A stretch of DNA of 64,000 bases from a virus, in IMG/VR virus record IMGVR_UViG_3300020045_012645, positions 36,022 to 100,021 of that record; one strand, written 5' to 3'. The notes beneath the pieces are model-generated. The model was not told the DNA's origin. It saw nothing but the letters and a program-made list of their open reading frames with translations, and ran no database searches. Position numbers and translations under genes: made by a program. Below are positions 1 to 64,000 of the stretch, in pieces; position 1 is the stretch's first letter, and each line of letters starts with the position of its first letter.

Positions 1-3000
1 AAACATATGGTGAACAAATGTCTTCAGAAAGAAGAACTGGTGCATTCCTGCTTAATCTTGCTAGTGTTAACATGGATGCTGCTATGGGTAAAGCAATACT
101 TCTTGGTAATGATCCACTTGCTAAAGTTATCAAAGATACACTAGTTAATTCTGATGATGTTGTTAAAAAAACAATGATTGAGAAAATTGCTAAATCTGTT
201 GGTCTTGATACTGCAAGAGTTGCTGGTGCTATACTTGAAGAAGCTGGTACTGAAGCTACACAAGCTGGAATAGAGAATGTTTCAAAATATTACAATGCAG
301 ACAAAGGTGTTGGTGTTGCAGATGTATTAGAAAATACTGCATACGATATTGGTGGAGCAGCGTTAATGGGTGGAGCAGGTGGTGCTCAAATGAACAGAAC
401 TGGAGAAGTATCTCGAAAATTATTTGATGGAAGTATTGGTAAACTAGTACCAGAGAATTTCATTAACTCAATAAATAAAGATGTTGATACAAAAGTTCAA
501 TATTCATTTACTCCAGATTTACAGTATACAGAAAGACCTGGTTCTGAAAATTTAAGCAAAGATGAAATGGCTTTCGAAGGTAATCAAACAATTAGTGATA
601 TACAAAAATATTCTACAAAAGCTATTGCTGAATCTATGTATAAAGGCAGAGACATCAAAGATGCTAGAGGAAATAGCATAACTCCAGAAGCTGGAATTAG
701 TGGAATAATAGATACCATTAGACATGAAAATTTAGCTAAAAATAAATATGTTGTTGAAGATAGACAAAACAGAATGAATCAAATAAATTCTATTGAAGAT
801 GAATTAATTAGAAATACTGAAAAAGCAAAATATGAAGAATCACTGTATGGTTCTGATCTAATTGACAAAGAGGAATATGTTAAGAATTTTATCAATACAT
901 ATTCTGCAATGACAAAACAACTAAAAGATCCAAAATTCGATGTTAATGGAGATATTAGAAATAAATCTATAGCAAATACTACCAAAGCATTTATCTCTAA
1001 AGCAAATGCAGAACCAGATAGCTATATCAAAGATAGATTATTATCTGAATTCATCAATGGATATATTGCTGAATCCGCTAAGAATACTATATATGGTAAA
1101 GAAGGTGTTGATATTAAACAATTTGGTTCCGTTGGTGAATTATCTAAAGATGTTATGTTTGGAGATAAAGCAGAAGATTATATTAAAAGTCTAAAAGCTG
1201 TAAAACAAGTAGTATTTGGAAGTATGCCTAAAAATAAAGATGGAAATTCTGGAGAACTAGAAAAAGAACTTGATCAAAAAATTAATGCATTTGAAAAAAT
1301 GTATTTTGATTATAAAAATAAATTAAATGAAATGAAATCTAAAAATCCAGATGCTGATTTAACACTATTAAATGCTAAAACAAAAGAAGATGTTAATAGA
1401 GAAATAATGGATGGATCAGGTTTTATATCTAGTATATTTAAACCATTTAAAAAGTCTATTAATGGTCATATGAATATGATTAGAAAAAATGTTAATAATA
1501 TTAGAACAGATAAAACTGGAGCGCTTAGTCAAACTAAATCTATTGATCAAATGTTGACACAAGTTACTAAATTTAATAAATTTGCTGATACAAGAACAGT
1601 TAATAATAGTGATGCATATGCTGATATATTAGAAGCTAGATATGATGGAGTTAGTGATTCAGAACTTGCTCAAATGTTATTCTCAAGAGAAAATGAATTT
1701 AGTAATATTAGAAAAGACGTAGACGCTTCAAATATTAATGTTGACGAATTACCAAATGAACTTAGAAAAAAAAGAGTTCCTGTTTATAGAGTAGGACTTG
1801 ACAGTAAAAAGATGACAAATGAATTGTCTACTGGCGAGATAATGATTAATGAAGCAAAAGCATTTATTAAAAATTTAGAAGAAGCTAGACTTTTATTAGT
1901 TGGTAAAATTTCATTACAACAAGAATTACTTGGTACTGTAAAAAACAATAAAGATAGAAAAGCTATTGAAGAAACTATTGAAAAACTTCAAGAAAAAGTT
2001 GATGAAATTAATGCTACAATAGCTAATCAAGAAAGCAATACAGCAATAATAAATGAACTAAGAACTAAATTATTAACTCCTGAAGTTGTTAAAAACTTAA
2101 AAAGATTATATGCTCAAAGTAAGTTTAAAGAAGAATCTTATTTTGATAAATCAAGAGTACCAGCTATTGCGACTGAAGCAAATGTAGATAATATTTCAAC
2201 AAATAAAGAAAATGGAGATACAAATGGAACAAAAACAACAACAGAAGATACAAACGTTGAATCAGGAAATCAAGAGTCTGAATCAACAATTGTCGAAGGA
2301 AAAAGAGAATCTGAAGCTAGAACAAAAGAAACTGGAAAAGATGGAACTATTGAAGAAAAAATTAGTCCTACAGTTGAAGAATCTAGTAAAATAGATAATA
2401 CCATATCTGGTACTGATGATAAAGTAAATGTAGTACCAGATATAGTTGAAGAAGAAATTGATGTTGATAGCTTAAGTCTTGATGATCAAATTGCTTACTA
2501 TAGAAAACAAGTAAAAGCTATATCTAAAAGTGAAAGAAAAATTGATGTATTAAAATCTGATATAGACTCTAGAGTTAAAAAGGCTAATGCAGTACTTGAT
2601 ATGCTAGATAGTATTCAAAACAGTTCAATTAAACATTCAGAAAATATTACTAAATATGAAAAAAGAATATCAGAAATTGAAACAAAATTATCTGATAAAT
2701 CTAATAAATTAAGTGAAATTGAAAAGTCAGAACTTAAAAAAGAATCTTCTGGTAAAGCAATTGCGTTAGCAGATGAAAAAAGATATTTAGAATCTGAACA
2801 AAAAAATATTAAAAAGTATAATGGAATCAAAAAGTCAAATTCTAAAAAAGTAAAAGAAATTCAAGTCAAACTTGCTAAGTTAAATGAATTCTCTGATAAA
2901 AATTTGAATGATGGTCAAAAACTATTAATTAACAATAAAATTAGAACATTAGAAATTCAACAACATTCTATTAAATGGAAAGATTCTGTTGTTCAAAAAT

Positions 3001-6000
3001 CATTTGAAACAATTAAAGAATTAGAAGGACAACTTGAAAAAGATAGATTATCTAGTACTGATAGTTTTGAACTTAATGAATTAGAATATAAAATTAAAGT
3101 TTCACAAAGAAGATATGCAAATGATAAATTTGTTGATAAAACAATTAGAGATAAAGCCATTGAAATTTGGAAAGAAGATTTAGAAAAAAAATTAGCGATA
3201 GATGCTACTAAAAATATTGATGAAAGTAGAAAAAAATATTTAGTATCATCTAAAATTTCTGAATCAATTAGAATGTTAGAAAATTATGAATATCATAATT
3301 TATTTATAAATGATGTAGTTACTTATACAACTACTGATAAAAAATATCCACTAATTAGAAGTTCAATTAAAAACAATGATGTTGTTGCTGGATATAATTT
3401 ACTTGATGATATGAGAAAAGGAATTGTTAAATTATCTAAAAAAGATAAAGTTTATTCTGCACTATCAAAAGGTATAACTAAAAAAATGGAAGATAGCGAA
3501 GTTGTAGCTAAATTAATTAGCAATTATTTTGCGTTAAAAGGTAATAGCTATACAAACAAAATCAACAAAGAATATCCAATCGGAAGTGAATCTAGAAGTT
3601 CATTTGATGCTAAACTAAGTAACTATTTATTGTATATACACAATTCTTCATTTGTTGATAATGATTTAATTATTAGAGATTCTTCAAATAAATTAAATGC
3701 AGATGGTAGTAAAGTTGGAGAATCTAAATCTCCAGATATTGTTAATTATGAAATTAAACAAGGTAAAGTAATTGCATTAGATAAAGATGGAAATGTAGTT
3801 GATACTAATCAAAGTGTAAACTTATTATCTTTATTATTTGGAAATGAAACTAAAGAAATTAAACTTGGAAAAGATGAATTAAAAGTTAGCCATACTAAAT
3901 TTCCTAAGTATTTTGCTGAAGTTGTTAAGGTTGAATCAATCAAAGAGATCAGTAATATGTATAAAATATTGATTACTAATCCAAATACTGATACTGAAAC
4001 ATTTGATGGTATATGGGGAATTGATCCATCTAGCGATAACGCTGAAGAATTAAGAACTGAAGTTTATGAAAACTATTTATCAAAAGGAATTATTCCTGAA
4101 TCAGTTATTGTTAGAGCATTGGGTCAAAGAATATACAAACAATTGCCTATTACATTTGATAGAAATTTATTAGAAAGATATACAGAAGAAACTATTATAT
4201 CTCAATTAGGAATATATGCTATTGGACAATTTGAGAATGAATCAAATTCTGTTAAAGTAAATATTGAAGACGAAGTTAAAGAATATGGTATTTCAAGATG
4301 GAAAGAGATTAATCCAGTAAATAAAAAACTTGAAACACAAATGATTAAAATTGGCGATAAAACTATGAATGCTATTCAACTTCCTATGAATGAGCAAGCT
4401 ATGAAATTATTAGTTGATTTATCTGAAACTCTTGATTATTTATCTGTTTCTGAAGATAGAAAAACTCCTAGTTTTGAACCAATAACAAGAGTACCAGATA
4501 CAATTAAACATAAGAAAACTAAGTTATCTGATACTGCAATTGAAACTATTAAAGATTATCAAAGTATTGCATATAAATTTGAAGATAATATTACTGAAAT
4601 GTACAATCTATGGAAAGATGATAATACTAGAAAACTATCTTATATGTATGCTGGTATAGATACTCCAATGATTGAAAAAATGACAAGTAGTGAAATAGAA
4701 AAAGCATTGACTAAAAATAGAAATGAAAGACTTGAATTAGACTCATTAATGAAGTTCTATGAAGAAGCTGGTACTGATAAAGAATTTTATTTACCATGGG
4801 ACTTTGTTACATCTGGAAGATATATGGTTAGTTCAAACATAAATCCTCAAGGTAGTAAAATTACTAGATTTTTAGTTAGTACAGAAGGTACTAGAACAGA
4901 TATAACATTAAAAGCTAGAGATGGTGTTGTATCAATTGATGATAAACAATTAGGAATGATTAAAAGATCACTTGCTCAATCGTTAGATTATGGATTAGAT
5001 AAAGACTTGGACTTATTTGTTATAGACAAGATGGAAAAAGATATCAAAATAAGCGATGACCTTATTGTAACATTTGGAACTAGTCCAAAAGCTAAAGTAA
5101 TTAGTGATGCATTTAATTATTTCAAAGAAATCATTTTATCTGGTACTGATGGTAAAGCGTTATCTGAGTTAACAGAAGGTGCTAAACTTGTTGAGAAATT
5201 AACTTTAAAAGGTATTTCAGAAGAACCAGAATTTGAAGGATTTCATGCTGTACAAACTATTAGAGAGTTGGCTAAGTTAAGCATTAAAGCTGATGAATTG
5301 AAAGAAGCATCATTGAGTGTTGGTTCTGAGAAAATTAACCATGAAGAATCTGTAGGCACTCATTTTGTTATAGAAGCCGATGGTATTACATCTGGAATGA
5401 TGATTACGCTTGCTCAAATTATGAGTGATGATGCAATTGCATTATTTGAAAAAGGTGGTATTTATACTGAAGAATCTGTTGAATTTTGGAATGAAATCAC
5501 TCAGGCATTTGAAAAAGCTGGATTAATTAAAACTGAACATTTAGCTGATCTAAAACAAGAAGATGGTTCATATAAAATTACTCATGGATTATTGAATAGA
5601 ATTGGTAAAGTAATTTCAGATAAAAATAATAAAGAAAAAGTTGATTCAGTATTTGAAAAAGACGAGAATGATACAAGAAGAACCAGAGCTGGCTTCAAAG
5701 ACTTCTATAATACTATAGCTTCATCTGTTACTAAAGATTTACCAGCAATTAGAAAAGCATTAGAAAAAGATTATTCTAAAAAATTAGATAAATATAACAA
5801 TATGGAAGATGGATTTGAAAAAGACAATTTTTATAAGTATGTAAATCAAGCATATTTGTCTGTAGCGTTGATTGATGTTGTTGGTGCAGAAATTAGTAGG
5901 TCAATGGCTAAAGATCCTGTAATGGTGTTCATATACGGTTCTAGTACAGGAAGTATCAAGAATAAAATTTTACAAAACTTAGTTAAATCTACAATTGAGA

Positions 6001-7553
6001 AAAAGATTAAAAAATTATCAGATGAAGCCAATGCTTCTAAAAGTGGATTTATTAAAGTTGATGAAACATTCGTAAATGTACTTAATGCTATGAATATTCA
6101 ATTAAATAAAACTCAAGGATTATATGGTGTTGCAACTATTCCTAATACTTCAAAAGTCGTAGACTATACAAGAAATATAAATGGAGACATAGATGAAAGT
6201 GTTGTTAAGAATCTAGAACCAGATGTATATGATGGATACGATGGATATGTAAAAATTAATATTAGAGATTTACATAAAGTAAAAATAGATGGATCTATGC
6301 TATCTGATATTGCTATACCATCTTTAAATTCATATGGTGCTGCATTTGAGAAAGCATTTGATGATAATTTTGCCTTTATTGGTGAATATAGAGATTCTAT
6401 CAAAGCACTTGAAGTTGTTAGATTTGAAATATTTGATTTTAAATTTAAAGAAAAAGTTACTTCATTAATTAAAGATAGAAGTACTTCAGATTTTGCTTAC
6501 AATCCAACAAATGAAGAACTTGATGTAATCCTTCAAGAATTAATAAACGAAGGTTTTGGACATGTTATTAAAGATATAAATGGTGGTTATCATTCATTTG
6601 AGAAATCACAAGTTGAAGATTCTATGAATAGAACAAGTTTAAGAACTCACAATGAAAATAATTTAAGAGATGACAGTACAACATCTGCATCAATTGACAT
6701 TAGAAAAGAAGTTGTAAATACAGGAGCAGCTCCAGTTACAAGTATTCATAATCAAGATGGATGGCAAGTTAGATATGCTACATTAAAAACTGGTATTCAA
6801 AATGTATTCGATGCTATTATATCTGGACTAGACAATCACGAAGATGGAACATACTTGTACAATGAAGGATTTAGCAAAGCAAATACTAAACATTCAATTT
6901 TACAAAGTCAATTAGTTGATATGGAAAATATTTTAGATAAACTTGGCTCAGATGGAATTGCTGAGTTATTATCTGGTATTGATGCTTCATCTTCTATAAA
7001 GATATTAGATGTATTTGAAAAAATGACTAAACCATTGGTTAATAAAATGGCAGAAGAAAATTCTGAAAGCAAAAATGGATTTGCAATAGCAGAAGCTAAA
7101 AAAGACATTACTAAACTTGACGCTCTTAGAAGATTTGCAAAAGACACAACTGTGTCATCAAATGAAATACTTGCTTCATTAAATAAAAAAGTAGATAATG
7201 TTGCAATTGCTCACTTGTATGCAATAGATACTGGTAAGCAATTCTCTGGTACTCTTGGTGGATTCAAAGATATGAAAGTAGATACTACTAGAATCTTTAA
7301 TTTTTATAATGATATAATCTATAAAGCAATAAGTATGCTAGATCAAGATTTAGTAGCTGAAGAAACTAATACTAAAACTGGTTTTGGTTATGTAGTTGAA
7401 AATTCATTACTTGGTGATTCTGCTGAAGTAAAAGCAACTAGAAAAAAACTATACAATGAAGCTTACTACAACGCAATAAATCTTGGACTTAAGCCAGATC
7501 AAGTTGATGAAATAATGAAAATAGTAGAAGATCTTATGGATTGTAAACCATAG
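1..7553 (+). CDS. N4-like giant virion-encapsidated RNA polymerase (5'-truncated by window edge)
   Basis: Frame is open back to the window start. Single-subunit RNAP motifs in order: TSGR, motif A FVIEADGITSG, motif B RSMAKDPVMVFIYG (Rx3Kx7YG), motif C QNVFDAI. >2500 aa and nearly Cys-free, like N4 vRNAP. Confidence 0.92.
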   Translation, partial: TYGEQMSSERRTGAFLLNLASVNMDAAMGKAILLGNDPLAKVIKDTLVNSDDVVKKTMIEKIAKSVGLDTARVAGAILEEAGTEATQAGIENVSKYYNADKGVGVADVLENTAYDIGGAALMGGAGGAQMNRTGEVSRKLFDGSIGKLVPENFINSINKDVDTKVQYSFTPDLQYTERPGSENLSKDEMAFEGNQTISDIQKYSTKAIAESMYKGRDIKDARGNSITPEAGISGIIDTIRHENLAKNKYVVEDRQNRMNQINSIEDELIRNTEKAKYEESLYGSDLIDKEEYVKNFINTYSAMTKQLKDPKFDVNGDIRNKSIANTTKAFISKANAEPDSYIKDRLLSEFINGYIAESAKNTIYGKEGVDIKQFGSVGELSKDVMFGDKAEDYIKSLKAVKQVVFGSMPKNKDGNSGELEKELDQKINAFEKMYFDYKNKLNEMKSKNPDADLTLLNAKTKEDVNREIMDGSGFISSIFKPFKKSINGHMNMIRKNVNNIRTDKTGALSQTKSIDQMLTQVTKFNKFADTRTVNNSDAYADILEARYDGVSDSELAQMLFSRENEFSNIRKDVDASNINVDELPNELRKKRVPVYRVGLDSKKMTNELSTGEIMINEAKAFIKNLEEARLLLVGKISLQQELLGTVKNNKDRKAIEETIEKLQEKVDEINATIANQESNTAIINELRTKLLTPEVVKNLKRLYAQSKFKEESYFDKSRVPAIATEANVDNISTNKENGDTNGTKTTTEDTNVESGNQESESTIVEGKRESEARTKETGKDGTIEEKISPTVEESSKIDNTISGTDDKVNVVPDIVEEEIDVDSLSLDDQIAYYRKQVKAISKSERKIDVLKSDIDSRVKKANAVLDMLDSIQNSSIKHSENITKYEKRISEIETKLSDKSNKLSEIEKSELKKESSGKAIALADEKRYLESEQKNIKKYNGIKKSNSKKVKEIQVKLAKLNEFSDKNLNDGQKLLINNKIRTLEIQQHSIKWKDSVVQKSFETIKELEGQLEKDRLSSTDSFELNELEYKIKVSQRRYANDKFVDKTIRDKAIEIWKEDLEKKLAIDATKNIDESRKKYLVSSKISESIRMLENYEYHNLFINDVVTYTTTDKKYPLIRSSIKNNDVVAGYNLLDDMRKGIVKLSKKDKVYSALSKGITKKMEDSEVVAKLISNYFALKGNSYTNKINKEYPIGSESRSSFDAKLSNYLLYIHNSSFVDNDLIIRDSSNKLNADGSKVGESKSPDIVNYEIKQGKVIALDKDGNVVDTNQSVNLLSLLFGNETKEIKLGKDELKVSHTKFPKYFAEVVKVESIKEISNMYKILITNPNTDTETFDGIWGIDPSSDNAEELRTEVYENYLSKGIIPESVIVRALGQRIYKQLPITFDRNLLERYTEETIISQLGIYAIGQFENESNSVKVNIEDEVKEYGISRWKEINPVNKKLETQMIKIGDKTMNAIQLPMNEQAMKLLVDLSETLDYLSVSEDRKTPSFEPITRVPDTIKHKKTKLSDTAIETIKDYQSIAYKFEDNITEMYNLWKDDNTRKLSYMYAGIDTPMIEKMTSSEIEKALTKNRNERLELDSLMKFYEEAGTDKEFYLPWDFVTSGRYMVSSNINPQGSKITRFLVSTEGTRTDITLKARDGVVSIDDKQLGMIKRSLAQSLDYGLDKDLDLFVIDKMEKDIKISDDLIVTFGTSPKAKVISDAFNYFKEIILSGTDGKALSELTEGAKLVEKLTLKGISEEPEFEGFHAVQTIRELAKLSIKADELKEASLSVGSEKINHEESVGTHFVIEADGITSGMMITLAQIMSDDAIALFEKGGIYTEESVEFWNEITQAFEKAGLIKTEHLADLKQEDGSYKITHGLLNRIGKVISDKNNKEKVDSVFEKDENDTRRTRAGFKDFYNTIASSVTKDLPAIRKALEKDYSKKLDKYNNMEDGFEKDNFYKYVNQAYLSVALIDVVGAEISRSMAKDPVMVFIYGSSTGSIKNKILQNLVKSTIEKKIKKLSDEANASKSGFIKVDETFVNVLNAMNIQLNKTQGLYGVATIPNTSKVVDYTRNINGDIDESVVKNLEPDVYDGYDGYVKINIRDLHKVKIDGSMLSDIAIPSLNSYGAAFEKAFDDNFAFIGEYRDSIKALEVVRFEIFDFKFKEKVTSLIKDRSTSDFAYNPTNEELDVILQELINEGFGHVIKDINGGYHSFEKSQVEDSMNRTSLRTHNENNLRDDSTTSASIDIRKEVVNTGAAPVTSIHNQDGWQVRYATLKTGIQNVFDAIISGLDNHEDGTYLYNEGFSKANTKHSILQSQLVDMENILDKLGSDGIAELLSGIDASSSIKILDVFEKMTKPLVNKMAEENSESKNGFAIAEAKKDITKLDALRRFAKDTTVSSNEILASLNKKVDNVAIAHLYAIDTGKQFSGTLGGFKDMKVDTTRIFNFYNDIIYKAISMLDQDLVAEETNTKTGFGYVVENSLLGDSAEVKATRKKLYNEAYYNAINLGLKPDQVDEIMKIVEDLMDCKP

Positions 7554-7582
7554 GATCTTATTTTAAATAAAAAAGGAATCTT

Positions 7583-10500
7583 ATGGGATGTAATGTTGAA
7601 AAAGCAAAAGTTAAAATAGCAGATATAATTAATTCAGGAATTAAAAATAATAGTGTATCGAGTTCTGAAAAAGCTATGAAGCAATCAGAACAATTTGCAG
7701 ATATTCTTGACAAAATTAAATCAAATTATGTTTTAAACAAAGATGTAAAAGAAAATGCTAATTCAAATATTACTGAACAATTAGTACCAGCTGAAGAAAA
7801 AGTTCCTGCTGAAAAAGAAACTAAAGGTTCTATGGATAGTAAAACAACTGAGAATATTGATATTATATCTACTGATGTTACAAAGATAAATATTAAAGAT
7901 GAATTACTTGGATTTGTTGCAGCTGGTGCTTCAAAACATGACAAAAATGTTGATATGGATTTCTTTGGAAGTTTTATTGAAACAATTAAAAAAGTATCTG
8001 CTAATTTAGAGAAATATGGATTAGACAAGAATATTGAATTTAGACAACATAAGATGGCTACAGATAGATATACTCGAGGAACATATACGTTTGGTGAAGA
8101 TGTTGCCAAAGACAACAGTCATCTCTCTGGCTCTGATAATGGATACATGTTTGAAATAGATGGTGGAGTTGTAGATATTTATTATGGTAAAGGATTCTAT
8201 AATGAAACTGAAGATGGAATTGTTCAAAATGAATTAAGACAAGATATTTCGTTAAGTACAAATACTGAGTTAATTATGCATGAGATTCTTCACTCAATGA
8301 TCGAGAAAGCATACGATCAAGATAAAGCATTGAATAGAGCATTGTTCTTATTGAAAGAACAAGTTATGAAAAAGATTTCATACAAAGATTTATTAGGAAA
8401 AGATGAAAGTGAAGCTACAAATGCTGAGATTCAATTAGCTAAAGATATATATGCTTATATGCATAATCCAACTGAGTTTTTAGCTTATGCTGCTACTAAT
8501 CAGAATGTGTTTCTTGCAATAAAAGATTTGACGATATCTAATACTTTAATTGGAAAATTTGAAGCTAAGCGTGGAGATACAATTGGTAAATTCAAACAGT
8601 TTTTAAATAAATTTATTGATGCTATAAATAAAGTATATACAGCTTTAACAACTGGTGAAAGTGCTAAGATTGAGTTTGATAAAATATTAAATGGACTTAT
8701 TGAAGTAAATACTAAAATTGAAATTGGTGCATTAGATATTAAAATGCAAAAAGAATTTAAACCATATGCTGCGTTTGGAGTTGGTGAAAAATTCAAGAAA
8801 ACAAATGACTGGATGCTTGAAGCTGAAAAAGGTACATTTAGTAAATTAAAAGATGTATGGTCTGCAGATAGTGTTAGAAACAAAGCTGAAGGAGCTGGTA
8901 GATTTATTGAGTCAATTGGTGATTGGAGAGGACTTCAATGGCTTAGAGATACAAGACTAATATCTGATTTAGTTACTGACATGGTTGAAGATACTACTTC
9001 TGATGGAGTTGCTTGGTTTTATGAATCTGTGCGTCATATCAAGGGTACCAGAGAGAAGGATAAGCTAGACTTTTCTTCAGTTATGAAAAAGAAAGTTGGA
9101 GCTGAATTTGGTGAGTTTAGCAAAGAAGAAAGATCTGCTGTTACATTTATGCTACAAGGAGACTGGAAAGCTCTTGGAGTTAGTTTATCTGAATATAAAG
9201 ATATGTTAACTGACGAATCAAAAGTTGAAGCTAGGATTTCTGACCTTAAGAACCAGATAAAGCATCCTGAATATATCAATCAATCTGCTATGCTTGGATA
9301 CTATTTGGTTAATGGAGAAGCGAAAGGTTCTGCTACTATGAAAAGTGCATATCAAATTGTGCATAGATTTCATACTGGAAAAGAATCATCTCCATTACAA
9401 AGTGATATAGATACTGATTCAATGATTAAATTGGTTGATGAATTGTCTTCATTGTATGCGATTAAATATACTGAAAAAAGTATTAAAGATAATATTGTAA
9501 GAGCTATAGAAAGAGATGCTGATGTTGTTAGTTTTGGAAGTGATACATACTATGCTTACAGATTAAAAGAGCAAAACGGACAACTTGCTATGTTTGGCAA
9601 ATATATGGATAAAGGATATGTTAGAAAATCTGGTACTGTTGACATGAAATTTGATATTATTCCAGAAAGTAAATTAATTAGAAATAGTAAAATATCTGCA
9701 TTAAATCATAAAATTATTAGAGAACTTCCTGAAGTTCAAAACAATATGCATGATGCTGGATTAAATGATTCATTTGAAAAATATTATCTTGTTGTTGAAA
9801 GAGATAGGGATCCAGCTAGAACTCAAGGTGTTCTTGATGATATATCTATTATTGAGCAAGGACAAGAGCTTGCTTCATTTACTGCTGGTAAAGAAATTGA
9901 CTATGCTGACATGAAAAACTATACAATTAGAAGATTTGGTGCACATGAGAAAACATATTTAAATAAACCAATAGATGATAGTATTGAAGCCATGAGAGAT
10001 AGAAAAAGCTATAGCATATCAAATATAGATATTAATGGAAATATTGTTGGATATGCAGAACCAGTTAGTGAAGCTGATAAAATTAATTATGGAAGAATTA
10101 ACAATGATATTGCCGATGTTATTGGAAATACTGCATCGCATATTCAATCTAAAGAAAAAGCATTATTAAATAATCAAAATTTTATTGAATTATTAATAGC
10201 TGATAGCAATAATAATATTGGAACACCTGGTTATGTATTTATCAGTTCAGATTCAAAAGAAATTGAATTACAAAAATACTGGGCAATGATTCCTGATTAT
10301 AGTAGATCATTTATTGAGCATGAAACTGCCGTTAAAGGATTATGGGTTAAAAGAAGTAGGATTAATAATATCGTTGGATATAAAGATGTTAGTATAAGTA
10401 ATATGAAATTGTTTGGATTAAAACTTGAAGATTATCCTCAATGGCAAAAAGCTATTAAGATAGTTGAACATACTTGGAAAGAAATTGCTAGTTCATATAA

Positions 10501-11386
10501 AGAGATAATCGTTAAGCTTATGCCAAATGTTATATTATCAAATGCTACAAGTAATATGTTTGTTGCAATGAGACATGGAATTGGACCTATGGAATATGCT
10601 AAATCATTTAGAAAATCTTGGTCTGAATTGAGTGAATATATTGAATTGAATGAAGAATTAGTTAGTTTAAAAATTGATAGAGATATTGGTAAAAAAGGAT
10701 TAAGTCCTAAAATAGCTGAACTTGAAAAAAGGCTAGAACGAAATGGAATGCATCCATTAATTAAAGATGGACAGTTTTCTATGATATTTGAAGACTTAGA
10801 TAAAGATTTAATTGGAAAAACTACACATTTAAAAGATGTAGTTAGTTCTAGAATTGAAAAAACATTTGGTAAAAATGTTGCAGATAATCTTGAAGAATTT
10901 AGACAAAATGTTTATGTTACTAAAGACACAAGGGGCCATCAAGCTATTGAAAAGTTAACATTATTCAATGATATTATTAATAAAAAAATAATTATGGATA
11001 AAATGATGCAAGATATTAATGAAATTAATTTTGCTACTACAGAAGCCAGAGAAGCTGCTGAGATAGATGTTCTTAATTATCTTGATCAATTATTCGTAAA
11101 CTATTCTTACTTGACTAATAAGTATGTTAAATGGGCTTCAGATACTAATACAATACTGTTTATTAAATATTTTTTAAGAGCTGGGAAAGCATCTTTGAAT
11201 ATGATGCGAAGAATGCCACTTGGTTCAACTATTGCAGAAGCATTGGATTCATTTGTAATGAATGTTCCAGATCCTATTGACCAATATATGAGTCCAATTA
11301 GTACATTAAGTGGAAAAGTTGGATTAAGTCCAGTTGATATGCTAAGCGAGATATTATTCCCTAGAATCATTACTGTTATGCCATGA
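7583..11386 (+). CDS. Large virion/ejection protein with zincin-like HExxH; possibly the split C-terminal domain of vRNAP
   Basis: 1267 aa, 29 bp after vRNAP with AAGGA RBS; LIMHEILHS and downstream EFLAYAATN; single Cys at residue 3. Confidence 0.6.
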   Translation: MGCNVEKAKVKIADIINSGIKNNSVSSSEKAMKQSEQFADILDKIKSNYVLNKDVKENANSNITEQLVPAEEKVPAEKETKGSMDSKTTENIDIISTDVTKINIKDELLGFVAAGASKHDKNVDMDFFGSFIETIKKVSANLEKYGLDKNIEFRQHKMATDRYTRGTYTFGEDVAKDNSHLSGSDNGYMFEIDGGVVDIYYGKGFYNETEDGIVQNELRQDISLSTNTELIMHEILHSMIEKAYDQDKALNRALFLLKEQVMKKISYKDLLGKDESEATNAEIQLAKDIYAYMHNPTEFLAYAATNQNVFLAIKDLTISNTLIGKFEAKRGDTIGKFKQFLNKFIDAINKVYTALTTGESAKIEFDKILNGLIEVNTKIEIGALDIKMQKEFKPYAAFGVGEKFKKTNDWMLEAEKGTFSKLKDVWSADSVRNKAEGAGRFIESIGDWRGLQWLRDTRLISDLVTDMVEDTTSDGVAWFYESVRHIKGTREKDKLDFSSVMKKKVGAEFGEFSKEERSAVTFMLQGDWKALGVSLSEYKDMLTDESKVEARISDLKNQIKHPEYINQSAMLGYYLVNGEAKGSATMKSAYQIVHRFHTGKESSPLQSDIDTDSMIKLVDELSSLYAIKYTEKSIKDNIVRAIERDADVVSFGSDTYYAYRLKEQNGQLAMFGKYMDKGYVRKSGTVDMKFDIIPESKLIRNSKISALNHKIIRELPEVQNNMHDAGLNDSFEKYYLVVERDRDPARTQGVLDDISIIEQGQELASFTAGKEIDYADMKNYTIRRFGAHEKTYLNKPIDDSIEAMRDRKSYSISNIDINGNIVGYAEPVSEADKINYGRINNDIADVIGNTASHIQSKEKALLNNQNFIELLIADSNNNIGTPGYVFISSDSKEIELQKYWAMIPDYSRSFIEHETAVKGLWVKRSRINNIVGYKDVSISNMKLFGLKLEDYPQWQKAIKIVEHTWKEIASSYKEIIVKLMPNVILSNATSNMFVAMRHGIGPMEYAKSFRKSWSELSEYIELNEELVSLKIDRDIGKKGLSPKIAELEKRLERNGMHPLIKDGQFSMIFEDLDKDLIGKTTHLKDVVSSRIEKTFGKNVADNLEEFRQNVYVTKDTRGHQAIEKLTLFNDIINKKIIMDKMMQDINEINFATTEAREAAEIDVLNYLDQLFVNYSYLTNKYVKWASDTNTILFIKYFLRAGKASLNMMRRMPLGSTIAEALDSFVMNVPDPIDQYMSPISTLSGKVGLSPVDMLSEILFPRIITVMP

Positions 11387-11400
11387 TATTCTTCAATCAT

Positions 11401-11422
11401 AAGTACCAGCTAACTGGTACTT
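11401..11422. terminator. Hairpin at the convergence of the + and - gene blocks, built from two inverted copies of the AGTACCAG motif
   Basis: AAGTACCAG-ctaa-CTGGTACTT between stop codons at 11386 (+) and 11427 (-). Confidence 0.6.
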
Positions 11423-11426
11423 CATG

Positions 11427-11864
11427 CTAAAAGTCCATGTCTTTATATGGAGCTTTAACTTCTTCTTCAATCTCTTGTACCCTTGATTGAGTCTTATCTT
11501 GTTCTTGTTTTGAGTTTGATTTTGTCTTTATATGTCCATATCCTTTTGGATATTTTGGAGCATATGCAAAAGCTTCCGAACCACCATTGTCTATATAGTT
11601 TCTTGATTCAATTATTTTAACAAATTCGTTTTCTACTAAATATTTCATATGAGCTGAAAGAGTTTTTTTGTCTATTTTTAATTTCTTTGCCATTTCTGAT
11701 TGAGACATTCTATTTGTAACTTCTTCACAATATCCAAATGATCTTCTAACTATATGCATATATAAAGGTATTTTTGAATATTGAATATTTTCTTCTGCAA
11801 ATATACTGCATATTCCTATGTTTTGCCATCCATTATTACTATATTGTTCTATTGAGTTTTCCAT
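11427..11864 (-). CDS. Winged-HTH DNA-binding protein resembling the N-terminal domain of lambda-O-type replication initiators
   Basis: LYMHIVRRSFGY...MSQSEMAKKLKIDKKTLSAHMKYLVENEFV pattern; paralog of the adjacent ORF. Confidence 0.6.
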   Translation of the reverse strand: MENSIEQYSNNGWQNIGICSIFAEENIQYSKIPLYMHIVRRSFGYCEEVTNRMSQSEMAKKLKIDKKTLSAHMKYLVENEFVKIIESRNYIDNGGSEAFAYAPKYPKGYGHIKTKSNSKQEQDKTQSRVQEIEEEVKAPYKDMDF

Positions 11865-11878
11865 ATTGAACTCCTCAG

Positions 11879-12307
11879 TTATTGCTTAAATATAGGAGTA
11901 TACTTATGACTTGCAGAGCCAGCTCCTATTAGTTTGTGATTTGATTTTTCTATTTTTAAAAAACCATCACTTTCTAATTGTTTTAAATATTTTGACAATG
12001 TTTTTCTAGACATTCCAAATTTTTTTGCCAAATCTTCTTGGCTAACTCTATCTGTTGTAAGTTTTAATTGCGCCAAAGATTCCTGGCACATTTCAACAAA
12101 GATACATCTTGGTTTTAATTTTTTTATAGTTTCAGAAGCATATACTCCACACACTCCTAGATTTTGAATAGAAGCATTGTATTCACTTATTTCTTGTCTA
12201 ATATCTGGCTCTCCCATATGCTTTTCAAAATGCTCTATGTTTTTCAGAGCCAGGATTGAATACTTTTCTTTTGAACCAATTTCGTTTAAAATTAGTAATT
12301 TTGACAC
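11879..12307 (-). CDS. Winged-HTH DNA-binding protein (paralog of 11427-11864)
   Basis: SQEDLAKKFGMSRKTLSKYLKQLESDGFLKI...GAGSASHKYTP aligns with the neighbour's C-terminal half; GTG start. Confidence 0.7.
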   Translation of the reverse strand: MSKLLILNEIGSKEKYSILALKNIEHFEKHMGEPDIRQEISEYNASIQNLGVCGVYASETIKKLKPRCIFVEMCQESLAQLKLTTDRVSQEDLAKKFGMSRKTLSKYLKQLESDGFLKIEKSNHKLIGAGSASHKYTPIFKQ

Positions 12308-12456
12308 TTTAATCTTTCTGTAGTTTTTTAAATTTGAGGCAGATTCTGAAGTTTACAAGGCTTCGATTCTTTTTTAATCCTCAAGAAAGAACAGCAGAAA
12401 TCAGGTGCCTTGTAAAACCTTTGATTACTGTTCTTACTTGAAAATTATATTTTAAA

Positions 12457-12481
12457 ATTATACACTACTTAACCTTAAAGT
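12457..12481 (-). promoter_or_regulatory. Campylobacterota-type sigma70 promoter for the wHTH pair
   Basis: Minus strand reads ACTTTAAGGTTAAGTAGTGTATAAT (periodic TTAAG plus TATAAT -10). Confidence 0.55.
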
Positions 12482-12485
12482 TATA

Positions 12486-12617
12486 TGAAAAATTTACACA
12501 TTCCAGATAGTGTAAAATCTCCACTATTGGTGGTGGAGAAATTCCCCTATTCGTAGTGGAAATTCTCCACTATTCGAGGAAAATTTCCCCCGTCTATAGA
12601 TGGTGGAGAAATTCTAC
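12486..12617. repeat. Array of six ~15-bp quasi-palindromic repeats (iteron/operator-like)
   Basis: tgaaaaatttacac 12486, gtgtaaaatctccac 12510, gtggagaaattcccc 12533, gtggaaattctccac 12556, gaggaaaatttcccc 12576, gtggagaaattctac 12603; spacing 20-27 bp. Confidence 0.75.
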
Positions 12618-12769
12618 CATCTATTAACACCTGTTAAACATACCTGAGAAGGTATGTTAAAAAAATAGAACTGAAATTAATCTATCGCTTCGCTTCGATT
12701 AATTAAGAGTACCAGAGATATTGTTGGACTTTTACTTTTGCAGAAAGTTACATCATCTGGTACTCTTGA

Positions 12770-13072
12770 TTAGATATGATTTGTTCTGAGATATTCTAGT
12801 ACTTCTTTACCTAAGTCAGTAAGCCATGCTCCTCTTGGAGAAGAACCATAGTCTATACAATTATTTAATAATCCAAGAATTAACCAATATTCCATTACTG
12901 AAAGATTTTCTTGACCATTTATTGTTTCTGGTATTTCATCAGATATGAATAATCCTTGTTCTTTCCATGTTAAAATATCTTCCATGTGATTCAAAAGGTT
13001 ATCTCTATCTAATTCTCCATATGTAAGTATTGGTAATTCATTAAACCAATCATTAAATCGTTCTTCATTCAT
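12770..13072 (-). CDS. Hypothetical protein
   Basis: 100-aa ORF in operon orientation. Confidence 0.6.
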   Translation of the reverse strand: MNEERFNDWFNELPILTYGELDRDNLLNHMEDILTWKEQGLFISDEIPETINGQENLSVMEYWLILGLLNNCIDYGSSPRGAWLTDLGKEVLEYLRTNHI

Positions 13073-13255
13073 TTGTTTTGTTTCCTTGTTGTTATATGTT
13101 GTTTAATAGCTAATATTTGTTCTGTGGCTTGTCGAATATGTAAAACCATGCAAAGACCAATCCAATGAAAAAGATTGCTCCTAATAGCTTTAAAATGATG
13201 CAAAATATCATAAAGATAAATATAGCAATTATGAATTTCAATGTATTCCATAATA

Positions 13256-14860
13256 TCATTCAAAATCTCCTCTTAAGCTACTCATTGAGAAAGAAGTATA
13301 TTTATCTGGTACTGATAGCCATTGAGCGTTTTCGTATTGGTATCTTCCTCTTGTTATTACTACATAGTAAAGTCTAAATTCTTCTAATTGTTTGTTATTT
13401 AGTAAATCTAAATTTGGATTTTCTTTTCTAAAATATTCGTATTTCATTGGATCGAACGACCATTTATCTTGTAGTTTTAATTTGTCTTGGTCTATTCTTG
13501 AATTTACTTCATCGTTTTGTATTTTTACTATTTTGTCAAGAGCATTGTTTAAATCGTCTTCAATGTATATAGAATCAAAAGTTAGACCTTTGCTGCTATG
13601 AGCTGAGGTAATTGTTGTTTGATGCGTATCGTGATGCTTCTCGTGCTCTAAAGCGCTATAGTATGATTCGTATATTGCTTGATTACCGAATCTTTTAATA
13701 AGTGATATTGCAGAAACAATTCCAATGTCATCTCCATGTACATTTTCTAAGAATGCAAGCACATCATCTCCGAAATCTCTTTGAAGTTTATAATCTGAAT
13801 TATATTCTTTCATGTCTGCTTCTAGGAATCTAAATTCTGACACAGATACTTCTCTATATGGATCTTTTCTTAATCCCATTAGAATTAATGGAAGTTGAAA
13901 TAGTGATTTAACTGGTCTTGTTAAATTATATTTTGTTTTATGTTTATCAAGTTCTATCATACGATTAATTATTGCAGCGTTTGTTCTTGCTATATATGCA
14001 AAAGTTGCTGTACTTTGTTCTGGTGGATTTTTATATTTTAATCCCTTGAACTCCATTTCATTTGATAAATATGCATGACAAAATTCTTCAATAACTGGAG
14101 CTAAATCTGAAGAAACTCTGTATGACATTGTTAATGGCATAAGTATTCCTTCTTTTTCTAAAGCTTTAAATCCATTTATAGTTTGATTGAAAGAATAGAT
14201 ATTTTGTTGTCTATCGCCAGTCATAACTTTTTTCTTTGAATTCAATAGCATGAAAATTTCTAATGAAACACCAGTTATGTCACCTGACTCATCAAGAGCA
14301 AGAAAATCATATTCTGGTTGTTTTATTAAATTGTGATGCATTAAAATATGGAATAGTTTTAAATAGAAGTCGTGAGTGCATTCTATCTTTCCGTCCTTCA
14401 TTTTAATGAAATATGATTTTAATAAATCTGATTCATATTGTGTTATTTTATCTTCATAGCATTCATCAATGAATCCTTGAATTGTTATATGTCTTGATAA
14501 GAAATATTTTGCAAGAATATCAACTAGAAATGATTTTTTAATTGGATCCATTTTTTCTGTAATCATTCTTGCTTTTAATGTTGGTCCAAGTTTTAAATTA
14601 AATTGTCTAACTGTTGATCCATATGCCAATGAATGTATTGTTCTGCAGTCTACATTTGGTCCAAATTTTTCTGAAGCTTCATCAGCTATTGCTTTGTTGT
14701 AAGAGATATATAATCCTCTTGTAACATTTAGTTGATTAGCTATTTCTATTAATAGGTGCGTTTTGCCAGATCCAGCTACTGCGTCAATTTTGACTAAGTT
14801 ACAGGCATCCTCCTTAATGGTATCTACTACCGCTTGTTGTTCGATTGTTAAAGAATTCAA
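13256..14860 (-). CDS. UvrD/Rep-like SF1 DNA helicase
   Basis: AVAGSGKT Walker A, LDESGD, GDRQQNIY, SYR, SAHSSKGLTFD, YYVVITRG. Confidence 0.9.
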   Translation of the reverse strand: MNSLTIEQQAVVDTIKEDACNLVKIDAVAGSGKTHLLIEIANQLNVTRGLYISYNKAIADEASEKFGPNVDCRTIHSLAYGSTVRQFNLKLGPTLKARMITEKMDPIKKSFLVDILAKYFLSRHITIQGFIDECYEDKITQYESDLLKSYFIKMKDGKIECTHDFYLKLFHILMHHNLIKQPEYDFLALDESGDITGVSLEIFMLLNSKKKVMTGDRQQNIYSFNQTINGFKALEKEGILMPLTMSYRVSSDLAPVIEEFCHAYLSNEMEFKGLKYKNPPEQSTATFAYIARTNAAIINRMIELDKHKTKYNLTRPVKSLFQLPLILMGLRKDPYREVSVSEFRFLEADMKEYNSDYKLQRDFGDDVLAFLENVHGDDIGIVSAISLIKRFGNQAIYESYYSALEHEKHHDTHQTTITSAHSSKGLTFDSIYIEDDLNNALDKIVKIQNDEVNSRIDQDKLKLQDKWSFDPMKYEYFRKENPNLDLLNNKQLEEFRLYYVVITRGRYQYENAQWLSVPDKYTSFSMSSLRGDFE

Positions 14861-15006
14861 TTCTTCTCCTATTATGCTTTTAGTGTATATAATTTGTAGA
14901 ACCAGATTGTGTGTTTGCTAGAATGAAATTTATTTTGATGTTATCTGGCTCTAGAAAGTACATAAGCTGGTACTCTTGATATGTTTAATCTTAAGTACCA
15001 GATATT

Positions 15007-15507
15007 TTATTTTTGTCTTTGATCTAAAATCTTTTGAAGTTTAGGTTCTGGAGCATATTTTTCATCAAAATCTGCTGGCTTTAGTAGTTTTCCTGCTTCG
15101 TCTCTTGGGCATCCAAGTTTTGCTTTATTTGATTGATTTACGATTAATAATGCTTGTTGAATTTCTTGAGCATTTAATCCAAGTTTTGACATTGATCCAA
15201 TTGCATAAACAACTGCATCGCAAGCCTTGTCAAGTCTTTCAACATCAGATGCTGTTTTGCAGAATGCACCTTTTGAAATGCCTCTTGATACACTTTTGTG
15301 CGTTGGAATTACTGGATCATTTTCAAAATCAAAATGTTTATTTAATGCTTCAGCTAAAGATGGAAGTCCTCCTCCTTTGGAAGATAGAGATATACCCTCA
15401 AGTGCTTCCTCAATTTGAAAACTACTTTCAAGAATGTCATCATATTCTCTTTTAGCATTTCCAGCATCAACTTGCCATTGCCAAATACTTTTAATAGGAT
15501 TTGTCAT
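15007..15507 (-). CDS. MazG-like/PRA-PH nucleoside triphosphate pyrophosphohydrolase
   Basis: EEALE...LDKACDAVVYAIG...VNQSNKAK...GKLLKP signature. Confidence 0.75.
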   Translation of the reverse strand: MTNPIKSIWQWQVDAGNAKREYDDILESSFQIEEALEGISLSSKGGGLPSLAEALNKHFDFENDPVIPTHKSVSRGISKGAFCKTASDVERLDKACDAVVYAIGSMSKLGLNAQEIQQALLIVNQSNKAKLGCPRDEAGKLLKPADFDEKYAPEPKLQKILDQRQK

Positions 15508-15815
15508 TAAATAGTTCCTTCGAATAATTTTTGTTTTAATAAATAACCTTCAAGCATCCAAATTTTTTCAGTTGCGTTTTCTTTTGCTATTTTTTCACCA
15601 ATTTCTTGATTGTAGTTTGCTGGAGAAGCACAAGCCGATTCACCAGTTACTGTGAAACCATTTTCAAGTGTCAATACACAAACTGTTAAAACATCTGTTA
15701 GTTTATGAAAACTACATTCTTTAATCTTAGATTTAATTAAATCTGGAGTTAATCTTGGAGCATTTAAGTTTTTATCCTGAATCATTTGTTCTGTTGTTGT
15801 ATTATTATTACTCAT
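15507..15815 (-). CDS. Phage Gp49/66-family protein
   Basis: LTVCVLTLENGFTVTGESACASPANYNQEIG...KIWMLEGYLL family signature. Confidence 0.8.
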   Translation of the reverse strand: MSNNNTTTEQMIQDKNLNAPRLTPDLIKSKIKECSFHKLTDVLTVCVLTLENGFTVTGESACASPANYNQEIGEKIAKENATEKIWMLEGYLLKQKLFEGTI

Positions 15816-15980
15816 TAGTATGCCACCATTTTTGCTAAGTATTTTTTAGAAAGTTCTGGATCGCTTCCTAAGTCTTTGTATGCTTCTTTAATGTTTTTAT
15901 ATCCTGCAAGTTCAACAACTTGTTTTTTGTTTAATCTACATAGATATTTGTAGTGTTCTCTATTTGACATTATTTATTCC

Positions 15981-16256
15981 TTATTTATTTTTATTGTTTA
16001 AATCTTTTAGTACCAGAGCTATATCTGGTTCTGAATAACCTAATTCCTTTAGCAATTCTCTATTGAAGTTAATTGCTTTACTTACTTCTGACATTCTTTG
16101 ATTGTCAATCATATTATCAGTTATTACTAATTTTTTCATTAGCTTTGTAGATAATTGTATTTTTACAAACAGAACATCTTTATATGGATATTCTGCATAT
16201 TCCTTCATTTCTGTATCATATAAGTATTTAGCTGATTGCATTGACTGCTTCCCCAT
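15981..16256 (-). CDS. Hypothetical protein
   Basis: 91-aa ORF overlapping the upstream gene end. Confidence 0.55.
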   Translation of the reverse strand: MGKQSMQSAKYLYDTEMKEYAEYPYKDVLFVKIQLSTKLMKKLVITDNMIDNQRMSEVSKAINFNRELLKELGYSEPDIALVLKDLNNKNK

Positions 16257-16962
16257 CTTTTAGAAGTTCTCTAAATTCATCTTTAGAAATAGAATTATTA
16301 GTATAAATATATCTATGTTCTTCATCAAAAGGATTTACATCATCTGGTACTCTTGATTTGGTCTCATCTAATTTTGATTCATTTGTATTTGTCACTAGTT
16401 TTACTATTTTTAATAACTCTAGTGTTGCATCTACTATGTCTTCATTTTTAACATGAAATTCACATATTTCACCAATTTTATCTGGTGAGAATTTTTCATT
16501 ATCATCAGCTAATCTTCTACACCATTCAAGCATATTAAAATCTGCTCTTGATGCTTCAGCTCTCCATTGTCTTGTTTTTTCATCTGCATCAATAAATATA
16601 GTATGTACTCTGTCTCCAAAGTGTTTTTTTATTTTTTTTGCACCTTCTAAATCAAGAACAACTACGTATTGCTTATCATCTTCAATTTGATTTTTATGTA
16701 ACGCATAATACCAGTTACCTGCCACTGTGCTATAGCATCTTGATTCTATTATATTATCATGTACATACATATCCAAAAGAGTATTGTTGTCAATAAAGAA
16801 ATATGGATTTCCTTCTGATTCTTCTGCTCTCATAGGTCTTGTAGAATGCGACACAACAAAGTTAAAACCAACTTGTTGTAGTATTTTAGCAAGTGTGTCT
16901 TTTCCGGCTCCAGAGAAGCCAGCAAGTACTATAATTTTGTTATTCATTTTTTTCCAATTCAC
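16228..16962 (-). CDS. gmk: Guanylate kinase-like nucleoside monophosphate kinase
   Basis: GFSGAGKDT P-loop; VSHSTRPMRAEESEGNPYFF Gmk signature. Confidence 0.85.
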   Translation of the reverse strand: MNWKKMNNKIIVLAGFSGAGKDTLAKILQQVGFNFVVSHSTRPMRAEESEGNPYFFIDNNTLLDMYVHDNIIESRCYSTVAGNWYYALHKNQIEDDKQYVVVLDLEGAKKIKKHFGDRVHTIFIDADEKTRQWRAEASRADFNMLEWCRRLADDNEKFSPDKIGEICEFHVKNEDIVDATLELLKIVKLVTNTNESKLDETKSRVPDDVNPFDEEHRYIYTNNSISKDEFRELLKDGEAVNAIS

Positions 16963-17377
16963 TAATTTTAATAAATTTTTGATTAGTTGTTTTTGATTCT
17001 AAACCACCTAGTTCTTTTATATATCTTCCTGTTTTAATATATGTAAGATTAGATAGTAAGTTATCTGAAATTTGATTTAGTTCTAGTCCAGTGTATAGAC
17101 AAGTTTTGAGATTGTTTGATTTAACTAGTTTTAATAATTTAATTAAATAATCTTCTTGCCATTCTCCTCCATAAAATAAGACACAAGTTATGTATTTACT
17201 TCTTGTAATTAGGTCTTGTAATATATTTTCTGTAAGTTCTTCGCCATATTTAGGATTCCATGTTTCTGTAGAGTGACAACCTTTGCATGCTAATTTACAA
17301 CCAGATATCGAAAGTGCCAGAGATATTTCATCTGGTACTTCCTGCAACACAATTTGTTTAGAACTATAATGTAACAT
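16940..17377 (-). CDS. nrdG: Anaerobic RNR activase (radical SAM)
   Basis: GCKLACKGCHS CxxxCxxC; adjacent to nrdD. Confidence 0.9.
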   Translation of the reverse strand: MLHYSSKQIVLQEVPDEISLALSISGCKLACKGCHSTETWNPKYGEELTENILQDLITRSKYITCVLFYGGEWQEDYLIKLLKLVKSNNLKTCLYTGLELNQISDNLLSNLTYIKTGRYIKELGGLESKTTNQKFIKISELEKNE

Positions 17378-19160
17378 TTTTAGTTTTATTATAATGTCTC
17401 AAATCTGCTTCTACTTGTCTTTCTGAACTAAAATCTTTAATTTTTTTAAGATAACCAATTACTCTAGTTGCCCAATAAATGTTTTTAGATTTACAATTGT
17501 CGCACTCATAAAGTGTTCTTTTATCAATTCTTCCACAATCTTCGCAGCAAGTTACTTTAATGTTAAAGCAAAAGTATTCACATCCTTCTTTAACCGCTAC
17601 ATCTAATAGTTTAGAGAAGCCTTCAGCTGTTGGATAAGACTCTAGATTACAATGGTAAGCCGAGCCTCCATCTAAAAATTTAGAAGTTTCTTTTCCGTGT
17701 AATACAAATTTATCAATAACTGAAATATCATTATCTTCTACTTTATAGAAGTAACTATTATAACAATCTCTTGGTACTACATAGCCATCGGCTCTATCCC
17801 ATTTAGCGAATTTAACACCTAAGTTTTCAGCAGGTACAATCTCTGTATTAAACTTAACTCCATATTTTTTAGCAGATATTTTATTTAAATCTGAAATCTT
17901 TTTAAGTTCTGTTGCTAACCATGTTTTATATGGTTCATTATCTGAAATTTCATAACCTAAATACTCTGCAGCTTCTAATAAACCATTAATACCAATTGTT
18001 AGATATTGTTTATCAAGTGTTATATAACCAGCAGTATATGTTGGCATCATTCCTGCTTCTAGATACTCTTCAAACAAATCTCTAAATGCTAATTGATATT
18101 GATGAATTTTTTCGACTTCATCTTCAATTTTTCTTCCATCTTGAATTAATCTATTATAATTAATTGCTATAACATTCAGAGAACCAGTTGAGACTCCACC
18201 TGCACCAAGCGAATAAGAGAAATCATTAACCGAATCTGATACATCATTTTTAAGTCGGCAGCAACTAGAAAGTGCATGTGCTGAATCAGATGTAAATGTA
18301 AAGAATGAATTTCCTTCCGCATACTCCTTAGATATAAAATTTTTAAATTCTGTATCAATAAGAGTTTCACCATCATTTAAGCAAGCTGCTGTTACAACTG
18401 GAAAAGTTAATAATGCAACTTCTCTTTCTTTGTTGAACCATTTCATAAAATGTTTTTGTAATTTATTTAATGAATCCCAACTTGGTTTTTGCATATCTGG
18501 GAATACAAAGTTACCAAACATTGATTCAAAATACGATTTATCATATATGCTTATGTTCCAAAATACACTCTGAAAACCCCTTGCAGCCGCAGGTTGATTT
18601 AATGCATACACTACAGATTGAATTTCTTGAGTAATTATTTTTTCATGTGTTAGTAAATAATTATCTCCATATTCTTTTCTTGCAAAATGATCAAAATACA
18701 TTAGCCATTCTACTGTCGCAACAGCACCAGCAAATTGTGAAGATACTGCAAATACCAAGTTAATAAAACCACCGTTAAATGATGATAAATGTTTTGGTGC
18801 TTTTGTTTCACCACCAAATGATTTTAATCCTTCAAGTAAAAATGGGTACAATGAAATAGATACACAATATGGCATTAAAGATGTTTCATCATGCGTATAT
18901 ATTTCATGAGACTCTAATTGCCTCTTGTACTCTAATGCCAAATCTTCTCCACTTCGTTGTGTAATTTTATCCATAATTAAGCTTCTATTCACTTGAATAT
19001 TTATATCTTTATTCAGTTCGGCAGATAACGTAGCAATATTTTTATGAGATACATTCGCATTTGCATCCATTTTTGATCCATCTGCTGCATTGCTAGCTTT
19101 GATGTAATTATTTATAAATGCTTTTTTTGCATCTATTTGTTCTTTGGTTAGTTTAACCAT
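17364..19160 (-). CDS. nrdD: Class III anaerobic ribonucleoside-triphosphate reductase
   Basis: IYTHD, SSCCRL, PAENL, CxxC-CxxC Zn site, glycyl-radical loop TRVIGY. Confidence 0.95.
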   Translation of the reverse strand: MVKLTKEQIDAKKAFINNYIKASNAADGSKMDANANVSHKNIATLSAELNKDINIQVNRSLIMDKITQRSGEDLALEYKRQLESHEIYTHDETSLMPYCVSISLYPFLLEGLKSFGGETKAPKHLSSFNGGFINLVFAVSSQFAGAVATVEWLMYFDHFARKEYGDNYLLTHEKIITQEIQSVVYALNQPAAARGFQSVFWNISIYDKSYFESMFGNFVFPDMQKPSWDSLNKLQKHFMKWFNKEREVALLTFPVVTAACLNDGETLIDTEFKNFISKEYAEGNSFFTFTSDSAHALSSCCRLKNDVSDSVNDFSYSLGAGGVSTGSLNVIAINYNRLIQDGRKIEDEVEKIHQYQLAFRDLFEEYLEAGMMPTYTAGYITLDKQYLTIGINGLLEAAEYLGYEISDNEPYKTWLATELKKISDLNKISAKKYGVKFNTEIVPAENLGVKFAKWDRADGYVVPRDCYNSYFYKVEDNDISVIDKFVLHGKETSKFLDGGSAYHCNLESYPTAEGFSKLLDVAVKEGCEYFCFNIKVTCCEDCGRIDKRTLYECDNCKSKNIYWATRVIGYLKKIKDFSSERQVEADLRHYNKTKNVTL

Positions 19161-19230
19161 ATTTTTTGTTTTCCTTTGTTTGTGATTTTATTTATTTTAA
19201 TATAAAATTAGTTATTCATACATTAAATAA

Positions 19231-19250
19231 AATGTCACATTTTTGACATT
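19231..19250. promoter_or_regulatory. Palindromic operator upstream of nrdD (CRP/FNR-family-like)
   Basis: AATGTCA-cattt t-TGACATT, i.e. TGTCA-N6-TGACA. Confidence 0.4.
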
Positions 19251-19251
19251 G

Positions 19252-19290
19252 AATACTAAGTATAATGTTTATATTTATATACTTAGTATT
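19252..19290. terminator. AT-rich inverted repeat right after the nrdB stop
   Basis: AATACTAAGTATA...TATACTTAGTATT, 13-bp arms. Confidence 0.4.
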
Positions 19291-19293
19291 ATT

Positions 19294-20334
19294 CTAAAAA
19301 TCGTCGAAGTCGATAGAACCTTTTGAGTAGTTAACAACATTTCCTTCAAAGAAGTTTGTTCTTTGGTCATTGAAACTTGCATATCCATCAACCCATGGAA
19401 TAGGGTGTTTCACTCCGTATTCTGGTTTATATCCAACTGCTGCAAGTCTTTTATCTGCAAGATATTGAATATATTGTTCGATGATTGAATCTGTAAATCC
19501 TAGAATTTGTCCTTTTGTGATATGCTTACCCCAATTTGATTCTAATTCTACTGCTTTTCTAAACATTTCTCTTACTAGTTTTTCAAGTCTTTCTGTAAAT
19601 AGCTCTGGTCTTTCTTTTCTTACTGAATTAATCATGTTTTGGAAAAGTAATAGGTGAGTTACTTCATCCCTTTGTATGAATTTAATCATTTGAGATGAAC
19701 CTAGCATTTTTCCTGATTTACCAAGTGCATACATAGCTGCAAATCCTGCATGAAAGTATATACCTTCAAGAATTTGATTTGCAAATAATGCAAGAACCAA
19801 TTTTTCATCTGTTATATCTCCAGCCAATTCACTATAAACAAGAGAAAGATATTTATTCTTCTTTAAGAGTACTGAATCTGTTTTCCATAAATTATAAATT
19901 TCATCTGTGTTTTCAGAAATAGACTCAACCATAACGGCATAAGATTTACTATGATTTGCTTCTTCATAAGATTGTCTAGATAAACAAGCATTTATTTCAG
20001 GAGCTGTGATATATGGATTTATGTTGTCCATTAGATTATTTGTTTGTAAAGAATCCATAGACATTAAATTTGATAAAACTAGATCATACATTCTTTTCTC
20101 TGGTTCTGTAAGATATTTATAATCTTTGGCATCCCCTGTCATTTGAACTTCTCTTGGAAACCAAGTATTAGCTTCCATTGTGTCCCAAAGATTTAATGCC
20201 CATTCATATTTCATTGTAGTAAAGTTTATCATACCATCTGGATTACCACCGAAAACCTTACGGTTTCCAGTAGTTTCATTTGATTCTGTATTAAATACAT
20301 TTTTTCTATTCATAATCATTGGCAACCGCTGCAT
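19294..20334 (-). CDS. nrdB: Class Ia ribonucleotide reductase beta subunit
   Basis: [21 protein letters not shown] di-iron motifs; NFFE C-terminus. Confidence 0.95.
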
Positions 20335-22736
20335 TCTAAGCTTCTATCTTCTACATCAATTTTAGCTTCAGGTGATTTACTTCTTAGATAATAGTTTGAT
20401 TTATTACCTAATTTCCAAGATAACATATAAATCTCATGTAGATCTTTACCTGTTACCTTAGATGGGTCAGCAAAAACATTTAGAGATTGACCTTGATCAA
20501 TCCATTTACCTCTAACTGCTGCAGCTCTAATAATATCTCTTTGATCTAATTCATAAGCTGGTTTATAGTATTGATATGTTTCTGAATTAAGATTTGGAAC
20601 AACAACTGGAATTAATCCTGATAAGTTTTCTTCAAACCATTTTCTTTTATAACAAGGTTCAATTGCTTGAGTTGTACCTACAAGAATAGAAATAGAACTT
20701 GTAGGAGCAATAGCCATTAAATAACCATTTCTGATACCAGTATTTTTAATTTTATGTCTTAATGCTTCCCAAAGAATATACATTGGATAATATTTTTTAA
20801 GTTTTGTAAGCATTAATGTTTCTTGATTTGCATGATCATGTGGCATAATACCTTTTGACCATTTAGAACCTTCAAAATCTGGATATGCACCTTTTTCAAT
20901 AGCTAAATCTGCAGAAGCATTAATAGTGTTGAATGAAATTAATTCCATAACATCATTTATTAATTCTAAATGTTCTTGAGAACCAAAGTATATTTGTTTT
21001 TCTGCAAGCATTTGATGTTCACCCATAACTCCAAGACCAACTGCTCTTGATTTTAAGTTTGTAGCTTTTACTTTTCGTAAAGGATAGAAATTTAAATCAA
21101 TAACATTATCAAGCATTCTAATAGCTATTGGAACAACTCTTTCAATGTCTTCTTTTGTGTTAATTCTTGAAAGATTTACAGATGCTAAGTTACAAACAGC
21201 TGTATCTCCGTCTATTTTTTCTTTTTCAACGCAGAATACTTTTGATGTTACATCTGGAGCTAAATTTTCAGATTTCTTTAACACTATAGTATCAAGAGAT
21301 GTAATTTTGTTAGCTTTTTTTGTTTTACTATTTTTTAGCAATACATCAACATTTTCTTCTGCTAATAGAAATTTATTTCCATTGTCAATCCAGATTTTAA
21401 TTAAATATTTATCTGGTTTTGTATTTTGGAAAATCTCAGTACAAAGGTTACTTGATCTAATATGTCCAACATGAGAGTTTGGATTAGCTCTATTTGCTGT
21501 ATCTTTGAAACATAAGAATGGAGAACCACTTTCAAAGTAACTTGTAAGAATTTTCTTCCATAAATCTTTTGCTTTAACTACTTCTTTTCTCAAAGAATCA
21601 TTTTTTTCAAAAGACTCATATTTTAATTTGAATTCATCTCCAAAACATTCAGATAATTCTTGTACTTCATATGGATCAAACAATGTCCACATTCCATCTT
21701 CTAAAACTCTTTCCATAAACAAGTCAGAAATCCAAAGTGCAGGAAATAAATCATGTGCTCTTCTTCTATCTTCACCAGAGTTCTTTTTCAAGTCTAAAAA
21801 GTCATTTATGTCTAAATGCCAAGGTTCAAGATAAACAGCTATGGCACCCTTTCTTGTCCCGATTTGGTCATAACCAATAGCAATATCGTTAACAATTTTT
21901 AACTGAGGAACAACTCCACCAGCTGCATTTTTATTGTTATCAATAACTCCACCCATAGCTCTTACTTGATTCCAATCTTGACCAACACCACCACCGAATT
22001 TAGATAACATACCAAATTCTTTAAACATACCAAAGATTCCTTCAATATTATCAGGAGTTGAACCAATATAACAAGAAGATAGTTGGTGTCTATTTGTTCT
22101 AGCATTCGATAAAGTCGGAGTTGCTAACATAACTTCAAATTTAGAAATTACATCATAAAACTCTTTTGCACATTGTTGTTTATTAACTTCATCTTGGGCT
22201 AAAAACATTGCTACACACATAAACATATGTTGAGGTAACTCAATAGTATTACCATTGTTATTTTTGATTAAATATCTATCATATAAAGTTTTTATACCTA
22301 AGTAGTTAAATAAGAAGTCTCTCTCTGGTTCTATGTATGCATTAAGATCTTCTAAATCGTATCCATCTGATAATGTTGGAAATAATTTTCCTTCATTAGT
22401 TGCATACTCAATATAGTCTTTAATGTGTCCATACGGAGTTCCTTTTGTGCTACCAAGAATTTTTCCTACAGTATGATATAAATCAAATAGAAAAAGTCTA
22501 GCACCAACAAAAGTCCAATTAGGAACATCTATATCAATTTTATCAACTGCAGTTTTAATTAATAGATGTTGAATATCAGCAGAACTCATACCATCTACAA
22601 ATTGAATATGTGCATCAACTTCTAATTCAGATTGAGAAACTCCATCTAAATCTTTAGTTGCAGGAATTGTCATTTTTTGAATTTTTACAATATTTAATTC
22701 TTCAAGAGAATTAGATCTTTTTTTAATTCTAATCAT
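20316..22736 (-). CDS. nrdA: Class Ia ribonucleotide reductase alpha subunit
   Basis: [40 protein letters not shown]-terminal CSGCQ. Confidence 0.97.
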
Positions 22737-23302
22737 TTAATTTCTCCTGCAGAAACAATTCCCCAGTCTTCCGCCAAAATATCTGTCTGTGATGCTAACC
22801 AACCAGTAACTATAGAGCCAGTTGCAGATTTCATATTTATATTAGGCAATCTAGTGATAGTTCCAGTATCACCATTTTCAAATAATGAAGCTTCAATTCC
22901 ATCTATGTGTGTAAAATTTAGATCATTTTCTGAATCTTTTGAAACACTACCTTTATTTAAATAAATAAACATACCTTTTCCATTCCATCCCCATCTAGAT
23001 ACGCAATGTCCAAGTTTTAAAGCTTCAACTGCCATTCCAAATGGAAAGTTTCCAGTTTCTCTAAATTCTAAAAATACTTGTTCTTTTGTAGACCAAGAAA
23101 TATATCCTTCAGCGAAATCAGTATTTGGTTTTGCATTTGTAAGATTTTCAATCATGAAACCTTCGTCGTCACCATTTTCATCAGATGGCAAATCCCAATT
23201 TCTAAGACTATTATATTCAAGTCTTGTCATTGGATATGCAACAACGAACTTAGAACCAAACAATGTTAATGTTTGTAATGTTTTAAGTTTCTCTTTGTTC
23301 AT
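22733..23302 (-). CDS. DUF2829 (Tad2-like) domain protein with an extra N-terminal domain
   Basis: FGMAVEALKLG..VSRWGWNGKGMF...GWLASQTDILAEDW. Confidence 0.8.
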   Translation of the reverse strand: MNKEKLKTLQTLTLFGSKFVVAYPMTRLEYNSLRNWDLPSDENGDDEGFMIENLTNAKPNTDFAEGYISWSTKEQVFLEFRETGNFPFGMAVEALKLGHCVSRWGWNGKGMFIYLNKGSVSKDSENDLNFTHIDGIEASLFENGDTGTITRLPNINMKSATGSIVTGWLASQTDILAEDWGIVSAGEIK

Positions 23303-23305
23303 AGC

Positions 23306-23584
23306 TTATTTACCAGCTACAAAGTCTTTTAAAAGCTTGCCAGCTTTAAATTTAGCAACAGTTTTTGCTTCAACATTAACAGTTCTATCAGTACCAGGTA
23401 CAGTTGCTGTTCTAGCAGATCTTTCAGCAGTTGCGAATGTTCCAAATCCAACTAAAGCAACTTGCTCTTTTCTTGCTAATGTTTCTGTAATTGTTTCTAA
23501 TGTTGCATCTAATGCAGCTTTTGAATCTTTTTTTGTTAATCCTGATTTAGATGCGATTGCATCAATTAATTCATTTTTATTCAT
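23306..23584 (-). CDS. hup: HU family DNA-binding protein
   Basis: MNKNELIDAIA...VALVGFGTF...R..KFKAGKLLKD. Confidence 0.93.
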   Translation of the reverse strand: MNKNELIDAIASKSGLTKKDSKAALDATLETITETLARKEQVALVGFGTFATAERSARTATVPGTDRTVNVEAKTVAKFKAGKLLKDFVAGK

Positions 23585-23703
23585 AGTTGTTTCCTTGAAA
23601 TTTTATTTATAGGATTTATTGCACATATCCGTCTTATATACCTATTGATACAAGTGGTGGTGGGGAGAAAGTCCACATACCCCAATATGCACTACAATTT
23701 ACT

Positions 23704-23889
23704 TTATACTAGTTCAGCTACACAAGCTTCAAATTCTCTATCAAAACATTTTGCATTAGTTGGCATTCCATCTTTTTCAAGAATTTTTTCTGCTTTTTCA
23801 AGTGCTTCTTCTTCTGATTTCGCATCTACATAAAAATATGCATGTACTGTTTCATAACAAGAAACTTTGTATTTTTTTTCTTCAGGCAT
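23704..23889 (-). CDS. Small hypothetical protein
   Basis: YKV...VDAKSEEEALEKA pattern common in small phage proteins; AAGGA RBS. Confidence 0.6.
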   Translation of the reverse strand: MPEEKKYKVSCYETVHAYFYVDAKSEEEALEKAEKILEKDGMPTNAKCFDREFEACVAELV

Positions 23890-23965
23890 TTTCTTCCTTT
23901 AGTTTGTGATTTATATACCAGTAGCCAATTAGCGCAGACACTAGTTATTTAATGTATTATATAAA

Positions 23966-24760
23966 CTAATACATTTTTTCTCTAATGTCTGTTCTTTCTT
24001 TTGTATTTGGTAGACATTTATTTATAATTAACTTTTTTCTTGCTTCTACTGCTTCTTGTATTGTTTCAAAATTTCCTTCGTAGTATCTTATCTTTTTAAA
24101 TACTACTTCGTAATAGAATTTTTTACCATTTGGATATACTCCAATTTCATTTGTTCTTGTAGTTTTTCTTCCATATCTCTTATTTGCTGCTTGAATATTT
24201 TTATTTGTCCATCTGCAGTTTTTTGGAGAATATCCAAGATTGTTGTTTTCTCTATCTATTGATAAATCTAAATTTTCTACGTATCCATTTTCAATTGACC
24301 ATTTTCTAAAAAGATTAAAATCATTCCATTCTTCACATACCGATATTCCTCTTGCTCCATAATTCTTGTAGCCTTTGTTTGTTTTACAATTGCATCTTGA
24401 TCTTATTGCTTCCCATATCATGTATAATTTTGGAGTATCTTTTTTTCCATTTGATTTTATTCCAGCTCTACATAAACATCCAGTTTGTTTTCCTGTTGTA
24501 ATGTCTCCTACTCTTGCTTCAAATTCTTTTCCACAGTAGTTGCAAAGAAATAATGCAGTTCTTTTTTGATAATTATTAAATAATTTATATCCTAAATCTT
24601 TTAAAACTTTTATTCCATTTATTTCGTCACTTAATAATGTAGTTGAACTACAACTTCTACATTTATTATGTCCTCTTTCTCTGAATTGTCTATTTTTTTG
24701 TTTTGTTGTTGTTTCTCTAGATTCACCACAAGATTCGCATGCAACATAAATTTTTTTCAT
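23966..24760 (-). CDS. Free-standing HNH-type homing endonuclease with Zn-ribbon N-terminus and AP2-like C-terminus
   Basis: LYMIWEAIRSRC..YKNYGARGISVCEEW...SIDRENNNLGYSPKNCRW; GVY...G.F.T.QEA..AR tail; own TATAAT promoter near 24795-24820. Confidence 0.8.
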   Translation of the reverse strand: MKKIYVACESCGESRETTTKQKNRQFRERGHNKCRSCSSTTLLSDEINGIKVLKDLGYKLFNNYQKRTALFLCNYCGKEFEARVGDITTGKQTGCLCRAGIKSNGKKDTPKLYMIWEAIRSRCNCKTNKGYKNYGARGISVCEEWNDFNLFRKWSIENGYVENLDLSIDRENNNLGYSPKNCRWTNKNIQAANKRYGRKTTRTNEIGVYPNGKKFYYEVVFKKIRYYEGNFETIQEAVEARKKLIINKCLPNTKERTDIREKMY

Positions 24761-24861
24761 ATTATATATTCCTTTTTTTTCATCAATAGTATTATATAAT
24801 TATAATTATTAATTTAAGCTTTATGTGTCCGTCTAGTTAAGTGCACTTTTTATATGGGAAA

Positions 24862-25445
24862 TTACATGGTTTTATTATTTATAAACCAATACCCTATTAA
24901 AAAGATTCAGCAGGTCCATCCTTTAGAGCACCTCTAATAGTCCTAAATGATTTTCCTGATATTTGTTCTGCATATTTTACACATTGTTCTTTATCTTTTG
25001 TCAAATCTAAATCTTTTTTCCATTTATGTGGTGGAACTGTAAAAATATTAAGTCCGCAAAGTTCTGCTACTGCCAATAATTTACCAAAATTTTGGTTAGT
25101 TGTTGAAGTAGAACTTGCTGAATTTCCAAATGACATAGCTGGAGATTCTAAAATAATAGCCACTTTCTCTGGTTCTAAAAATGTAAAAAATGTTCTTATA
25201 TTATTTAGAGCCAGATTTATTTCGTATTTTGCAGCTGATATTTGAACTTTTTTTGCTTCACCTTTGTTTGGACCAGACTTTATAAATTGTTTTTTACCAT
25301 TAAGTAAATCTAACTTATATCGTGCTGGTTTTGTTTCAACTTTTTTTATAGGCATTTCTATGCACTCTAGTAACTTACCATTTTGAAAAATAGATAGTCC
25401 ACCAGATAATCCAGGATCTACTGAAACAACTGTATTAAATTTCAT
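24862..25445 (-). CDS. RuvC-like Holliday junction resolvase (apparent 1-nt homopolymer frameshift near 24899-24903)
   Basis: VSVDPGLSGG, ILESP, PHKWKK, DGPAES; one extra T restores the ending DGPAESFLIGYWFINNKTM. Confidence 0.8.
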
Positions 25446-25455
25446 AGTATTACTA

Positions 25456-26130
25456 CTAGAAATTTAATTTTTCAGCAGCAGCTTTTGTTTCTTCAGATGA
25501 TGCAGAAGTTGATGCAGCATTAGCATCTTTTTTTACATAACCTTTGTATGTAAAGATTCCATCTTTGTTTTTTTCAACTTTTGCTTGGAATTTTTCAATA
25601 TCTTCATTTCCAGCGTGAGTTACACCTTCGATGTCATTTGAATCTCTGTATGCTTCACCTTCTGCTTTGTTTGAATCTTGTGAATGTCTAATTAAAGCTT
25701 TAACTGATTTGTCATTTAATCCTAATAAGAATACACCTTTACATTCAGCACCAAATGAGCTAACTTTAGTTTCAGCACCTTGTTTGATGTTTTCCATAGC
25801 AACATTTGCAGCAACAGATAATGATTTTAATCTAGCAACGAAACCTTCATTGATTTTACCTGGTTTGTCTGCAGCTTTTTCTTCATCTGTTTGTTTTAAG
25901 TTTTTACCAATATCATCTCTAAATGATAAAGTTCTTTCTTGGTCATTATGTTTTACAGAAATATTTACTTTTAACATTTCTCCACCAAATTTGTTTGTGT
26001 AAAGAATTACTTCTTTAATTTTTGCATCATATACTCCTGAAGGCATTACTTCGAATGCTTCTGCTACTGTTGATGACTTTGCTGCATCGAATGTTTCTTG
26101 ACTAATTCCTAATGATTCTAAAATACTCAT
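25456..26130 (-). CDS. Putative ssDNA-binding protein (DUF669-like)
   Basis: FEVMPSGVYDAKIKEV N-terminal pattern, low-complexity tail ending in F, close to a Sak4-like ATPase. Confidence 0.55.
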   Translation of the reverse strand: MSILESLGISQETFDAAKSSTVAEAFEVMPSGVYDAKIKEVILYTNKFGGEMLKVNISVKHNDQERTLSFRDDIGKNLKQTDEEKAADKPGKINEGFVARLKSLSVAANVAMENIKQGAETKVSSFGAECKGVFLLGLNDKSVKALIRHSQDSNKAEGEAYRDSNDIEGVTHAGNEDIEKFQAKVEKNKDGIFTYKGYVKKDANAASTSASSEETKAAAEKLNF

Positions 26131-26253
26131 TTTGTTTTTCCCTTAAATTTTAATTGGATTTTTGTTGAATTCTAATATGTAGTACCAGCTAATTTCTGGT
26201 ACTCTTGATTAAAAAAGGACTATAATTGTATCTGTAATTAACTTTTATATTTG

Positions 26254-26475
26254 TTACTTAGCTTCTTCTTCGTAACTAATTGCTTCACCACAACAACCTA
26301 TATCTACAGGCGCTTCTTGTACATTTTGCAATGCTGGCTCATCTGTTAAATCAACAGTTACTTCGATTCCATTTTTTTTATTTGCAATTGTTAATTCTTC
26401 ATTTTGGTTAAACTTTTGTTCTGCCCAAGCTTTTACAATTTCAGATAATTCTTGATTGTTTAATACTATTTTCAA
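26254..26475 (-). CDS. Hypothetical protein
   Basis: 73-aa ORF with AAGGA RBS. Confidence 0.55.
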   Translation of the reverse strand: MKIVLNNQELSEIVKAWAEQKFNQNEELTIANKKNGIEVTVDLTDEPALQNVQEAPVDIGCCGEAISYEEEAK

Positions 26476-26487
26476 ATTTTTTCCTTA

Positions 26488-27144
26488 TTATTTTATTCCG
26501 TAGTATGAGCAAATTGCATCATCTACTATTTTTAAATCGTTATCTATATACTCATCTTTTATCATATCTTCTGGTGTTTTATAAAAATCACGACCAGATG
26601 ATTGTGTCTTAAATTTATATCCATCTTTAGTTTTTATTGCTCTAATCGAAACAGTAAGTAACGATGGAATATCAATTTTTTCTGTAATAAATTTACCACC
26701 TACTACTTTAATTATTTCATCTCCATTTGCATCCAAATCAATATGGTTCACTATATAAACTCTTACATCATCAGGAAGTGATTGTGCTGTCATAAGAAGA
26801 TTATAATAGTTTAATGCACTATTCATAAATTTCTCATAGCCTTTTTCTTTTGCTGTGTCCATTGTTTCTTTAAGAAGTAAGTGAGTTGAATCATCTATGA
26901 TTACAATTTTTTTACCATATTCTGGTAACCTTGACAGAACTGCATTGATTGTTGCATAATCTGTTGAATATATATAGTGTCCAGTTTTTGTTTCTGAATC
27001 CCATGCTTTTAATTCTCCTGCTCCAGGAAAAGAAAATGGTTTTCTATTTGGTCTTATTATAAATGTTTCATCCCAATTTAAGTTCTTAAAAGATCTTGTT
27101 TTTCCAGAACCAGATGGTCCAGCAATACTTGTTAAAATACTCAT
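26488..27144 (-). CDS. Sak4/AAA_24-like ATPase (ssDNA-annealing recombinase family)
   Basis: IAGPSGSGKT, IVIIDD, VYIVNH, KTPEDM...IDNDL. Confidence 0.75.
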   Translation of the reverse strand: MSILTSIAGPSGSGKTRSFKNLNWDETFIIRPNRKPFSFPGAGELKAWDSETKTGHYIYSTDYATINAVLSRLPEYGKKIVIIDDSTHLLLKETMDTAKEKGYEKFMNSALNYYNLLMTAQSLPDDVRVYIVNHIDLDANGDEIIKVVGGKFITEKIDIPSLLTVSIRAIKTKDGYKFKTQSSGRDFYKTPEDMIKDEYIDNDLKIVDDAICSYYGIK

Positions 27145-27468
27145 ATGCGTATTTCCTTTTTTTATATAAAATCATAGGACTTACAAATTAGCTGGTACTC
27201 TTGAATAAGTACTTATTTGTGCCAATAATGCCAAGATGTTATATTAATCGTTCAGTTATTTCAGATATATAATTTAATAAATTCTCTGGTATTATATGAA
27301 TAAAATTATTGTTTTCAACATTTTTTATTTCATATTTTGTGATAATACTGCTATCAAATGGATAATCTCTTATTGGACTAATAATAAACTTATTAAAATT
27401 TTTTTGTTTTGGAATATCTATTCCATTTAATTTTATAATTGTTTCAAATATGTCTTGTTTATTCATAG

Positions 27469-29556
27469 TTATTTTCTTTGTACTGATCTTATTATTGTTT
27501 GCATATCTGAATCTGATATAGAAGATGATAGGCATGAATTTGCTTGTAATAGCCAGCTTTGCCAATCTTGTTCTTGTATTTCTTTTTTAAGCAATACTCC
27601 AAGAGAATATAGATTGTCGTTTCTGTTTCCATTTGATGTATTTGCCAAAAACCATCTCACTGCTGCATCAACTCTTACTGAAGCAGGAGCTGATCCACTA
27701 GATCTTTCATATTTTGTTACAGATGATGTTGCGTCTTGATGTTCTGAACTATCTGGAATAAATGTTCGAATATCTAAAAGACTTCCTTCATTGTACCAAT
27801 GTTCTCCATCTGGATTACCATAATACCATCTTGAAGCGTTTCTACATTTTTTGTCTGCTTCTTCTATTCCAAGTGAACTAATAACATTCATATATGTATC
27901 TGAATATGTCTTGTAGTCTAAGTGGAATGTTGCAACAGTTGGAAGTATTATTCTGAATCTATCACAAGTTACCATTTCGTTTTTAACTTTTTTAGGTTTT
28001 TGATGACTTCTTGTTGTTGTAATTAGATATGTCATAGATGAGAATAGTTTTTTTGCATCTTCAAGAGTTAGATCATTATCAACATCTATTATGAATAAAT
28101 TTTGTTCTTGAAGATAATTTTCATCATTGATATATTCGTTTCTGAAAGTACCAGCTGAATATCTGAACTCTGAATTTACTATTTTGTATAAACCTTTAAA
28201 TGTACCACATTGTCTACCGAATCCTTCTGGTTGCGTTCTATCTGGATTTGTATTAACTGATATTAATATTTTTTCTAGATTTGTTTCTGATAGTTTTTCT
28301 ATCTTGTATTTAACAATACCATTGTATTCTTTCTTGATTAGAGAGTTTCCAATTATATTTGCATGTTCTTCTACTAGAATCATTTGTGAATCTAATTCTT
28401 TTAGAGTTACATCTTTTACAGCTTTGACTAAGTCTGTTCTAGCAGCATATGATCTTTTTTCAATTTCATTATATAATCTCATATAGACTGGTTTTATTTC
28501 AATAGTTTCTTCTGCTGTTTTATCTAGAGCTTCTGTGAATTCTATTGCAAATTTTAGATGTTCTTCATTAATCGTATCTTCTAGATCTAGACATGCAATT
28601 ATTCCTAAAAGTTTTTCAATCTTTTTTGGTGAACCTAAGTCTTCTGCTATAAGAGAATTTGATCTTTCTCTTTCTATTTCTTTTTGTGCATCATATTCAA
28701 GTAGTAATTCTCTAATTTCTTGAGGATATTTTATTGTTTGAGTATTATTCAAAAAGAATCTTAATTCAGCTGTGTATTTATCTAATTGATCATAGAATTC
28801 TTGATCTAATTTTTCGAATTCATAGTTTCTATTTTCTGATTTTTTATATGTATTGTTATGGTATATAAATGATCTACGAGCCATTCCTGATACATATATC
28901 TCTAGTAGTCTATCTTTCTTCTTTGAATCTAATTCGAATGGACCTGGTGCTCCGAATAACAATGAATTGAAACATACATCTTCAACCAAGAAATATGATT
29001 CTCCACCATTTGTTACATTCATTGGACCTTCAGAAGTACCAGTGTCCCATGTTGATTTTAGCTTAGTAAATATTTCAGACATAGACATAATTGAATCTCC
29101 AAGTTCGTCTGACACAACATTTACTCCTCCTGCTCCCATGTCTTTAACTGTTTGAGCTGCTTTTTGTAAAGCTTGCCAAGTTGATGATACTGGAACAAAG
29201 TATGAAGATAAGTTTAAATATCTTTGATCTGGCTTCCCTTCTTTGTCTTTGTTTGATTCATAAAATCCTGAAGATACTCTTTCAAATTTTTGATTCATTT
29301 CTCTATATATTGATTTTGCAATATTATCGCTATGGTTCTTGCCAATACCTGAATTTCCAAATGTTATACCAAAATAATTAGGAATAATTATCTTGTCTTT
29401 GTTGTTTGTTTTCCTTACGATTCTTATATTTTTTAGTGCCATAGCTGATGCCGTATTAAAGAATAATGCACTAAAGAACATTTCTTTTAATAGGATATAT
29501 TCTGAATTGTCAAGTGCATATTTGTACAATATATTTATATTTTCTATATTTTTCAA
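27469..29556 (-). CDS. Helicase-primase fusion (N-terminal P-loop domain, C-terminal AEP-like primase with PriCT-like tail)
   Basis: GNSGIGKN and VVSDELG in the N-half; FIIDVDN, TTRSH, RFRIILP, GNRNDNL in the C-half. Confidence 0.7.
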   Translation of the reverse strand: MKNIENINILYKYALDNSEYILLKEMFFSALFFNTASAMALKNIRIVRKTNNKDKIIIPNYFGITFGNSGIGKNHSDNIAKSIYREMNQKFERVSSGFYESNKDKEGKPDQRYLNLSSYFVPVSSTWQALQKAAQTVKDMGAGGVNVVSDELGDSIMSMSEIFTKLKSTWDTGTSEGPMNVTNGGESYFLVEDVCFNSLLFGAPGPFELDSKKKDRLLEIYVSGMARRSFIYHNNTYKKSENRNYEFEKLDQEFYDQLDKYTAELRFFLNNTQTIKYPQEIRELLLEYDAQKEIERERSNSLIAEDLGSPKKIEKLLGIIACLDLEDTINEEHLKFAIEFTEALDKTAEETIEIKPVYMRLYNEIEKRSYAARTDLVKAVKDVTLKELDSQMILVEEHANIIGNSLIKKEYNGIVKYKIEKLSETNLEKILISVNTNPDRTQPEGFGRQCGTFKGLYKIVNSEFRYSAGTFRNEYINDENYLQEQNLFIIDVDNDLTLEDAKKLFSSMTYLITTTRSHQKPKKVKNEMVTCDRFRIILPTVATFHLDYKTYSDTYMNVISSLGIEEADKKCRNASRWYYGNPDGEHWYNEGSLLDIRTFIPDSSEHQDATSSVTKYERSSGSAPASVRVDAAVRWFLANTSNGNRNDNLYSLGVLLKKEIQEQDWQSWLLQANSCLSSSISDSDMQTIIRSVQRK

Positions 29557-29722
29557 TTGTTTGCTCCTTTATTTAAATATTAAATTAACTAATTTTTTTG
29601 CTAAATAGTTTGATGATGTTTTTGCTAAATCATGTGCTAATGTTTTTTCATCTGAATGTCTTTGGTATGTAGTGCCAGAGTATTTTGGTTTAAATGCTTT
29701 TTTAATTAGATATGGATTTATC

Positions 29723-29932
29723 TTAACATTCTTCATAGTTTTTATCTACATTCAATAACTCTTGTTCTTCTTCATGTCTATTTAATGAAATATGTTGAAT
29801 TTCAATTGCATCTTTTGGTTCTAATGTTTCAAGAATATTTCTTGCATCAGTTTCACTATTTGCTTTTACTTCGTATATTTCTATTTGTTTTATAACTATA
29901 TCTACTTCTTTTTGAAATCTATAAACACTCAT
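29723..29932 (-). CDS. Hypothetical protein
   Basis: 69-aa ORF; YEVKANSETDA resembles the 23704 ORF. Confidence 0.55.
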   Translation of the reverse strand: MSVYRFQKEVDIVIKQIEIYEVKANSETDARNILETLEPKDAIEIQHISLNRHEEEQELLNVDKNYEEC

Positions 29933-30200
29933 TTTGTTCCTTTAAATGTATTTTTATACTTTTTGATTTGAACAATTTTGTTGCTAATCTTATTTGAGCA
30001 AGTTCATCTGGCTCTACTTTTGATTCCATAAAATCTTTTAGTTCTTTAGATGTTAATGAAGCTTGTTTTACTAATATATTATCATGAAACATGTCAGCAT
30101 TAAATTCCTTATTCACATCTGGTACCAGAGATATTTGTATTGATTTGTTCATTTTAAAATTGTTTATTAAATTTGAATTCTCTTTGTTTATTTTTTTCAA
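29919..30200 (-). CDS. Hypothetical protein
   Basis: ORF in operon; true start probably MNKSIQ. Confidence 0.5.
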   Translation of the reverse strand: MKKINKENSNLINNFKMNKSIQISLVPDVNKEFNADMFHDNILVKQASLTSKELKDFMESKVEPDELAQIRLATKLFKSKSIKIHLKEQNECL

Positions 30201-30522
30201 GTTTCCATTTTATTTGAGAATCTATATCAATATCTAATTCTCCAACTATATCTAATAATCTTATTATTGAATCTGCAATCTCATCTACAAAACTATCTTT
30301 TTTATAAAGACCATGTCCTTCTGCTTCATAGTTTTCTTTTCTCATTGCTTCTGTCATTTCACTAATTTCTGTATGAACTAATGATATTTTTTGAGATATA
30401 AAAGCATCTTTTGTTGCTTTTTTAATTTCTCCATCTAAAAATGATATAGAAGAGTCCATATCATTCCAGAATCCTTTTTCTCTAACATCTTTGTTTATTT
30501 CTTTTGATAATTCATTTAACAT
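30154..30522 (-). CDS. MazG-like NTP pyrophosphatase
   Basis: LVHTEISEMTEAMRK...DEIADSIIRLLD...KLEKNKQR. Confidence 0.8.
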   Translation of the reverse strand: MLNELSKEINKDVREKGFWNDMDSSISFLDGEIKKATKDAFISQKISLVHTEISEMTEAMRKENYEAEGHGLYKKDSFVDEIADSIIRLLDIVGELDIDIDSQIKWKLEKNKQREFKFNKQF

Positions 30523-30714
30523 TTTTTTTCCTTATTTTTTATATTTTATTTCCATTTTTACATAGTCTATTGTTGTAATTTTTAGATTATGTAGTTTTAA
30601 AACTTCTTTTATTGTTTCTTTTGTTCCAAAGTATCCACCTATAATATCACAATAAAATACATTTGTTTTTAAATTTTCATTTAATTTAGATATTGTAATC
30701 ACCTACTCTGGCTC

Positions 30715-32496
30715 CTAAAAGGGAATTTCGTCCATGTCTATATCTATTTCTGGAAAGTCCATTGGTTCTGGTTTTCTATATTCATCTAGCATAGAAGTAT
30801 TTTCTTCTACATATTTATCTCTTAAGAATTGAATGAATCCAGTAATTTTGAATAGACCTAGTTCTTGTTTGATAATGTTTCTACATCTTGTTTTTAATGA
30901 TTTAATCCATTGTTTTTTCATTGATGGAAATTCATCAAAATAGTATTGCATATCATAGTGAACGTGGAAATGTGGATTTGAACCAAATGTTGAAGTAGAC
31001 CAGAATTGCTCAGGTTTATAATCATATGCGAAACCATTTTTAGAAATTGGTTTTCCATATTTATAAGTGTATATTAGCGTAGCAATTGTTATTATTTCCT
31101 TGTGATCTTTAGATATTTCATAAGCTTTTGCTAACTCATAAATATCCATAGATTTTAGGTCTTTTTCTAATGATTTTTTAATATCATTTAGTTTTTGAAC
31201 ATATATATCTCTAGTTATCAAACTTGGTTCATCTGAGTCTAAACAAACTGTTATGTCTTCAAGAGCAAGAGTTGATTCTAAATCTTGAATTGCTTTTTTG
31301 TCTACAGCTTTATCTCCAGTTCTTTGTGGAGGAATATAATGATCTGTGTGGAAGCCGAAACGTGATAAACTTTGAGCCATATCAAGATACTCTGAGAATT
31401 GTTTAGAATCGTGTTTTCTAGCTAACCTCATAACTTGTTGGATATATAAAGAACGAACCAGTGTAGGTCTTAATTGAACTCCTAGAACTACATCTGGACA
31501 ATCGAAACCTATTCCTAGTCTATTTATTGAAACAAGACATTTGCAATATTTCTCTGGTACTGATGATGTAGCCATTTGAAATCCATCTTCGAATAGATCT
31601 CCAGTTAATTGATCATCTAATTTTGATTTTTTCTTTGTTTTTACAAATGGTTTATTTGATTTAAATGCTTCAAGCATATCTTCAGAGTTATCTGATTTTG
31701 AGTGATACGACATTGCTTCATATCCATCTTGAATTAGCATATTTGTAAATTTATCTGCTTGTTCTATTGATGAACAAAATACCATTGTTTTTTTATTTTT
31801 AGCATCCATTTGATTCATTGATTCAATTGCTAATTGTAAGTGCTCAGTTGTGTTAATAATCTTTTCTAATTCAACTGAATTATAATCATTTCCTGAAGAT
31901 TTAACTCCTGAGAAATCAACTTGCTCTGCCCATTTTGGAACATAGTAATTAATTGGACACAAATATCCTGCATTTTGCATATCCATAACTGTAGCAGTTG
32001 TAAGCATTTCTGCATTTTGTAGTGCAAAACCTGCTTGGTCATAGCAAGTACCAGAGTATCCAATTTTTGCTTTTGGTTTTAAATGTCTATGAATAGCTCT
32101 GGTTCTATCAGTATCGTATTCTCTATGAATTTCATCTTGAAGGAAGAATTCACATTCTACTGATGTTTTATCTAATCTTGCGTGAAGTGTATGAGCTTGA
32201 ACTAATTGTATTCTTTTTGTTGGATCAAATTCTGATTCACGTCCTGCTTTTAGAATTGAGTAATCCATATTCATTGATGTCATGCATTTTGCAATTTGAT
32301 CTAATAGTGCAGTAATTGTAATTGATATTACAACTTTACCTTTTTTTTCAAGTAGTCTTGCTGTTTCTGCTATTATAACAGTTTTTCCTGAAGCTGGTGG
32401 ACTGTCTATAACTATATTGTTTGAGCCAAACTCTACTGCTGCCAGTGTTTCTTCAGTAATATCTGCTTGATATGGTCTTAATGTTATTTTACTCAT
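30715..32496 (-). CDS. SF2 (DEAD/DEAH-like) helicase
   Basis: LRPYQ, PASGKT, QDEIH, SGT, MVFC, GIGFDCP, YIQQVMRLAR; acidic DEIPF tail. Confidence 0.9.
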   Translation of the reverse strand: MSKITLRPYQADITEETLAAVEFGSNNIVIDSPPASGKTVIIAETARLLEKKGKVVISITITALLDQIAKCMTSMNMDYSILKAGRESEFDPTKRIQLVQAHTLHARLDKTSVECEFFLQDEIHREYDTDRTRAIHRHLKPKAKIGYSGTCYDQAGFALQNAEMLTTATVMDMQNAGYLCPINYYVPKWAEQVDFSGVKSSGNDYNSVELEKIINTTEHLQLAIESMNQMDAKNKKTMVFCSSIEQADKFTNMLIQDGYEAMSYHSKSDNSEDMLEAFKSNKPFVKTKKKSKLDDQLTGDLFEDGFQMATSSVPEKYCKCLVSINRLGIGFDCPDVVLGVQLRPTLVRSLYIQQVMRLARKHDSKQFSEYLDMAQSLSRFGFHTDHYIPPQRTGDKAVDKKAIQDLESTLALEDITVCLDSDEPSLITRDIYVQKLNDIKKSLEKDLKSMDIYELAKAYEISKDHKEIITIATLIYTYKYGKPISKNGFAYDYKPEQFWSTSTFGSNPHFHVHYDMQYYFDEFPSMKKQWIKSLKTRCRNIIKQELGLFKITGFIQFLRDKYVEENTSMLDEYRKPEPMDFPEIDIDMDEIPF

Positions 32497-32762
32497 CTAA
32501 AATCTTTCAATTTATTTTCTATTTCTTCTTTTGCCAATAAAAGTGTATTTTTGCTAAAAACTCCAGTAATATGTGCTTTATCTTCTTTGTCTATCCATAT
32601 TCTAAAATCAAACTTTGTTTTATCTTCTTCTTGAAGCGTGCATCCGTAATCATCAAATGTTATTCGTTTTGCAAATATTCCATTGTCTAATTTTACATTT
32701 TGACTACAAATTCCTTCTGGTTTTAGTTGTGTCCAGAATTTACATAATTCACATTTTTTCAT
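32493..32762 (-). CDS. Small Cys-rich hypothetical protein
   Basis: CELCKFW...GIC...YGC. Confidence 0.55.
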   Translation of the reverse strand: MKKCELCKFWTQLKPEGICSQNVKLDNGIFAKRITFDDYGCTLQEEDKTKFDFRIWIDKEDKAHITGVFSKNTLLLAKEEIENKLKDFR

Positions 32763-33192
32763 TTTATTTTCCGTTATTTAGTATAAATTTTAAATCACTC
32801 ATTGATATGCTTAATTGTTGAATATTTCCATCTATAAATTTAATTCTATCGCTCCATAGCAATGGCTTATCAGAAATTAAATCTTTTCTTGTTTTTTCAT
32901 AATCTTGTAAATTTTTTTCATAATCATTTAATATGTTTTCAATTAATAAAATACATTTTATTTTTTTCATAGATTTTACCTTTATAATATTTATTCAAAT
33001 AGACAGCAGATTGTATATAGTTTGCTATTAGGACTATATACTTTTGGACTTTGTCTGTATGAAGTTGTGCTTAAAAAAAATAGGAAATATATATGATTAT
33101 ATTGCAAAATCCTACTGTTATCTGCTTGAATAAATATTAAGCACCAGATGAACTGCCCTGGTACTTATGACTATTTAAAAATCGAAGTCCTA

Positions 33193-34050
33193 TTAGAACT
33201 CAATTGGTTTGATGTATTCTTCAACTTGTTTTACTGGTGTAGCAGATAAACCTTTAGCGATGTTTCTATCTGTCATGTGTCTATTTTTATTATAGTTTGG
33301 ACAAACATCTCTATAATCGCAATACAGCATACATCTTTTTGGAACACCTTTGTCGAATCCAAATTTAGCTGTATCACAAGTTTCTTCAGGCATTGAGTTT
33401 GAGTCAATATATGTTTGAAGTTCATCTGTTTTGTCGATGAACATTTGATACATTGTGTCTGCATCATGCATGAATAAATCTTGTAGTGTAAAGATATTAT
33501 CTTTAACAGCAGAGCCACCTTTATTTATAATTGCTAAAGCACCACTAGCTGGTACTAAATGTACAATTCCATCTCTTAATTGTTCTTCTGATTTTAACTT
33601 GTGATCCAGCATTGAATATGTTGCAACTTGAAGATTGTAATCTGAATCAATTAAGTTTTTTGTTACTTCTTTGTATGAATAATCTGAGATAACTTTGTTA
33701 TCAATAATAGTGTTTGTGAATTTGTCATAAACATCGTATTCTCCAGAAACTATCCATCCATTTGGAAGTTCTATTTCTAATCTTTTTGCAGTAATGTATC
33801 TGTTTTCAGTATCATTTTTTTCAATTGCATAATCAACACCTAATTGGAAAATTGATCCAATTGTATTTGCACCAAATTTTTCTTGTTGTTCTTTTTCAAA
33901 ATTGTATTGAACCATAAGCATATAGTTCTCTTTTCCTAATGAAGAAGCAGATATTTTTCTTTGACCTACTTGTTTAGATCCAGAGTATTCTGTTGCTTTC
34001 ATAAGTAGTTGTTCGTAATCTGCTTTCCAGTCTAATTCTTTATTCATCAT
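33193..34050 (-). CDS. PD-(D/E)xK (Cas4-like) exonuclease
   Basis: ISASSL, SGEYD...IIDNK, QVATY, C-terminal RCMLYCDYRDVC; start placed at MMNKELDW after AAGGA. Confidence 0.75.
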   Translation of the reverse strand: MMNKELDWKADYEQLLMKATEYSGSKQVGQRKISASSLGKENYMLMVQYNFEKEQQEKFGANTIGSIFQLGVDYAIEKNDTENRYITAKRLEIELPNGWIVSGEYDVYDKFTNTIIDNKVISDYSYKEVTKNLIDSDYNLQVATYSMLDHKLKSEEQLRDGIVHLVPASGALAIINKGGSAVKDNIFTLQDLFMHDADTMYQMFIDKTDELQTYIDSNSMPEETCDTAKFGFDKGVPKRCMLYCDYRDVCPNYNKNRHMTDRNIAKGLSATPVKQVEEYIKPIEF

Positions 34051-34348
34051 TATTTCCTTGTTTGATATAAACACTAAATCCACATGGAACATCGTGTGTT
34101 GCTAGTTTAAAATAGTATTCATCATTATCTTTGTATAGCTCTATGAAGCTTGAACCAAATGAGCATAATTTGTTGAACATTTCATCTAATGTATTTGCTT
34201 CTGCATGACCAGTTTGTCCACGCCAATTTGAATTTCTTGCTTCAAGAACAATTGGAAATTCAACATTTTTTAGTTCGCATTCTATATTTTCTATAAAATC
34301 ATCCAATTCGAAATCTTCACCATCTTCTTCGTAACTAAAAATTAACAT
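34040..34348 (-). CDS. Hypothetical protein
   Basis: NWRG...HDVPCG phage pattern. Confidence 0.6.
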   Translation of the reverse strand: MLIFSYEEDGEDFELDDFIENIECELKNVEFPIVLEARNSNWRGQTGHAEANTLDEMFNKLCSFGSSFIELYKDNDEYYFKLATHDVPCGFSVYIKQGNNDE

Positions 34349-34359
34349 TCAATTATCCT

Positions 34360-34605
34360 TTACTCGTAAAATATAATGTTTTCAACATTTTCGTCAATAC
34401 ATTGCTGGCTCTCTTGTTCGTTTAAAAATTCTTCTTTTAATACATCAATAGTGCATTCTTGAATTTCAACCCAAAATTCTTCTTCATCGCATCCATCTCT
34501 ATGGTTTGACCAATCTATACCATTTTTGTTTAAAAAACTTATTAATTTATTTATAGATGGAACTTGTACGTATGCTACTTTACTTATTGTCATTGTTCTT
34601 TCCAA
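34360..34605 (-). CDS. Hypothetical protein
   Basis: 81-aa acidic ORF. Confidence 0.55.
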   Translation of the reverse strand: MERTMTISKVAYVQVPSINKLISFLNKNGIDWSNHRDGCDEEEFWVEIQECTIDVLKEEFLNEQESQQCIDENVENIIFYE

Positions 34606-36482
34606 TTATCCCACTCAGCTATTTGCAGAGCTAGTTGTCTGAATTCCCATTGAGTTTTAGGTTTAGTTCTAAGCTTTAACATATTGTCATATACTCTGGG
34701 AGTCATTCCTGTCCATATTTCAGTATATGCACCTTGTGGAAGTATTCTTCTAGCATTTTGAGGAGCTACACCTTGTTCTAGTGCTTTGTAATAATGATTT
34801 ACACAAATGTCAATAACATCTTCAGTATATAGTTCTATTTTTGTTTCTACACTGTTTCCTGATTGAGTTTCTAAATTTAAACTTTGAAAAGAATTTACTC
34901 TTTCCATTTTTTCATCAATGTAAAATTCGAATGGTACTTTTTTACCTGACACATATCTTCTAGAATTGTGAACAATTATTCCATTTGCAATATAATTATG
35001 GTCTTTATGGTCTACTTCTAGGTCATATGTTTCTTCTTCTCCTACACTTTCAATGCTTATTATCATTCCGTAATTTGGACATTGTCTAGCATCTAATCCT
35101 TCTTGTTTTGTTTTTATTTCATGACATTTTTTACATAAAATTTGAACATTTGATTCTTCAAATCCTAATTCTGGATATGCATAAACAGGATTAATATGAT
35201 CTAATTCTAGATTTTCATTAGAACTACATTTTATACATTTATTTTCATATTTATTTAATATTTTACTTCTTCTGAAATCAGCTTCCCAATAACTTCTCAT
35301 TCTTTTTGCAAAACCTTGTTTAGTTGTTCCTAGCTCCATTGTATGTTTATTACTTATTTTTTGTCTTGATTCGTCTGAGTGTATTTTTCCAAATGCATGA
35401 CTTTCTTCTCCAGTAATTCCTTTATTCCATACTGTAAAGGTAGATGATTTTTCTAATTGAGTATATTGAAGTCCATGTATATGAAACCATTTTTTTAAAG
35501 TATTGTAATTGATTCCTTCTTCTTCTGCAATTGATTTCATTCCTTTTTTATTTTTTAAATACTCTTCTTTTGTTTTTTTGCACCATTCATAATCTTGCCA
35601 AATATTTTTACCATTTACTGCAACAAAATCTTTTACAGATAATTCTTTTAATCTTTTCCATCCATTCTTTGTTAAAAATTTATGTTCATTTGATGTTTTT
35701 ATTTTATATGTTTTTCCAATAGTTCCAATTTGTATAGTAACTTCAAAAACTTCTTTTTTACCAGTTTTAAATATTTCTTTTATAGGAGCTTTAAAAAATC
35801 TGTTTGAATCGAAATCATAACTTTTAACTTTTGGAAATTTATGTTTATCAAAATTTTTATGACTTTCTTGTATATCATAAGCTTCTTTAATTGTTCTTTT
35901 ACCTTGTGATGTTAACAATAATGTGTCTCCGGCAACACATAATTCTTGTAAATGATAATTGTGACGGTTCCATTGTTTTGAAGTTGCTATATCAATATGT
36001 ACCTTATAAACTTTATAGAACTTTTTAATAATAGCTTGTTCTAAAACATCTGTATTGAAGAAATCTTCAGATAGTTTTTGAGCTAATTTGAAATCTGTAG
36101 TCCACCCTAAGTCTTGCAATAGTGCTCTAAGATTTGTTAATAGATACTTTCTATTATTGTATGTGATAACTTCACCGAATTTTTCTGTATCATCAGTACC
36201 AGATGCATTATATGAAGCCAATAAATCACAAGATGATTCATCAAGTAGTACTGGAATAAATGCAAATGAGCTTGAAGGAATTCCTATATCCTCATTTGCT
36301 AATCTATTATATAAACCTTGACTTCCTATTATATCTGGAGATGCATAACAAACTGAAGCAATACTAGTTACTGCATTTAATCTTGATTCGTGAGAACTGT
36401 TTGCTTTTGAAAAGTCATACTCATGAATATATGCTATATTGTCTTCGAATATGTTGTTATTTTCATTAATTTTTTGTATCAT
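34590..36482 (-). CDS. thyX: Flavin-dependent thymidylate synthase ThyX, intein-containing
   Basis: After intein removal QWNRHNYHLQEL/SRRY matches the RHxxxxxxxSxR motif; ARRILPQ, LR...TQWE; start placed at MIQKIN. Confidence 0.88.
   Translation of the reverse strand: MIQKINENNNIFEDNIAYIHEYDFSKANSSHESRLNAVTSIASVCYASPDIIGSQGLYNRLANEDIGIPSSSFAFIPVLLDESSCDLLASYNASGTDDTEKFGEVITYNNRKYLLTNLRALLQDLGWTTDFKLAQKLSEDFFNTDVLEQAIIKKFYKVYKVHIDIATSKQWNRHNYHLQELCVAGDTLLLTSQGKRTIKEAYDIQESHKNFDKHKFPKVKSYDFDSNRFFKAPIKEIFKTGKKEVFEVTIQIGTIGKTYKIKTSNEHKFLTKNGWKRLKELSVKDFVAVNGKNIWQDYEWCKKTKEEYLKNKKGMKSIAEEEGINYNTLKKWFHIHGLQYTQLEKSSTFTVWNKGITGEESHAFGKIHSDESRQKISNKHTMELGTTKQGFAKRMRSYWEADFRRSKILNKYENKCIKCSSNENLELDHINPVYAYPELGFEESNVQILCKKCHEIKTKQEGLDARQCPNYGMIISIESVGEEETYDLEVDHKDHNYIANGIIVHNSRRYVSGKKVPFEFYIDEKMERVNSFQSLNLETQSGNSVETKIELYTEDVIDICVNHYYKALEQGVAPQNARRILPQGAYTEIWTGMTPRVYDNMLKLRTKPKTQWEFRQLALQIAEWDNWKEQ
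34965..35939 (-). mobile_element. Intein (325 aa) with an HNH endonuclease
   Basis: N-terminal CVAGDT, block B TSNEHKF, C-terminal YDLEV..HNYIANGIIVHN followed by extein Ser; internal CIKC..LELDHINP..NVQILCKKCH. Confidence 0.92.
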
Positions 36483-36837
36483 TATTTTTCCTTCTTGATA
36501 GTATTTTAATACTTGTTCTATTTTTTTTAATTGTTTTTTCTGAAATAAGTTTTTTATTGTTTTTATCACAAATTGGTTCCATATATAATTTAGATAACCA
36601 ATTACAAGCTTTCTCTTTTGCATAAGGCTGAGTAAAGCATGAATAGATATCTAATCCTCTGGCTTCTGCTAAAACATCTCTTGCTTTGTTTTTTAAAGCT
36701 TTTCTTCGTTCAAATTCTTGATCCATTAGATTAAAATCTAACTCATTATTTATTACAAAACTTGGAAATATCTTTTTATAATATGGTTTATTATGATTGT
36801 GAATATCCCATTTTCTATAGAATTGTTTTTCTGTCAT
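36466..36837 (-). CDS. Hypothetical protein
   Basis: 123-aa basic ORF coupled to its neighbours. Confidence 0.55.
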   Translation of the reverse strand: MTEKQFYRKWDIHNHNKPYYKKIFPSFVINNELDFNLMDQEFERRKALKNKARDVLAEARGLDIYSCFTQPYAKEKACNWLSKLYMEPICDKNNKKLISEKTIKKNRTSIKILSRRKNNDTKN

Positions 36838-37060
36838 TTGTCTTTAAAATATACTTTTATAATTGCATATTCTCTTTCAATTTGAGTTTTATCTTTAAAA
36901 ATTATGTAATCATTTCCTTGTTCCAGTAAAACAGCAATTTCTATTTTTTCTTCTTCAAAATCTTTTAGATTAGTAAGTAATGTTTCATCTTTTTTATATT
37001 TAGCACTATTTCTATTTTTTGTTTTTATTTTTTTTGTAATCATATTTAATACCTAATTTT

Positions 37061-37381
37061 TTAATATTTTGCTTCTATATAAACATCTTTGTCTGAGTCT
37101 GTTCCATCTCCCCATGGAGTTTCACATACCATATAACCTATTCTATTGCACATATGACAACCGTTAATTGTGCAAAGCTTTCCAGAGCTTCCATCTACTA
37201 CTGTCCATATGTGCTGATGTACTTCTGTGGTTAGATTATTTTCTGCTATGTACTCTTTTGCAACTTGTTCAGCTTCGTTTGAAAAATCAATTAAATATCC
37301 ATTTCCATCTTCGTTTTCAATTGGTTTGAAATAATCATCAAATTGTTTTACTGTCAATGGTTTTTTATCTGCCATTTCCAA
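37061..37381 (-). CDS. Hypothetical protein
   Basis: HIWTVVDG...NGCH..NRIGY...PW phage pattern. Confidence 0.6.
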   Translation of the reverse strand: MEMADKKPLTVKQFDDYFKPIENEDGNGYLIDFSNEAEQVAKEYIAENNLTTEVHQHIWTVVDGSSGKLCTINGCHMCNRIGYMVCETPWGDGTDSDKDVYIEAKY

Positions 37382-38131
37382 TATTTGTTCATATGTTTTT
37401 TACTCATTCTAATAATCCTTTATCTGGTACTAAATTTTGACTAACAGTATAAAAATATACTGAATTCCCACCATCTTCTTCTGAAACATTTGCAAATGGC
37501 ATATCACAATAGTTTTCAAAAACATCACTATCTACTTCGTCTCGATATATTCTTATATATCCAACATCTTTATTATCTAATTTCATTTATCTTTTCGCTA
37601 TTTTATAAAAATATTTATTATTTTTTATGTATCCAATATCACTATAAGATAAGATTCCTGGTTTTCTATAATATTCTGATTGCGGACAATCTATTATAGT
37701 TTTATAATGGTATGAATTTTCAAAAAATTCTTTTGTTAATTCTTCTACTTTTGTAAATTTTTCAAACCAGTATATTTTTCCATCTATAACTCTTGGTATG
37801 ATATTTCTATATACTGTTACTATTCCAGCTGGTTTATTTTTTATTAGATCAAAAATCATTTATTTTTTCCAGTATTTTATGTTTGAAGTTTTAACTCTAT
37901 CTGGTACTCTTGATTCAATAAATGTTGGAATTGTTGTGAATATAAGTACCAGATAATAAGCATACTTATACTTTAAATTTAGTTTTGTGAAATAATTAAA
38001 CATTATTTCTCCTTTATATTAATTAGTAAGTACATAGTATGCCGAGTAAACATATATGTGTATAATATGTGCATAATATGTACTTACGAATTATATAATA
38101 TTAGTGCTCAAAGTCCGATAAAATATCGAAC

Positions 38132-38461
38132 TTATTTGCTTCTTTTGAAAATTCTAAGCTTATCTAATTTTTGTTCTATTAGAATAAATCTTTGATAAAG
38201 TGTTGTATTTTCAGACATAAGTATTTTAAATGCAATTCCATTTAAAGCAAATCCATAGAATGGAATTACATGAGTAAACACTCTTTGTTCAATTCTTAAA
38301 TGTTGTAATTCTTCAAGATATAGCATTACTTTTCTATGTTCTACTGGATCATTTTTTTGAAGATTTAAAACCATCACTAGTGCAGTTGCTATTGTTATTA
38401 CAAACCATGATAAATTTAGAATCCATCCTACTATTGCTATATTTGTTATTGTTTCAGTCAT
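38132..38461 (-). CDS. Hypothetical membrane protein
   Basis: N-terminal hydrophobic segment; AAGGA RBS. Confidence 0.55.
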   Translation of the reverse strand: MTETITNIAIVGWILNLSWFVITIATALVMVLNLQKNDPVEHRKVMLYLEELQHLRIEQRVFTHVIPFYGFALNGIAFKILMSENTTLYQRFILIEQKLDKLRIFKRSK

Positions 38462-38471
38462 TTTTTTTCCT

Positions 38472-38945
38472 TTATTTGCATTCTATTTTGTTGTATTCAG
38501 AAGCTCTTGATCTATATAAAGCTTTCGATGACGAGTTGCTTTTTAGATATGTTTTCTCTATTTTTTCTAATTCATCTATTGCAATACAATATGTAACTTC
38601 ATCTAAAATTTTTAATAATTTTTGATATGGTTTTACATCACTAAGACAATAATCTGTTTTTAGTTTTAATTTGTTAAATTTTTCAACTTTTTTATTTTTT
38701 TCTTTTTCGTGATGTTCTTTTAATTTTTTAATAAATTTTATATCAATTTTTAAAAGTTCTATTTCTTCATCTGAAATTACACAAGCATAATAATTACATG
38801 TTGATATACTACCTGTAAATTTTATACCAAAAAATGATACTTCTTTTGCTAATTTTTCTGCTTTTTCTTTTAAGTTTTTTTTTACAAATTCATTAATATC
38901 ATACTTTGAATAATTTTCTATATTAAATTCTTTTATTTTTGGCAT
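38472..38945 (-). CDS. Hypothetical protein
   Basis: 157-aa ORF in operon. Confidence 0.55.
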   Translation of the reverse strand: MPKIKEFNIENYSKYDINEFVKKNLKEKAEKLAKEVSFFGIKFTGSISTCNYYACVISDEEIELLKIDIKFIKKLKEHHEKEKNKKVEKFNKLKLKTDYCLSDVKPYQKLLKILDEVTYCIAIDELEKIEKTYLKSNSSSKALYRSRASEYNKIECK

Positions 38946-38946
38946 T

Positions 38947-39804
38947 TTATTTCTCCATGTATTTTGATAGAACTCTATTTAGTTCTTTTGATGATATTGT
39001 TGTGCAACCAATTGTTACTTCAGTTGGTGATGATTTTATAACTGTATAATCTTCTAATTTTTTACCTATAATTGATTTATAATCTTTTAAATAGTGTTTA
39101 TATAGCAATAGCGCACTTTTTGTATTAACAATAATATTATTTGTTGTTGATAAGCATCCTAAATTTTCATCTACTTTAATATATACACCTTTGTAATTTG
39201 GATCAAATTTTACAGTTGATTTATCTTTTGAATTATATGTTTGAAGTAAAAATTTATCAAGATTTAATTGTCTTGAACTTTGTTTTAAGCTATCATCTTT
39301 TTTCTTTTTTGCAGCGATTTGTTTTTCAACTTTATCTTTTACTTTATCATATGATTCTTTTAATTTATCAATATCTATTTCTAGAATTTGTTTGTAAAAT
39401 ATATTTTTTTTTACATGTTTTAATTCTGCAAAATCTTTTGCTTCTTGAATTAATCTAAGTATTTGAGGTATGTGATTATATACTCTTGCTTTTAATTGTT
39501 TTTTAATTAGCAACATTATTTCATCAAAATAATATTTAAAAGTATCCATACTAAAGTCGTATTCAAATACTTGATAGTATGACGGAACAGCTCTTCTCAT
39601 ATTACTTGCATGTTTTTGAGATGAGATTGAACATGTTGCTATTCTATTATCAACTTCTATTACTTTTTTTTCTCTATCTATTGCTGCTAGTATTGAACTG
39701 AATGAGTAAAGCTTATCCATACTATATGAAAAGTTTGAACCTTCTGCTTGACTACCAGTACCAGAATCATAGATCCATTTATGTGCTACTTGTTCATTGT
39801 TCAT
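38947..39804 (-). CDS. Hypothetical phage protein
   Basis: 285 aa; EQVAHKW N-terminus and TIGC C-terminus. Confidence 0.65.
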   Translation of the reverse strand: MNNEQVAHKWIYDSGTGSQAEGSNFSYSMDKLYSFSSILAAIDREKKVIEVDNRIATCSISSQKHASNMRRAVPSYYQVFEYDFSMDTFKYYFDEIMLLIKKQLKARVYNHIPQILRLIQEAKDFAELKHVKKNIFYKQILEIDIDKLKESYDKVKDKVEKQIAAKKKKDDSLKQSSRQLNLDKFLLQTYNSKDKSTVKFDPNYKGVYIKVDENLGCLSTTNNIIVNTKSALLLYKHYLKDYKSIIGKKLEDYTVIKSSPTEVTIGCTTISSKELNRVLSKYMEK

Positions 39805-40210
39805 TTGATTTTCTTTTTATTCTGTCAGCATAGATGTTGTAATTATGTTTTAGAATATATTCAAATGATCTTTTTGTTTCACAAATAAATTGTGCATAAA
39901 CTCCCATAGGAATTTCATCAATTTCTACTAATTTTGCAACAATTGTTTTCATTACTTGGTGTTCATTTTTTGTTTTAAATTCCTCAAATGACAGCATCTC
40001 TGGTACTCTTGATTGGTTCAGTTCGATAATATCATCACATATTGTTTCATGTTTTATATTGTTAAATTCTAGGCTTCTAATTTGATTTGAAAGATTTTGT
40101 ATTTGTTTATTTATTTCTTCTACATTTGCTTCTGGATTTAGATGATAAATTTGTTGTTTTGCAGAATTTAGTGTCGATCTTTCTTCTAATAATTGTTGAT
40201 ATGTTTTCAA
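39794..40210 (-). CDS. Hypothetical protein
   Basis: 138-aa ORF, coiled-coil N-terminus. Confidence 0.5.
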   Translation of the reverse strand: MKTYQQLLEERSTLNSAKQQIYHLNPEANVEEINKQIQNLSNQIRSLEFNNIKHETICDDIIELNQSRVPEMLSFEEFKTKNEHQVMKTIVAKLVEIDEIPMGVYAQFICETKRSFEYILKHNYNIYADRIKRKSNEQ

Positions 40211-40438
40211 TTTGTATTACCTTTTAAATATATATTGTTTGATTTGTTTTTCGAATGTCGGTAATTCTTCTTTTGTTGGAATGTATGAATAAACGCATAT
40301 TCCTTTGCTATTTACTGCGTATCCTGTCATAAAATTGTTATCTAAAAAATTACAAACAGGATTTGGCATTGATTCTACAATTTCAAAGAATCTTTGCATT
40401 GTTTTTATATTTCTATTTATTACTTTCATATTTATTTC

Positions 40439-40975
40439 CTAAATTTTATTATGTTTGGCATATTGAAGAAATATTTTATCTTCTTTGTATGCTTCTTCTG
40501 TGTTATGATTGAATATTTTGTCTTTTTTTTTAATATCTATTTCTTTATCTGATAATCTTGGAATTATATATGTATCTGGAAATATATTTATTCTATTTTT
40601 AACTTTTACAAATCCACGATACCATCTTTTATTTCCATAAGTTTGTACTGCACTTATTATTGATATTTCGTTGTATTTGTTTAGTGCGATTAGAAAACAT
40701 GTGCAAGAGTATGATTTTTTTTTTGAATTAGATATTGTTATAGCAGCTTCACCTTTTTCTCGAAACGATGTTAATCCATTCATTAGTACCAGCTTAATAA
40801 TATGTTTATATATGTCATCTGATATGAATTGATCTCTTTGTTTGTTCTTGGTTCTTATATCGAATAGATGATTTGTTTTAACAATAGTATAGTTTGCATC
40901 GTGAAATTTTAGTTGCAATTTATTTACTTTTTTTGAATGAGCAATATGTTTGTTTTTTGATATATCTTTTTTCAT
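40439..40975 (-). CDS. Hypothetical basic protein
   Basis: 178-aa ORF coupled (ATGA overlap) to the upstream gene. Confidence 0.55.
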   Translation of the reverse strand: MKKDISKNKHIAHSKKVNKLQLKFHDANYTIVKTNHLFDIRTKNKQRDQFISDDIYKHIIKLVLMNGLTSFREKGEAAITISNSKKKSYSCTCFLIALNKYNEISIISAVQTYGNKRWYRGFVKVKNRINIFPDTYIIPRLSDKEIDIKKKDKIFNHNTEEAYKEDKIFLQYAKHNKI

Positions 40976-41208
40976 TCGTCATCCTTGAAGTATTTTTCTT
41001 CTTTATGTTTTTCATATTCATAGTCTTCATAGTCTGAAACCAGAGATTCATATTGATGTTCTGCTATTTCTGCTTCATTATCATTTATTAATTGAGTTAT
41101 TAATGACTTAAGGTTATATGGTACTTCTAGGTCATCAATTGTGTCTAATATGTTATTGAATCTTTCTGCAAATGTATTTGATTGTGAGTATTCGTTTAGT
41201 GTTTGCAA
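40972..41208 (-). CDS. Small acidic hypothetical protein, first gene after the RT ncRNA
   Basis: 78 aa, AAGGA RBS, TTG start. Confidence 0.6.
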   Translation of the reverse strand: MQTLNEYSQSNTFAERFNNILDTIDDLEVPYNLKSLITQLINDNEAEIAEHQYESLVSDYEDYEYEKHKEEKYFKDDE

Positions 41209-41519
41209 TAGTCTATCCTTGTTTTTTATTATTTTGTAGAACCTTCATTAAATAACGATTTGGACAAATTCCAGTGATCAATTTTATACTACAAAGGATT
41301 TATCTCCATTAAATTGAGAAGGCTCTACAAAGGACTCAATCATAGTGAGTCCGATGCTTTTCATTCAATAAACTACTACATTTATTATATATTTTTATTA
41401 TTTATTTATTTGTTACTATTGTAATGCCAATTACTATTTGAAACTTTAATATAAACATTTAACAAAATTGTGCTTTGTTTAGGTGCACAATACCCGTTAT
41501 TCTTTACGTCATCTTGGAC

Positions 41520-41725
41520 GAGAGGTAATCCTCTAGAAAGGTTACTATATACGTTTTACGCCTCCTGGTAGAGGATCTGCTTCCAGCTGTGTACGAAGTA
41601 CCTGGCGAAGCCAGAAGCTGGAAGCAGATTGAACTAATCGGCAATTGATAGAGGACGATTCGTCTCTCAACCGATTAGTTTCTGCTAAATAGTCTATATA
41701 ATAACCTTACTAGAAGATTGCTCTC
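41520..41725 (-). ncRNA. Retron msr/msd-like ncRNA located downstream of the RT
   Basis: ~31-bp closing inverted repeat (41520-41551 / 41695-41725); unpaired G at 41694; hairpin 41632-41680; 14-bp perfect stem 41575-41588 / 41616-41629 capped by two GAA mini-hairpins; GC-richer than flanks. Confidence 0.8.
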
Positions 41726-42538
41726 CTAGGCTTTAAAAAAGCTCTTTGTGTGACCTTGTAATGCACGTGGATAATAGCATTTCGACCAAGCTGTTAAACC
41801 TCCACGCGAGTGAAAGTTACCTTGATGATCTGCTGCTCTAATTCTTCGCATTGTGTGTCTAGTTGCTCTAATATGATCATGTCCAACATTAATACCTAAT
41901 ATTTTACGATAACCAGATTCCGATGAACGAACTCTTGTTTTGTTTTTATTGATACCAAAAGCGCTTTGTTTTGCTTTTAGTTCTACTAATCCAATAATAT
42001 CTTTAATTAAAAATCTATTATTTGTACTAATTTGAATATCATCTGCATAAATTGTAAATGCATACTTGTCATAATCAACTAACTGGTACTCTTGTGAAGT
42101 ACTAGAGTTGTGTAATTCTTTTAGATTTTTATTTAATTGGTAAACAAATTCAATTGATGCTATGTTTGCCAAAATAGGAGAAGTAGCAAAACCTTGAGCA
42201 CAATGTCCTTGTTTATGGAACAATGGCTCATGTTTTGTTATTTCTCTTGGAAACATTGATTTATTGCACGAGTCAAAGAAATCTGATAAGTCCATGCATA
42301 TTGTATATTTGAATCCAATATGTATAGAAGCTGCTGTTACACAGTTTCTATTTGGAATAAATCCGTGTTGAATATGTTCTACATTTAATTCTTTTGTTTC
42401 TTTTTGATGATATTTAACAAGAATTGGAAGTAATCTTCTCTGGTACTTTAATAAATCTTCAGATGGAGCAGATATTTTACGAGGCTTTCCATTTTTTTTA
42501 GGAATAGAAAAGTCTCTATATGTTAAATCTTTTGACAT
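41726..42538 (-). CDS. Retron-type reverse transcriptase (compact, 270 aa)
   Basis: YRDFSIPKKNGKPRKISAP, HGF..NRNCVTAASIH (region X NAxxH-like), DLSDFFDS, AQGFATSPILAN, YADD, INKNKT, ILGINV (VTG-equivalent). Confidence 0.93.
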   Translation of the reverse strand: MSKDLTYRDFSIPKKNGKPRKISAPSEDLLKYQRRLLPILVKYHQKETKELNVEHIQHGFIPNRNCVTAASIHIGFKYTICMDLSDFFDSCNKSMFPREITKHEPLFHKQGHCAQGFATSPILANIASIEFVYQLNKNLKELHNSSTSQEYQLVDYDKYAFTIYADDIQISTNNRFLIKDIIGLVELKAKQSAFGINKNKTRVRSSESGYRKILGINVGHDHIRATRHTMRRIRAADHQGNFHSRGGLTAWSKCYYPRALQGHTKSFFKA

Positions 42539-42542
42539 AATA

Positions 42543-43385
42543 TTACATTAAATGATTTAGTTGATTTTTTTGAATAAATTTTGTCCAGATTGTATCTATT
42601 TCTTTATCAAGATTGAAATCTGCAATACATACTGTATTATCTGGTCTACCAATATCTGCTTCTACACATTTACCCATCATTTGAGAATATGAAGCCCAGC
42701 CAAATGTTCTTTTTGAATCAGCAGTAAAGAATAAAAATTCTTTTGGAACTATTGGTAATCCGAATTTTTTAAGCACGTATGAATAACAAGTACCAGCTAC
42801 TCTTTCACCAGTATGTTTTGAAGTTGTGTTATGACCTACGTGGTTTACAACAAAAACCCTCATTGGAATTAATCTTGATAGTTCTTTTACTAATGCATAA
42901 AGAGCATAAGATTTTTTCTCAATTTCTGAGTTTGAATAATTATAACTATATGATAAATTTATATAAATATCATGGAATAATTTTCCATCAGTCATTGCTA
43001 CATTTTTGAAGTAGCAATCTCTTTTACCCATCATTGCTCTTTGTTTAGACATACAACCAGTATTTGTTGACGTAAACTCTACATCTCCATATAATAGTTT
43101 AGTTGTAAAACCTCTTGCAATAAGTTTTTCTTTTACTTTTTCTGCAATGTCAAGATAAATTTTGTCATATTCAAGATTTTTTTGATCAATTTTTGCAAAT
43201 TTTTCAATTCCTTCTTTGATATATTCTTTTGCGCTATCTATGTCTTTTACAAGATGTTGATTATCTAATACGTCATTCATAAATGCTATTGGATTATCAT
43301 AATGATTATATACTGTATTGCTTTTCCATCTTGAATCTAAGTTGTCTTTAATTACAACATTTGGTTGATTTGGAACTAAATTCAT
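42543..43385 (-). CDS. Putative MoxR partner protein (degenerate vWA-like)
   Basis: Follows the MoxR ATPase; DIYINLSYS and MRVFVV strands suggest a vWA-like fold without a clean MIDAS; stop 4 bp from the RT start. Confidence 0.45.
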   Translation of the reverse strand: MNLVPNQPNVVIKDNLDSRWKSNTVYNHYDNPIAFMNDVLDNQHLVKDIDSAKEYIKEGIEKFAKIDQKNLEYDKIYLDIAEKVKEKLIARGFTTKLLYGDVEFTSTNTGCMSKQRAMMGKRDCYFKNVAMTDGKLFHDIYINLSYSYNYSNSEIEKKSYALYALVKELSRLIPMRVFVVNHVGHNTTSKHTGERVAGTCYSYVLKKFGLPIVPKEFLFFTADSKRTFGWASYSQMMGKCVEADIGRPDNTVCIADFNLDKEIDTIWTKFIQKNQLNHLM

Positions 43386-43401
43386 AGTTTTCTCCTTTTT
43401 A

Positions 43402-43593
43402 TTAATTTTCTAAAATTTCTTTAAACTCATAGTATGGATCTGAAGCTTCTGCTACTGAGATATTATCTGGATCAAAATGTTCATCAACTAGAGCTTGAAA
43501 TCCACCATCTTCATCATCTGTTTTTAGAAGTGGAATTAGTTCTTCTGGAACTTCCCACTCGTAAATATCTGTATTTATTACTAAAATTTTCAT
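43402..43593 (-). CDS. Small acidic hypothetical protein
   Basis: 63 aa, coupled to the ATPase stop. Confidence 0.6.
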   Translation of the reverse strand: MKILVINTDIYEWEVPEELIPLLKTDDEDGGFQALVDEHFDPDNISVAEASDPYYEFKEILEN

Positions 43594-45230
43594 TAGTTAT
43601 TCACCTCTGGTACTGATGATTTATCAAGTTCAGCTTTGATTAATTGTTCAGTAACTTCTCTTTCGATTTCTCTAGGAGTTAATCTATCAATATCTTTGAT
43701 ATTTTTTATGTATTCTAAACCATATCTTAATGCTAAATGATGATTTTCAAGATTTGCATTGATTATCTTACCTCTTGTGATTGTAGCCTTATCAAGCTTA
43801 GATCTTCCGTTATACACATCTGAGTATTCAAGAGTATTTAAAGTTGCTATAAGTCTAAATTCTGGATGAATAGTTATAAGTTTATCAGGGAATTGAAACT
43901 GTTTATTTTTTAAACTATTCAGAGCCAGAAGTGTATTTGGATTGCAAGCATCCATTTCATCAAGAATGAAAATTTTACCTTGTTCAACTGCTTCTCTTAA
44001 TAAAGATGGAAAGTATGTACCATCAGTAATTGATTTATATCCCAATAAGTCATCAACAGTTAATTGAGCATGACCTTGTTGAAGAACAAATTCTCTACCT
44101 TTGTTTGATGCATATTCTATAGCAATTTGAGTTTTTCCGCACCCTGCTGCACCTACTAAATAGCAAAATTCGCTTCTTGCAACATTTAATGGATGATCAA
44201 GAGTTATTTCTATTAATTTTAATAAATCAATTTCTTTTTCAACTAATCCATCATGCGATATATTATAATGTTTTGCAATTGCATCAATTTGATGATTAAC
44301 TTTAATATCTTGATACTTAATCTCTACATGATATGGAATATTAGAAATATCTTTATCAAGAGTACCACAGCTAAATCTTTTAACATTAATTGTTTCTACT
44401 TTTCTATTGTTAAATTTAGTTGTATAAAATGTTACATTTTTTAATTTATCACTATGTTCTTTAACCAAAGCAAGAGTTTCTTTATCACCTAATAAGAACC
44501 AATCTCCATCTGTAAAAGCAATGTCTCCAATCTCTGGTACTTCAGTTTTGAATATTACATGAGCTTTTTTTGTATCATGTTCAAAACCTTGATCATCTTT
44601 GAATTTATCATCAGTCCAAGCTGAAGGGAAAATAAATTCAGAGATTTTTTTACCTTCAACAATTACTTTACAACCAGTATACATTTCAGGTTTTTGAAGT
44701 TTTGACTTTGGAGCTTTGTATAATGGATTAAGGTATTTTGCATCAACAGTATCTTTAAACTCTACTGCTGGCTCTGATGATGGCATAACTGGTTCTTCAT
44801 TTACCGAAGATGTTCCATTTACTTTATCTGGATCTTCACCTGCGATAATTCTTAAAGCTTTATCATATGGAGAATCTTTCATTGCTTCTGCATAGATTGT
44901 ATGGTATGTTAGAAACTTTTTAATCTCAAACATTTTGTCTTGATTTTTGTCTGAATCTTCAGCTAGCTCAACAAGTAATTGCTGAGCAGCAAATCCAAAT
45001 ACATCATCATCAATTGTGTCTTCATAAGATGAAACATGAGATAAAATACTTGTTGTTTCTTCTTGATTAAAACCAGTTAAAGATAGCAATTTTTTAAAAT
45101 CATCAATTGATAATGGTTTTTTAAAATCAATACCTGATGCAATAATTTCTAATACTTTTTTATGAGATTCTTCGTAAAATCTTTTTGTAACCTTAACGTT
45201 TTCTAGTAATGTTAATAATGAATGAGTCAT
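43593..45230 (-). CDS. MoxR/AAA_5-family ATPase with long N-terminal extension
   Basis: LVGAAGCGKT, DLLG, FILDEMDA, HPEFRLIATLN, LDKATITR; start placed at MTHSLL after AAGGA. Confidence 0.88.
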   Translation of the reverse strand: MTHSLLTLLENVKVTKRFYEESHKKVLEIIASGIDFKKPLSIDDFKKLLSLTGFNQEETTSILSHVSSYEDTIDDDVFGFAAQQLLVELAEDSDKNQDKMFEIKKFLTYHTIYAEAMKDSPYDKALRIIAGEDPDKVNGTSSVNEEPVMPSSEPAVEFKDTVDAKYLNPLYKAPKSKLQKPEMYTGCKVIVEGKKISEFIFPSAWTDDKFKDDQGFEHDTKKAHVIFKTEVPEIGDIAFTDGDWFLLGDKETLALVKEHSDKLKNVTFYTTKFNNRKVETINVKRFSCGTLDKDISNIPYHVEIKYQDIKVNHQIDAIAKHYNISHDGLVEKEIDLLKLIEITLDHPLNVARSEFCYLVGAAGCGKTQIAIEYASNKGREFVLQQGHAQLTVDDLLGYKSITDGTYFPSLLREAVEQGKIFILDEMDACNPNTLLALNSLKNKQFQFPDKLITIHPEFRLIATLNTLEYSDVYNGRSKLDKATITRGKIINANLENHHLALRYGLEYIKNIKDIDRLTPREIEREVTEQLIKAELDKSSVPEVNN

Positions 45231-45315
45231 TTTTTTCCTTTTTATTAATTGGTTTATAAATATATATGTAGTACCAGATATGATATACATTAATAAATCA
45301 ATGATATATTTATTA

Positions 45316-45351
45316 AAAAAAAGGATTGAATAAAAACTCAATCCTTTTTTT
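45316..45351. terminator. Bidirectional intrinsic terminator
   Basis: A-tract-GGATTGA-loop-TCAATCC-T-tract. Confidence 0.7.
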
Positions 45352-45377
45352 GTAGTTTGCTTATAATAATCTAATGA

Positions 45378-45707
45378 TTATAGTAAACTACCACTTGTTG
45401 CAGTTGGAGCAGCAGTAATGTGTCTTAAGATTGCAGAATTTGCAATTATTTTAGCTGTTTCAATAGCTTCGTCACAACCTTTTGGTAATGCTTTAACTGC
45501 ATTTGCAATTTCTACATATTCTCCAATAACTGTCATCCATTTTGATTCATCATCAAATAACATAGAAGCTGGAATGTTTCCATGAACTGTGTTTACCATA
45601 GCTTTTGCTTCATCTGGCATAGCTGCATTATAAATTTTTACTGCATTATCAACTGTTTCAGCTAATAATTCGAAGTCTTTTGTTTGGATTGCTTTAGAAA
45701 TACTCAT
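45378..45707 (-). CDS. Hypothetical protein
   Basis: Likely start MSISKAIQ after AAGGAG. Confidence 0.6.
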   Translation of the reverse strand: MSISKAIQTKDFELLAETVDNAVKIYNAAMPDEAKAMVNTVHGNIPASMLFDDESKWMTVIGEYVEIANAVKALPKGCDEAIETAKIIANSAILRHITAAPTATSGSLL

Positions 45708-45856
45708 TGGTATGTCTCCTTTTATTTGTTTTAGTTTATTGAAGTTTAAAGTCTTTTCGGACAAAGATTTTCGTCATCCGATATAATACAAAATTATATC
45801 ATAGAAGAATTTTAAATTAAAAATCATAATCCGATAAAAGTTACATTATCTGGTAC

Positions 45857-46351
45857 TTATGGTTTAAGTATATTCTTTAATGCTTTTATTTGAATATCTA
45901 TCTTTAATGATAGATAATTATTTTCTATTTTGTACATTACAACACCTAATGTTCCATCTTCATACTCTATTTCTGGAGTATGATTATTTCCTGATGCTGT
46001 TGTTGTGTTATGAATATTACTTATTATTAAATATTTATTATCTAACTCGCAAGTTATCATATTAAATTTATCATCTAGTTGTTTTGAGAAATTGTAATAT
46101 GTTCTATTGTGTGGTAATTTTTCATTTTCACCAGGAATATATACTTCTGGAGCATCAATTGATGTTAAAATATCATGCTTTGAATTTGTATTAGAAATAT
46201 TACTTCTTCCATCTTTTGTTAAATTAAATCTTCTTCCGTATTTATATGAAAAAATATTTGGAAATCTTGCTAAATTGTTTTTGTCTTCTTTTATAAAGTC
46301 TGCAATATTTAACTTTCTTGTGACATATGATTTATTTTTATTAAATATCAT
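45857..46351 (-). CDS. Hypothetical protein, local paralog family member
   Basis: MIFNKNKSYVTRKL N-terminus shared with seven nearby ORFs. Confidence 0.6.
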   Translation of the reverse strand: MIFNKNKSYVTRKLNIADFIKEDKNNLARFPNIFSYKYGRRFNLTKDGRSNISNTNSKHDILTSIDAPEVYIPGENEKLPHNRTYYNFSKQLDDKFNMITCELDNKYLIISNIHNTTTASGNNHTPEIEYEDGTLGVVMYKIENNYLSLKIDIQIKALKNILKP

Positions 46352-46397
46352 AATTGTTCCCTTGGTTTTAAATGTTGTTTTATTATACTATCTAACT

Positions 46398-46841
46398 TCA
46401 TTTATAATTATTTATTATTTTTTTTAGAATAAAATATTTATCTGCTAATTTTGTATTAATATCTGATCCACTTTTAAATCTATTAATTGATATTTTTTTA
46501 CTTATACTATCTTCTACAAATCTTAAATCATCATTGTTTGTTTTTATAGTTCTTAATCCGTAAAATATATCACTTCTTGCGAACCAATCTTTATTGTCAT
46601 TCGCATATATTACTTCAAAATTGTTAGTAATGTATACAAAATTACAGTCATTAAATAGATTTAAAAAGCCAATATCTAGTATTATGTTTTTTACTTGTGC
46701 TGCTGAACCAGATGATGAAACTACATAATTTGTTGTTCCTTCTATGCTATTTGCTGAATATTCTCTTTCTGTTGGATTTATTGAAATAAGTACTGGTTTT
46801 AGCGATCTATTTAGGTATAAATTGTTATTTATTATTTTCAT
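46398..46841 (-). CDS. Hypothetical protein, local paralog family member
   Basis: MKIINNNLYLNRSL. Confidence 0.55.
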   Translation of the reverse strand: MKIINNNLYLNRSLKPVLISINPTEREYSANSIEGTTNYVVSSSGSAAQVKNIILDIGFLNLFNDCNFVYITNNFEVIYANDNKDWFARSDIFYGLRTIKTNNDDLRFVEDSISKKISINRFKSGSDINTKLADKYFILKKIINNYK

Positions 46842-46844
46842 TCA

Positions 46845-47414
46845 TTATTCCTCTAAAAGATTTCCACCACCAGAATATTTTTTGACTTTGTTTTTCGTCA
46901 TCCAGTCTTCTTGCATGTTTCTAAACTTTTCAGGTATTACATCGCCTCTTGTGTTAACAATTGGTATAGCAGCATCTATTGCTCTCGTAAGATACACTTT
47001 TATATCTTCTGGTACTTCTTTCTCTATTTCTTCTTTTGTTTTTTCGTATCTTGCTTTGTTTCTTAATATTTTTTTTGCCAACATTGATTCTCTCGTTTCT
47101 GCATTTGATATTTTAATAAATGATTCTATTTTTGGTTTTACATTTTTTGTTGATGAATCTTCTTTTATTTTGTTATTTTTTAAATTGCTTGAATTTGGTT
47201 TTTCTACTTCAAAAAAGTGTCTCCATTTCCTAAGCGTAAAAGGAGATATATCTAGTAATTCTGATAATTTGTTTAGACTTAGCTTGCCTTCAGTCATAAG
47301 TACCAGAGCTTCTTCTTTTAGTTTATCTGGATACATTTTTACACAACCTTTCATTGCAACTTGTAGGCTCATTCTGTTCTTTAAGCTTTCTATTTTTCTT
47401 AATATTGTTTCCAT
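46845..47414 (-). CDS. HTH-domain protein
   Basis: KEEALVLMTEGKLSLNKLSELLDISPFTLRKW. Confidence 0.6.
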   Translation of the reverse strand: METILRKIESLKNRMSLQVAMKGCVKMYPDKLKEEALVLMTEGKLSLNKLSELLDISPFTLRKWRHFFEVEKPNSSNLKNNKIKEDSSTKNVKPKIESFIKISNAETRESMLAKKILRNKARYEKTKEEIEKEVPEDIKVYLTRAIDAAIPIVNTRGDVIPEKFRNMQEDWMTKNKVKKYSGGGNLLEE

Positions 47415-47647
47415 TTATTTATTCCTAATTTTATCTTCTATTTGTTTGAACTCTTGTCTCAATTGTTCCATATAATCTTCTGGTACTGGTGATTGATTCT
47501 CTATTAGTTCTACTTTTTCATTATATAACCATTTATCTGCAAATTCTTCTACATCTTTGTTATAGATTGCACTTATTGCTGTTATTGTATTTCTACCATT
47601 AATTTCTTGAGTAAATAGTAATGTAGTTACTTCGTTGAAATTTATTT

Positions 47648-48118
47648 TCATTTTATACTCTTTAGAATTTTAAATATTTCATCGAAATTGTTATTTAAAA
47701 AAGCTGATTCTATTTGTTTGTATTGTTCTTTGTATTCTACGTAATCTATATGCCAACTTGCTACTTTTTTTTCAAACATAAAGTGAAAATCAACATCCCA
47801 ATTGTTATGATTAACTTCCCATAGTTTTTGAAGCTTGCAATCTCTTGTTGGATAGAAAGCATTAAATGAACCATCTTTTTTTTTATAATGAAATTCTATA
47901 TTGTATGTATTGTGGTCTTTTGCTATAAGTGCCAGATAATTTGATTTTGTTAATTGTATTATATTAACATTTGGAAATAAATCTTTGTGATATGGAGGTT
48001 TTGTTTTTATTTGAATAGTATTTGTATCAATAACTGGTACTGATGACTCTGTAGTGTCTTGTAGGATGTCAAAGATAGTTGATTGATCTTTGTGTAGTAT
48101 AATTTGTTCTTGTGCCAT
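47648..48118 (-). CDS. Hypothetical protein
   Basis: 156 aa, GGAG RBS. Confidence 0.55.
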   Translation of the reverse strand: MAQEQIILHKDQSTIFDILQDTTESSVPVIDTNTIQIKTKPPYHKDLFPNVNIIQLTKSNYLALIAKDHNTYNIEFHYKKKDGSFNAFYPTRDCKLQKLWEVNHNNWDVDFHFMFEKKVASWHIDYVEYKEQYKQIESAFLNNNFDEIFKILKSIK

Positions 48119-48159
48119 ATATGGACTCCCTTGATTGTTTATTTCGAAGTCCGATATTT

Positions 48160-48585
48160 TTATTTGTTTAGAACTATATATAGTTTATTATGAGCATCTA
48201 TTATTTTATCTCTATTAGATATTTTATGAATAGCTATTGTTATTATAGGTGTATTCGCACTTTTAACTTTTAGAATATTATACTTATCCAAGATCCAATC
48301 TCCATCATTTATATTTTTTTTTAAACTAGCTGTACTTCTAATAAACATTTCGCAGTCTAGTTTTGTTTGCAATTCAAATATATCAGTAATAAATGATGTA
48401 TTATTGCTTGAAATTGTTTGATATTCATTATCTATTTCTATATAACTATTATCTGCTGAAACTTGACTTACCCATTGTTTTCCTACTCTTATGTTGAATG
48501 TTGAATTGAAATATCCATATCCAGGCATTTTTGCTAATATTTCAAGTTGAGTATTGCAATATAATTTATCTAATTCTAATTCCAT
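48160..48585 (-). CDS. Hypothetical protein, local paralog family member
   Basis: MELELDKLYCNTQL...FITDIF. Confidence 0.55.
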   Translation of the reverse strand: MELELDKLYCNTQLEILAKMPGYGYFNSTFNIRVGKQWVSQVSADNSYIEIDNEYQTISSNNTSFITDIFELQTKLDCEMFIRSTASLKKNINDGDWILDKYNILKVKSANTPIITIAIHKISNRDKIIDAHNKLYIVLNK

Positions 48586-48812
48586 TGTTATTTTCCTTAT
48601 GTTGAGTATGTAGTACCAGATATGGTTCCTCGTCCCTGTTCCAACTTTGCGTTTAGATTGGAACGAAGATTAAAACTAATTTTTATGAATGAGCGAATGC
48701 AATGAGCGAATGAGTAAAGAATTAGTTTTATGCTCGTAGTGGTTCGTAAACGCAAAGCAACCTATAAAATTCTTTTAAAAATCAAGAGTATCAGAGATAA
48801 TGTAGCTGGTAC

Positions 48813-49262
48813 TTATGACTGAGATTTTTGTTTTTCTTCTATGAATTTCCATTCTCGTTGCAAAACTTCTGCTTCCGATCTATATGGAAGATACATAAAT
48901 GGATTAAGTCTATATACACCTCTATCTACTCTCATTAGTAGTTTGTTGTCAACCATAGCTTTTATTATCATAGAAACTTTTGATTTTGCAACTTTAAAAC
49001 TTTTTGATATTTCAGTAGATTGAATATATATTTCAATTTTATTATAAGTAAATAAATCTCTTATAAACAGTAAAAGCTCCAAGTCTTTACCAGACTTAAC
49101 AATTGATAATAAAACAGTATCATAGTCTTTGTAAACCATTCTAAATCCTCCCCTTATTTGCTTTTTTTCTTTAATTTCCTTATACTCAACATCTTCAATT
49201 TCTCCAGTTATTTTGTTTAAGGTTGGTTGTGTTAAAATTCTCGAAACGGTTGTAAATTCCAT
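48813..49262 (-). CDS. RepL-like winged-HTH replication/maintenance protein
   Basis: EISKSFKVAKSKVSMIIKAMVDNKLL...GVYRLNPFMY; upstream TTAAG..TTAAG..TATGAT promoter and palindrome CTATACCT-N7-AGGTATAG (49289-49311). Confidence 0.65.
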   Translation of the reverse strand: MEFTTVSRILTQPTLNKITGEIEDVEYKEIKEKKQIRGGFRMVYKDYDTVLLSIVKSGKDLELLLFIRDLFTYNKIEIYIQSTEISKSFKVAKSKVSMIIKAMVDNKLLMRVDRGVYRLNPFMYLPYRSEAEVLQREWKFIEEKQKSQS

Positions 49263-49578
49263 TTGTTCTCCTTCTAGAACAATATATGCTATACCTCTGA
49301 CACAGGTATAGTGTAATCATACCAGAGGACTTCTTAATTCATCCTTAACCACCTAAATATCATTGTTTATCATACTTTTACAAAAATCACTTCTTATATA
49401 TATAATAAACACTAACATCTTAGCTGGTACTTATGACCAATTCCTTTTTTTTTAAAAAATTTATAGATACTCGATAGTATGTGGAAAAATCCTGTCGCTC
49501 GTATTTTTTTTCCAGCAGAGCTGAAAAAACAAATACCTTCGCTCGGCATTCTTTCCACATGCTATCTTCACTGACAGG

Positions 49579-49989
49579 CTACGATAGCATAAGCTTGGAA
49601 ATTAATCTATTATGTTTTGAGTTTATTTCTACAATATTTTTTAGTGTTGTAGACGAAGATATGAAATTATGCTTATCATTGTTCTTAATTATTGAATCAT
49701 AATTTTCAAATATATTAAATGTATCTGATATGAATGATGTAATTTTTCTAAAATTATGAGGAATAACTGATTGAATTGCTATTGCATTTTTTGTTACAAG
49801 AGTTCCTTTAGAGTACGGACCAATTGATGAAAATGATTTTATGTCATCGTCTCCAAATATTTTTGCATTATAATAATAGTTATCAAGATAAACTCCATTA
49901 TTTGTTCTATTTTCTACTTTTGTAACTAGCATTCCATTTAGTTTTTTTGTTAAATATATAATGTTTTCTTTTAATATTATATCTTGCAT
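49579..49989 (-). CDS. Hypothetical protein, local paralog family member
   Basis: ILKENIIYLTKKL...FISDTF. Confidence 0.55.
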   Translation of the reverse strand: MQDIILKENIIYLTKKLNGMLVTKVENRTNNGVYLDNYYYNAKIFGDDDIKSFSSIGPYSKGTLVTKNAIAIQSVIPHNFRKITSFISDTFNIFENYDSIIKNNDKHNFISSSTTLKNIVEINSKHNRLISKLMLS

Positions 49990-50373
49990 TTATGTGTTCC
50001 TAGATAATATCAGTTCAAGATTTGTAACTATTTGTTTTTGATCTTCTATTTTTTTTATCAAATTAGGAATTGATTGTTTAATTAAATAAGACAATACTGC
50101 TGCAATTTGTGGTTTCTCATAAATATCAAAACTTTCAACATCTTTTGTACCCATGATATATTCTCTTAATTTTTTTGCTAATGAAGTTGATATGCCAAAA
50201 TTGTTAATACTTCTTGTAGATAGGTATTCATCAATAGAAGTTGATATTACATCTAATTCATCTTTTGAAAATAATTTAGTATATGCATCATCATCTTTTT
50301 CAAGGCATTGGAATTGAGCAGACCAATTGTTTGTGATTGACACTTCAGATAAACTTACAATTTTTATGCACAT
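49990..50373 (-). CDS. Hypothetical protein
   Basis: 127-aa ORF in operon. Confidence 0.55.
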   Translation of the reverse strand: MCIKIVSLSEVSITNNWSAQFQCLEKDDDAYTKLFSKDELDVISTSIDEYLSTRSINNFGISTSLAKKLREYIMGTKDVESFDIYEKPQIAAVLSYLIKQSIPNLIKKIEDQKQIVTNLELILSRNT

Positions 50374-50702
50374 AATAGTTTTCCTTTAATGTTATTTAAT
50401 TGAGTTAGGTTTGTATATATTTGATAATCTATAAATCTAATTGGAAAATAATCAGATGTTTGATGTAATGTATCATTTACTGTGTCGTAAAAATTTAACT
50501 GTGCATCTGCAACATAACAGTTGGTATCTGTGTTGAAAGTTAATACTACAATAAAATGCTCTATTGGTTTATTCTTGTTTAAATTTATATTTGTTAATTC
50601 ATAAAAACAATCTTCATAGTCCGAAGCATTGAAGTCAACTGCAAAACCAGAGCCACAAAAGGTTGTATGTTTATGTTCTACTTCAATATCTATAATATCC
50701 AT
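50364..50702 (-). CDS. Hypothetical protein
   Basis: 112-aa ORF in operon. Confidence 0.5.
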   Translation of the reverse strand: MDIIDIEVEHKHTTFCGSGFAVDFNASDYEDCFYELTNINLNKNKPIEHFIVVLTFNTDTNCYVADAQLNFYDTVNDTLHQTSDYFPIRFIDYQIYTNLTQLNNIKGKLLCA

Positions 50703-50715
50703 TTACTTATTCCTA

Positions 50716-51138
50716 TTAAAATGGTAAATCACCAATTGCTCTATATAAACTGTTATATTTACTGTCTATGTTTATTTTATCTTTTACATCAATAATTGCA
50801 GAGAAAAATGCTCTACCTTTATCATATATATTACTTGGATCTCTTGTTACTAAAAATAAATCAGTAATATAAATGTTTGCATGTGTTGTAATATTTGAAA
50901 AAGCATAAATAGCATTCTTTCCATTTCTTACTATTTTGTTTGTAGCAAAAGAACTACCAGATGATAATATTTCTACGGTTTTATTTCTATTTTTATTTCC
51001 TATGTATACAACTTCATAATTAATTCTATCAGATGCTAATTGCTTATCAACAGTTATAACTTTTATTCCCATTAACTTATCTGTTAGATATACGTAATTT
51101 TTTTCTAAATATATGTGGTCTATATATGGTAATTTCAT
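50716..51138 (-). CDS. Hypothetical protein, local paralog family member
   Basis: LEKNYVYLTDKL...YITDLF. Confidence 0.55.
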   Translation of the reverse strand: MKLPYIDHIYLEKNYVYLTDKLMGIKVITVDKQLASDRINYEVVYIGNKNRNKTVEILSSGSSFATNKIVRNGKNAIYAFSNITTHANIYITDLFLVTRDPSNIYDKGRAFFSAIIDVKDKINIDSKYNSLYRAIGDLPF

Positions 51139-51432
51139 CTCTGGTACTCCTTGTTAAAATTCCATTTTGTGTTTTTGTATGTCAGCTTTGTTCTTAGCTT
51201 CTACAACAGCTTTTGCTCTTTTTGTAGCAGTTTCTATGTTTGGAGCATAAACTTTGATTTCAGTACCAGATATGATGCCTTTAAATGTATAATTATTGTT
51301 TGATTCATTTGTTAGCATATATGTCATTAGTATAAAATATTCCCTAGTCTAATATATTTACCTTTTATTTCTCTATGTGAGTTAAGTATTCTATTCAAAT
51401 ATATTTTTTTTAATTTAATCACAACTGGTACC

Positions 51433-51861
51433 TTATTTTAGTTTTACTTTTAATTCCCAATATTTATCATATATTCTTTTAGATTGTTCATAATCTATTT
51501 CACAAAGAATATACTCTGTGTTAAATATTCCTTTTGCGTCTATCTTAATATTATTTGTTGGTTGAATATCTTTATATACAAGAAATCTATTTAAATCTTT
51601 GCTATAGTCAACCATAAAAAACAAGTCAGATATATAATTTAATTCAGATGATATAAAATTAAACTGAGTAATTATATTTTTATAATTATGTTTTTGAGAT
51701 ACTGCCCATGTTCCATCTTTTGTTACGCAGTACCAGTGTCTTCTTGAGATACAACTTGCTCTAAATATATATCTTGGTGAAGATGATTGTTCAATATTAT
51801 TTTCAATAGTAAAAGCTTCAAGTTTTTTATTTAATGATAATTTGTCAATATTTAATATCAT
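51433..51861 (-). CDS. Hypothetical protein, local paralog family member
   Basis: MILNIDKLSLNKKL...KDG...YISDLF. Confidence 0.55.
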   Translation of the reverse strand: MILNIDKLSLNKKLEAFTIENNIEQSSSPRYIFRASCISRRHWYCVTKDGTWAVSQKHNYKNIITQFNFISSELNYISDLFFMVDYSKDLNRFLVYKDIQPTNNIKIDAKGIFNTEYILCEIDYEQSKRIYDKYWELKVKLK

Positions 51862-51940
51862 AATCTGGTACTCTTGTTAGAAGTCAAGATGTTTTTGAAA
51901 TGAAATTTTGATACGTGTGACATTTTGTCCCTTTATTAAT

Positions 51941-52300
51941 TTAATTTTCGAAGTCCGATTTATTTAAACAATTATCTAAATATCTTCTTTTGTTTTTTAT
52001 ATCAAACAAATAATCTAATCCAATGTCATTAACAATTATGCAAGTTGTTAGTTTTATTTTTGTTCTATTTAAAGATATTTCAAAATCTGAATATATACCA
52101 TTTGATTCTTCACTTGCTGTTATTTCTGATATTATTGATTGTGTACTGGGATGCGTTATGCATATTCCACTTTTATTAAATTCTATAAGCCAATTATTTT
52201 TTTCTAAAAGTTTACCAATATAATATTTTCCATTTTTATATGTATCGTGAACTATTTGAAGTGTTCTAGTTACATATCTTTTATCTTCTTCAAGTATCAT
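51941..52300 (-). CDS. Hypothetical protein, local paralog family member
   Basis: MILEEDKRYVTRTL...SIISEI. Confidence 0.55.
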   Translation of the reverse strand: MILEEDKRYVTRTLQIVHDTYKNGKYYIGKLLEKNNWLIEFNKSGICITHPSTQSIISEITASEESNGIYSDFEISLNRTKIKLTTCIIVNDIGLDYLFDIKNKRRYLDNCLNKSDFEN

Positions 52301-52698
52301 TTCTCGCTCCTTATTAGAAATTGCAATCTATCTTGTTTATTTTTTATGTTCTTAATCTGGTATGATGACAAAATATTTATTACACAATTTTTATTGTCAT
52401 TTGACATTCCGTTATCGTATTGATAGTTTAACCTATTGCTTGAATATATATATAAATCAAATATATCATTAATTATATGTTCATTTTTGTATTCATAAAG
52501 TGGTATATCAGTTATGATGTCATTTATTGATTTTATTTTTGAACCTAGATATTCACCATCTTTACATAAAAATTTTGCAGAATCTGTTTTGTTTATTAAT
52601 CTTATCTCTATTGGATAACTAGCATAAGTATTTACTGAAACAACTATTGATAGTTGAAGAATTCTGTTTATATATAATTTATCTTTTATAAATTCCAT
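52297..52698 (-). CDS. Hypothetical protein, local paralog family member
   Basis: MEFIKDKLYINRIL...KDG...DIITDI...INDIF. Confidence 0.55.
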   Translation of the reverse strand: MEFIKDKLYINRILQLSIVVSVNTYASYPIEIRLINKTDSAKFLCKDGEYLGSKIKSINDIITDIPLYEYKNEHIINDIFDLYIYSSNRLNYQYDNGMSNDNKNCVINILSSYQIKNIKNKQDRLQFLIRSEK

Positions 52699-52938
52699 TT
52701 ATCTGGTACTTCCTTATATTAAATTTTTAGAGTTAATTAGAGAATCAATATATTGGGACCGACTCCTCAATTGATTCACTAATGAACTCGTATTGAAATA
52801 AACTAATCAGAATCCGACAAAAGGTAAAGTCATGGAAGTAACTTATAAAATCGGATTAACTGATTAGTTTATAAAATATTTAGAGGTGACAGCTCTATGA
52901 TATTCATTAAAAGGATTGTACATAACAGTGTACAGGTT

Positions 52939-53014
52939 TGCAGATAGTTGGACTCAAACCAACGATAATATCCTCTTAAACGAGGTCGCTTTATCAATTA
53001 AGCTATTATCTGCA
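52939..53014 (-). tRNA. tRNA-like gene with aberrant anticodon arm (possibly Lys-derived)
   Basis: Acceptor GCAGATA/TATCTGC, D-arm GCTT-AATTGATA-AAGC, T-arm GTTGG-TTTGAGT-CCAAC; anticodon arm CCTC-GTTTAA-GAGG (6-nt loop); no encoded CCA. Confidence 0.65.
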
Positions 53015-53121
53015 TATAAATTGTTTTTTTTTGCCCACATAATGAGGACTTGTACCACAACTATTCGATTGCGACTTGTGTGGGCAAAAATCGCTAGCTG
53101 TTTTCCATATGCATATATGTT

Positions 53122-53200
53122 CGGTGTTTATTTTCAGGAATCGAACCTTTTATGGACCATCTAATACTCAATGTGCTCTATCAGTAAGCTATAATAAACA
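53122..53200 (-). pseudogene. Degenerate tRNA-like element
   Basis: GTTTATT/AATAAAC acceptor, TAGCTTACTGATAGAGC D-arm, AGG-TTCGATT-CCT T-arm; anticodon arm not canonical. Confidence 0.55.
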
Positions 53201-53407
53201 TTTATTTAGATATTGTTTTAATTCATTTTGTTTTATTTTATTATGAACTTTTTGTTTAATATCTATATTATCAAAAAAATAAAATATCTGCAAAATATTC
53301 ATATTTTGGATAATTTGTAAATTGTCCATATTTAATTATATTTCCAACTATTTCTTTTCCATTATATATATCAAAACTACCATGTTTTGTTTTATTTTGT
53401 TTTATTT

Positions 53408-53674
53408 TTAGCATTTATTTTGTTCTAACTTATCAATTTCTTTTTCAAGTCTATTTATTAATTTTTCTTGATCATCTTTTGTATCATTTGCTGAATCTAG
53501 ATCATCTTGTAAACATTTATTTTGATATTCTAACTCTACAATTTCTGCTTTCAGATCTTCTACTACTATTGAATTTTCAATTAATTCTTCAACTTCATCT
53601 TCTGATAGTGTAATTTCTTTTCCAGATGATAATGTATATTTACAAATACCATCGCAAATATATTCTTTTTGCAT
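53408..53674 (-). CDS. Hypothetical coiled-coil protein
   Basis: 88 aa with heptad-like C-half. Confidence 0.6.
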   Translation of the reverse strand: MQKEYICDGICKYTLSSGKEITLSEDEVEELIENSIVVEDLKAEIVELEYQNKCLQDDLDSANDTKDDQEKLINRLEKEIDKLEQNKC

Positions 53675-53964
53675 AATAATCCTAAAATATAAAAGAACCA
53701 GATATTTTTATTACAGCATTGCAGATTATCAAGTCCGATACCGCAATAAAAAAAAACCTCTGGTTCTAAAGTTTTAAATATAACAAAACTGTTCTCTTAA
53801 CTTCAATTCGATTTATTTTTAAACTTTTATGTTCATAGATTACTATGAACCGACATACAACTCTTTTCTAACCACTGCTAAGTTTCTATAATAAGTTGTT
53901 GTATATTCTGAGCTTAAAGCCACTCAACTCCACGATTTTATAGCAATAATGTGGTTCTTTGCTG

Positions 53965-54036
53965 TGCCGCCTTTATGGATTTGCACCAACATCTCCAAAT
54001 TAACATTTGGTGTTTTCTAGTAAACTATCGGACGGA
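53965..54036 (-). pseudogene. Degenerate tRNA-Asn(GTT)-like element
   Basis: D-arm TAGTTTACTAGAAAAC, CCAAA-TGTTAA-TTTGG anticodon arm, TGG-TGCAAAT-CCA T-arm, weak acceptor stem. Confidence 0.5.
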
Positions 54037-54436
54037 TATATCACCTGGGCTTCATTTCTGATATTTCCTTATGGTGTTTTATTCAAGACTACTTGAACCC
54101 AGCTAAGTATTTACTAATTCCAATAAGCAAATGGTGCTACCGTGGAGCAACATGTTATTGGAACCATAAGTACTTATTGTTTTAGTATATATTTGCATAT
54201 ACTAGACTAGTTGAGCTTTAATCAACATCTGGAAATCCCATCCATATTCTTATCGTGTGCCCCGTTATGATAAGTTTCGTAGCCATTTAATCATCTATTC
54301 TTCAAATACCCTTTCGTATTCTCGTATCTCTGTTGCAACAGTTTGGATACTACCTTCTGGTACTCTAGTTTGAAGTCACTACTGATTCCCAATTTTGATT
54401 TATTTTATTAAATCTTTAATTGCATCGAAGAAACTA

Positions 54437-55501
54437 CTATTTGTCAACAGAATCTTCTTTTGATTTATCACAAGTTGATTTATTATTATCTGATTTATCT
54501 TCTTTTGATTTTTCATCTTTTAGTCTTGTAACAACAACTGGAATTTCAGTTGTAATTTCAGAATGCAGTTTATATGCTACGATTTTGTGACCAATTAATC
54601 TATAGTCTGTTGCAGCTTTTTGTTTAATATCTTCAATGTTTTCTGCTGTTGCATTTGCATGTTCAGAACCATCTGGATTGTAAATTGTTACTAAGAATTT
54701 TGGTTTTTTATCATAATCTGATACTCCGAAAATTGAGTTAATAATATCTTGAAATGGCATAATTGCCTCCTTGTTTTGTTTTTTAATTTGTATTGGTTGA
54801 ATGTTTTCTTGAATAATTTGTTTTTCATCATCCGATTTTTTTTTAAATTTATCAATGAAATCTTTACACGAAATATTTGGTTTGTCTATAGATGTCATTA
54901 CTCCAAACCATCTGTTTTTTGCACATCTTAAGACTCCCATTTTTGCATAAAACATACTTCTGATTCTATTTTCGTGAAGAATTGAATCAAACTCTTGATC
55001 ATTATCAAGCATAACTTGTCTGAGTTCTAATCTTTCATTAACTAACGTATTTGAAATATCAACAATATAATCTGTAATTGGTATATCTTTTATTGTTTTA
55101 AGAATAATTACATCTTCTGGTTGAACACCATATTCAAATGTTTTATCAATATGCAGTCCATAGTTGATAGTTCCATCTTTTTGTATGTTGGTTATAGTAA
55201 ATATTTGACCTTTTTTTGGATTACCTTGCTTAGGTACAGAACCATAATCCATATCTTTTAAAAAGATAATATCATCACCTGGTACTGCATGTTCAATAGT
55301 TGTTTCTTTTATGAATCTTCTGCTTTTTCCTGATCCCCAACTTTTATTTTCTTTAAATGAATTGTCGATAATATTAACAATATCTTTATCTTGTCCAATA
55401 ACTAGATAAGGTTTATCTCTTGTTACATACTGATTATCCAAATCTGTATATAGAATTGCATTTCCTGTTTTTGTTTCTATTGGTTGTAATTCATATCTCA
55501 T
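54437..55501 (-). CDS. Hypothetical multidomain protein
   Basis: 354-aa ORF. Confidence 0.6.
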   Translation of the reverse strand: MRYELQPIETKTGNAILYTDLDNQYVTRDKPYLVIGQDKDIVNIIDNSFKENKSWGSGKSRRFIKETTIEHAVPGDDIIFLKDMDYGSVPKQGNPKKGQIFTITNIQKDGTINYGLHIDKTFEYGVQPEDVIILKTIKDIPITDYIVDISNTLVNERLELRQVMLDNDQEFDSILHENRIRSMFYAKMGVLRCAKNRWFGVMTSIDKPNISCKDFIDKFKKKSDDEKQIIQENIQPIQIKKQNKEAIMPFQDIINSIFGVSDYDKKPKFLVTIYNPDGSEHANATAENIEDIKQKAATDYRLIGHKIVAYKLHSEITTEIPVVVTRLKDEKSKEDKSDNNKSTCDKSKEDSVDK

Positions 55502-55504
55502 AGT

Positions 55505-55783
55505 TTATTCCTTTTTGAAATCACAATCTAATCCTGATCCAGTACTTGAAGCGAATATTGTTGTGCAATATCTTCCATGAGAATCAATAAAAGAGTAAGC
55601 TCTTAAATCTTGACCTGATGCATTTATCTGGTACTGATTGCTTTCGATAGTTTTCATTCCTGATAACTGAGCTGACCACCAACTAAATGTTAATCCAGTT
55701 GATTTTGAGATCCATGCAGCTGCTATCAAGAGTACCAGTGATAGTGAGATTACTACTAGCAATATTGTTTTTAATTTTGTCAT
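55505..55783 (-). CDS. Small membrane-anchored protein
   Basis: N-terminal TM segment, C-terminal Cys pair. Confidence 0.6.
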   Translation of the reverse strand: MTKLKTILLVVISLSLVLLIAAAWISKSTGLTFSWWSAQLSGMKTIESNQYQINASGQDLRAYSFIDSHGRYCTTIFASSTGSGLDCDFKKE

Positions 55784-55792
55784 GTTGTTTCC

Positions 55793-56668
55793 TTATTGAA
55801 ATAGTGTTACTTTAAAATCTCTATATACATCTGCAATTTCAGCTCTTTGTTTTCTTGAAGTAAGTTCATTGTTGATAACTATATAACATCTAGTTTCAAT
55901 CAGTTTTACTGATTTATTGAATACTCCTGATTTGTTATAAACTTCAGTTGTGAAATTATAAACTGGTTTTTCTTCACCGTTTAGTTTGATTTTGTCATTT
56001 AAGTCGGAATCATCTACATCTGCGAAGTATAAACCTTTGGTTGCATTTACTTTTTGAGTAAATTCATTTGATGTATCAATATGCGATGTTCTAATTATTG
56101 CATCATATTTTTTATTAACTAAATCATTAATAGCTAATTGGTCTAGCTCACCATACACTGGTTCTGCTATGTAATTAGGTTCTAGCAATTGCATGTTTCT
56201 CCAAGAACCTGCACCTCCTGATTTTTGTAAACCTACAAATACTTTAGCACCTTTTTTTTGAAGATCGTCTTCTGTCATTCCATCTCTCATAATTAATTGA
56301 ACATGTTCTGTTCTGTCTGTTACGATTACTGTAAACTTATCTGCGTATGAAGAATGAGAATTAATCCAGTGATTATAAACATCTCCTTGAACAAAAGCAA
56401 CATTTATCTTACCTTCTGCCATAAGGTCTAGATTATGTCCAGAACCATCAGTCGTTGCAGCATATGCACCTTTTAAATTAGGAGCCATTTTTAGAGAACC
56501 AGCTTTATAATAAGAACTTGTATCGGTAGCTGTACCTATCATAAATCTTTGAGGTTTACCATTAAATGGATTTTCTAGTACAACATCTTGCTCTACAGAA
56601 GCTGAACCAAATCCAGCTCCAAACATTGTTGATGCTGCAAATAAACAGCTTAATATTAATTTTTTCAT
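55793..56668 (-). CDS. TAXI-family TRAP solute-binding-like exported protein
   Basis: Signal peptide; IGTA..SSYY, TTDGSGHNL, AFVQGD, EHVQLI, VFVG...SGG. Confidence 0.75.
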   Translation of the reverse strand: MKKLILSCLFAASTMFGAGFGSASVEQDVVLENPFNGKPQRFMIGTATDTSSYYKAGSLKMAPNLKGAYAATTDGSGHNLDLMAEGKINVAFVQGDVYNHWINSHSSYADKFTVIVTDRTEHVQLIMRDGMTEDDLQKKGAKVFVGLQKSGGAGSWRNMQLLEPNYIAEPVYGELDQLAINDLVNKKYDAIIRTSHIDTSNEFTQKVNATKGLYFADVDDSDLNDKIKLNGEEKPVYNFTTEVYNKSGVFNKSVKLIETRCYIVINNELTSRKQRAEIADVYRDFKVTLFQ

Positions 56669-56689
56669 TTTACCTTCTTTGTTTGTAAT

Positions 56690-57067
56690 TTATTTTACTT
56701 TTCTCTCGATTGTATATAATCTTGAGTCAAGTTTATTATTAATTGATTTTAATCTGTCAATTTCAGATTCTAAGTTATAGATTTTATTTCTAATTCTATC
56801 AATGTCATTAAAGTCAATATTTGATTTTGTTGTAGTTTTTAACTTGTCATTAACTGTATCATTAAAGTTTTTTTGAGCAATATTGAAATCTAATTGACCT
56901 TGATTAACTTTCTCTTGTTCCCAAATGAAATCTTGATAATTTGTATTTTTTTTATTTTGTTGTTCTATGAAGTTAATAGTTGGAGCAATATCATTTTCAT
57001 AGTTAACTGCATATGCAGAAGTCATAAGTACCAGAGTTGATACTAACATTAGTAATAGTTTTTTCAT
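56690..57067 (-). CDS. Exported coiled-coil protein
   Basis: Signal peptide ending AYA; coiled-coil C-terminus. Confidence 0.6.
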   Translation of the reverse strand: MKKLLLMLVSTLVLMTSAYAVNYENDIAPTINFIEQQNKKNTNYQDFIWEQEKVNQGQLDFNIAQKNFNDTVNDKLKTTTKSNIDFNDIDRIRNKIYNLESEIDRLKSINNKLDSRLYTIERKVK

Positions 57068-57131
57068 TTATTTATTTCCTTGTTTTAGTTTCATCATCCG
57101 ACACATTTATCTGGTACTCTTAATATAGTTC

Positions 57132-57449
57132 TTATATTAAATAGTAAACCAAGAAAATTGCAATACATATTGTTGCTGTTAGAACATATTTTAGATTTTT
57201 ATCTTGTTCTTTATCTTTTTTTTTTTTTATATGTTCTTCGTGTTTGGTTGTTATTGTTTCAATGTTATATGAGCAGTTTCGTATTACATAATATCCACTT
57301 AATATTTCTCCAGGATTATATTGTTTTATTTTATTTTCATAAATATCTGAACAATATAATATTTTATTTTCAACTGCAAATACTGAAGATTGATATGTGG
57401 TACCAGCTAATGAAAATGTAGCTAATATAATAAATAGTAATAGTTTCAT
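57132..57449 (-). CDS. Exported/membrane protein
   Basis: Signal peptide plus C-terminal TM segment. Confidence 0.55.
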   Translation of the reverse strand: MKLLLFIILATFSLAGTTYQSSVFAVENKILYCSDIYENKIKQYNPGEILSGYYVIRNCSYNIETITTKHEEHIKKKKDKEQDKNLKYVLTATICIAIFLVYYLI

Positions 57450-57904
57450 TAAAACTCCACTGTTCCATCATTTAGTAATTCTACAAGTTTTTTGGCATTA
57501 TCTTGAGACATAAATATGCAATTTATATAATTATTTTCTGCATATATTTCATATGTATATTTATTATGTCTATTATTAAATACTATACAATATTTTTTTT
57601 GGTTAAAACTACTCCAATCAGCTTTAAAGCCATCGTCATTCTCTGAGATCCAATTCAATTGTCTTGCGTATGAACGAAGTGCTTTAGCTGCTTGTTCTGC
57701 TTGTTGTTGTGTTTGATACGCTAAGCCTAGCAATCTAATTTTTTCTGTGCTTTGGTAGTTTATAATACTAAAATTTAATCCTATTGTATACCCACCACCT
57801 TTTGGTTCCCATTTAGTAGCAGGTTTAGGTGGTTCAATAGTAATTGATTGACCAGATTGTAGAGCTTTCATTTGTTCATCTGTTAGTGTTATCGTGTTAG
57901 TCAT
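57449..57904 (-). CDS. Hypothetical phage protein
   Basis: WEPK.G..Y, AYQT.QQAEQA, ADWS..NQKKY pattern. Confidence 0.65.
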   Translation of the reverse strand: MTNTITLTDEQMKALQSGQSITIEPPKPATKWEPKGGGYTIGLNFSIINYQSTEKIRLLGLAYQTQQQAEQAAKALRSYARQLNWISENDDGFKADWSSFNQKKYCIVFNNRHNKYTYEIYAENNYINCIFMSQDNAKKLVELLNDGTVEF

Positions 57905-58148
57905 TTAGTTTCTCCAATGCTATATATTTTGTTGTATTATTTTTTGTTTTTTATATTTTATAACCCATTTGAGATAGCATAATTTTAGATTCTGTTTTAA
58001 TAAATGTAAATAATATATTATGCTGTCACAAGTAGATTAAACTTAAATACTCTGGTTCCTATGTTCTGCTAAGAACCAGAGTAAGTGAATTAACTAGCAT
58101 ATTTCTATGTTTTGTCTTATTTGTTTCAGTTGTACTAGTGTTTTTTTT

Positions 58149-58226
58149 TGTTAATTACAGGAGTCTTAATCTGAGTTTCAGTTTCAATTTGTATTTTACT
58201 GCGTTCTATCGTTGAACTATATTAAC
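58149..58226 (-). pseudogene. Degenerate tRNA-like element
   Basis: GTTAAT/ATTAAC acceptor, TAGTTCAACGATAGAAC D-arm, CAGT/ACTG stem with 15-nt loop, decayed T-arm. Confidence 0.45.
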
Positions 58227-58234
58227 TTTTTTTT

Positions 58235-58322
58235 TGGTGTCAAAGAAAGGAATTTAACCTTTCGCTATTATTTTGCAATAACAGTTTTGCTATGTCTCCA
58301 TATGCACCTACAGGATTTGACA
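58235..58322 (-). pseudogene. tRNA-like element with encoded CCA
   Basis: TGTCAAA/TTTGACA-CCA, GAAAGG-TTAAATT-CCTTTC T-arm, two internal hairpins, no canonical D-arm or anticodon loop. Confidence 0.5.
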
Positions 58323-58504
58323 TTTAAAGCACAAATAAATATACATAGGAATTTAACCATATGATGTCTAAGAACTCCATAGTTTATGTTCTAGTTAGTG
58401 GATTCGTATTACTACTACTTCATTTATTTGTATTGTACACTCAAAGCTAGTGTACTTAGCAAGAAATTATTTTAATATACCGTTACAATTCTTTTCATAC
58501 GGTT

Positions 58505-58581
58505 TGCAGATGAGTGGATTCGAACCACATTATTACGGCACACTGGTCCTCATCACCTTTCCACATTGGTTTCTATCTGCA
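58505..58581 (-). pseudogene. Degenerate tRNA-like element
   Basis: TGCAGAT/ATCTGCA acceptor, GTGG-TTCGAAT-CCAC T-arm, ACC..GG..GGT D-arm; anticodon arm unpaired. Confidence 0.55.
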
Positions 58582-59220
58582 TAGGAGACAAGAATTGGAT
58601 CAGTCTTCTTGTCTAAAATTAAATTTAAATTTAACTTTTTTTTTGATCCAACTGATTTATTTCTTTTTTGCTTTTGTTTTGATGTAATCTGAATATGGAA
58701 TCCATTTAGAAATTCCTTTTTTTTCAGCAGCATTTGCAGTTGTTAAAAACAAACCTGCAACCATTAATAATAGTACTATTTTTTTCATAGTATTTCCTTG
58801 TATATAATTTAGATAGTCATTTCTAATTACCATTATCCGAACGAACAGAACATTAATTATTCTCTATCAGAAATGACTTCAGAATCCGATAGCATTATCT
58901 GGTACTTATGTTTGAAGTCTCCTTGAGGTAAAAATTGTTTTTTGAAATTTTTCTCATTGAAGTTGGCTAATCTCGTTACATACATAAAATGATTACTTTA
59001 TGTGCATAAAATTAGTATAAATTGAATTTTGATCTTAAAAAACAAGTAATTTTGTTTTCATTATAAGAATTTAACTTTTTAATTAAGTAATTTATGTTTT
59101 TAATATCTGTTTTTTTTAATGCTCTACAATGTTTATGACTAGCTATAAAAGCTGGGTTTGTTGCTTTATCCCATCCTCCATCTTGCCTTTTAAATATAAA
59201 GTAATAGTTATCAAATTCAT

Positions 59221-59679
59221 TCATAGTGGTCTCTTGTATGCAAAGTCTGCATTTATTAGTGGATAGTATTTTGCATCTTTTCCATGCCAGTTATGAATTG
59301 AATCATGGCAATCATGGCAAACAGTTGTTAGTTCTGTATAAACATTTTCATTGAATAGATGTCTATATGTTATATGATGACAAGCAGATGTTTTGTATTC
59401 CACGTAGCATCCGCATTGCTGACAAGTGTTTAAATCAATGTCTAATCGTTGTTGTTTTAATTTATACCATTTAGAAGTTTTAAGATATTGTTCGTATGTA
59501 ATGTCACAATCTACATCTGGTACTACATATTCATCATTTTTTTTGATATATATAGTATTGCTTTGTTTTGATTTTCTCATTTTTTGAGAATATGAATTGT
59601 TTTCTTTATTTCTTGATTTTGTAGTATTGTATATCTCACTAGCAATCATCAACAATACTATAATAATTAACACTTCCAT
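59221..59679 (-). CDS. HNH endonuclease with N-terminal hydrophobic segment
   Basis: YLKTSKW..KQQRL..D..CQQCG..CHHITY..VCHDCHDSIH. Confidence 0.8.
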   Translation of the reverse strand: MEVLIIIVLLMIASEIYNTTKSRNKENNSYSQKMRKSKQSNTIYIKKNDEYVVPDVDCDITYEQYLKTSKWYKLKQQRLDIDLNTCQQCGCYVEYKTSACHHITYRHLFNENVYTELTTVCHDCHDSIHNWHGKDAKYYPLINADFAYKRPL

Positions 59680-59681
59680 TT

Positions 59682-60557
59682 TTAGTATTTATTACTTAGA
59701 ATTTGAGCTAAAACACTTGATGGAACTGTTGCGCCGCTTGACATTTTATGCCCTCCACCATCAAATTGTTGAGCAATAACAGATACATCAGTTAAATGGT
59801 CTAAAGATCTGAATGATATAACTACTGTATCTAATGAAGTATAAAAGAACATAATAGCTGGTACTTCATATTTATTGCAAATAGCATTACCTAGTTCTGA
59901 AATATTTTCTGTTGCATTAATTATTTTGAAATGTTGTCCTAATAACTTAATATCAAAGCATTTATCTACTTTTTCGCTAACTTGTTTGTATTGGGTTTTC
60001 AATGCAATCATTCCAATTCTTTTAAACAAATCAATATTATCTTGATATTGCCAATAAGCATCTTTGAATGATTTGATATTGTTTTTTTCAACTGTAAGAG
60101 CCAGTGCTGCTGATACTTCTTTTGATCCTGGTAATTCCCATTTCCACAAGTCTCTATCTTGAACATATTCAAATAACTCTGGTTCTAATGGATTAGTTCC
60201 TTTTTGTAAATTAAAGAAATCAAATGTAAGCATTGCTCCTGATTGTTCATTATCAAAGATTATATCAACATTGTTAATGTTTAATTGTGTTAAATGTTCT
60301 GCTGTTTTATGATGGTCTATTATATAGATTTCACTTACTTTACACGATAACTCTCTAATCATTTTTTCTGGTAATGAGAAGTCCAGTATATAGATATGGT
60401 CTTCTTCTGCTATTGGCATATCGTATACATTATTAACTTCGTTGTAATGCATTGGATAGAACTCCGCTTCTTCTTCTGCTTCTAGGAATGAACTATGAGC
60501 TATAAAAGCACTTGCTAGTCCATCCATACAGTCTTTATGATATATTACATGATTCAT
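59682..60557 (-). CDS. DHH/DHHA1 phosphoesterase
   Basis: YHKDCMDG, ILDFS, IIDHH, DRDLWKW, SFRS, GGGH. Confidence 0.9.
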   Translation of the reverse strand: MNHVIYHKDCMDGLASAFIAHSSFLEAEEEAEFYPMHYNEVNNVYDMPIAEEDHIYILDFSLPEKMIRELSCKVSEIYIIDHHKTAEHLTQLNINNVDIIFDNEQSGAMLTFDFFNLQKGTNPLEPELFEYVQDRDLWKWELPGSKEVSAALALTVEKNNIKSFKDAYWQYQDNIDLFKRIGMIALKTQYKQVSEKVDKCFDIKLLGQHFKIINATENISELGNAICNKYEVPAIMFFYTSLDTVVISFRSLDHLTDVSVIAQQFDGGGHKMSSGATVPSSVLAQILSNKY

Positions 60558-60817
60558 ATTTTTCTCTCTTTGTTATAAAATTTTATCTAAGAATAAATCT
60601 TTTAATTGATTTTTTCCCCATGTTGGTTTGGTTTTTATTTCATCTAGAATTAATTTTAAAATTAATGAATGCTCTATTAATATTACTGATTTTGCTCCAG
60701 AATCAATACTATTATTTCTAACAATTGCATCTTCTAGTAATTTAACAAGTTCTAGTTTACCTAGATTTGTTTTTTCTGACTTTAATATATCTCTTAATAC
60801 TCGCATCTCTGGCACCC

Positions 60818-61219
60818 TTAATTAGTTCTAATTGAATTAGAATATGATTGTTTTTCCATTAGCTTATTAACCAAATTATCAACTTTTTGTTTTAGATTTT
60901 CATTGTCCGATATAAGTTTTTTATTATTATTTTCAATGGTTGAAATTTTGTTTTTTAATGTAAATAGTTCTACAGATTTTGACAGATTACTAGAATTTAG
61001 CTCAATATTAGTATTTGATATTGAGTTGTTTAATTTTATTAAATTATAATTTGCAGATTCTAGATTTTTTATTAAACTACTGTTTTCATCCTTAATGAAT
61101 GTGTTTTCTAATCTTAAGAATTTATATGCAATAAGCATTAATATAATTAATATTGAAAACCACAGGATACTCTCTACTTGGTACTTTTGTACTATTTCTA
61201 CTACTTGTTCTTTTTGCAT
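60818..61219 (-). CDS. Membrane-anchored coiled-coil protein
   Basis: TM segment followed by heptads. Confidence 0.55.
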   Translation of the reverse strand: MQKEQVVEIVQKYQVESILWFSILIILMLIAYKFLRLENTFIKDENSSLIKNLESANYNLIKLNNSISNTNIELNSSNLSKSVELFTLKNKISTIENNNKKLISDNENLKQKVDNLVNKLMEKQSYSNSIRTN

Positions 61220-61244
61220 TTTAATTCCAATTTATTTTATTTTT

Positions 61245-61472
61245 TTAATTACATTTTAGTGGTATATCTTTTTTTAGTTCATCATCATAGTAATACATTT
61301 TTTTTAGAACTATCATATCTGGTTCTTTTTTTTGAATCCATTTTTCTCCATCTAGACATACAAACTTGTGTCCATCTGGAAGCATTCCTACGCTATAAAA
61401 TTCTGGTTCAACATATTTATCTGTTGCAAATAATGATACTGTCAAGAGTGCCAGTGCTATGATTGTTTTCAT
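61245..61472 (-). CDS. Small exported protein
   Basis: Signal peptide and Cys pair. Confidence 0.55.
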   Translation of the reverse strand: MKTIIALALLTVSLFATDKYVEPEFYSVGMLPDGHKFVCLDGEKWIQKKEPDMIVLKKMYYYDDELKKDIPLKCN

Positions 61473-61715
61473 TTTATAATCCTATTTTTATATTATTTGA
61501 TGTAGTAACACCTAATTTATTTAGGAAATTATTTACTAGATATGTTTTATCTTTTTTAACTCTTTTTATATGACATATTTTTAATTTTTCTCTTGGATAT
61601 TGCAATACATCATCCATATCAATAAATCTGGTACTCTTGATTGAACCAATTGTAGTTTCATATGTAATTTCACCTTCATAAAAATTTGCTTTTTTGAAAT
61701 ATGCTTTATGATTCA

Positions 61716-62332
61716 TCATTGAACCTTTCTTATTATTTTTATATATTCTTGAACTTTATCTATTATCCAATAGTTTTTTTTTGCTTCGATACCTTTGTAT
61801 TCTTTTATAGCAGCTCTTTCATTGTTGTTATGTTTTTCCAATAGGAAGTTATATATTTCTATGCATGCTGCTACTGAGTTTTTTGGTATACCTTTTTCAT
61901 CTAGTAGTATATTCCAATAATCTGTTACTCCACATATTCCTTCTGCAAATCCACCTGCGTGCTGAGCATCGTGGTTAAAGAATGTTTCAGTACCAGCTAA
62001 TGCTAATCCATTTACTTTGTCTTTTTCTGAGTATCCAAACGCAACTCCGATATGATACGCTTTAGTTTTGCAGTTTCTGCATCTACTATGTCATTTTGTG
62101 CGATCGTTGCTTCTAGGTACTCTATATACTTATTAAGAGATATAACGCTATTTTCCATACTATCTGATCTAGTATAATAATATACTGTAGTTTCTTTTGC
62201 TTGATATAGCTGATTATTTAGTTTTTGTTGTACTATCGTACCTTCTATATAATAATATAAAATAATAAGGAGTACCAGAGTTGTGGCAACTATAGATAGT
62301 TCTCCATTTAATATTTCTGTTTCTTTATCCAT
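61716..62332 (-). CDS. Membrane-anchored lytic transglycosylase (SLT)-like protein, split by an apparent 1-nt homopolymer frameshift at 62022-62026
   Basis: One extra A joins ...LDTQKK to DKVNGLALAGTETFFNHDAQHAGGFAEGICGV...NSVAACIEIYNFLL...AAIKEYKG, which resembles SLT motifs; the ORF track missed the C-terminal half. Confidence 0.55.
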
Positions 62333-62708
62333 TGTTTATCTCCTAAATTAATTTCAACATCCGATTCAATTGCACTGGTACTCTTGATTATATTAATTTT
62401 CTACAATTTTGTAGCTTCCACAAAAGAATATTTCTTTATTGTTTTTATTTGATATAAACTCAATGCAACTATCATCATATGCAATAAAATTGTTTGTATA
62501 GTCTGCTCTTGATTGATTAAGCGTAATAGAATATTTTGATTTTTCAATTATTTTATCTATTTCCTTTTGTTTAAAACTTGTATAAAATACTAGTAACATG
62601 ACAATTATTCCTGAAAATATTATAGTTGCACTAATTTCATTATATATTTTATCTTTCATGTCTATTTTCCTATGTTAAATTTTCTAGCATCCGATATATC
62701 TATGGAAG

Positions 62709-62741
62709 AAAAAAAATAAGACTATCCCGAAGGATAGTCTT
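62709..62741 (-). terminator. Intrinsic terminator with cUUCGg loop
   Basis: Minus strand AAGACTATCC-TTCG-GGATAGTCTT followed by a T-tract. Confidence 0.85.
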
Positions 62742-62743
62742 TG

Positions 62744-62974
62744 TTATTCGCAATCTTCTACTCTATAATGTTTTCCATTATCATTGTAAAACCTATTAAG
62801 ATTTTCTGAGTATTTGTATGTTTCATTTGAAATAACTTTACTGTGTTGCGACAAGCCATTATTATTAAAACATAATAACTGTTTTCCATCATTAAATCTT
62901 TTTACTTTCAAATCATCTGGCTCTGAACATCCTGATAAAATCAGTACTGATAGTATTAATATTAATTTACTCAT
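62744..62974 (-). CDS. Small lipoprotein
   Basis: Lipobox LSGC after a signal peptide. Confidence 0.7.
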   Translation of the reverse strand: MSKLILILSVLILSGCSEPDDLKVKRFNDGKQLLCFNNNGLSQHSKVISNETYKYSENLNRFYNDNGKHYRVEDCE

Positions 62975-62984
62975 TATGCTATTC

Positions 62985-63824
62985 CTAGCATAAAGAGTAT
63001 TTAGATGTCAATACATCTTCTGGTTTTAAGTCACCAATGATTTTAGCGAATGGTTTACCTGATATTTGCATCATAATTGATTCAAGTAAATGAGATGCAG
63101 TTATTTCTGACATGATATCATTATAAATTGTTACCATATATTTTGAATGATTTGGATGAGAACCAAAACCATCATGAATTGGTTTAATTGGAAATGCTTT
63201 GTAATCTAATGATTTGATACATTTGTTTTTGATAGTAATCAATTGTTCAATAGAGTACTCTGCTAAGTCTTCTTCTTGTAATCTGAACAATACTGCATGA
63301 GATATGAAATCATGGTATCCCGTAGCTGTATGTTCTGGATTTAATAGTATGAATTCATCTACAAGAACTATTAAGTCCATCAAAGCTTTTGTATTGTAGT
63401 TACATCTGTTGATTAATTCTCTAGCTACAAATCCATCGCATGAGTGGATAATTGATACACCTAATGGAGTTGATTTAGCACTTGGATTGATAGCTTTTGC
63501 AATCATTTGAATTGGCATTTGTCCAAATGGATTTACAGTAATTTCTACTGTTTCATTTGGTCTAAGATTACATACGAATCCATCTGGCATAATCCATTTG
63601 AATGATGTTCTGTCATCATCCCATAGTGTCATAAATGTCTCTTTAAGCAATGAAACCATTGGAGTTGTATTATCTACAGCTTGATAGAAGTAGTCTTCTA
63701 TTCCTTCGAAGTATAACTCTTTTAAGTCATCTTTCAATTGTTGTTGAACAAGTATTTTTCCTGCTCCGTATCCACTGATCATATCTGATTGTTTAATGTG
63801 TGTTCTGTTAAATTTATATTTCAT
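62985..63824 (-). CDS. N4-like RNA polymerase II subunit (motif B and C portion of a T7-type RNAP)
   Basis: RTHIKQSDMISGYG (Rx3Kx7YG), WIMPDGF, IIHSCDG, PIHDGFGSHPN. Confidence 0.88.
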   Translation of the reverse strand: MKYKFNRTHIKQSDMISGYGAGKILVQQQLKDDLKELYFEGIEDYFYQAVDNTTPMVSLLKETFMTLWDDDRTSFKWIMPDGFVCNLRPNETVEITVNPFGQMPIQMIAKAINPSAKSTPLGVSIIHSCDGFVARELINRCNYNTKALMDLIVLVDEFILLNPEHTATGYHDFISHAVLFRLQEEDLAEYSIEQLITIKNKCIKSLDYKAFPIKPIHDGFGSHPNHSKYMVTIYNDIMSEITASHLLESIMMQISGKPFAKIIGDLKPEDVLTSKYSLC

Positions 63825-64000
63825 GTCGGTCTTTCCTTTGTTATTTGTTTTGTTTAGCTATTTCTAGCGCATTCCTAGCATCTACTGCATTAGCAGATGC
63901 TTTAATTAGTTGTAACATAATCTTAGCTCTTGTAAAGATATTTGATTTTTGATACAACTCACCTAATCTCTGGCACTCTTGATTTGCACTATCATATAAT

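Follow-up and report, generated by a model that had tools for sequence, protein, structure and literature searches.

The window analysed here is a 64-kb stretch of the 100,021-bp genome of an N4-like phage (G000), with a GC content of 25-31% along its length (29% for the whole genome). Its replication module combines an N4 gp43-type helicase-primase (27469..29556, - strand; 695 aa, the N4 gp43 ortholog), an SF2 (RadD/ResIII-like) helicase (30715..32496, -) and a PD-(D/E)XK exonuclease (33193..34092, -), without PolA, and a gene for a Sak4-like ssDNA-annealing protein (26488..27144, -) occupies the N4 gp44 position. The octamer CTGGTACT/AGTACCAG is scattered throughout the window in exactly 70 copies, both strands counted; the first-pass annotation had listed about 70 by eye, and every coordinate it gave was confirmed.

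Within the virion-RNA polymerase (RNAP) ORF, single copies lie at 244..251 (+, reading AGT), 446..453 (-, VPE), 2156..2163 (-, SRVPA), 4490..4497 (-, TRVPD), 4768..4775 (+, AGTD), 5140..5147 (+, SGTD) and 7246..7253 (+, SGTL), followed by 7783..7790 (-) and 9630..9637 (+) in a second virion-RNAP ORF, and 13306..13313 (+) in the UvrD-like helicase gene. The helicase-primase gene has copies at 28147 and 29035, the SF2 helicase gene at 31554 and 32047, and the exonuclease gene at 33549. Further copies were located in small ORFs at 16009..16016 (-), 23390..23397 (-, PGTD), 37424..37431 (+) and 51262..51269 (-), in the thymidylate-synthase/HNH ORF at 36195..36202 (-, SGTD), in one 270-aa ORF at 42083..42090 (+) and 42440..42447 (+), and in the ATPase ORF at 43607..43614 (+, SSVPE), 44534..44541 (+) and 45270..45277 (-). 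Other ORFs hold those at 16344..16351 (+, SRVPD), 39757..39764 (-), 40785..40792 (-), 42789..42796 (-), 48034..48041 (+, SSVPV), 51729..51736 (-), 55279..55286 (+), 55628..55635 (+), 55731..55738 (-), 57027..57034 (-), 59517..59524 (+), 59858..59865 (+), 61628..61635 (+) and 62271..62278 (-).

Intergenic copies are found at 27192..27199 (+, between the primase and Sak4 genes), 33158..33165 (+), 47480..47487 (+), 48612..48619 (-), 49424..49431 (+), 54357..54364 (+), 57111..57118 (+), 58899..58906 (+), 61989..61996 (-) and 62375..62382 (+), and two more copies at 47009..47016 (+) and 47299..47306 (-). At gene junctions, the copy at 17332..17339 (+) stands directly 5' of an ATG and that at 45850..45857 (+) overlaps a stop codon, with the next ATG 3 nt on; 48806..48813 (+) also overlaps a stop codon. 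Others precede an ATG by 2 nt (40000..40007, +, the mRNA reading AGUACCAG-AG-AUG), 3 nt (51865..51872, +) or 4 nt (52703..52710, +), or lie between a Shine-Dalgarno-like AAGG and an ATG (51141..51148, +).

The remaining copies form inverted pairs. One is inside the virion-RNAP ORF (2407+ and 2432-, 2407..2439; hairpin -16.3 kcal/mol), and another, with 8-bp arms and a 4-nt loop (11402..11421; -12.9 kcal/mol, z -5.5), lies where the late and the early/middle gene blocks converge. The others are intergenic, at 12708..12764 (12708- and 12757+; -23.7 kcal/mol), 14967..15001 (14967+ and 14994-; -14.2 kcal/mol), 26181..26203 (8-bp arms, 7-nt loop; -11.2 kcal/mol) and 37901..37952 (37901+ and 37945-; -17.4 kcal/mol).

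Enrichment, placement and selection at the DNA level

In 100 dinucleotide shuffles of the window the octamer occurred 0.60 times on average (maximum 3), which bears out the earlier estimate of a roughly 100-fold excess over about one expected copy. The whole genome contains 106 copies of CTGGTACT, 66 forward and 40 reverse, confirming its presence on both strands at a density of 1.06 per kb; by base composition it is the top-ranked 8-mer for enrichment (74x), and the reversed word, taken as a control, has 0 copies in the 100,021-bp genome. Extended forms TCAAGAGTACCAGA and CAAGAGTACCAG occur 6 and 15 times, respectively. Copies wholly within ORFs numbered 65 in this genome, against 11.8 +/- 3.1 under a null that preserves both the amino-acid sequence and codon usage, 3.7 +/- 2.0 when codons are permuted, and 27.7 +/- 3.5 under a codon-pair shuffle, an over-conservative null. 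The excess thus survives codon preservation, under which the first-pass annotation had allowed that it might vanish. The peptide imprint reported there is likewise real, one orientation giving VP[DEA] and the other [SA]GT; coding copies in the window are divided into 22 sense vs 22 antisense; and coding-sense, coding-antisense and intergenic copies have common flanks (A at -2, T/G at +3/+4). Since the coding excess exceeds the nulls, both orientations are equal in genes and the flanks are common to all classes, selection on the octamer acts at the DNA level.

Variants with one mismatch are at or near background, so the core is sharp and recognition is all-or-none, enzyme-like. This sharpness bears on a reading that we consider distinctly unlikely, in which the octamer would be a double-stranded binding site for a phage regulator or genome-organising protein, such as either winged-helix protein encoded at 11427-12307 or the winged helix of the primase, acting like mycobacteriophage stoperators or chromosome-organising Noc/SlmA sites. 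In its favour, there are two wHTH genes; the site lacks symmetry and, counting its weakly conserved flanks, spans about 14-17 bp; copies concentrate in intergenic DNA (about 5x denser than elsewhere) and beside start codons; and stoperators vary from one related phage to another, as do the dialects described below. However, regulator sites are usually degenerate, 61% of copies lie within genes in both orientations relative to transcription, and homologs of the two wHTH proteins were not detected in any of the relatives, whereas conservation of the word family extends from N4 to G000.

A role in transcription or at the RNA level appears quite improbable, whether as a promoter, a pause site or a terminator of the phage's T7-like RNA polymerases or as hairpins by which transcripts are ended or stabilised. 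About eight copies are placed 0-8 nt upstream of start codons, the inverted pairs at gene ends fold well (-11 to -24 kcal/mol, z -4.3 to -5.8), and LUZ7 middle promoters are hairpins (PMC9163698). Nevertheless, copies are equally dense in the early, middle and late regions and within the 9-kb virion-RNAP gene, coding copies show the equal sense and antisense use given above, single copies form no hairpin, no U-run was found 3' of the inverted pairs, the presence of RNAP II and the virion RNAP across relatives does not track the signal, and N4 middle promoters are AT-rich (PMC4496689).

Close pairs of the octamer were inverted in 10/10 cases in G000, folding as hairpins, and in 7/7 in each of the relatives G185 and G186. 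On the strand encoding the terminase there is a consistent excess of about 60%, seen in G000, in most relatives and in N4 (63%). Spacing in G000 was not more regular than chance, with a largest gap of 6 kb, an observation counted against the primase reading presented below. The longest stretch without a copy (6,058 bp, from the copy at 17332 to that at 23390) is mostly filled by nrdD-nrdB-nrdA (17364..22736, -), and the 68-73% identity of NrdA to Aliarcobacter/Arcobacter proteins suggests that these genes are recently acquired DNA.

Dialects in N4-like phages and comparison with the host

Relatives carry the signal as dialects of the word: CTGGCTCT in L009 and L196, CTGGTTCT in G187, L197 and L198, CTGGTTCC in G185, TTGGTTCT in G186 and L195, and GTGGTTCT in L199 and L200. 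Some homologous sites were converted in place, as CTGGTACT at 11023 in G000, which is CTGGCTCT at 14049 in L009. Density stays at about 1 per kb in every signal-carrying genome regardless of word length (G185, 1.27; G186, 0.8-1.5; G187, 1.2; N4, 1.5). Among classical Schitoviridae the words are CTGGTTC in N4, TTGGCTT in DEV and TTGGTTC/TTGGTTT in pVco-5, giving (C/T/G)TGG(T/C)(T/A)C(T/C) as the general form across N4-like phages. In an unbiased scan, in which all 7-mers were scored against synonymous shuffles genome by genome, the top 7-mer belonged to the TGG(T/C)T family in N4, DEV, pVco-5, S6, EE36phi1, nACB1 and G000, and fell outside it in T7, NrS-1, G189, G190 and G191. The octamer is a lineage-specific form of a signal common to N4-like phages (Schitoviridae), and the behaviour that had been called unexpected in a phage is a trait of this family, N4 included. 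No published description of such a genome-wide signal was found. The likeness drawn earlier to DUS, Chi and HIP1 was apt: about one copy per kb on both strands, imprinted reading frames, inverted pairs at gene ends and lineage dialects.

This likeness, and the possibility that different hosts underlie the dialects, would favour a signal directed at the host, i.e., the host's Chi or uptake sequence (DUS/USS), or a decoy for host defence, copied by the phage. We regard this as highly improbable. In 184 AT-rich genomes of the Arcobacteraceae, the likely host family and that of the closest NrdA donors (Aliarcobacter/Arcobacter), the octamer is at control level, about 0.012 per kb, and thus far from the equal abundance in AT-rich genomes that had been raised as a possible objection. 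Moreover, the same word family is seen in phages whose hosts (E. coli, Pseudomonas, Vibrio, Erwinia and Sulfitobacter) differ in their recombination systems, and terminase relatives with a different replication module lack the signal. The octamer's absence from these host-family genomes suggests that its reader is encoded by the phage.

Association with the replication module

Among terminase-sharing relatives, the strong signal follows the replication module and not the terminase tree, on which it needs at least five changes, four of them forced by well-supported branches; it agrees with module type in 8/8 records of known type. The helicase-primase, SF2 helicase and PD-(D/E)XK exonuclease were the only three G000 genes matching the strong-signal pattern (detectable in G185, G186 and G188, undetected in the signal-less G189, G190 and G191) when genes were tracked by tblastn, which small, fast-evolving proteins would escape. 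As the three travel together, their phyletic distribution does not discriminate among them. Further loci were retrieved with the primase as the only query, and 6/6 carry a family octamer; the primase tree groups loci by dialect, an agreement in which both may simply follow descent. The signal-less G189, G190 and G191 also encode gp43-like primases, although more divergent, so what the signal follows is the lineage of the primase and the type of module, not the presence of a primase. Readers proposed in the first-pass annotation (wHTH, HU, RNAP II and helicase proteins) were not supported, and neither RNAP II nor the UvrD-like helicase tracks the signal across relatives.

Since the co-occurrence of helicase and exonuclease with the strong signal matches that of the primase exactly, a Chi-like "self" signal for the phage's own recombination machinery has to be weighed, and we hold it to be possible though unlikely. 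In such a system the SF2 helicase and the exonuclease, with the Sak4-like annealase and a RuvC-like resolvase, would resect ends until the octamer, which would protect phage DNA and load the annealase, with host DNA left exposed to degradation. Recombination genes abound in the module; like Chi, the word is a sharp-cored 8-mer that occurs on both strands and has a modest polarity; CTGG is common to the octamer and E. coli Chi GCTGGTGG; and a word absent from host-family genomes could mark self. Nonetheless, the Chi readers known so far are SF1-type RecC/AddB domains found in host enzymes, and we know of no phage-encoded Chi system. End protection would predict an orientation switch between genome halves, and none was seen in G000. 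Furthermore, N4, DEV and others have the same word family but a different exonuclease (in G000, no homolog of N4 gp42 was detected), so that a family-conserved reader is likelier than the SF2 helicase-exonuclease pair.

The helicase-primase as candidate reader

The helicase-primase begins with an MCM-type AAA+ ATPase (residues 3-350; Z 17.8, rmsd 4.1, 286 aligned); next come a winged helix (353-422), an AEP-like core with invariant D491, D493, H518 and D532 (the DxD, H and D residues) and a PriCT-1 helical bundle at about residues 600-695. PriCT_1 was detected in 16/26 homologs (best E 1.2e-8), and the Atlas clusters nearest to the C-terminal 256 residues are viral PriCT_1 and BT4734-like (AEP) plus PriCT_1. 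The AEP fold of residues 440-600 is proposed from motifs and family context, the domain-only model of this region being poor (pLDDT 58).

An AEP enzyme that has been characterised experimentally, the primase-polymerase of phage NrS-1, recognises TTTGGTTA as its template octamer, which is very similar to that of G000. Domain order differs between the two proteins, no sequence similarity was found between them, and the NrS-1 genome holds its own octamer only once. Because the signal travels with the replication module and an AEP enzyme recognises a similar word, a role in DNA replication is indicated. The earlier proposal of a protein-read signal in the DNA holds; replication, the process to which the evidence points, was missing from its list.

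The reading we favour, in which the phage primase recognises the octamer on its template and initiates there, has, in our judgement, an even chance of being correct; both the helicase-primase as reader and a start of synthesis at the octamer are inferred. The single-stranded octamer would be the template site, bound on unwound DNA by the PriCT-1 bundle, and the AEP core would start a primer at or adjoining it, one site per about 1-2.5 kb per strand providing start points on the Okazaki scale. Consistent inversion of close pairs would follow from a requirement for a separate site on each strand, and the terminase-strand excess fits a process with a preferred direction, e.g., lagging-strand priming on the displaced strand. 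Against the primase reading, known primases mostly need only 3-5 nt, and inverted pairs in single-stranded DNA would pair together and could hide sites.

A random 8-mer is expected only about once per 70 kb, so selection has placed the octamer within genes, where it dictates codons and even residues, and has crowded it into scarce intergenic DNA, often as inverted pairs. Such a pair supplies either strand with a site and can also form a hairpin at a gene end. With the primase as reader, drift in its specificity would lead to rewriting of the genome, and thus to the dialects of the relatives.

Abundance and anatomy of the octamer

Exactly 70 copies of CTGGTACT and its complement were counted in the window, where dinucleotide shuffles gave a mean of 0.6 and a maximum of 3; the first-pass annotation had noticed about 70 by eye, and every copy that it listed was found in its place. 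The genome record of the studied phage (100,021 bp, of which the window is bases 36022–100021) has a 121-bp end overlap, which we read as a circular assembly, and contains 106 copies (66 on the forward strand, 40 on the reverse), against 0 for the reversed-word control; no other 8-mer in the genome is as enriched. T follows CTGGTAC in 106 of 117 cases. The core is all-or-none, single-mismatch variants mostly occurring 0–9 times; the exceptions are CTGCTACT (13) and CTGGTTCT (33), found chiefly in coding sequence and without the flanks seen around the octamer itself. Conservation of these flanks is weak (A at −2, T/G at −1, T at +3, and G at +4) and their pattern is equal among intergenic, coding-sense, and coding-antisense copies, which argues for a signal acting at the DNA level. 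One such reading, a site for a protein that binds double-stranded DNA, seems to us quite unlikely.

On crude ORF maps, 65 copies lie entirely within ORFs. This excess persisted under the codon-preserving shuffle proposed in the first-pass annotation, with 11.8 ± 3.1 copies expected when protein sequence and codon usage were fixed, 3.7 ± 2.0 with permuted codons, and 27.7 ± 3.5 with a codon-pair-preserving shuffle, which retains much of the original sequence. Genome-wide, 61% of the copies are inside genes (0.74 per kb within ORFs), and the remaining 41 lie in non-ORF sequence, which makes up 12% of the genome, at 3.4 per kb. Moreover, each orientation of the coding copies has its own preferred frame, xxA-GUA-CCA-Gxx (VP[DEA]) in one and xCU-GGU-ACU ([SA]GT) in the other, bearing out the peptide imprint described from the sequence alone.

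Pairs of copies less than 60 nt apart were inverted in 10 of 10 cases across the genome (about 47% by chance), nine of them intergenic, and the six inverted pairs of the window form hairpins with folding energies between −11 and −24 kcal/mol (z −4.3 to −5.8), after none of which a U-run was found. Since the pairs occur in both polarities, a reading as miniature transposon ends fails. About eight genes have a copy that replaces or adjoins the Shine-Dalgarno site; a transcription or RNA signal is nevertheless very unlikely, since 44 of the 70 window copies fall within ORFs, with sense and antisense equally represented (22 each), and a copy just upstream of only those few genes does not fit an RNA-polymerase promoter (T7-like or viral octamer). 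A ribosome-binding site was likewise rejected, as an ordinary Shine-Dalgarno site (AAGGA/GGAG) precedes most genes.

Copies are present in every 10-kb bin of the genome, on both strands and at even density, nine of them within the part of the giant virion-RNAP ORF that lies inside the window (7.5 kb). No regular spacing was detected among the copies, the gaps looking random with a longest of 6 kb, and the terminase-coding strand holds about 62% of them, in late and early/middle blocks alike. The sole break in this even density is the 6-kb gap across nrdD, nrdB, and nrdA (window 17364–22736), which fill most of this only long octamer-free stretch. Judged by similarity, these genes look recently acquired, nrdD being 64% identical to Vibrio phage genes and NrdA 68–73% identical to proteins of Aliarcobacter/Arcobacter genomes, and they may lack the octamer because of their recent arrival.

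The NrdA similarity is a lead toward an Aliarcobacter/Arcobacter host and nothing beyond; tRNA genes, none of which were found in the phage genome, give no host clue. In three Aliarcobacter/Arcobacter genomes the octamer occurred 33–76 times per 2.5–3.3 Mb against 31–38 for the reversed control, and exceeded its control in only one (76 vs. 34, about two-fold). Across 184 Arcobacteraceae genomes, a host family inferred from the single protein NrdA, the 10-mer ATCTGGTACT was at control level with one mild exception, so that a host-directed signal is extremely unlikely, and the word is not equally abundant in these candidate hosts, as the first-pass annotation had asked of AT-rich genomes. Neither of the two refuting conditions set in that annotation therefore overturned the enrichment. 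The exception, a 2.5-Mb Arcobacteraceae genome (G083), carries 23 dispersed ATCTGGTACT copies vs. 0 of the reversed control, and 62 octamers vs. 30; this excess is unique among the 184 and could reflect either a repeated element or remnants of phage-related DNA.

Phage identity and dialects of the word

Matches to the N4-type virion RNA polymerase were found for both giant ORFs, and the gene order (exonuclease, primase, Sak4-like annealase, DUF669-like ORF, and resolvase) is that of N4 and Acinetobacter phage nACB1, with the DUF669-like ORF in the position of their SSB gene. By this gene content and order, the studied phage (29% GC) is N4-like (Schitoviridae-type); a crAss-like identity, considered from its size and nrdD matches to IAS virus and cr116, was excluded on the same grounds. 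The block adjoining the primase (window 23966–27144) encodes an HNH endonuclease, a RuvC-like resolvase, the DUF669-like protein, and the Sak4-like annealase, mirroring N4 gp44–gp46. Elsewhere, a 677-aa ORF (window 34590–36623) combines the C-terminal part of thymidylate synthase with a central HNH endonuclease domain, suggesting that this gene may carry a homing element insertion, and two adjacent winged-helix (MarR/HTH_24-like) genes (window 11427–11864 and 11879–12307) stand at the end of a leftward block; homologs of neither winged-helix protein were detectable among the relatives examined.

Relatives carry their own versions of the word, as do classical Schitoviridae, N4 included, which answers the comparison with related phages suggested in the first-pass annotation. 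The records of these relatives come from metagenomes, several as fragments, and their top words were picked post hoc, with large z-scores; the controls T7, NrS-1, and G189–G191 (relatives identified by terminase) yielded unrelated words. The locus L009 (81% terminase identity) has CTGGCTCT 17 times in 17.9 kb and CTGGTACT once only. Among the larger records, CTGGTTCC occurs 143 times in G185 (112 kb), TTGGTTCT 91 times and TTGGTTC 167 times in G186 (113 kb), CTGGTTCT 49 times in G187 (40.7 kb), and TGGTTCT 101 times in G188 (55 kb); no word dominates in G189, G190, and G191 (125, 121, and 74 kb). Signal-bearing relatives have 0.8–1.8 copies per kb, with close pairs inverted in 7/7 cases in G185 and 7/7 in G186, and occurrence on both strands, genome-wide, at Okazaki-scale spacing was found in the studied phage, G185–G188, and N4. 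Comparison with L009 showed an in-place conversion, CTGGTACT at 11023 of the studied genome corresponding to CTGGCTCT at 14049 of the locus, with Thr changed to Ser; a few sites were converted in this manner, the majority being independent gains. Furthermore, all six additional loci retrieved by the primase alone contained a family octamer, namely TTGGTTCT and TTGGTACT in L195, CTGGCTCT in L196, CTGGTTCT in L197 and L198, and GTGGTTCT in L199 and L200.

Classical Schitoviridae have words of the same family on each of the two strands, with a density near 1 per kb and in excess over synonymous shuffles: CTGGTTC in N4 (76 in 50 kb; 69 in CDS vs. a shuffle mean of 17.4), TTGGCTT in DEV (59 in 42 kb; 56 vs. 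8.5), TTGGTTC in pVco-5 (45 in 42 kb; 41 vs. 13.9), TGGTTCC in S6 (34 in 42 kb; 31 vs. 5.4), and TTTGGTTC in EE36phi1 (15 in 42 kb; 14 vs. 4.5). Indeed, when all 7-mers were ranked without bias against synonymous shuffles, a TGG(T/C)T-family word came first in N4, DEV, pVco-5, S6, EE36phi1, nACB1, and the studied phage, and the top word lay outside this family in T7, NrS-1, G189, G190, and G191. In N4, CTGGTTC is spread evenly (NC_008720, positions 1–50000), the virion-RNAP gene included, and 63% of its copies are on the terminase-coding strand, as in the studied phage. Given a word family shared across Schitoviridae, the reader is most probably a protein that the whole family has in common, of a different lineage in G189–G191.

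Other features of these records deserve mention. A palindromic word family (TAGCTA, ATAGCTAT, and TATAGCTA) is several-fold enriched in G189 and in the loci L141, L150, and L153, in the case of G189 though the TGGTT-type signal is absent. In many relatives, the gene for the large terminase subunit has an in-frame insertion of about 1.1 kb (L009 8899–10004; P0021, P0035, P0057, P0071, and others); the resulting terminases, of about 1000 aa, match LAGLIDADG/Hint-type Pfam families, and the insertions are therefore probably inteins. The terminase of the studied phage has no such insertion. A scan of viral contigs with a 14-nt extended motif returned single chance matches only.

Replication module and candidate reader

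By tblastn, only three genes of the studied phage were present in G185, G186, and G188 and undetected in G189–G191, and these track the strong signal: the 695-aa 'primase' (window 27469–29556, minus strand), an SF2 helicase (window 30715–32496), and a PD-(D/E)XK exonuclease (window 33193–34092). The presence of RNAP II, virion RNAP, and the UvrD-like helicase across relatives, searched in the same way, does not follow the signal. Mapped on the terminase tree, the strong signal requires five or more changes, four of them forced by well-supported branches, and the signal agrees with module type in 8/8 records of known module type; the replication module is swapped within one phage group, and the word tracks it against the terminase tree. 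The association is with the linked set of primase, helicase, and exonuclease as a whole, and a Chi-like signal for this linked helicase–nuclease pair is an alternative that we consider unlikely. The primase tree groups loci by dialect, a grouping that might also arise through shared descent.

No family A or B DNA polymerase was found in six frames in the strong-signal genomes (the studied phage, G185, and G186), and PolA is present in N4 and in the terminase relatives G189–G192. In the studied phage, the AEP domain or the host polymerase may copy the DNA. The pattern does not reduce to primase present vs. absent, or PolA absent vs. present, since N4 has both PolA and the signal. Signal-less relatives also encode gp43-like primases, more divergent ones, so that the contrast is between module types and primase lineages and not in primase presence.

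The candidate reader, labeled 'DNA primase' in PHROG, is an ortholog of N4 gp43 (22–25% identity over almost the full length), and 479 phage records hold homologs. To our knowledge, the N4 gp43 primase has never been characterized biochemically. In a confident structure model of the candidate reader (pLDDT 83), residues 3–350 form an MCM-type AAA+ ATPase (8ouw_7: Z 17.8, rmsd 4.1, 286 aligned; Foldseek E 3e-6) and residues 353–422 a winged helix (Z 8–9.6). The C-terminal 256 residues contain a PriCT-1 bundle (PF08708 in 16/26 homologs, best E 1.2e-8) and share with AEP primases the DxD, H, and D residues, which are invariant, their nearest Atlas clusters being viral PriCT_1 proteins and BT4734-like AEP plus PriCT_1 proteins. 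Folded alone, this domain gave a poor model (pLDDT 58) with fold matches mainly to generic helical bundles; the only two-domain match, the RSF1010 RepB′ primase (3h20; Z 6.0, rmsd 17.6, 155 aligned), was too weak to retain, and sequence and profile searches among solved structures returned no AEP match. By domain content, the genome encodes a primase with a template-specificity domain.

In this context, we consider it an even call whether the octamer is the template recognition or initiation signal of the phage primase. The PriCT-1/AEP part would bind the word on the unwound template and primers would start at or beside it; selection would have enriched the word, since a chance 8-mer is far too rare, and inverted pairs would supply each strand with a site where intergenic space is scarce, doubling as hairpins. 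Even if another protein is the reader, the signal itself is robust. It is a sharp, slightly polar DNA-level signal with a density of about 1 per kb over both strands, has dialects, and is linked to the module.

Known recognition systems and significance

The closest parallel is phage NrS-1, whose AEP primase-polymerase has the experimentally defined template site TTTGGTTA (Zhu et al., 2017, cited by PMC8718748) and starts synthesis one base upstream of it; helix-bundle domains of AEP primases read the template, and pRN1 ORF904 reads GTG (PMC8718748). On the proposed primase reading, both cases involve an 8-nt single-strand template word, that of NrS-1 being close to CTGGTACT and having the TTGGTT core of the dialects TTGGTTCT and TTGGTTCA, a helical-bundle domain adjoining the AEP core that reads the word (predicted in the studied phage), and a Campylobacterota host, as is likely for the studied phage. 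However, TTTGGTTA occurs once in the NrS-1 genome (AB746912), at 17198, about 150 bp downstream of the primase gene, where it looks like a single origin-type site, against about 100 copies of the octamer here. The NrS-1 enzyme, which doubles as the replicative polymerase, has a reversed domain order and no sequence similarity (hhalign probability 0.1%), and none was found between the NrS-1 primase, helicase, or RecB-like nuclease and the proteins of the studied phage. Given this lack of kinship and the single copy of TTTGGTTA, our claim is that the system works like that of NrS-1, not that it belongs to it.

Sequence-specific primase sites are already known, such as GTC for T7 gp4 (TGGTC/GGGTC preferred), GTG for pRN1, and CCAAC for GP55 of phage 1706. 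T7 gp4-type primases share sequence-specific primer starts on the lagging-strand template and a dedicated specificity domain, but their sites of 3–5 nt are frequent by chance, and rewriting of the genome is therefore unnecessary; neither 70- to 160-fold genome-wide enrichment nor dialects were found for such sites in the literature searched. Mycobacteriophage stoperators and start-associated sequences are many asymmetric sites dispersed genome-wide, some just upstream of starts, with lineage-specific variants. The octamer resembles them in its many asymmetric copies, in those directly 5′ of start codons, and in its lineage-specific variants; stoperators are transcription-oriented and mostly intergenic, whereas here both orientations occur and most copies are in genes.

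The likeness to DUS, HIP1, or Chi drawn in the first-pass annotation stood in part. With the DUS/USS of Neisseria and Haemophilus (in part PMC1939737), the word shares a density of about 1 per kb, both strands, preferred frames in genes, hairpin-forming inverted pairs at gene ends, dialects 1–2 bases apart between relatives, and absence from newly acquired genes. Unlike these signals of bacterial chromosomes, read by a competence pilin, it occurs in a lytic-type phage and is absent from the likely host family; the Arcobacteraceae scans did not show the enrichment that a competent bacterium would be expected to have in its genome, and the word belongs to the phage and to phages of unrelated hosts. 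Chi (E. coli GCTGGTGG) is likewise a sharply recognized 8-mer, with CTGG in common, but its host RecBCD reader, host-chromosome enrichment, and strong replication co-orientation have no counterpart in the candidate host genomes: the 184 Arcobacteraceae genomes gave control-level counts, and these scans rule out a host Chi/DUS signal for the host inferred from NrdA. The HIP1 comparison did not hold, as CTGGTACT is not its own reverse complement and only the inner GTAC is palindromic.

It is also rather improbable that the word serves as a Chi-/DUS-like 'self' mark, encoded by the phage and differing in dialect between lineages, read by the replication/recombination machinery of the phage, with own-dialect DNA preferred at the start of replication or recombination. 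Were this so, host DNA and co-infecting relatives of other dialects would be excluded, and a switch of dialect would consequently isolate phage lineages reproductively from one another.

In the open-access literature we found no description of a genome-wide 7–8-nt word, 70- to 160-fold enriched, with dialects across a phage family that includes N4, nor, in the literature searched, any mention of the CTGGTTC enrichment in N4. If the octamer is indeed the primase signal, it would yield a testable recognition-sequence prediction for hundreds of uncharacterized gp43-family helicase-primases, a natural specificity-change series for how PriCT/helix-bundle domains read DNA, and a cheap metagenome signature by which to recognize such phages, tell the type of their replication module, and spot genes of recent acquisition. 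It would also be a phage case of genome-wide signals so far described mainly in bacterial chromosomes, in which primase specificity would have rewritten an entire phage genome, including codon choice and amino acids, with parallel rewriting in other dialects across the family that contains the model phage N4.
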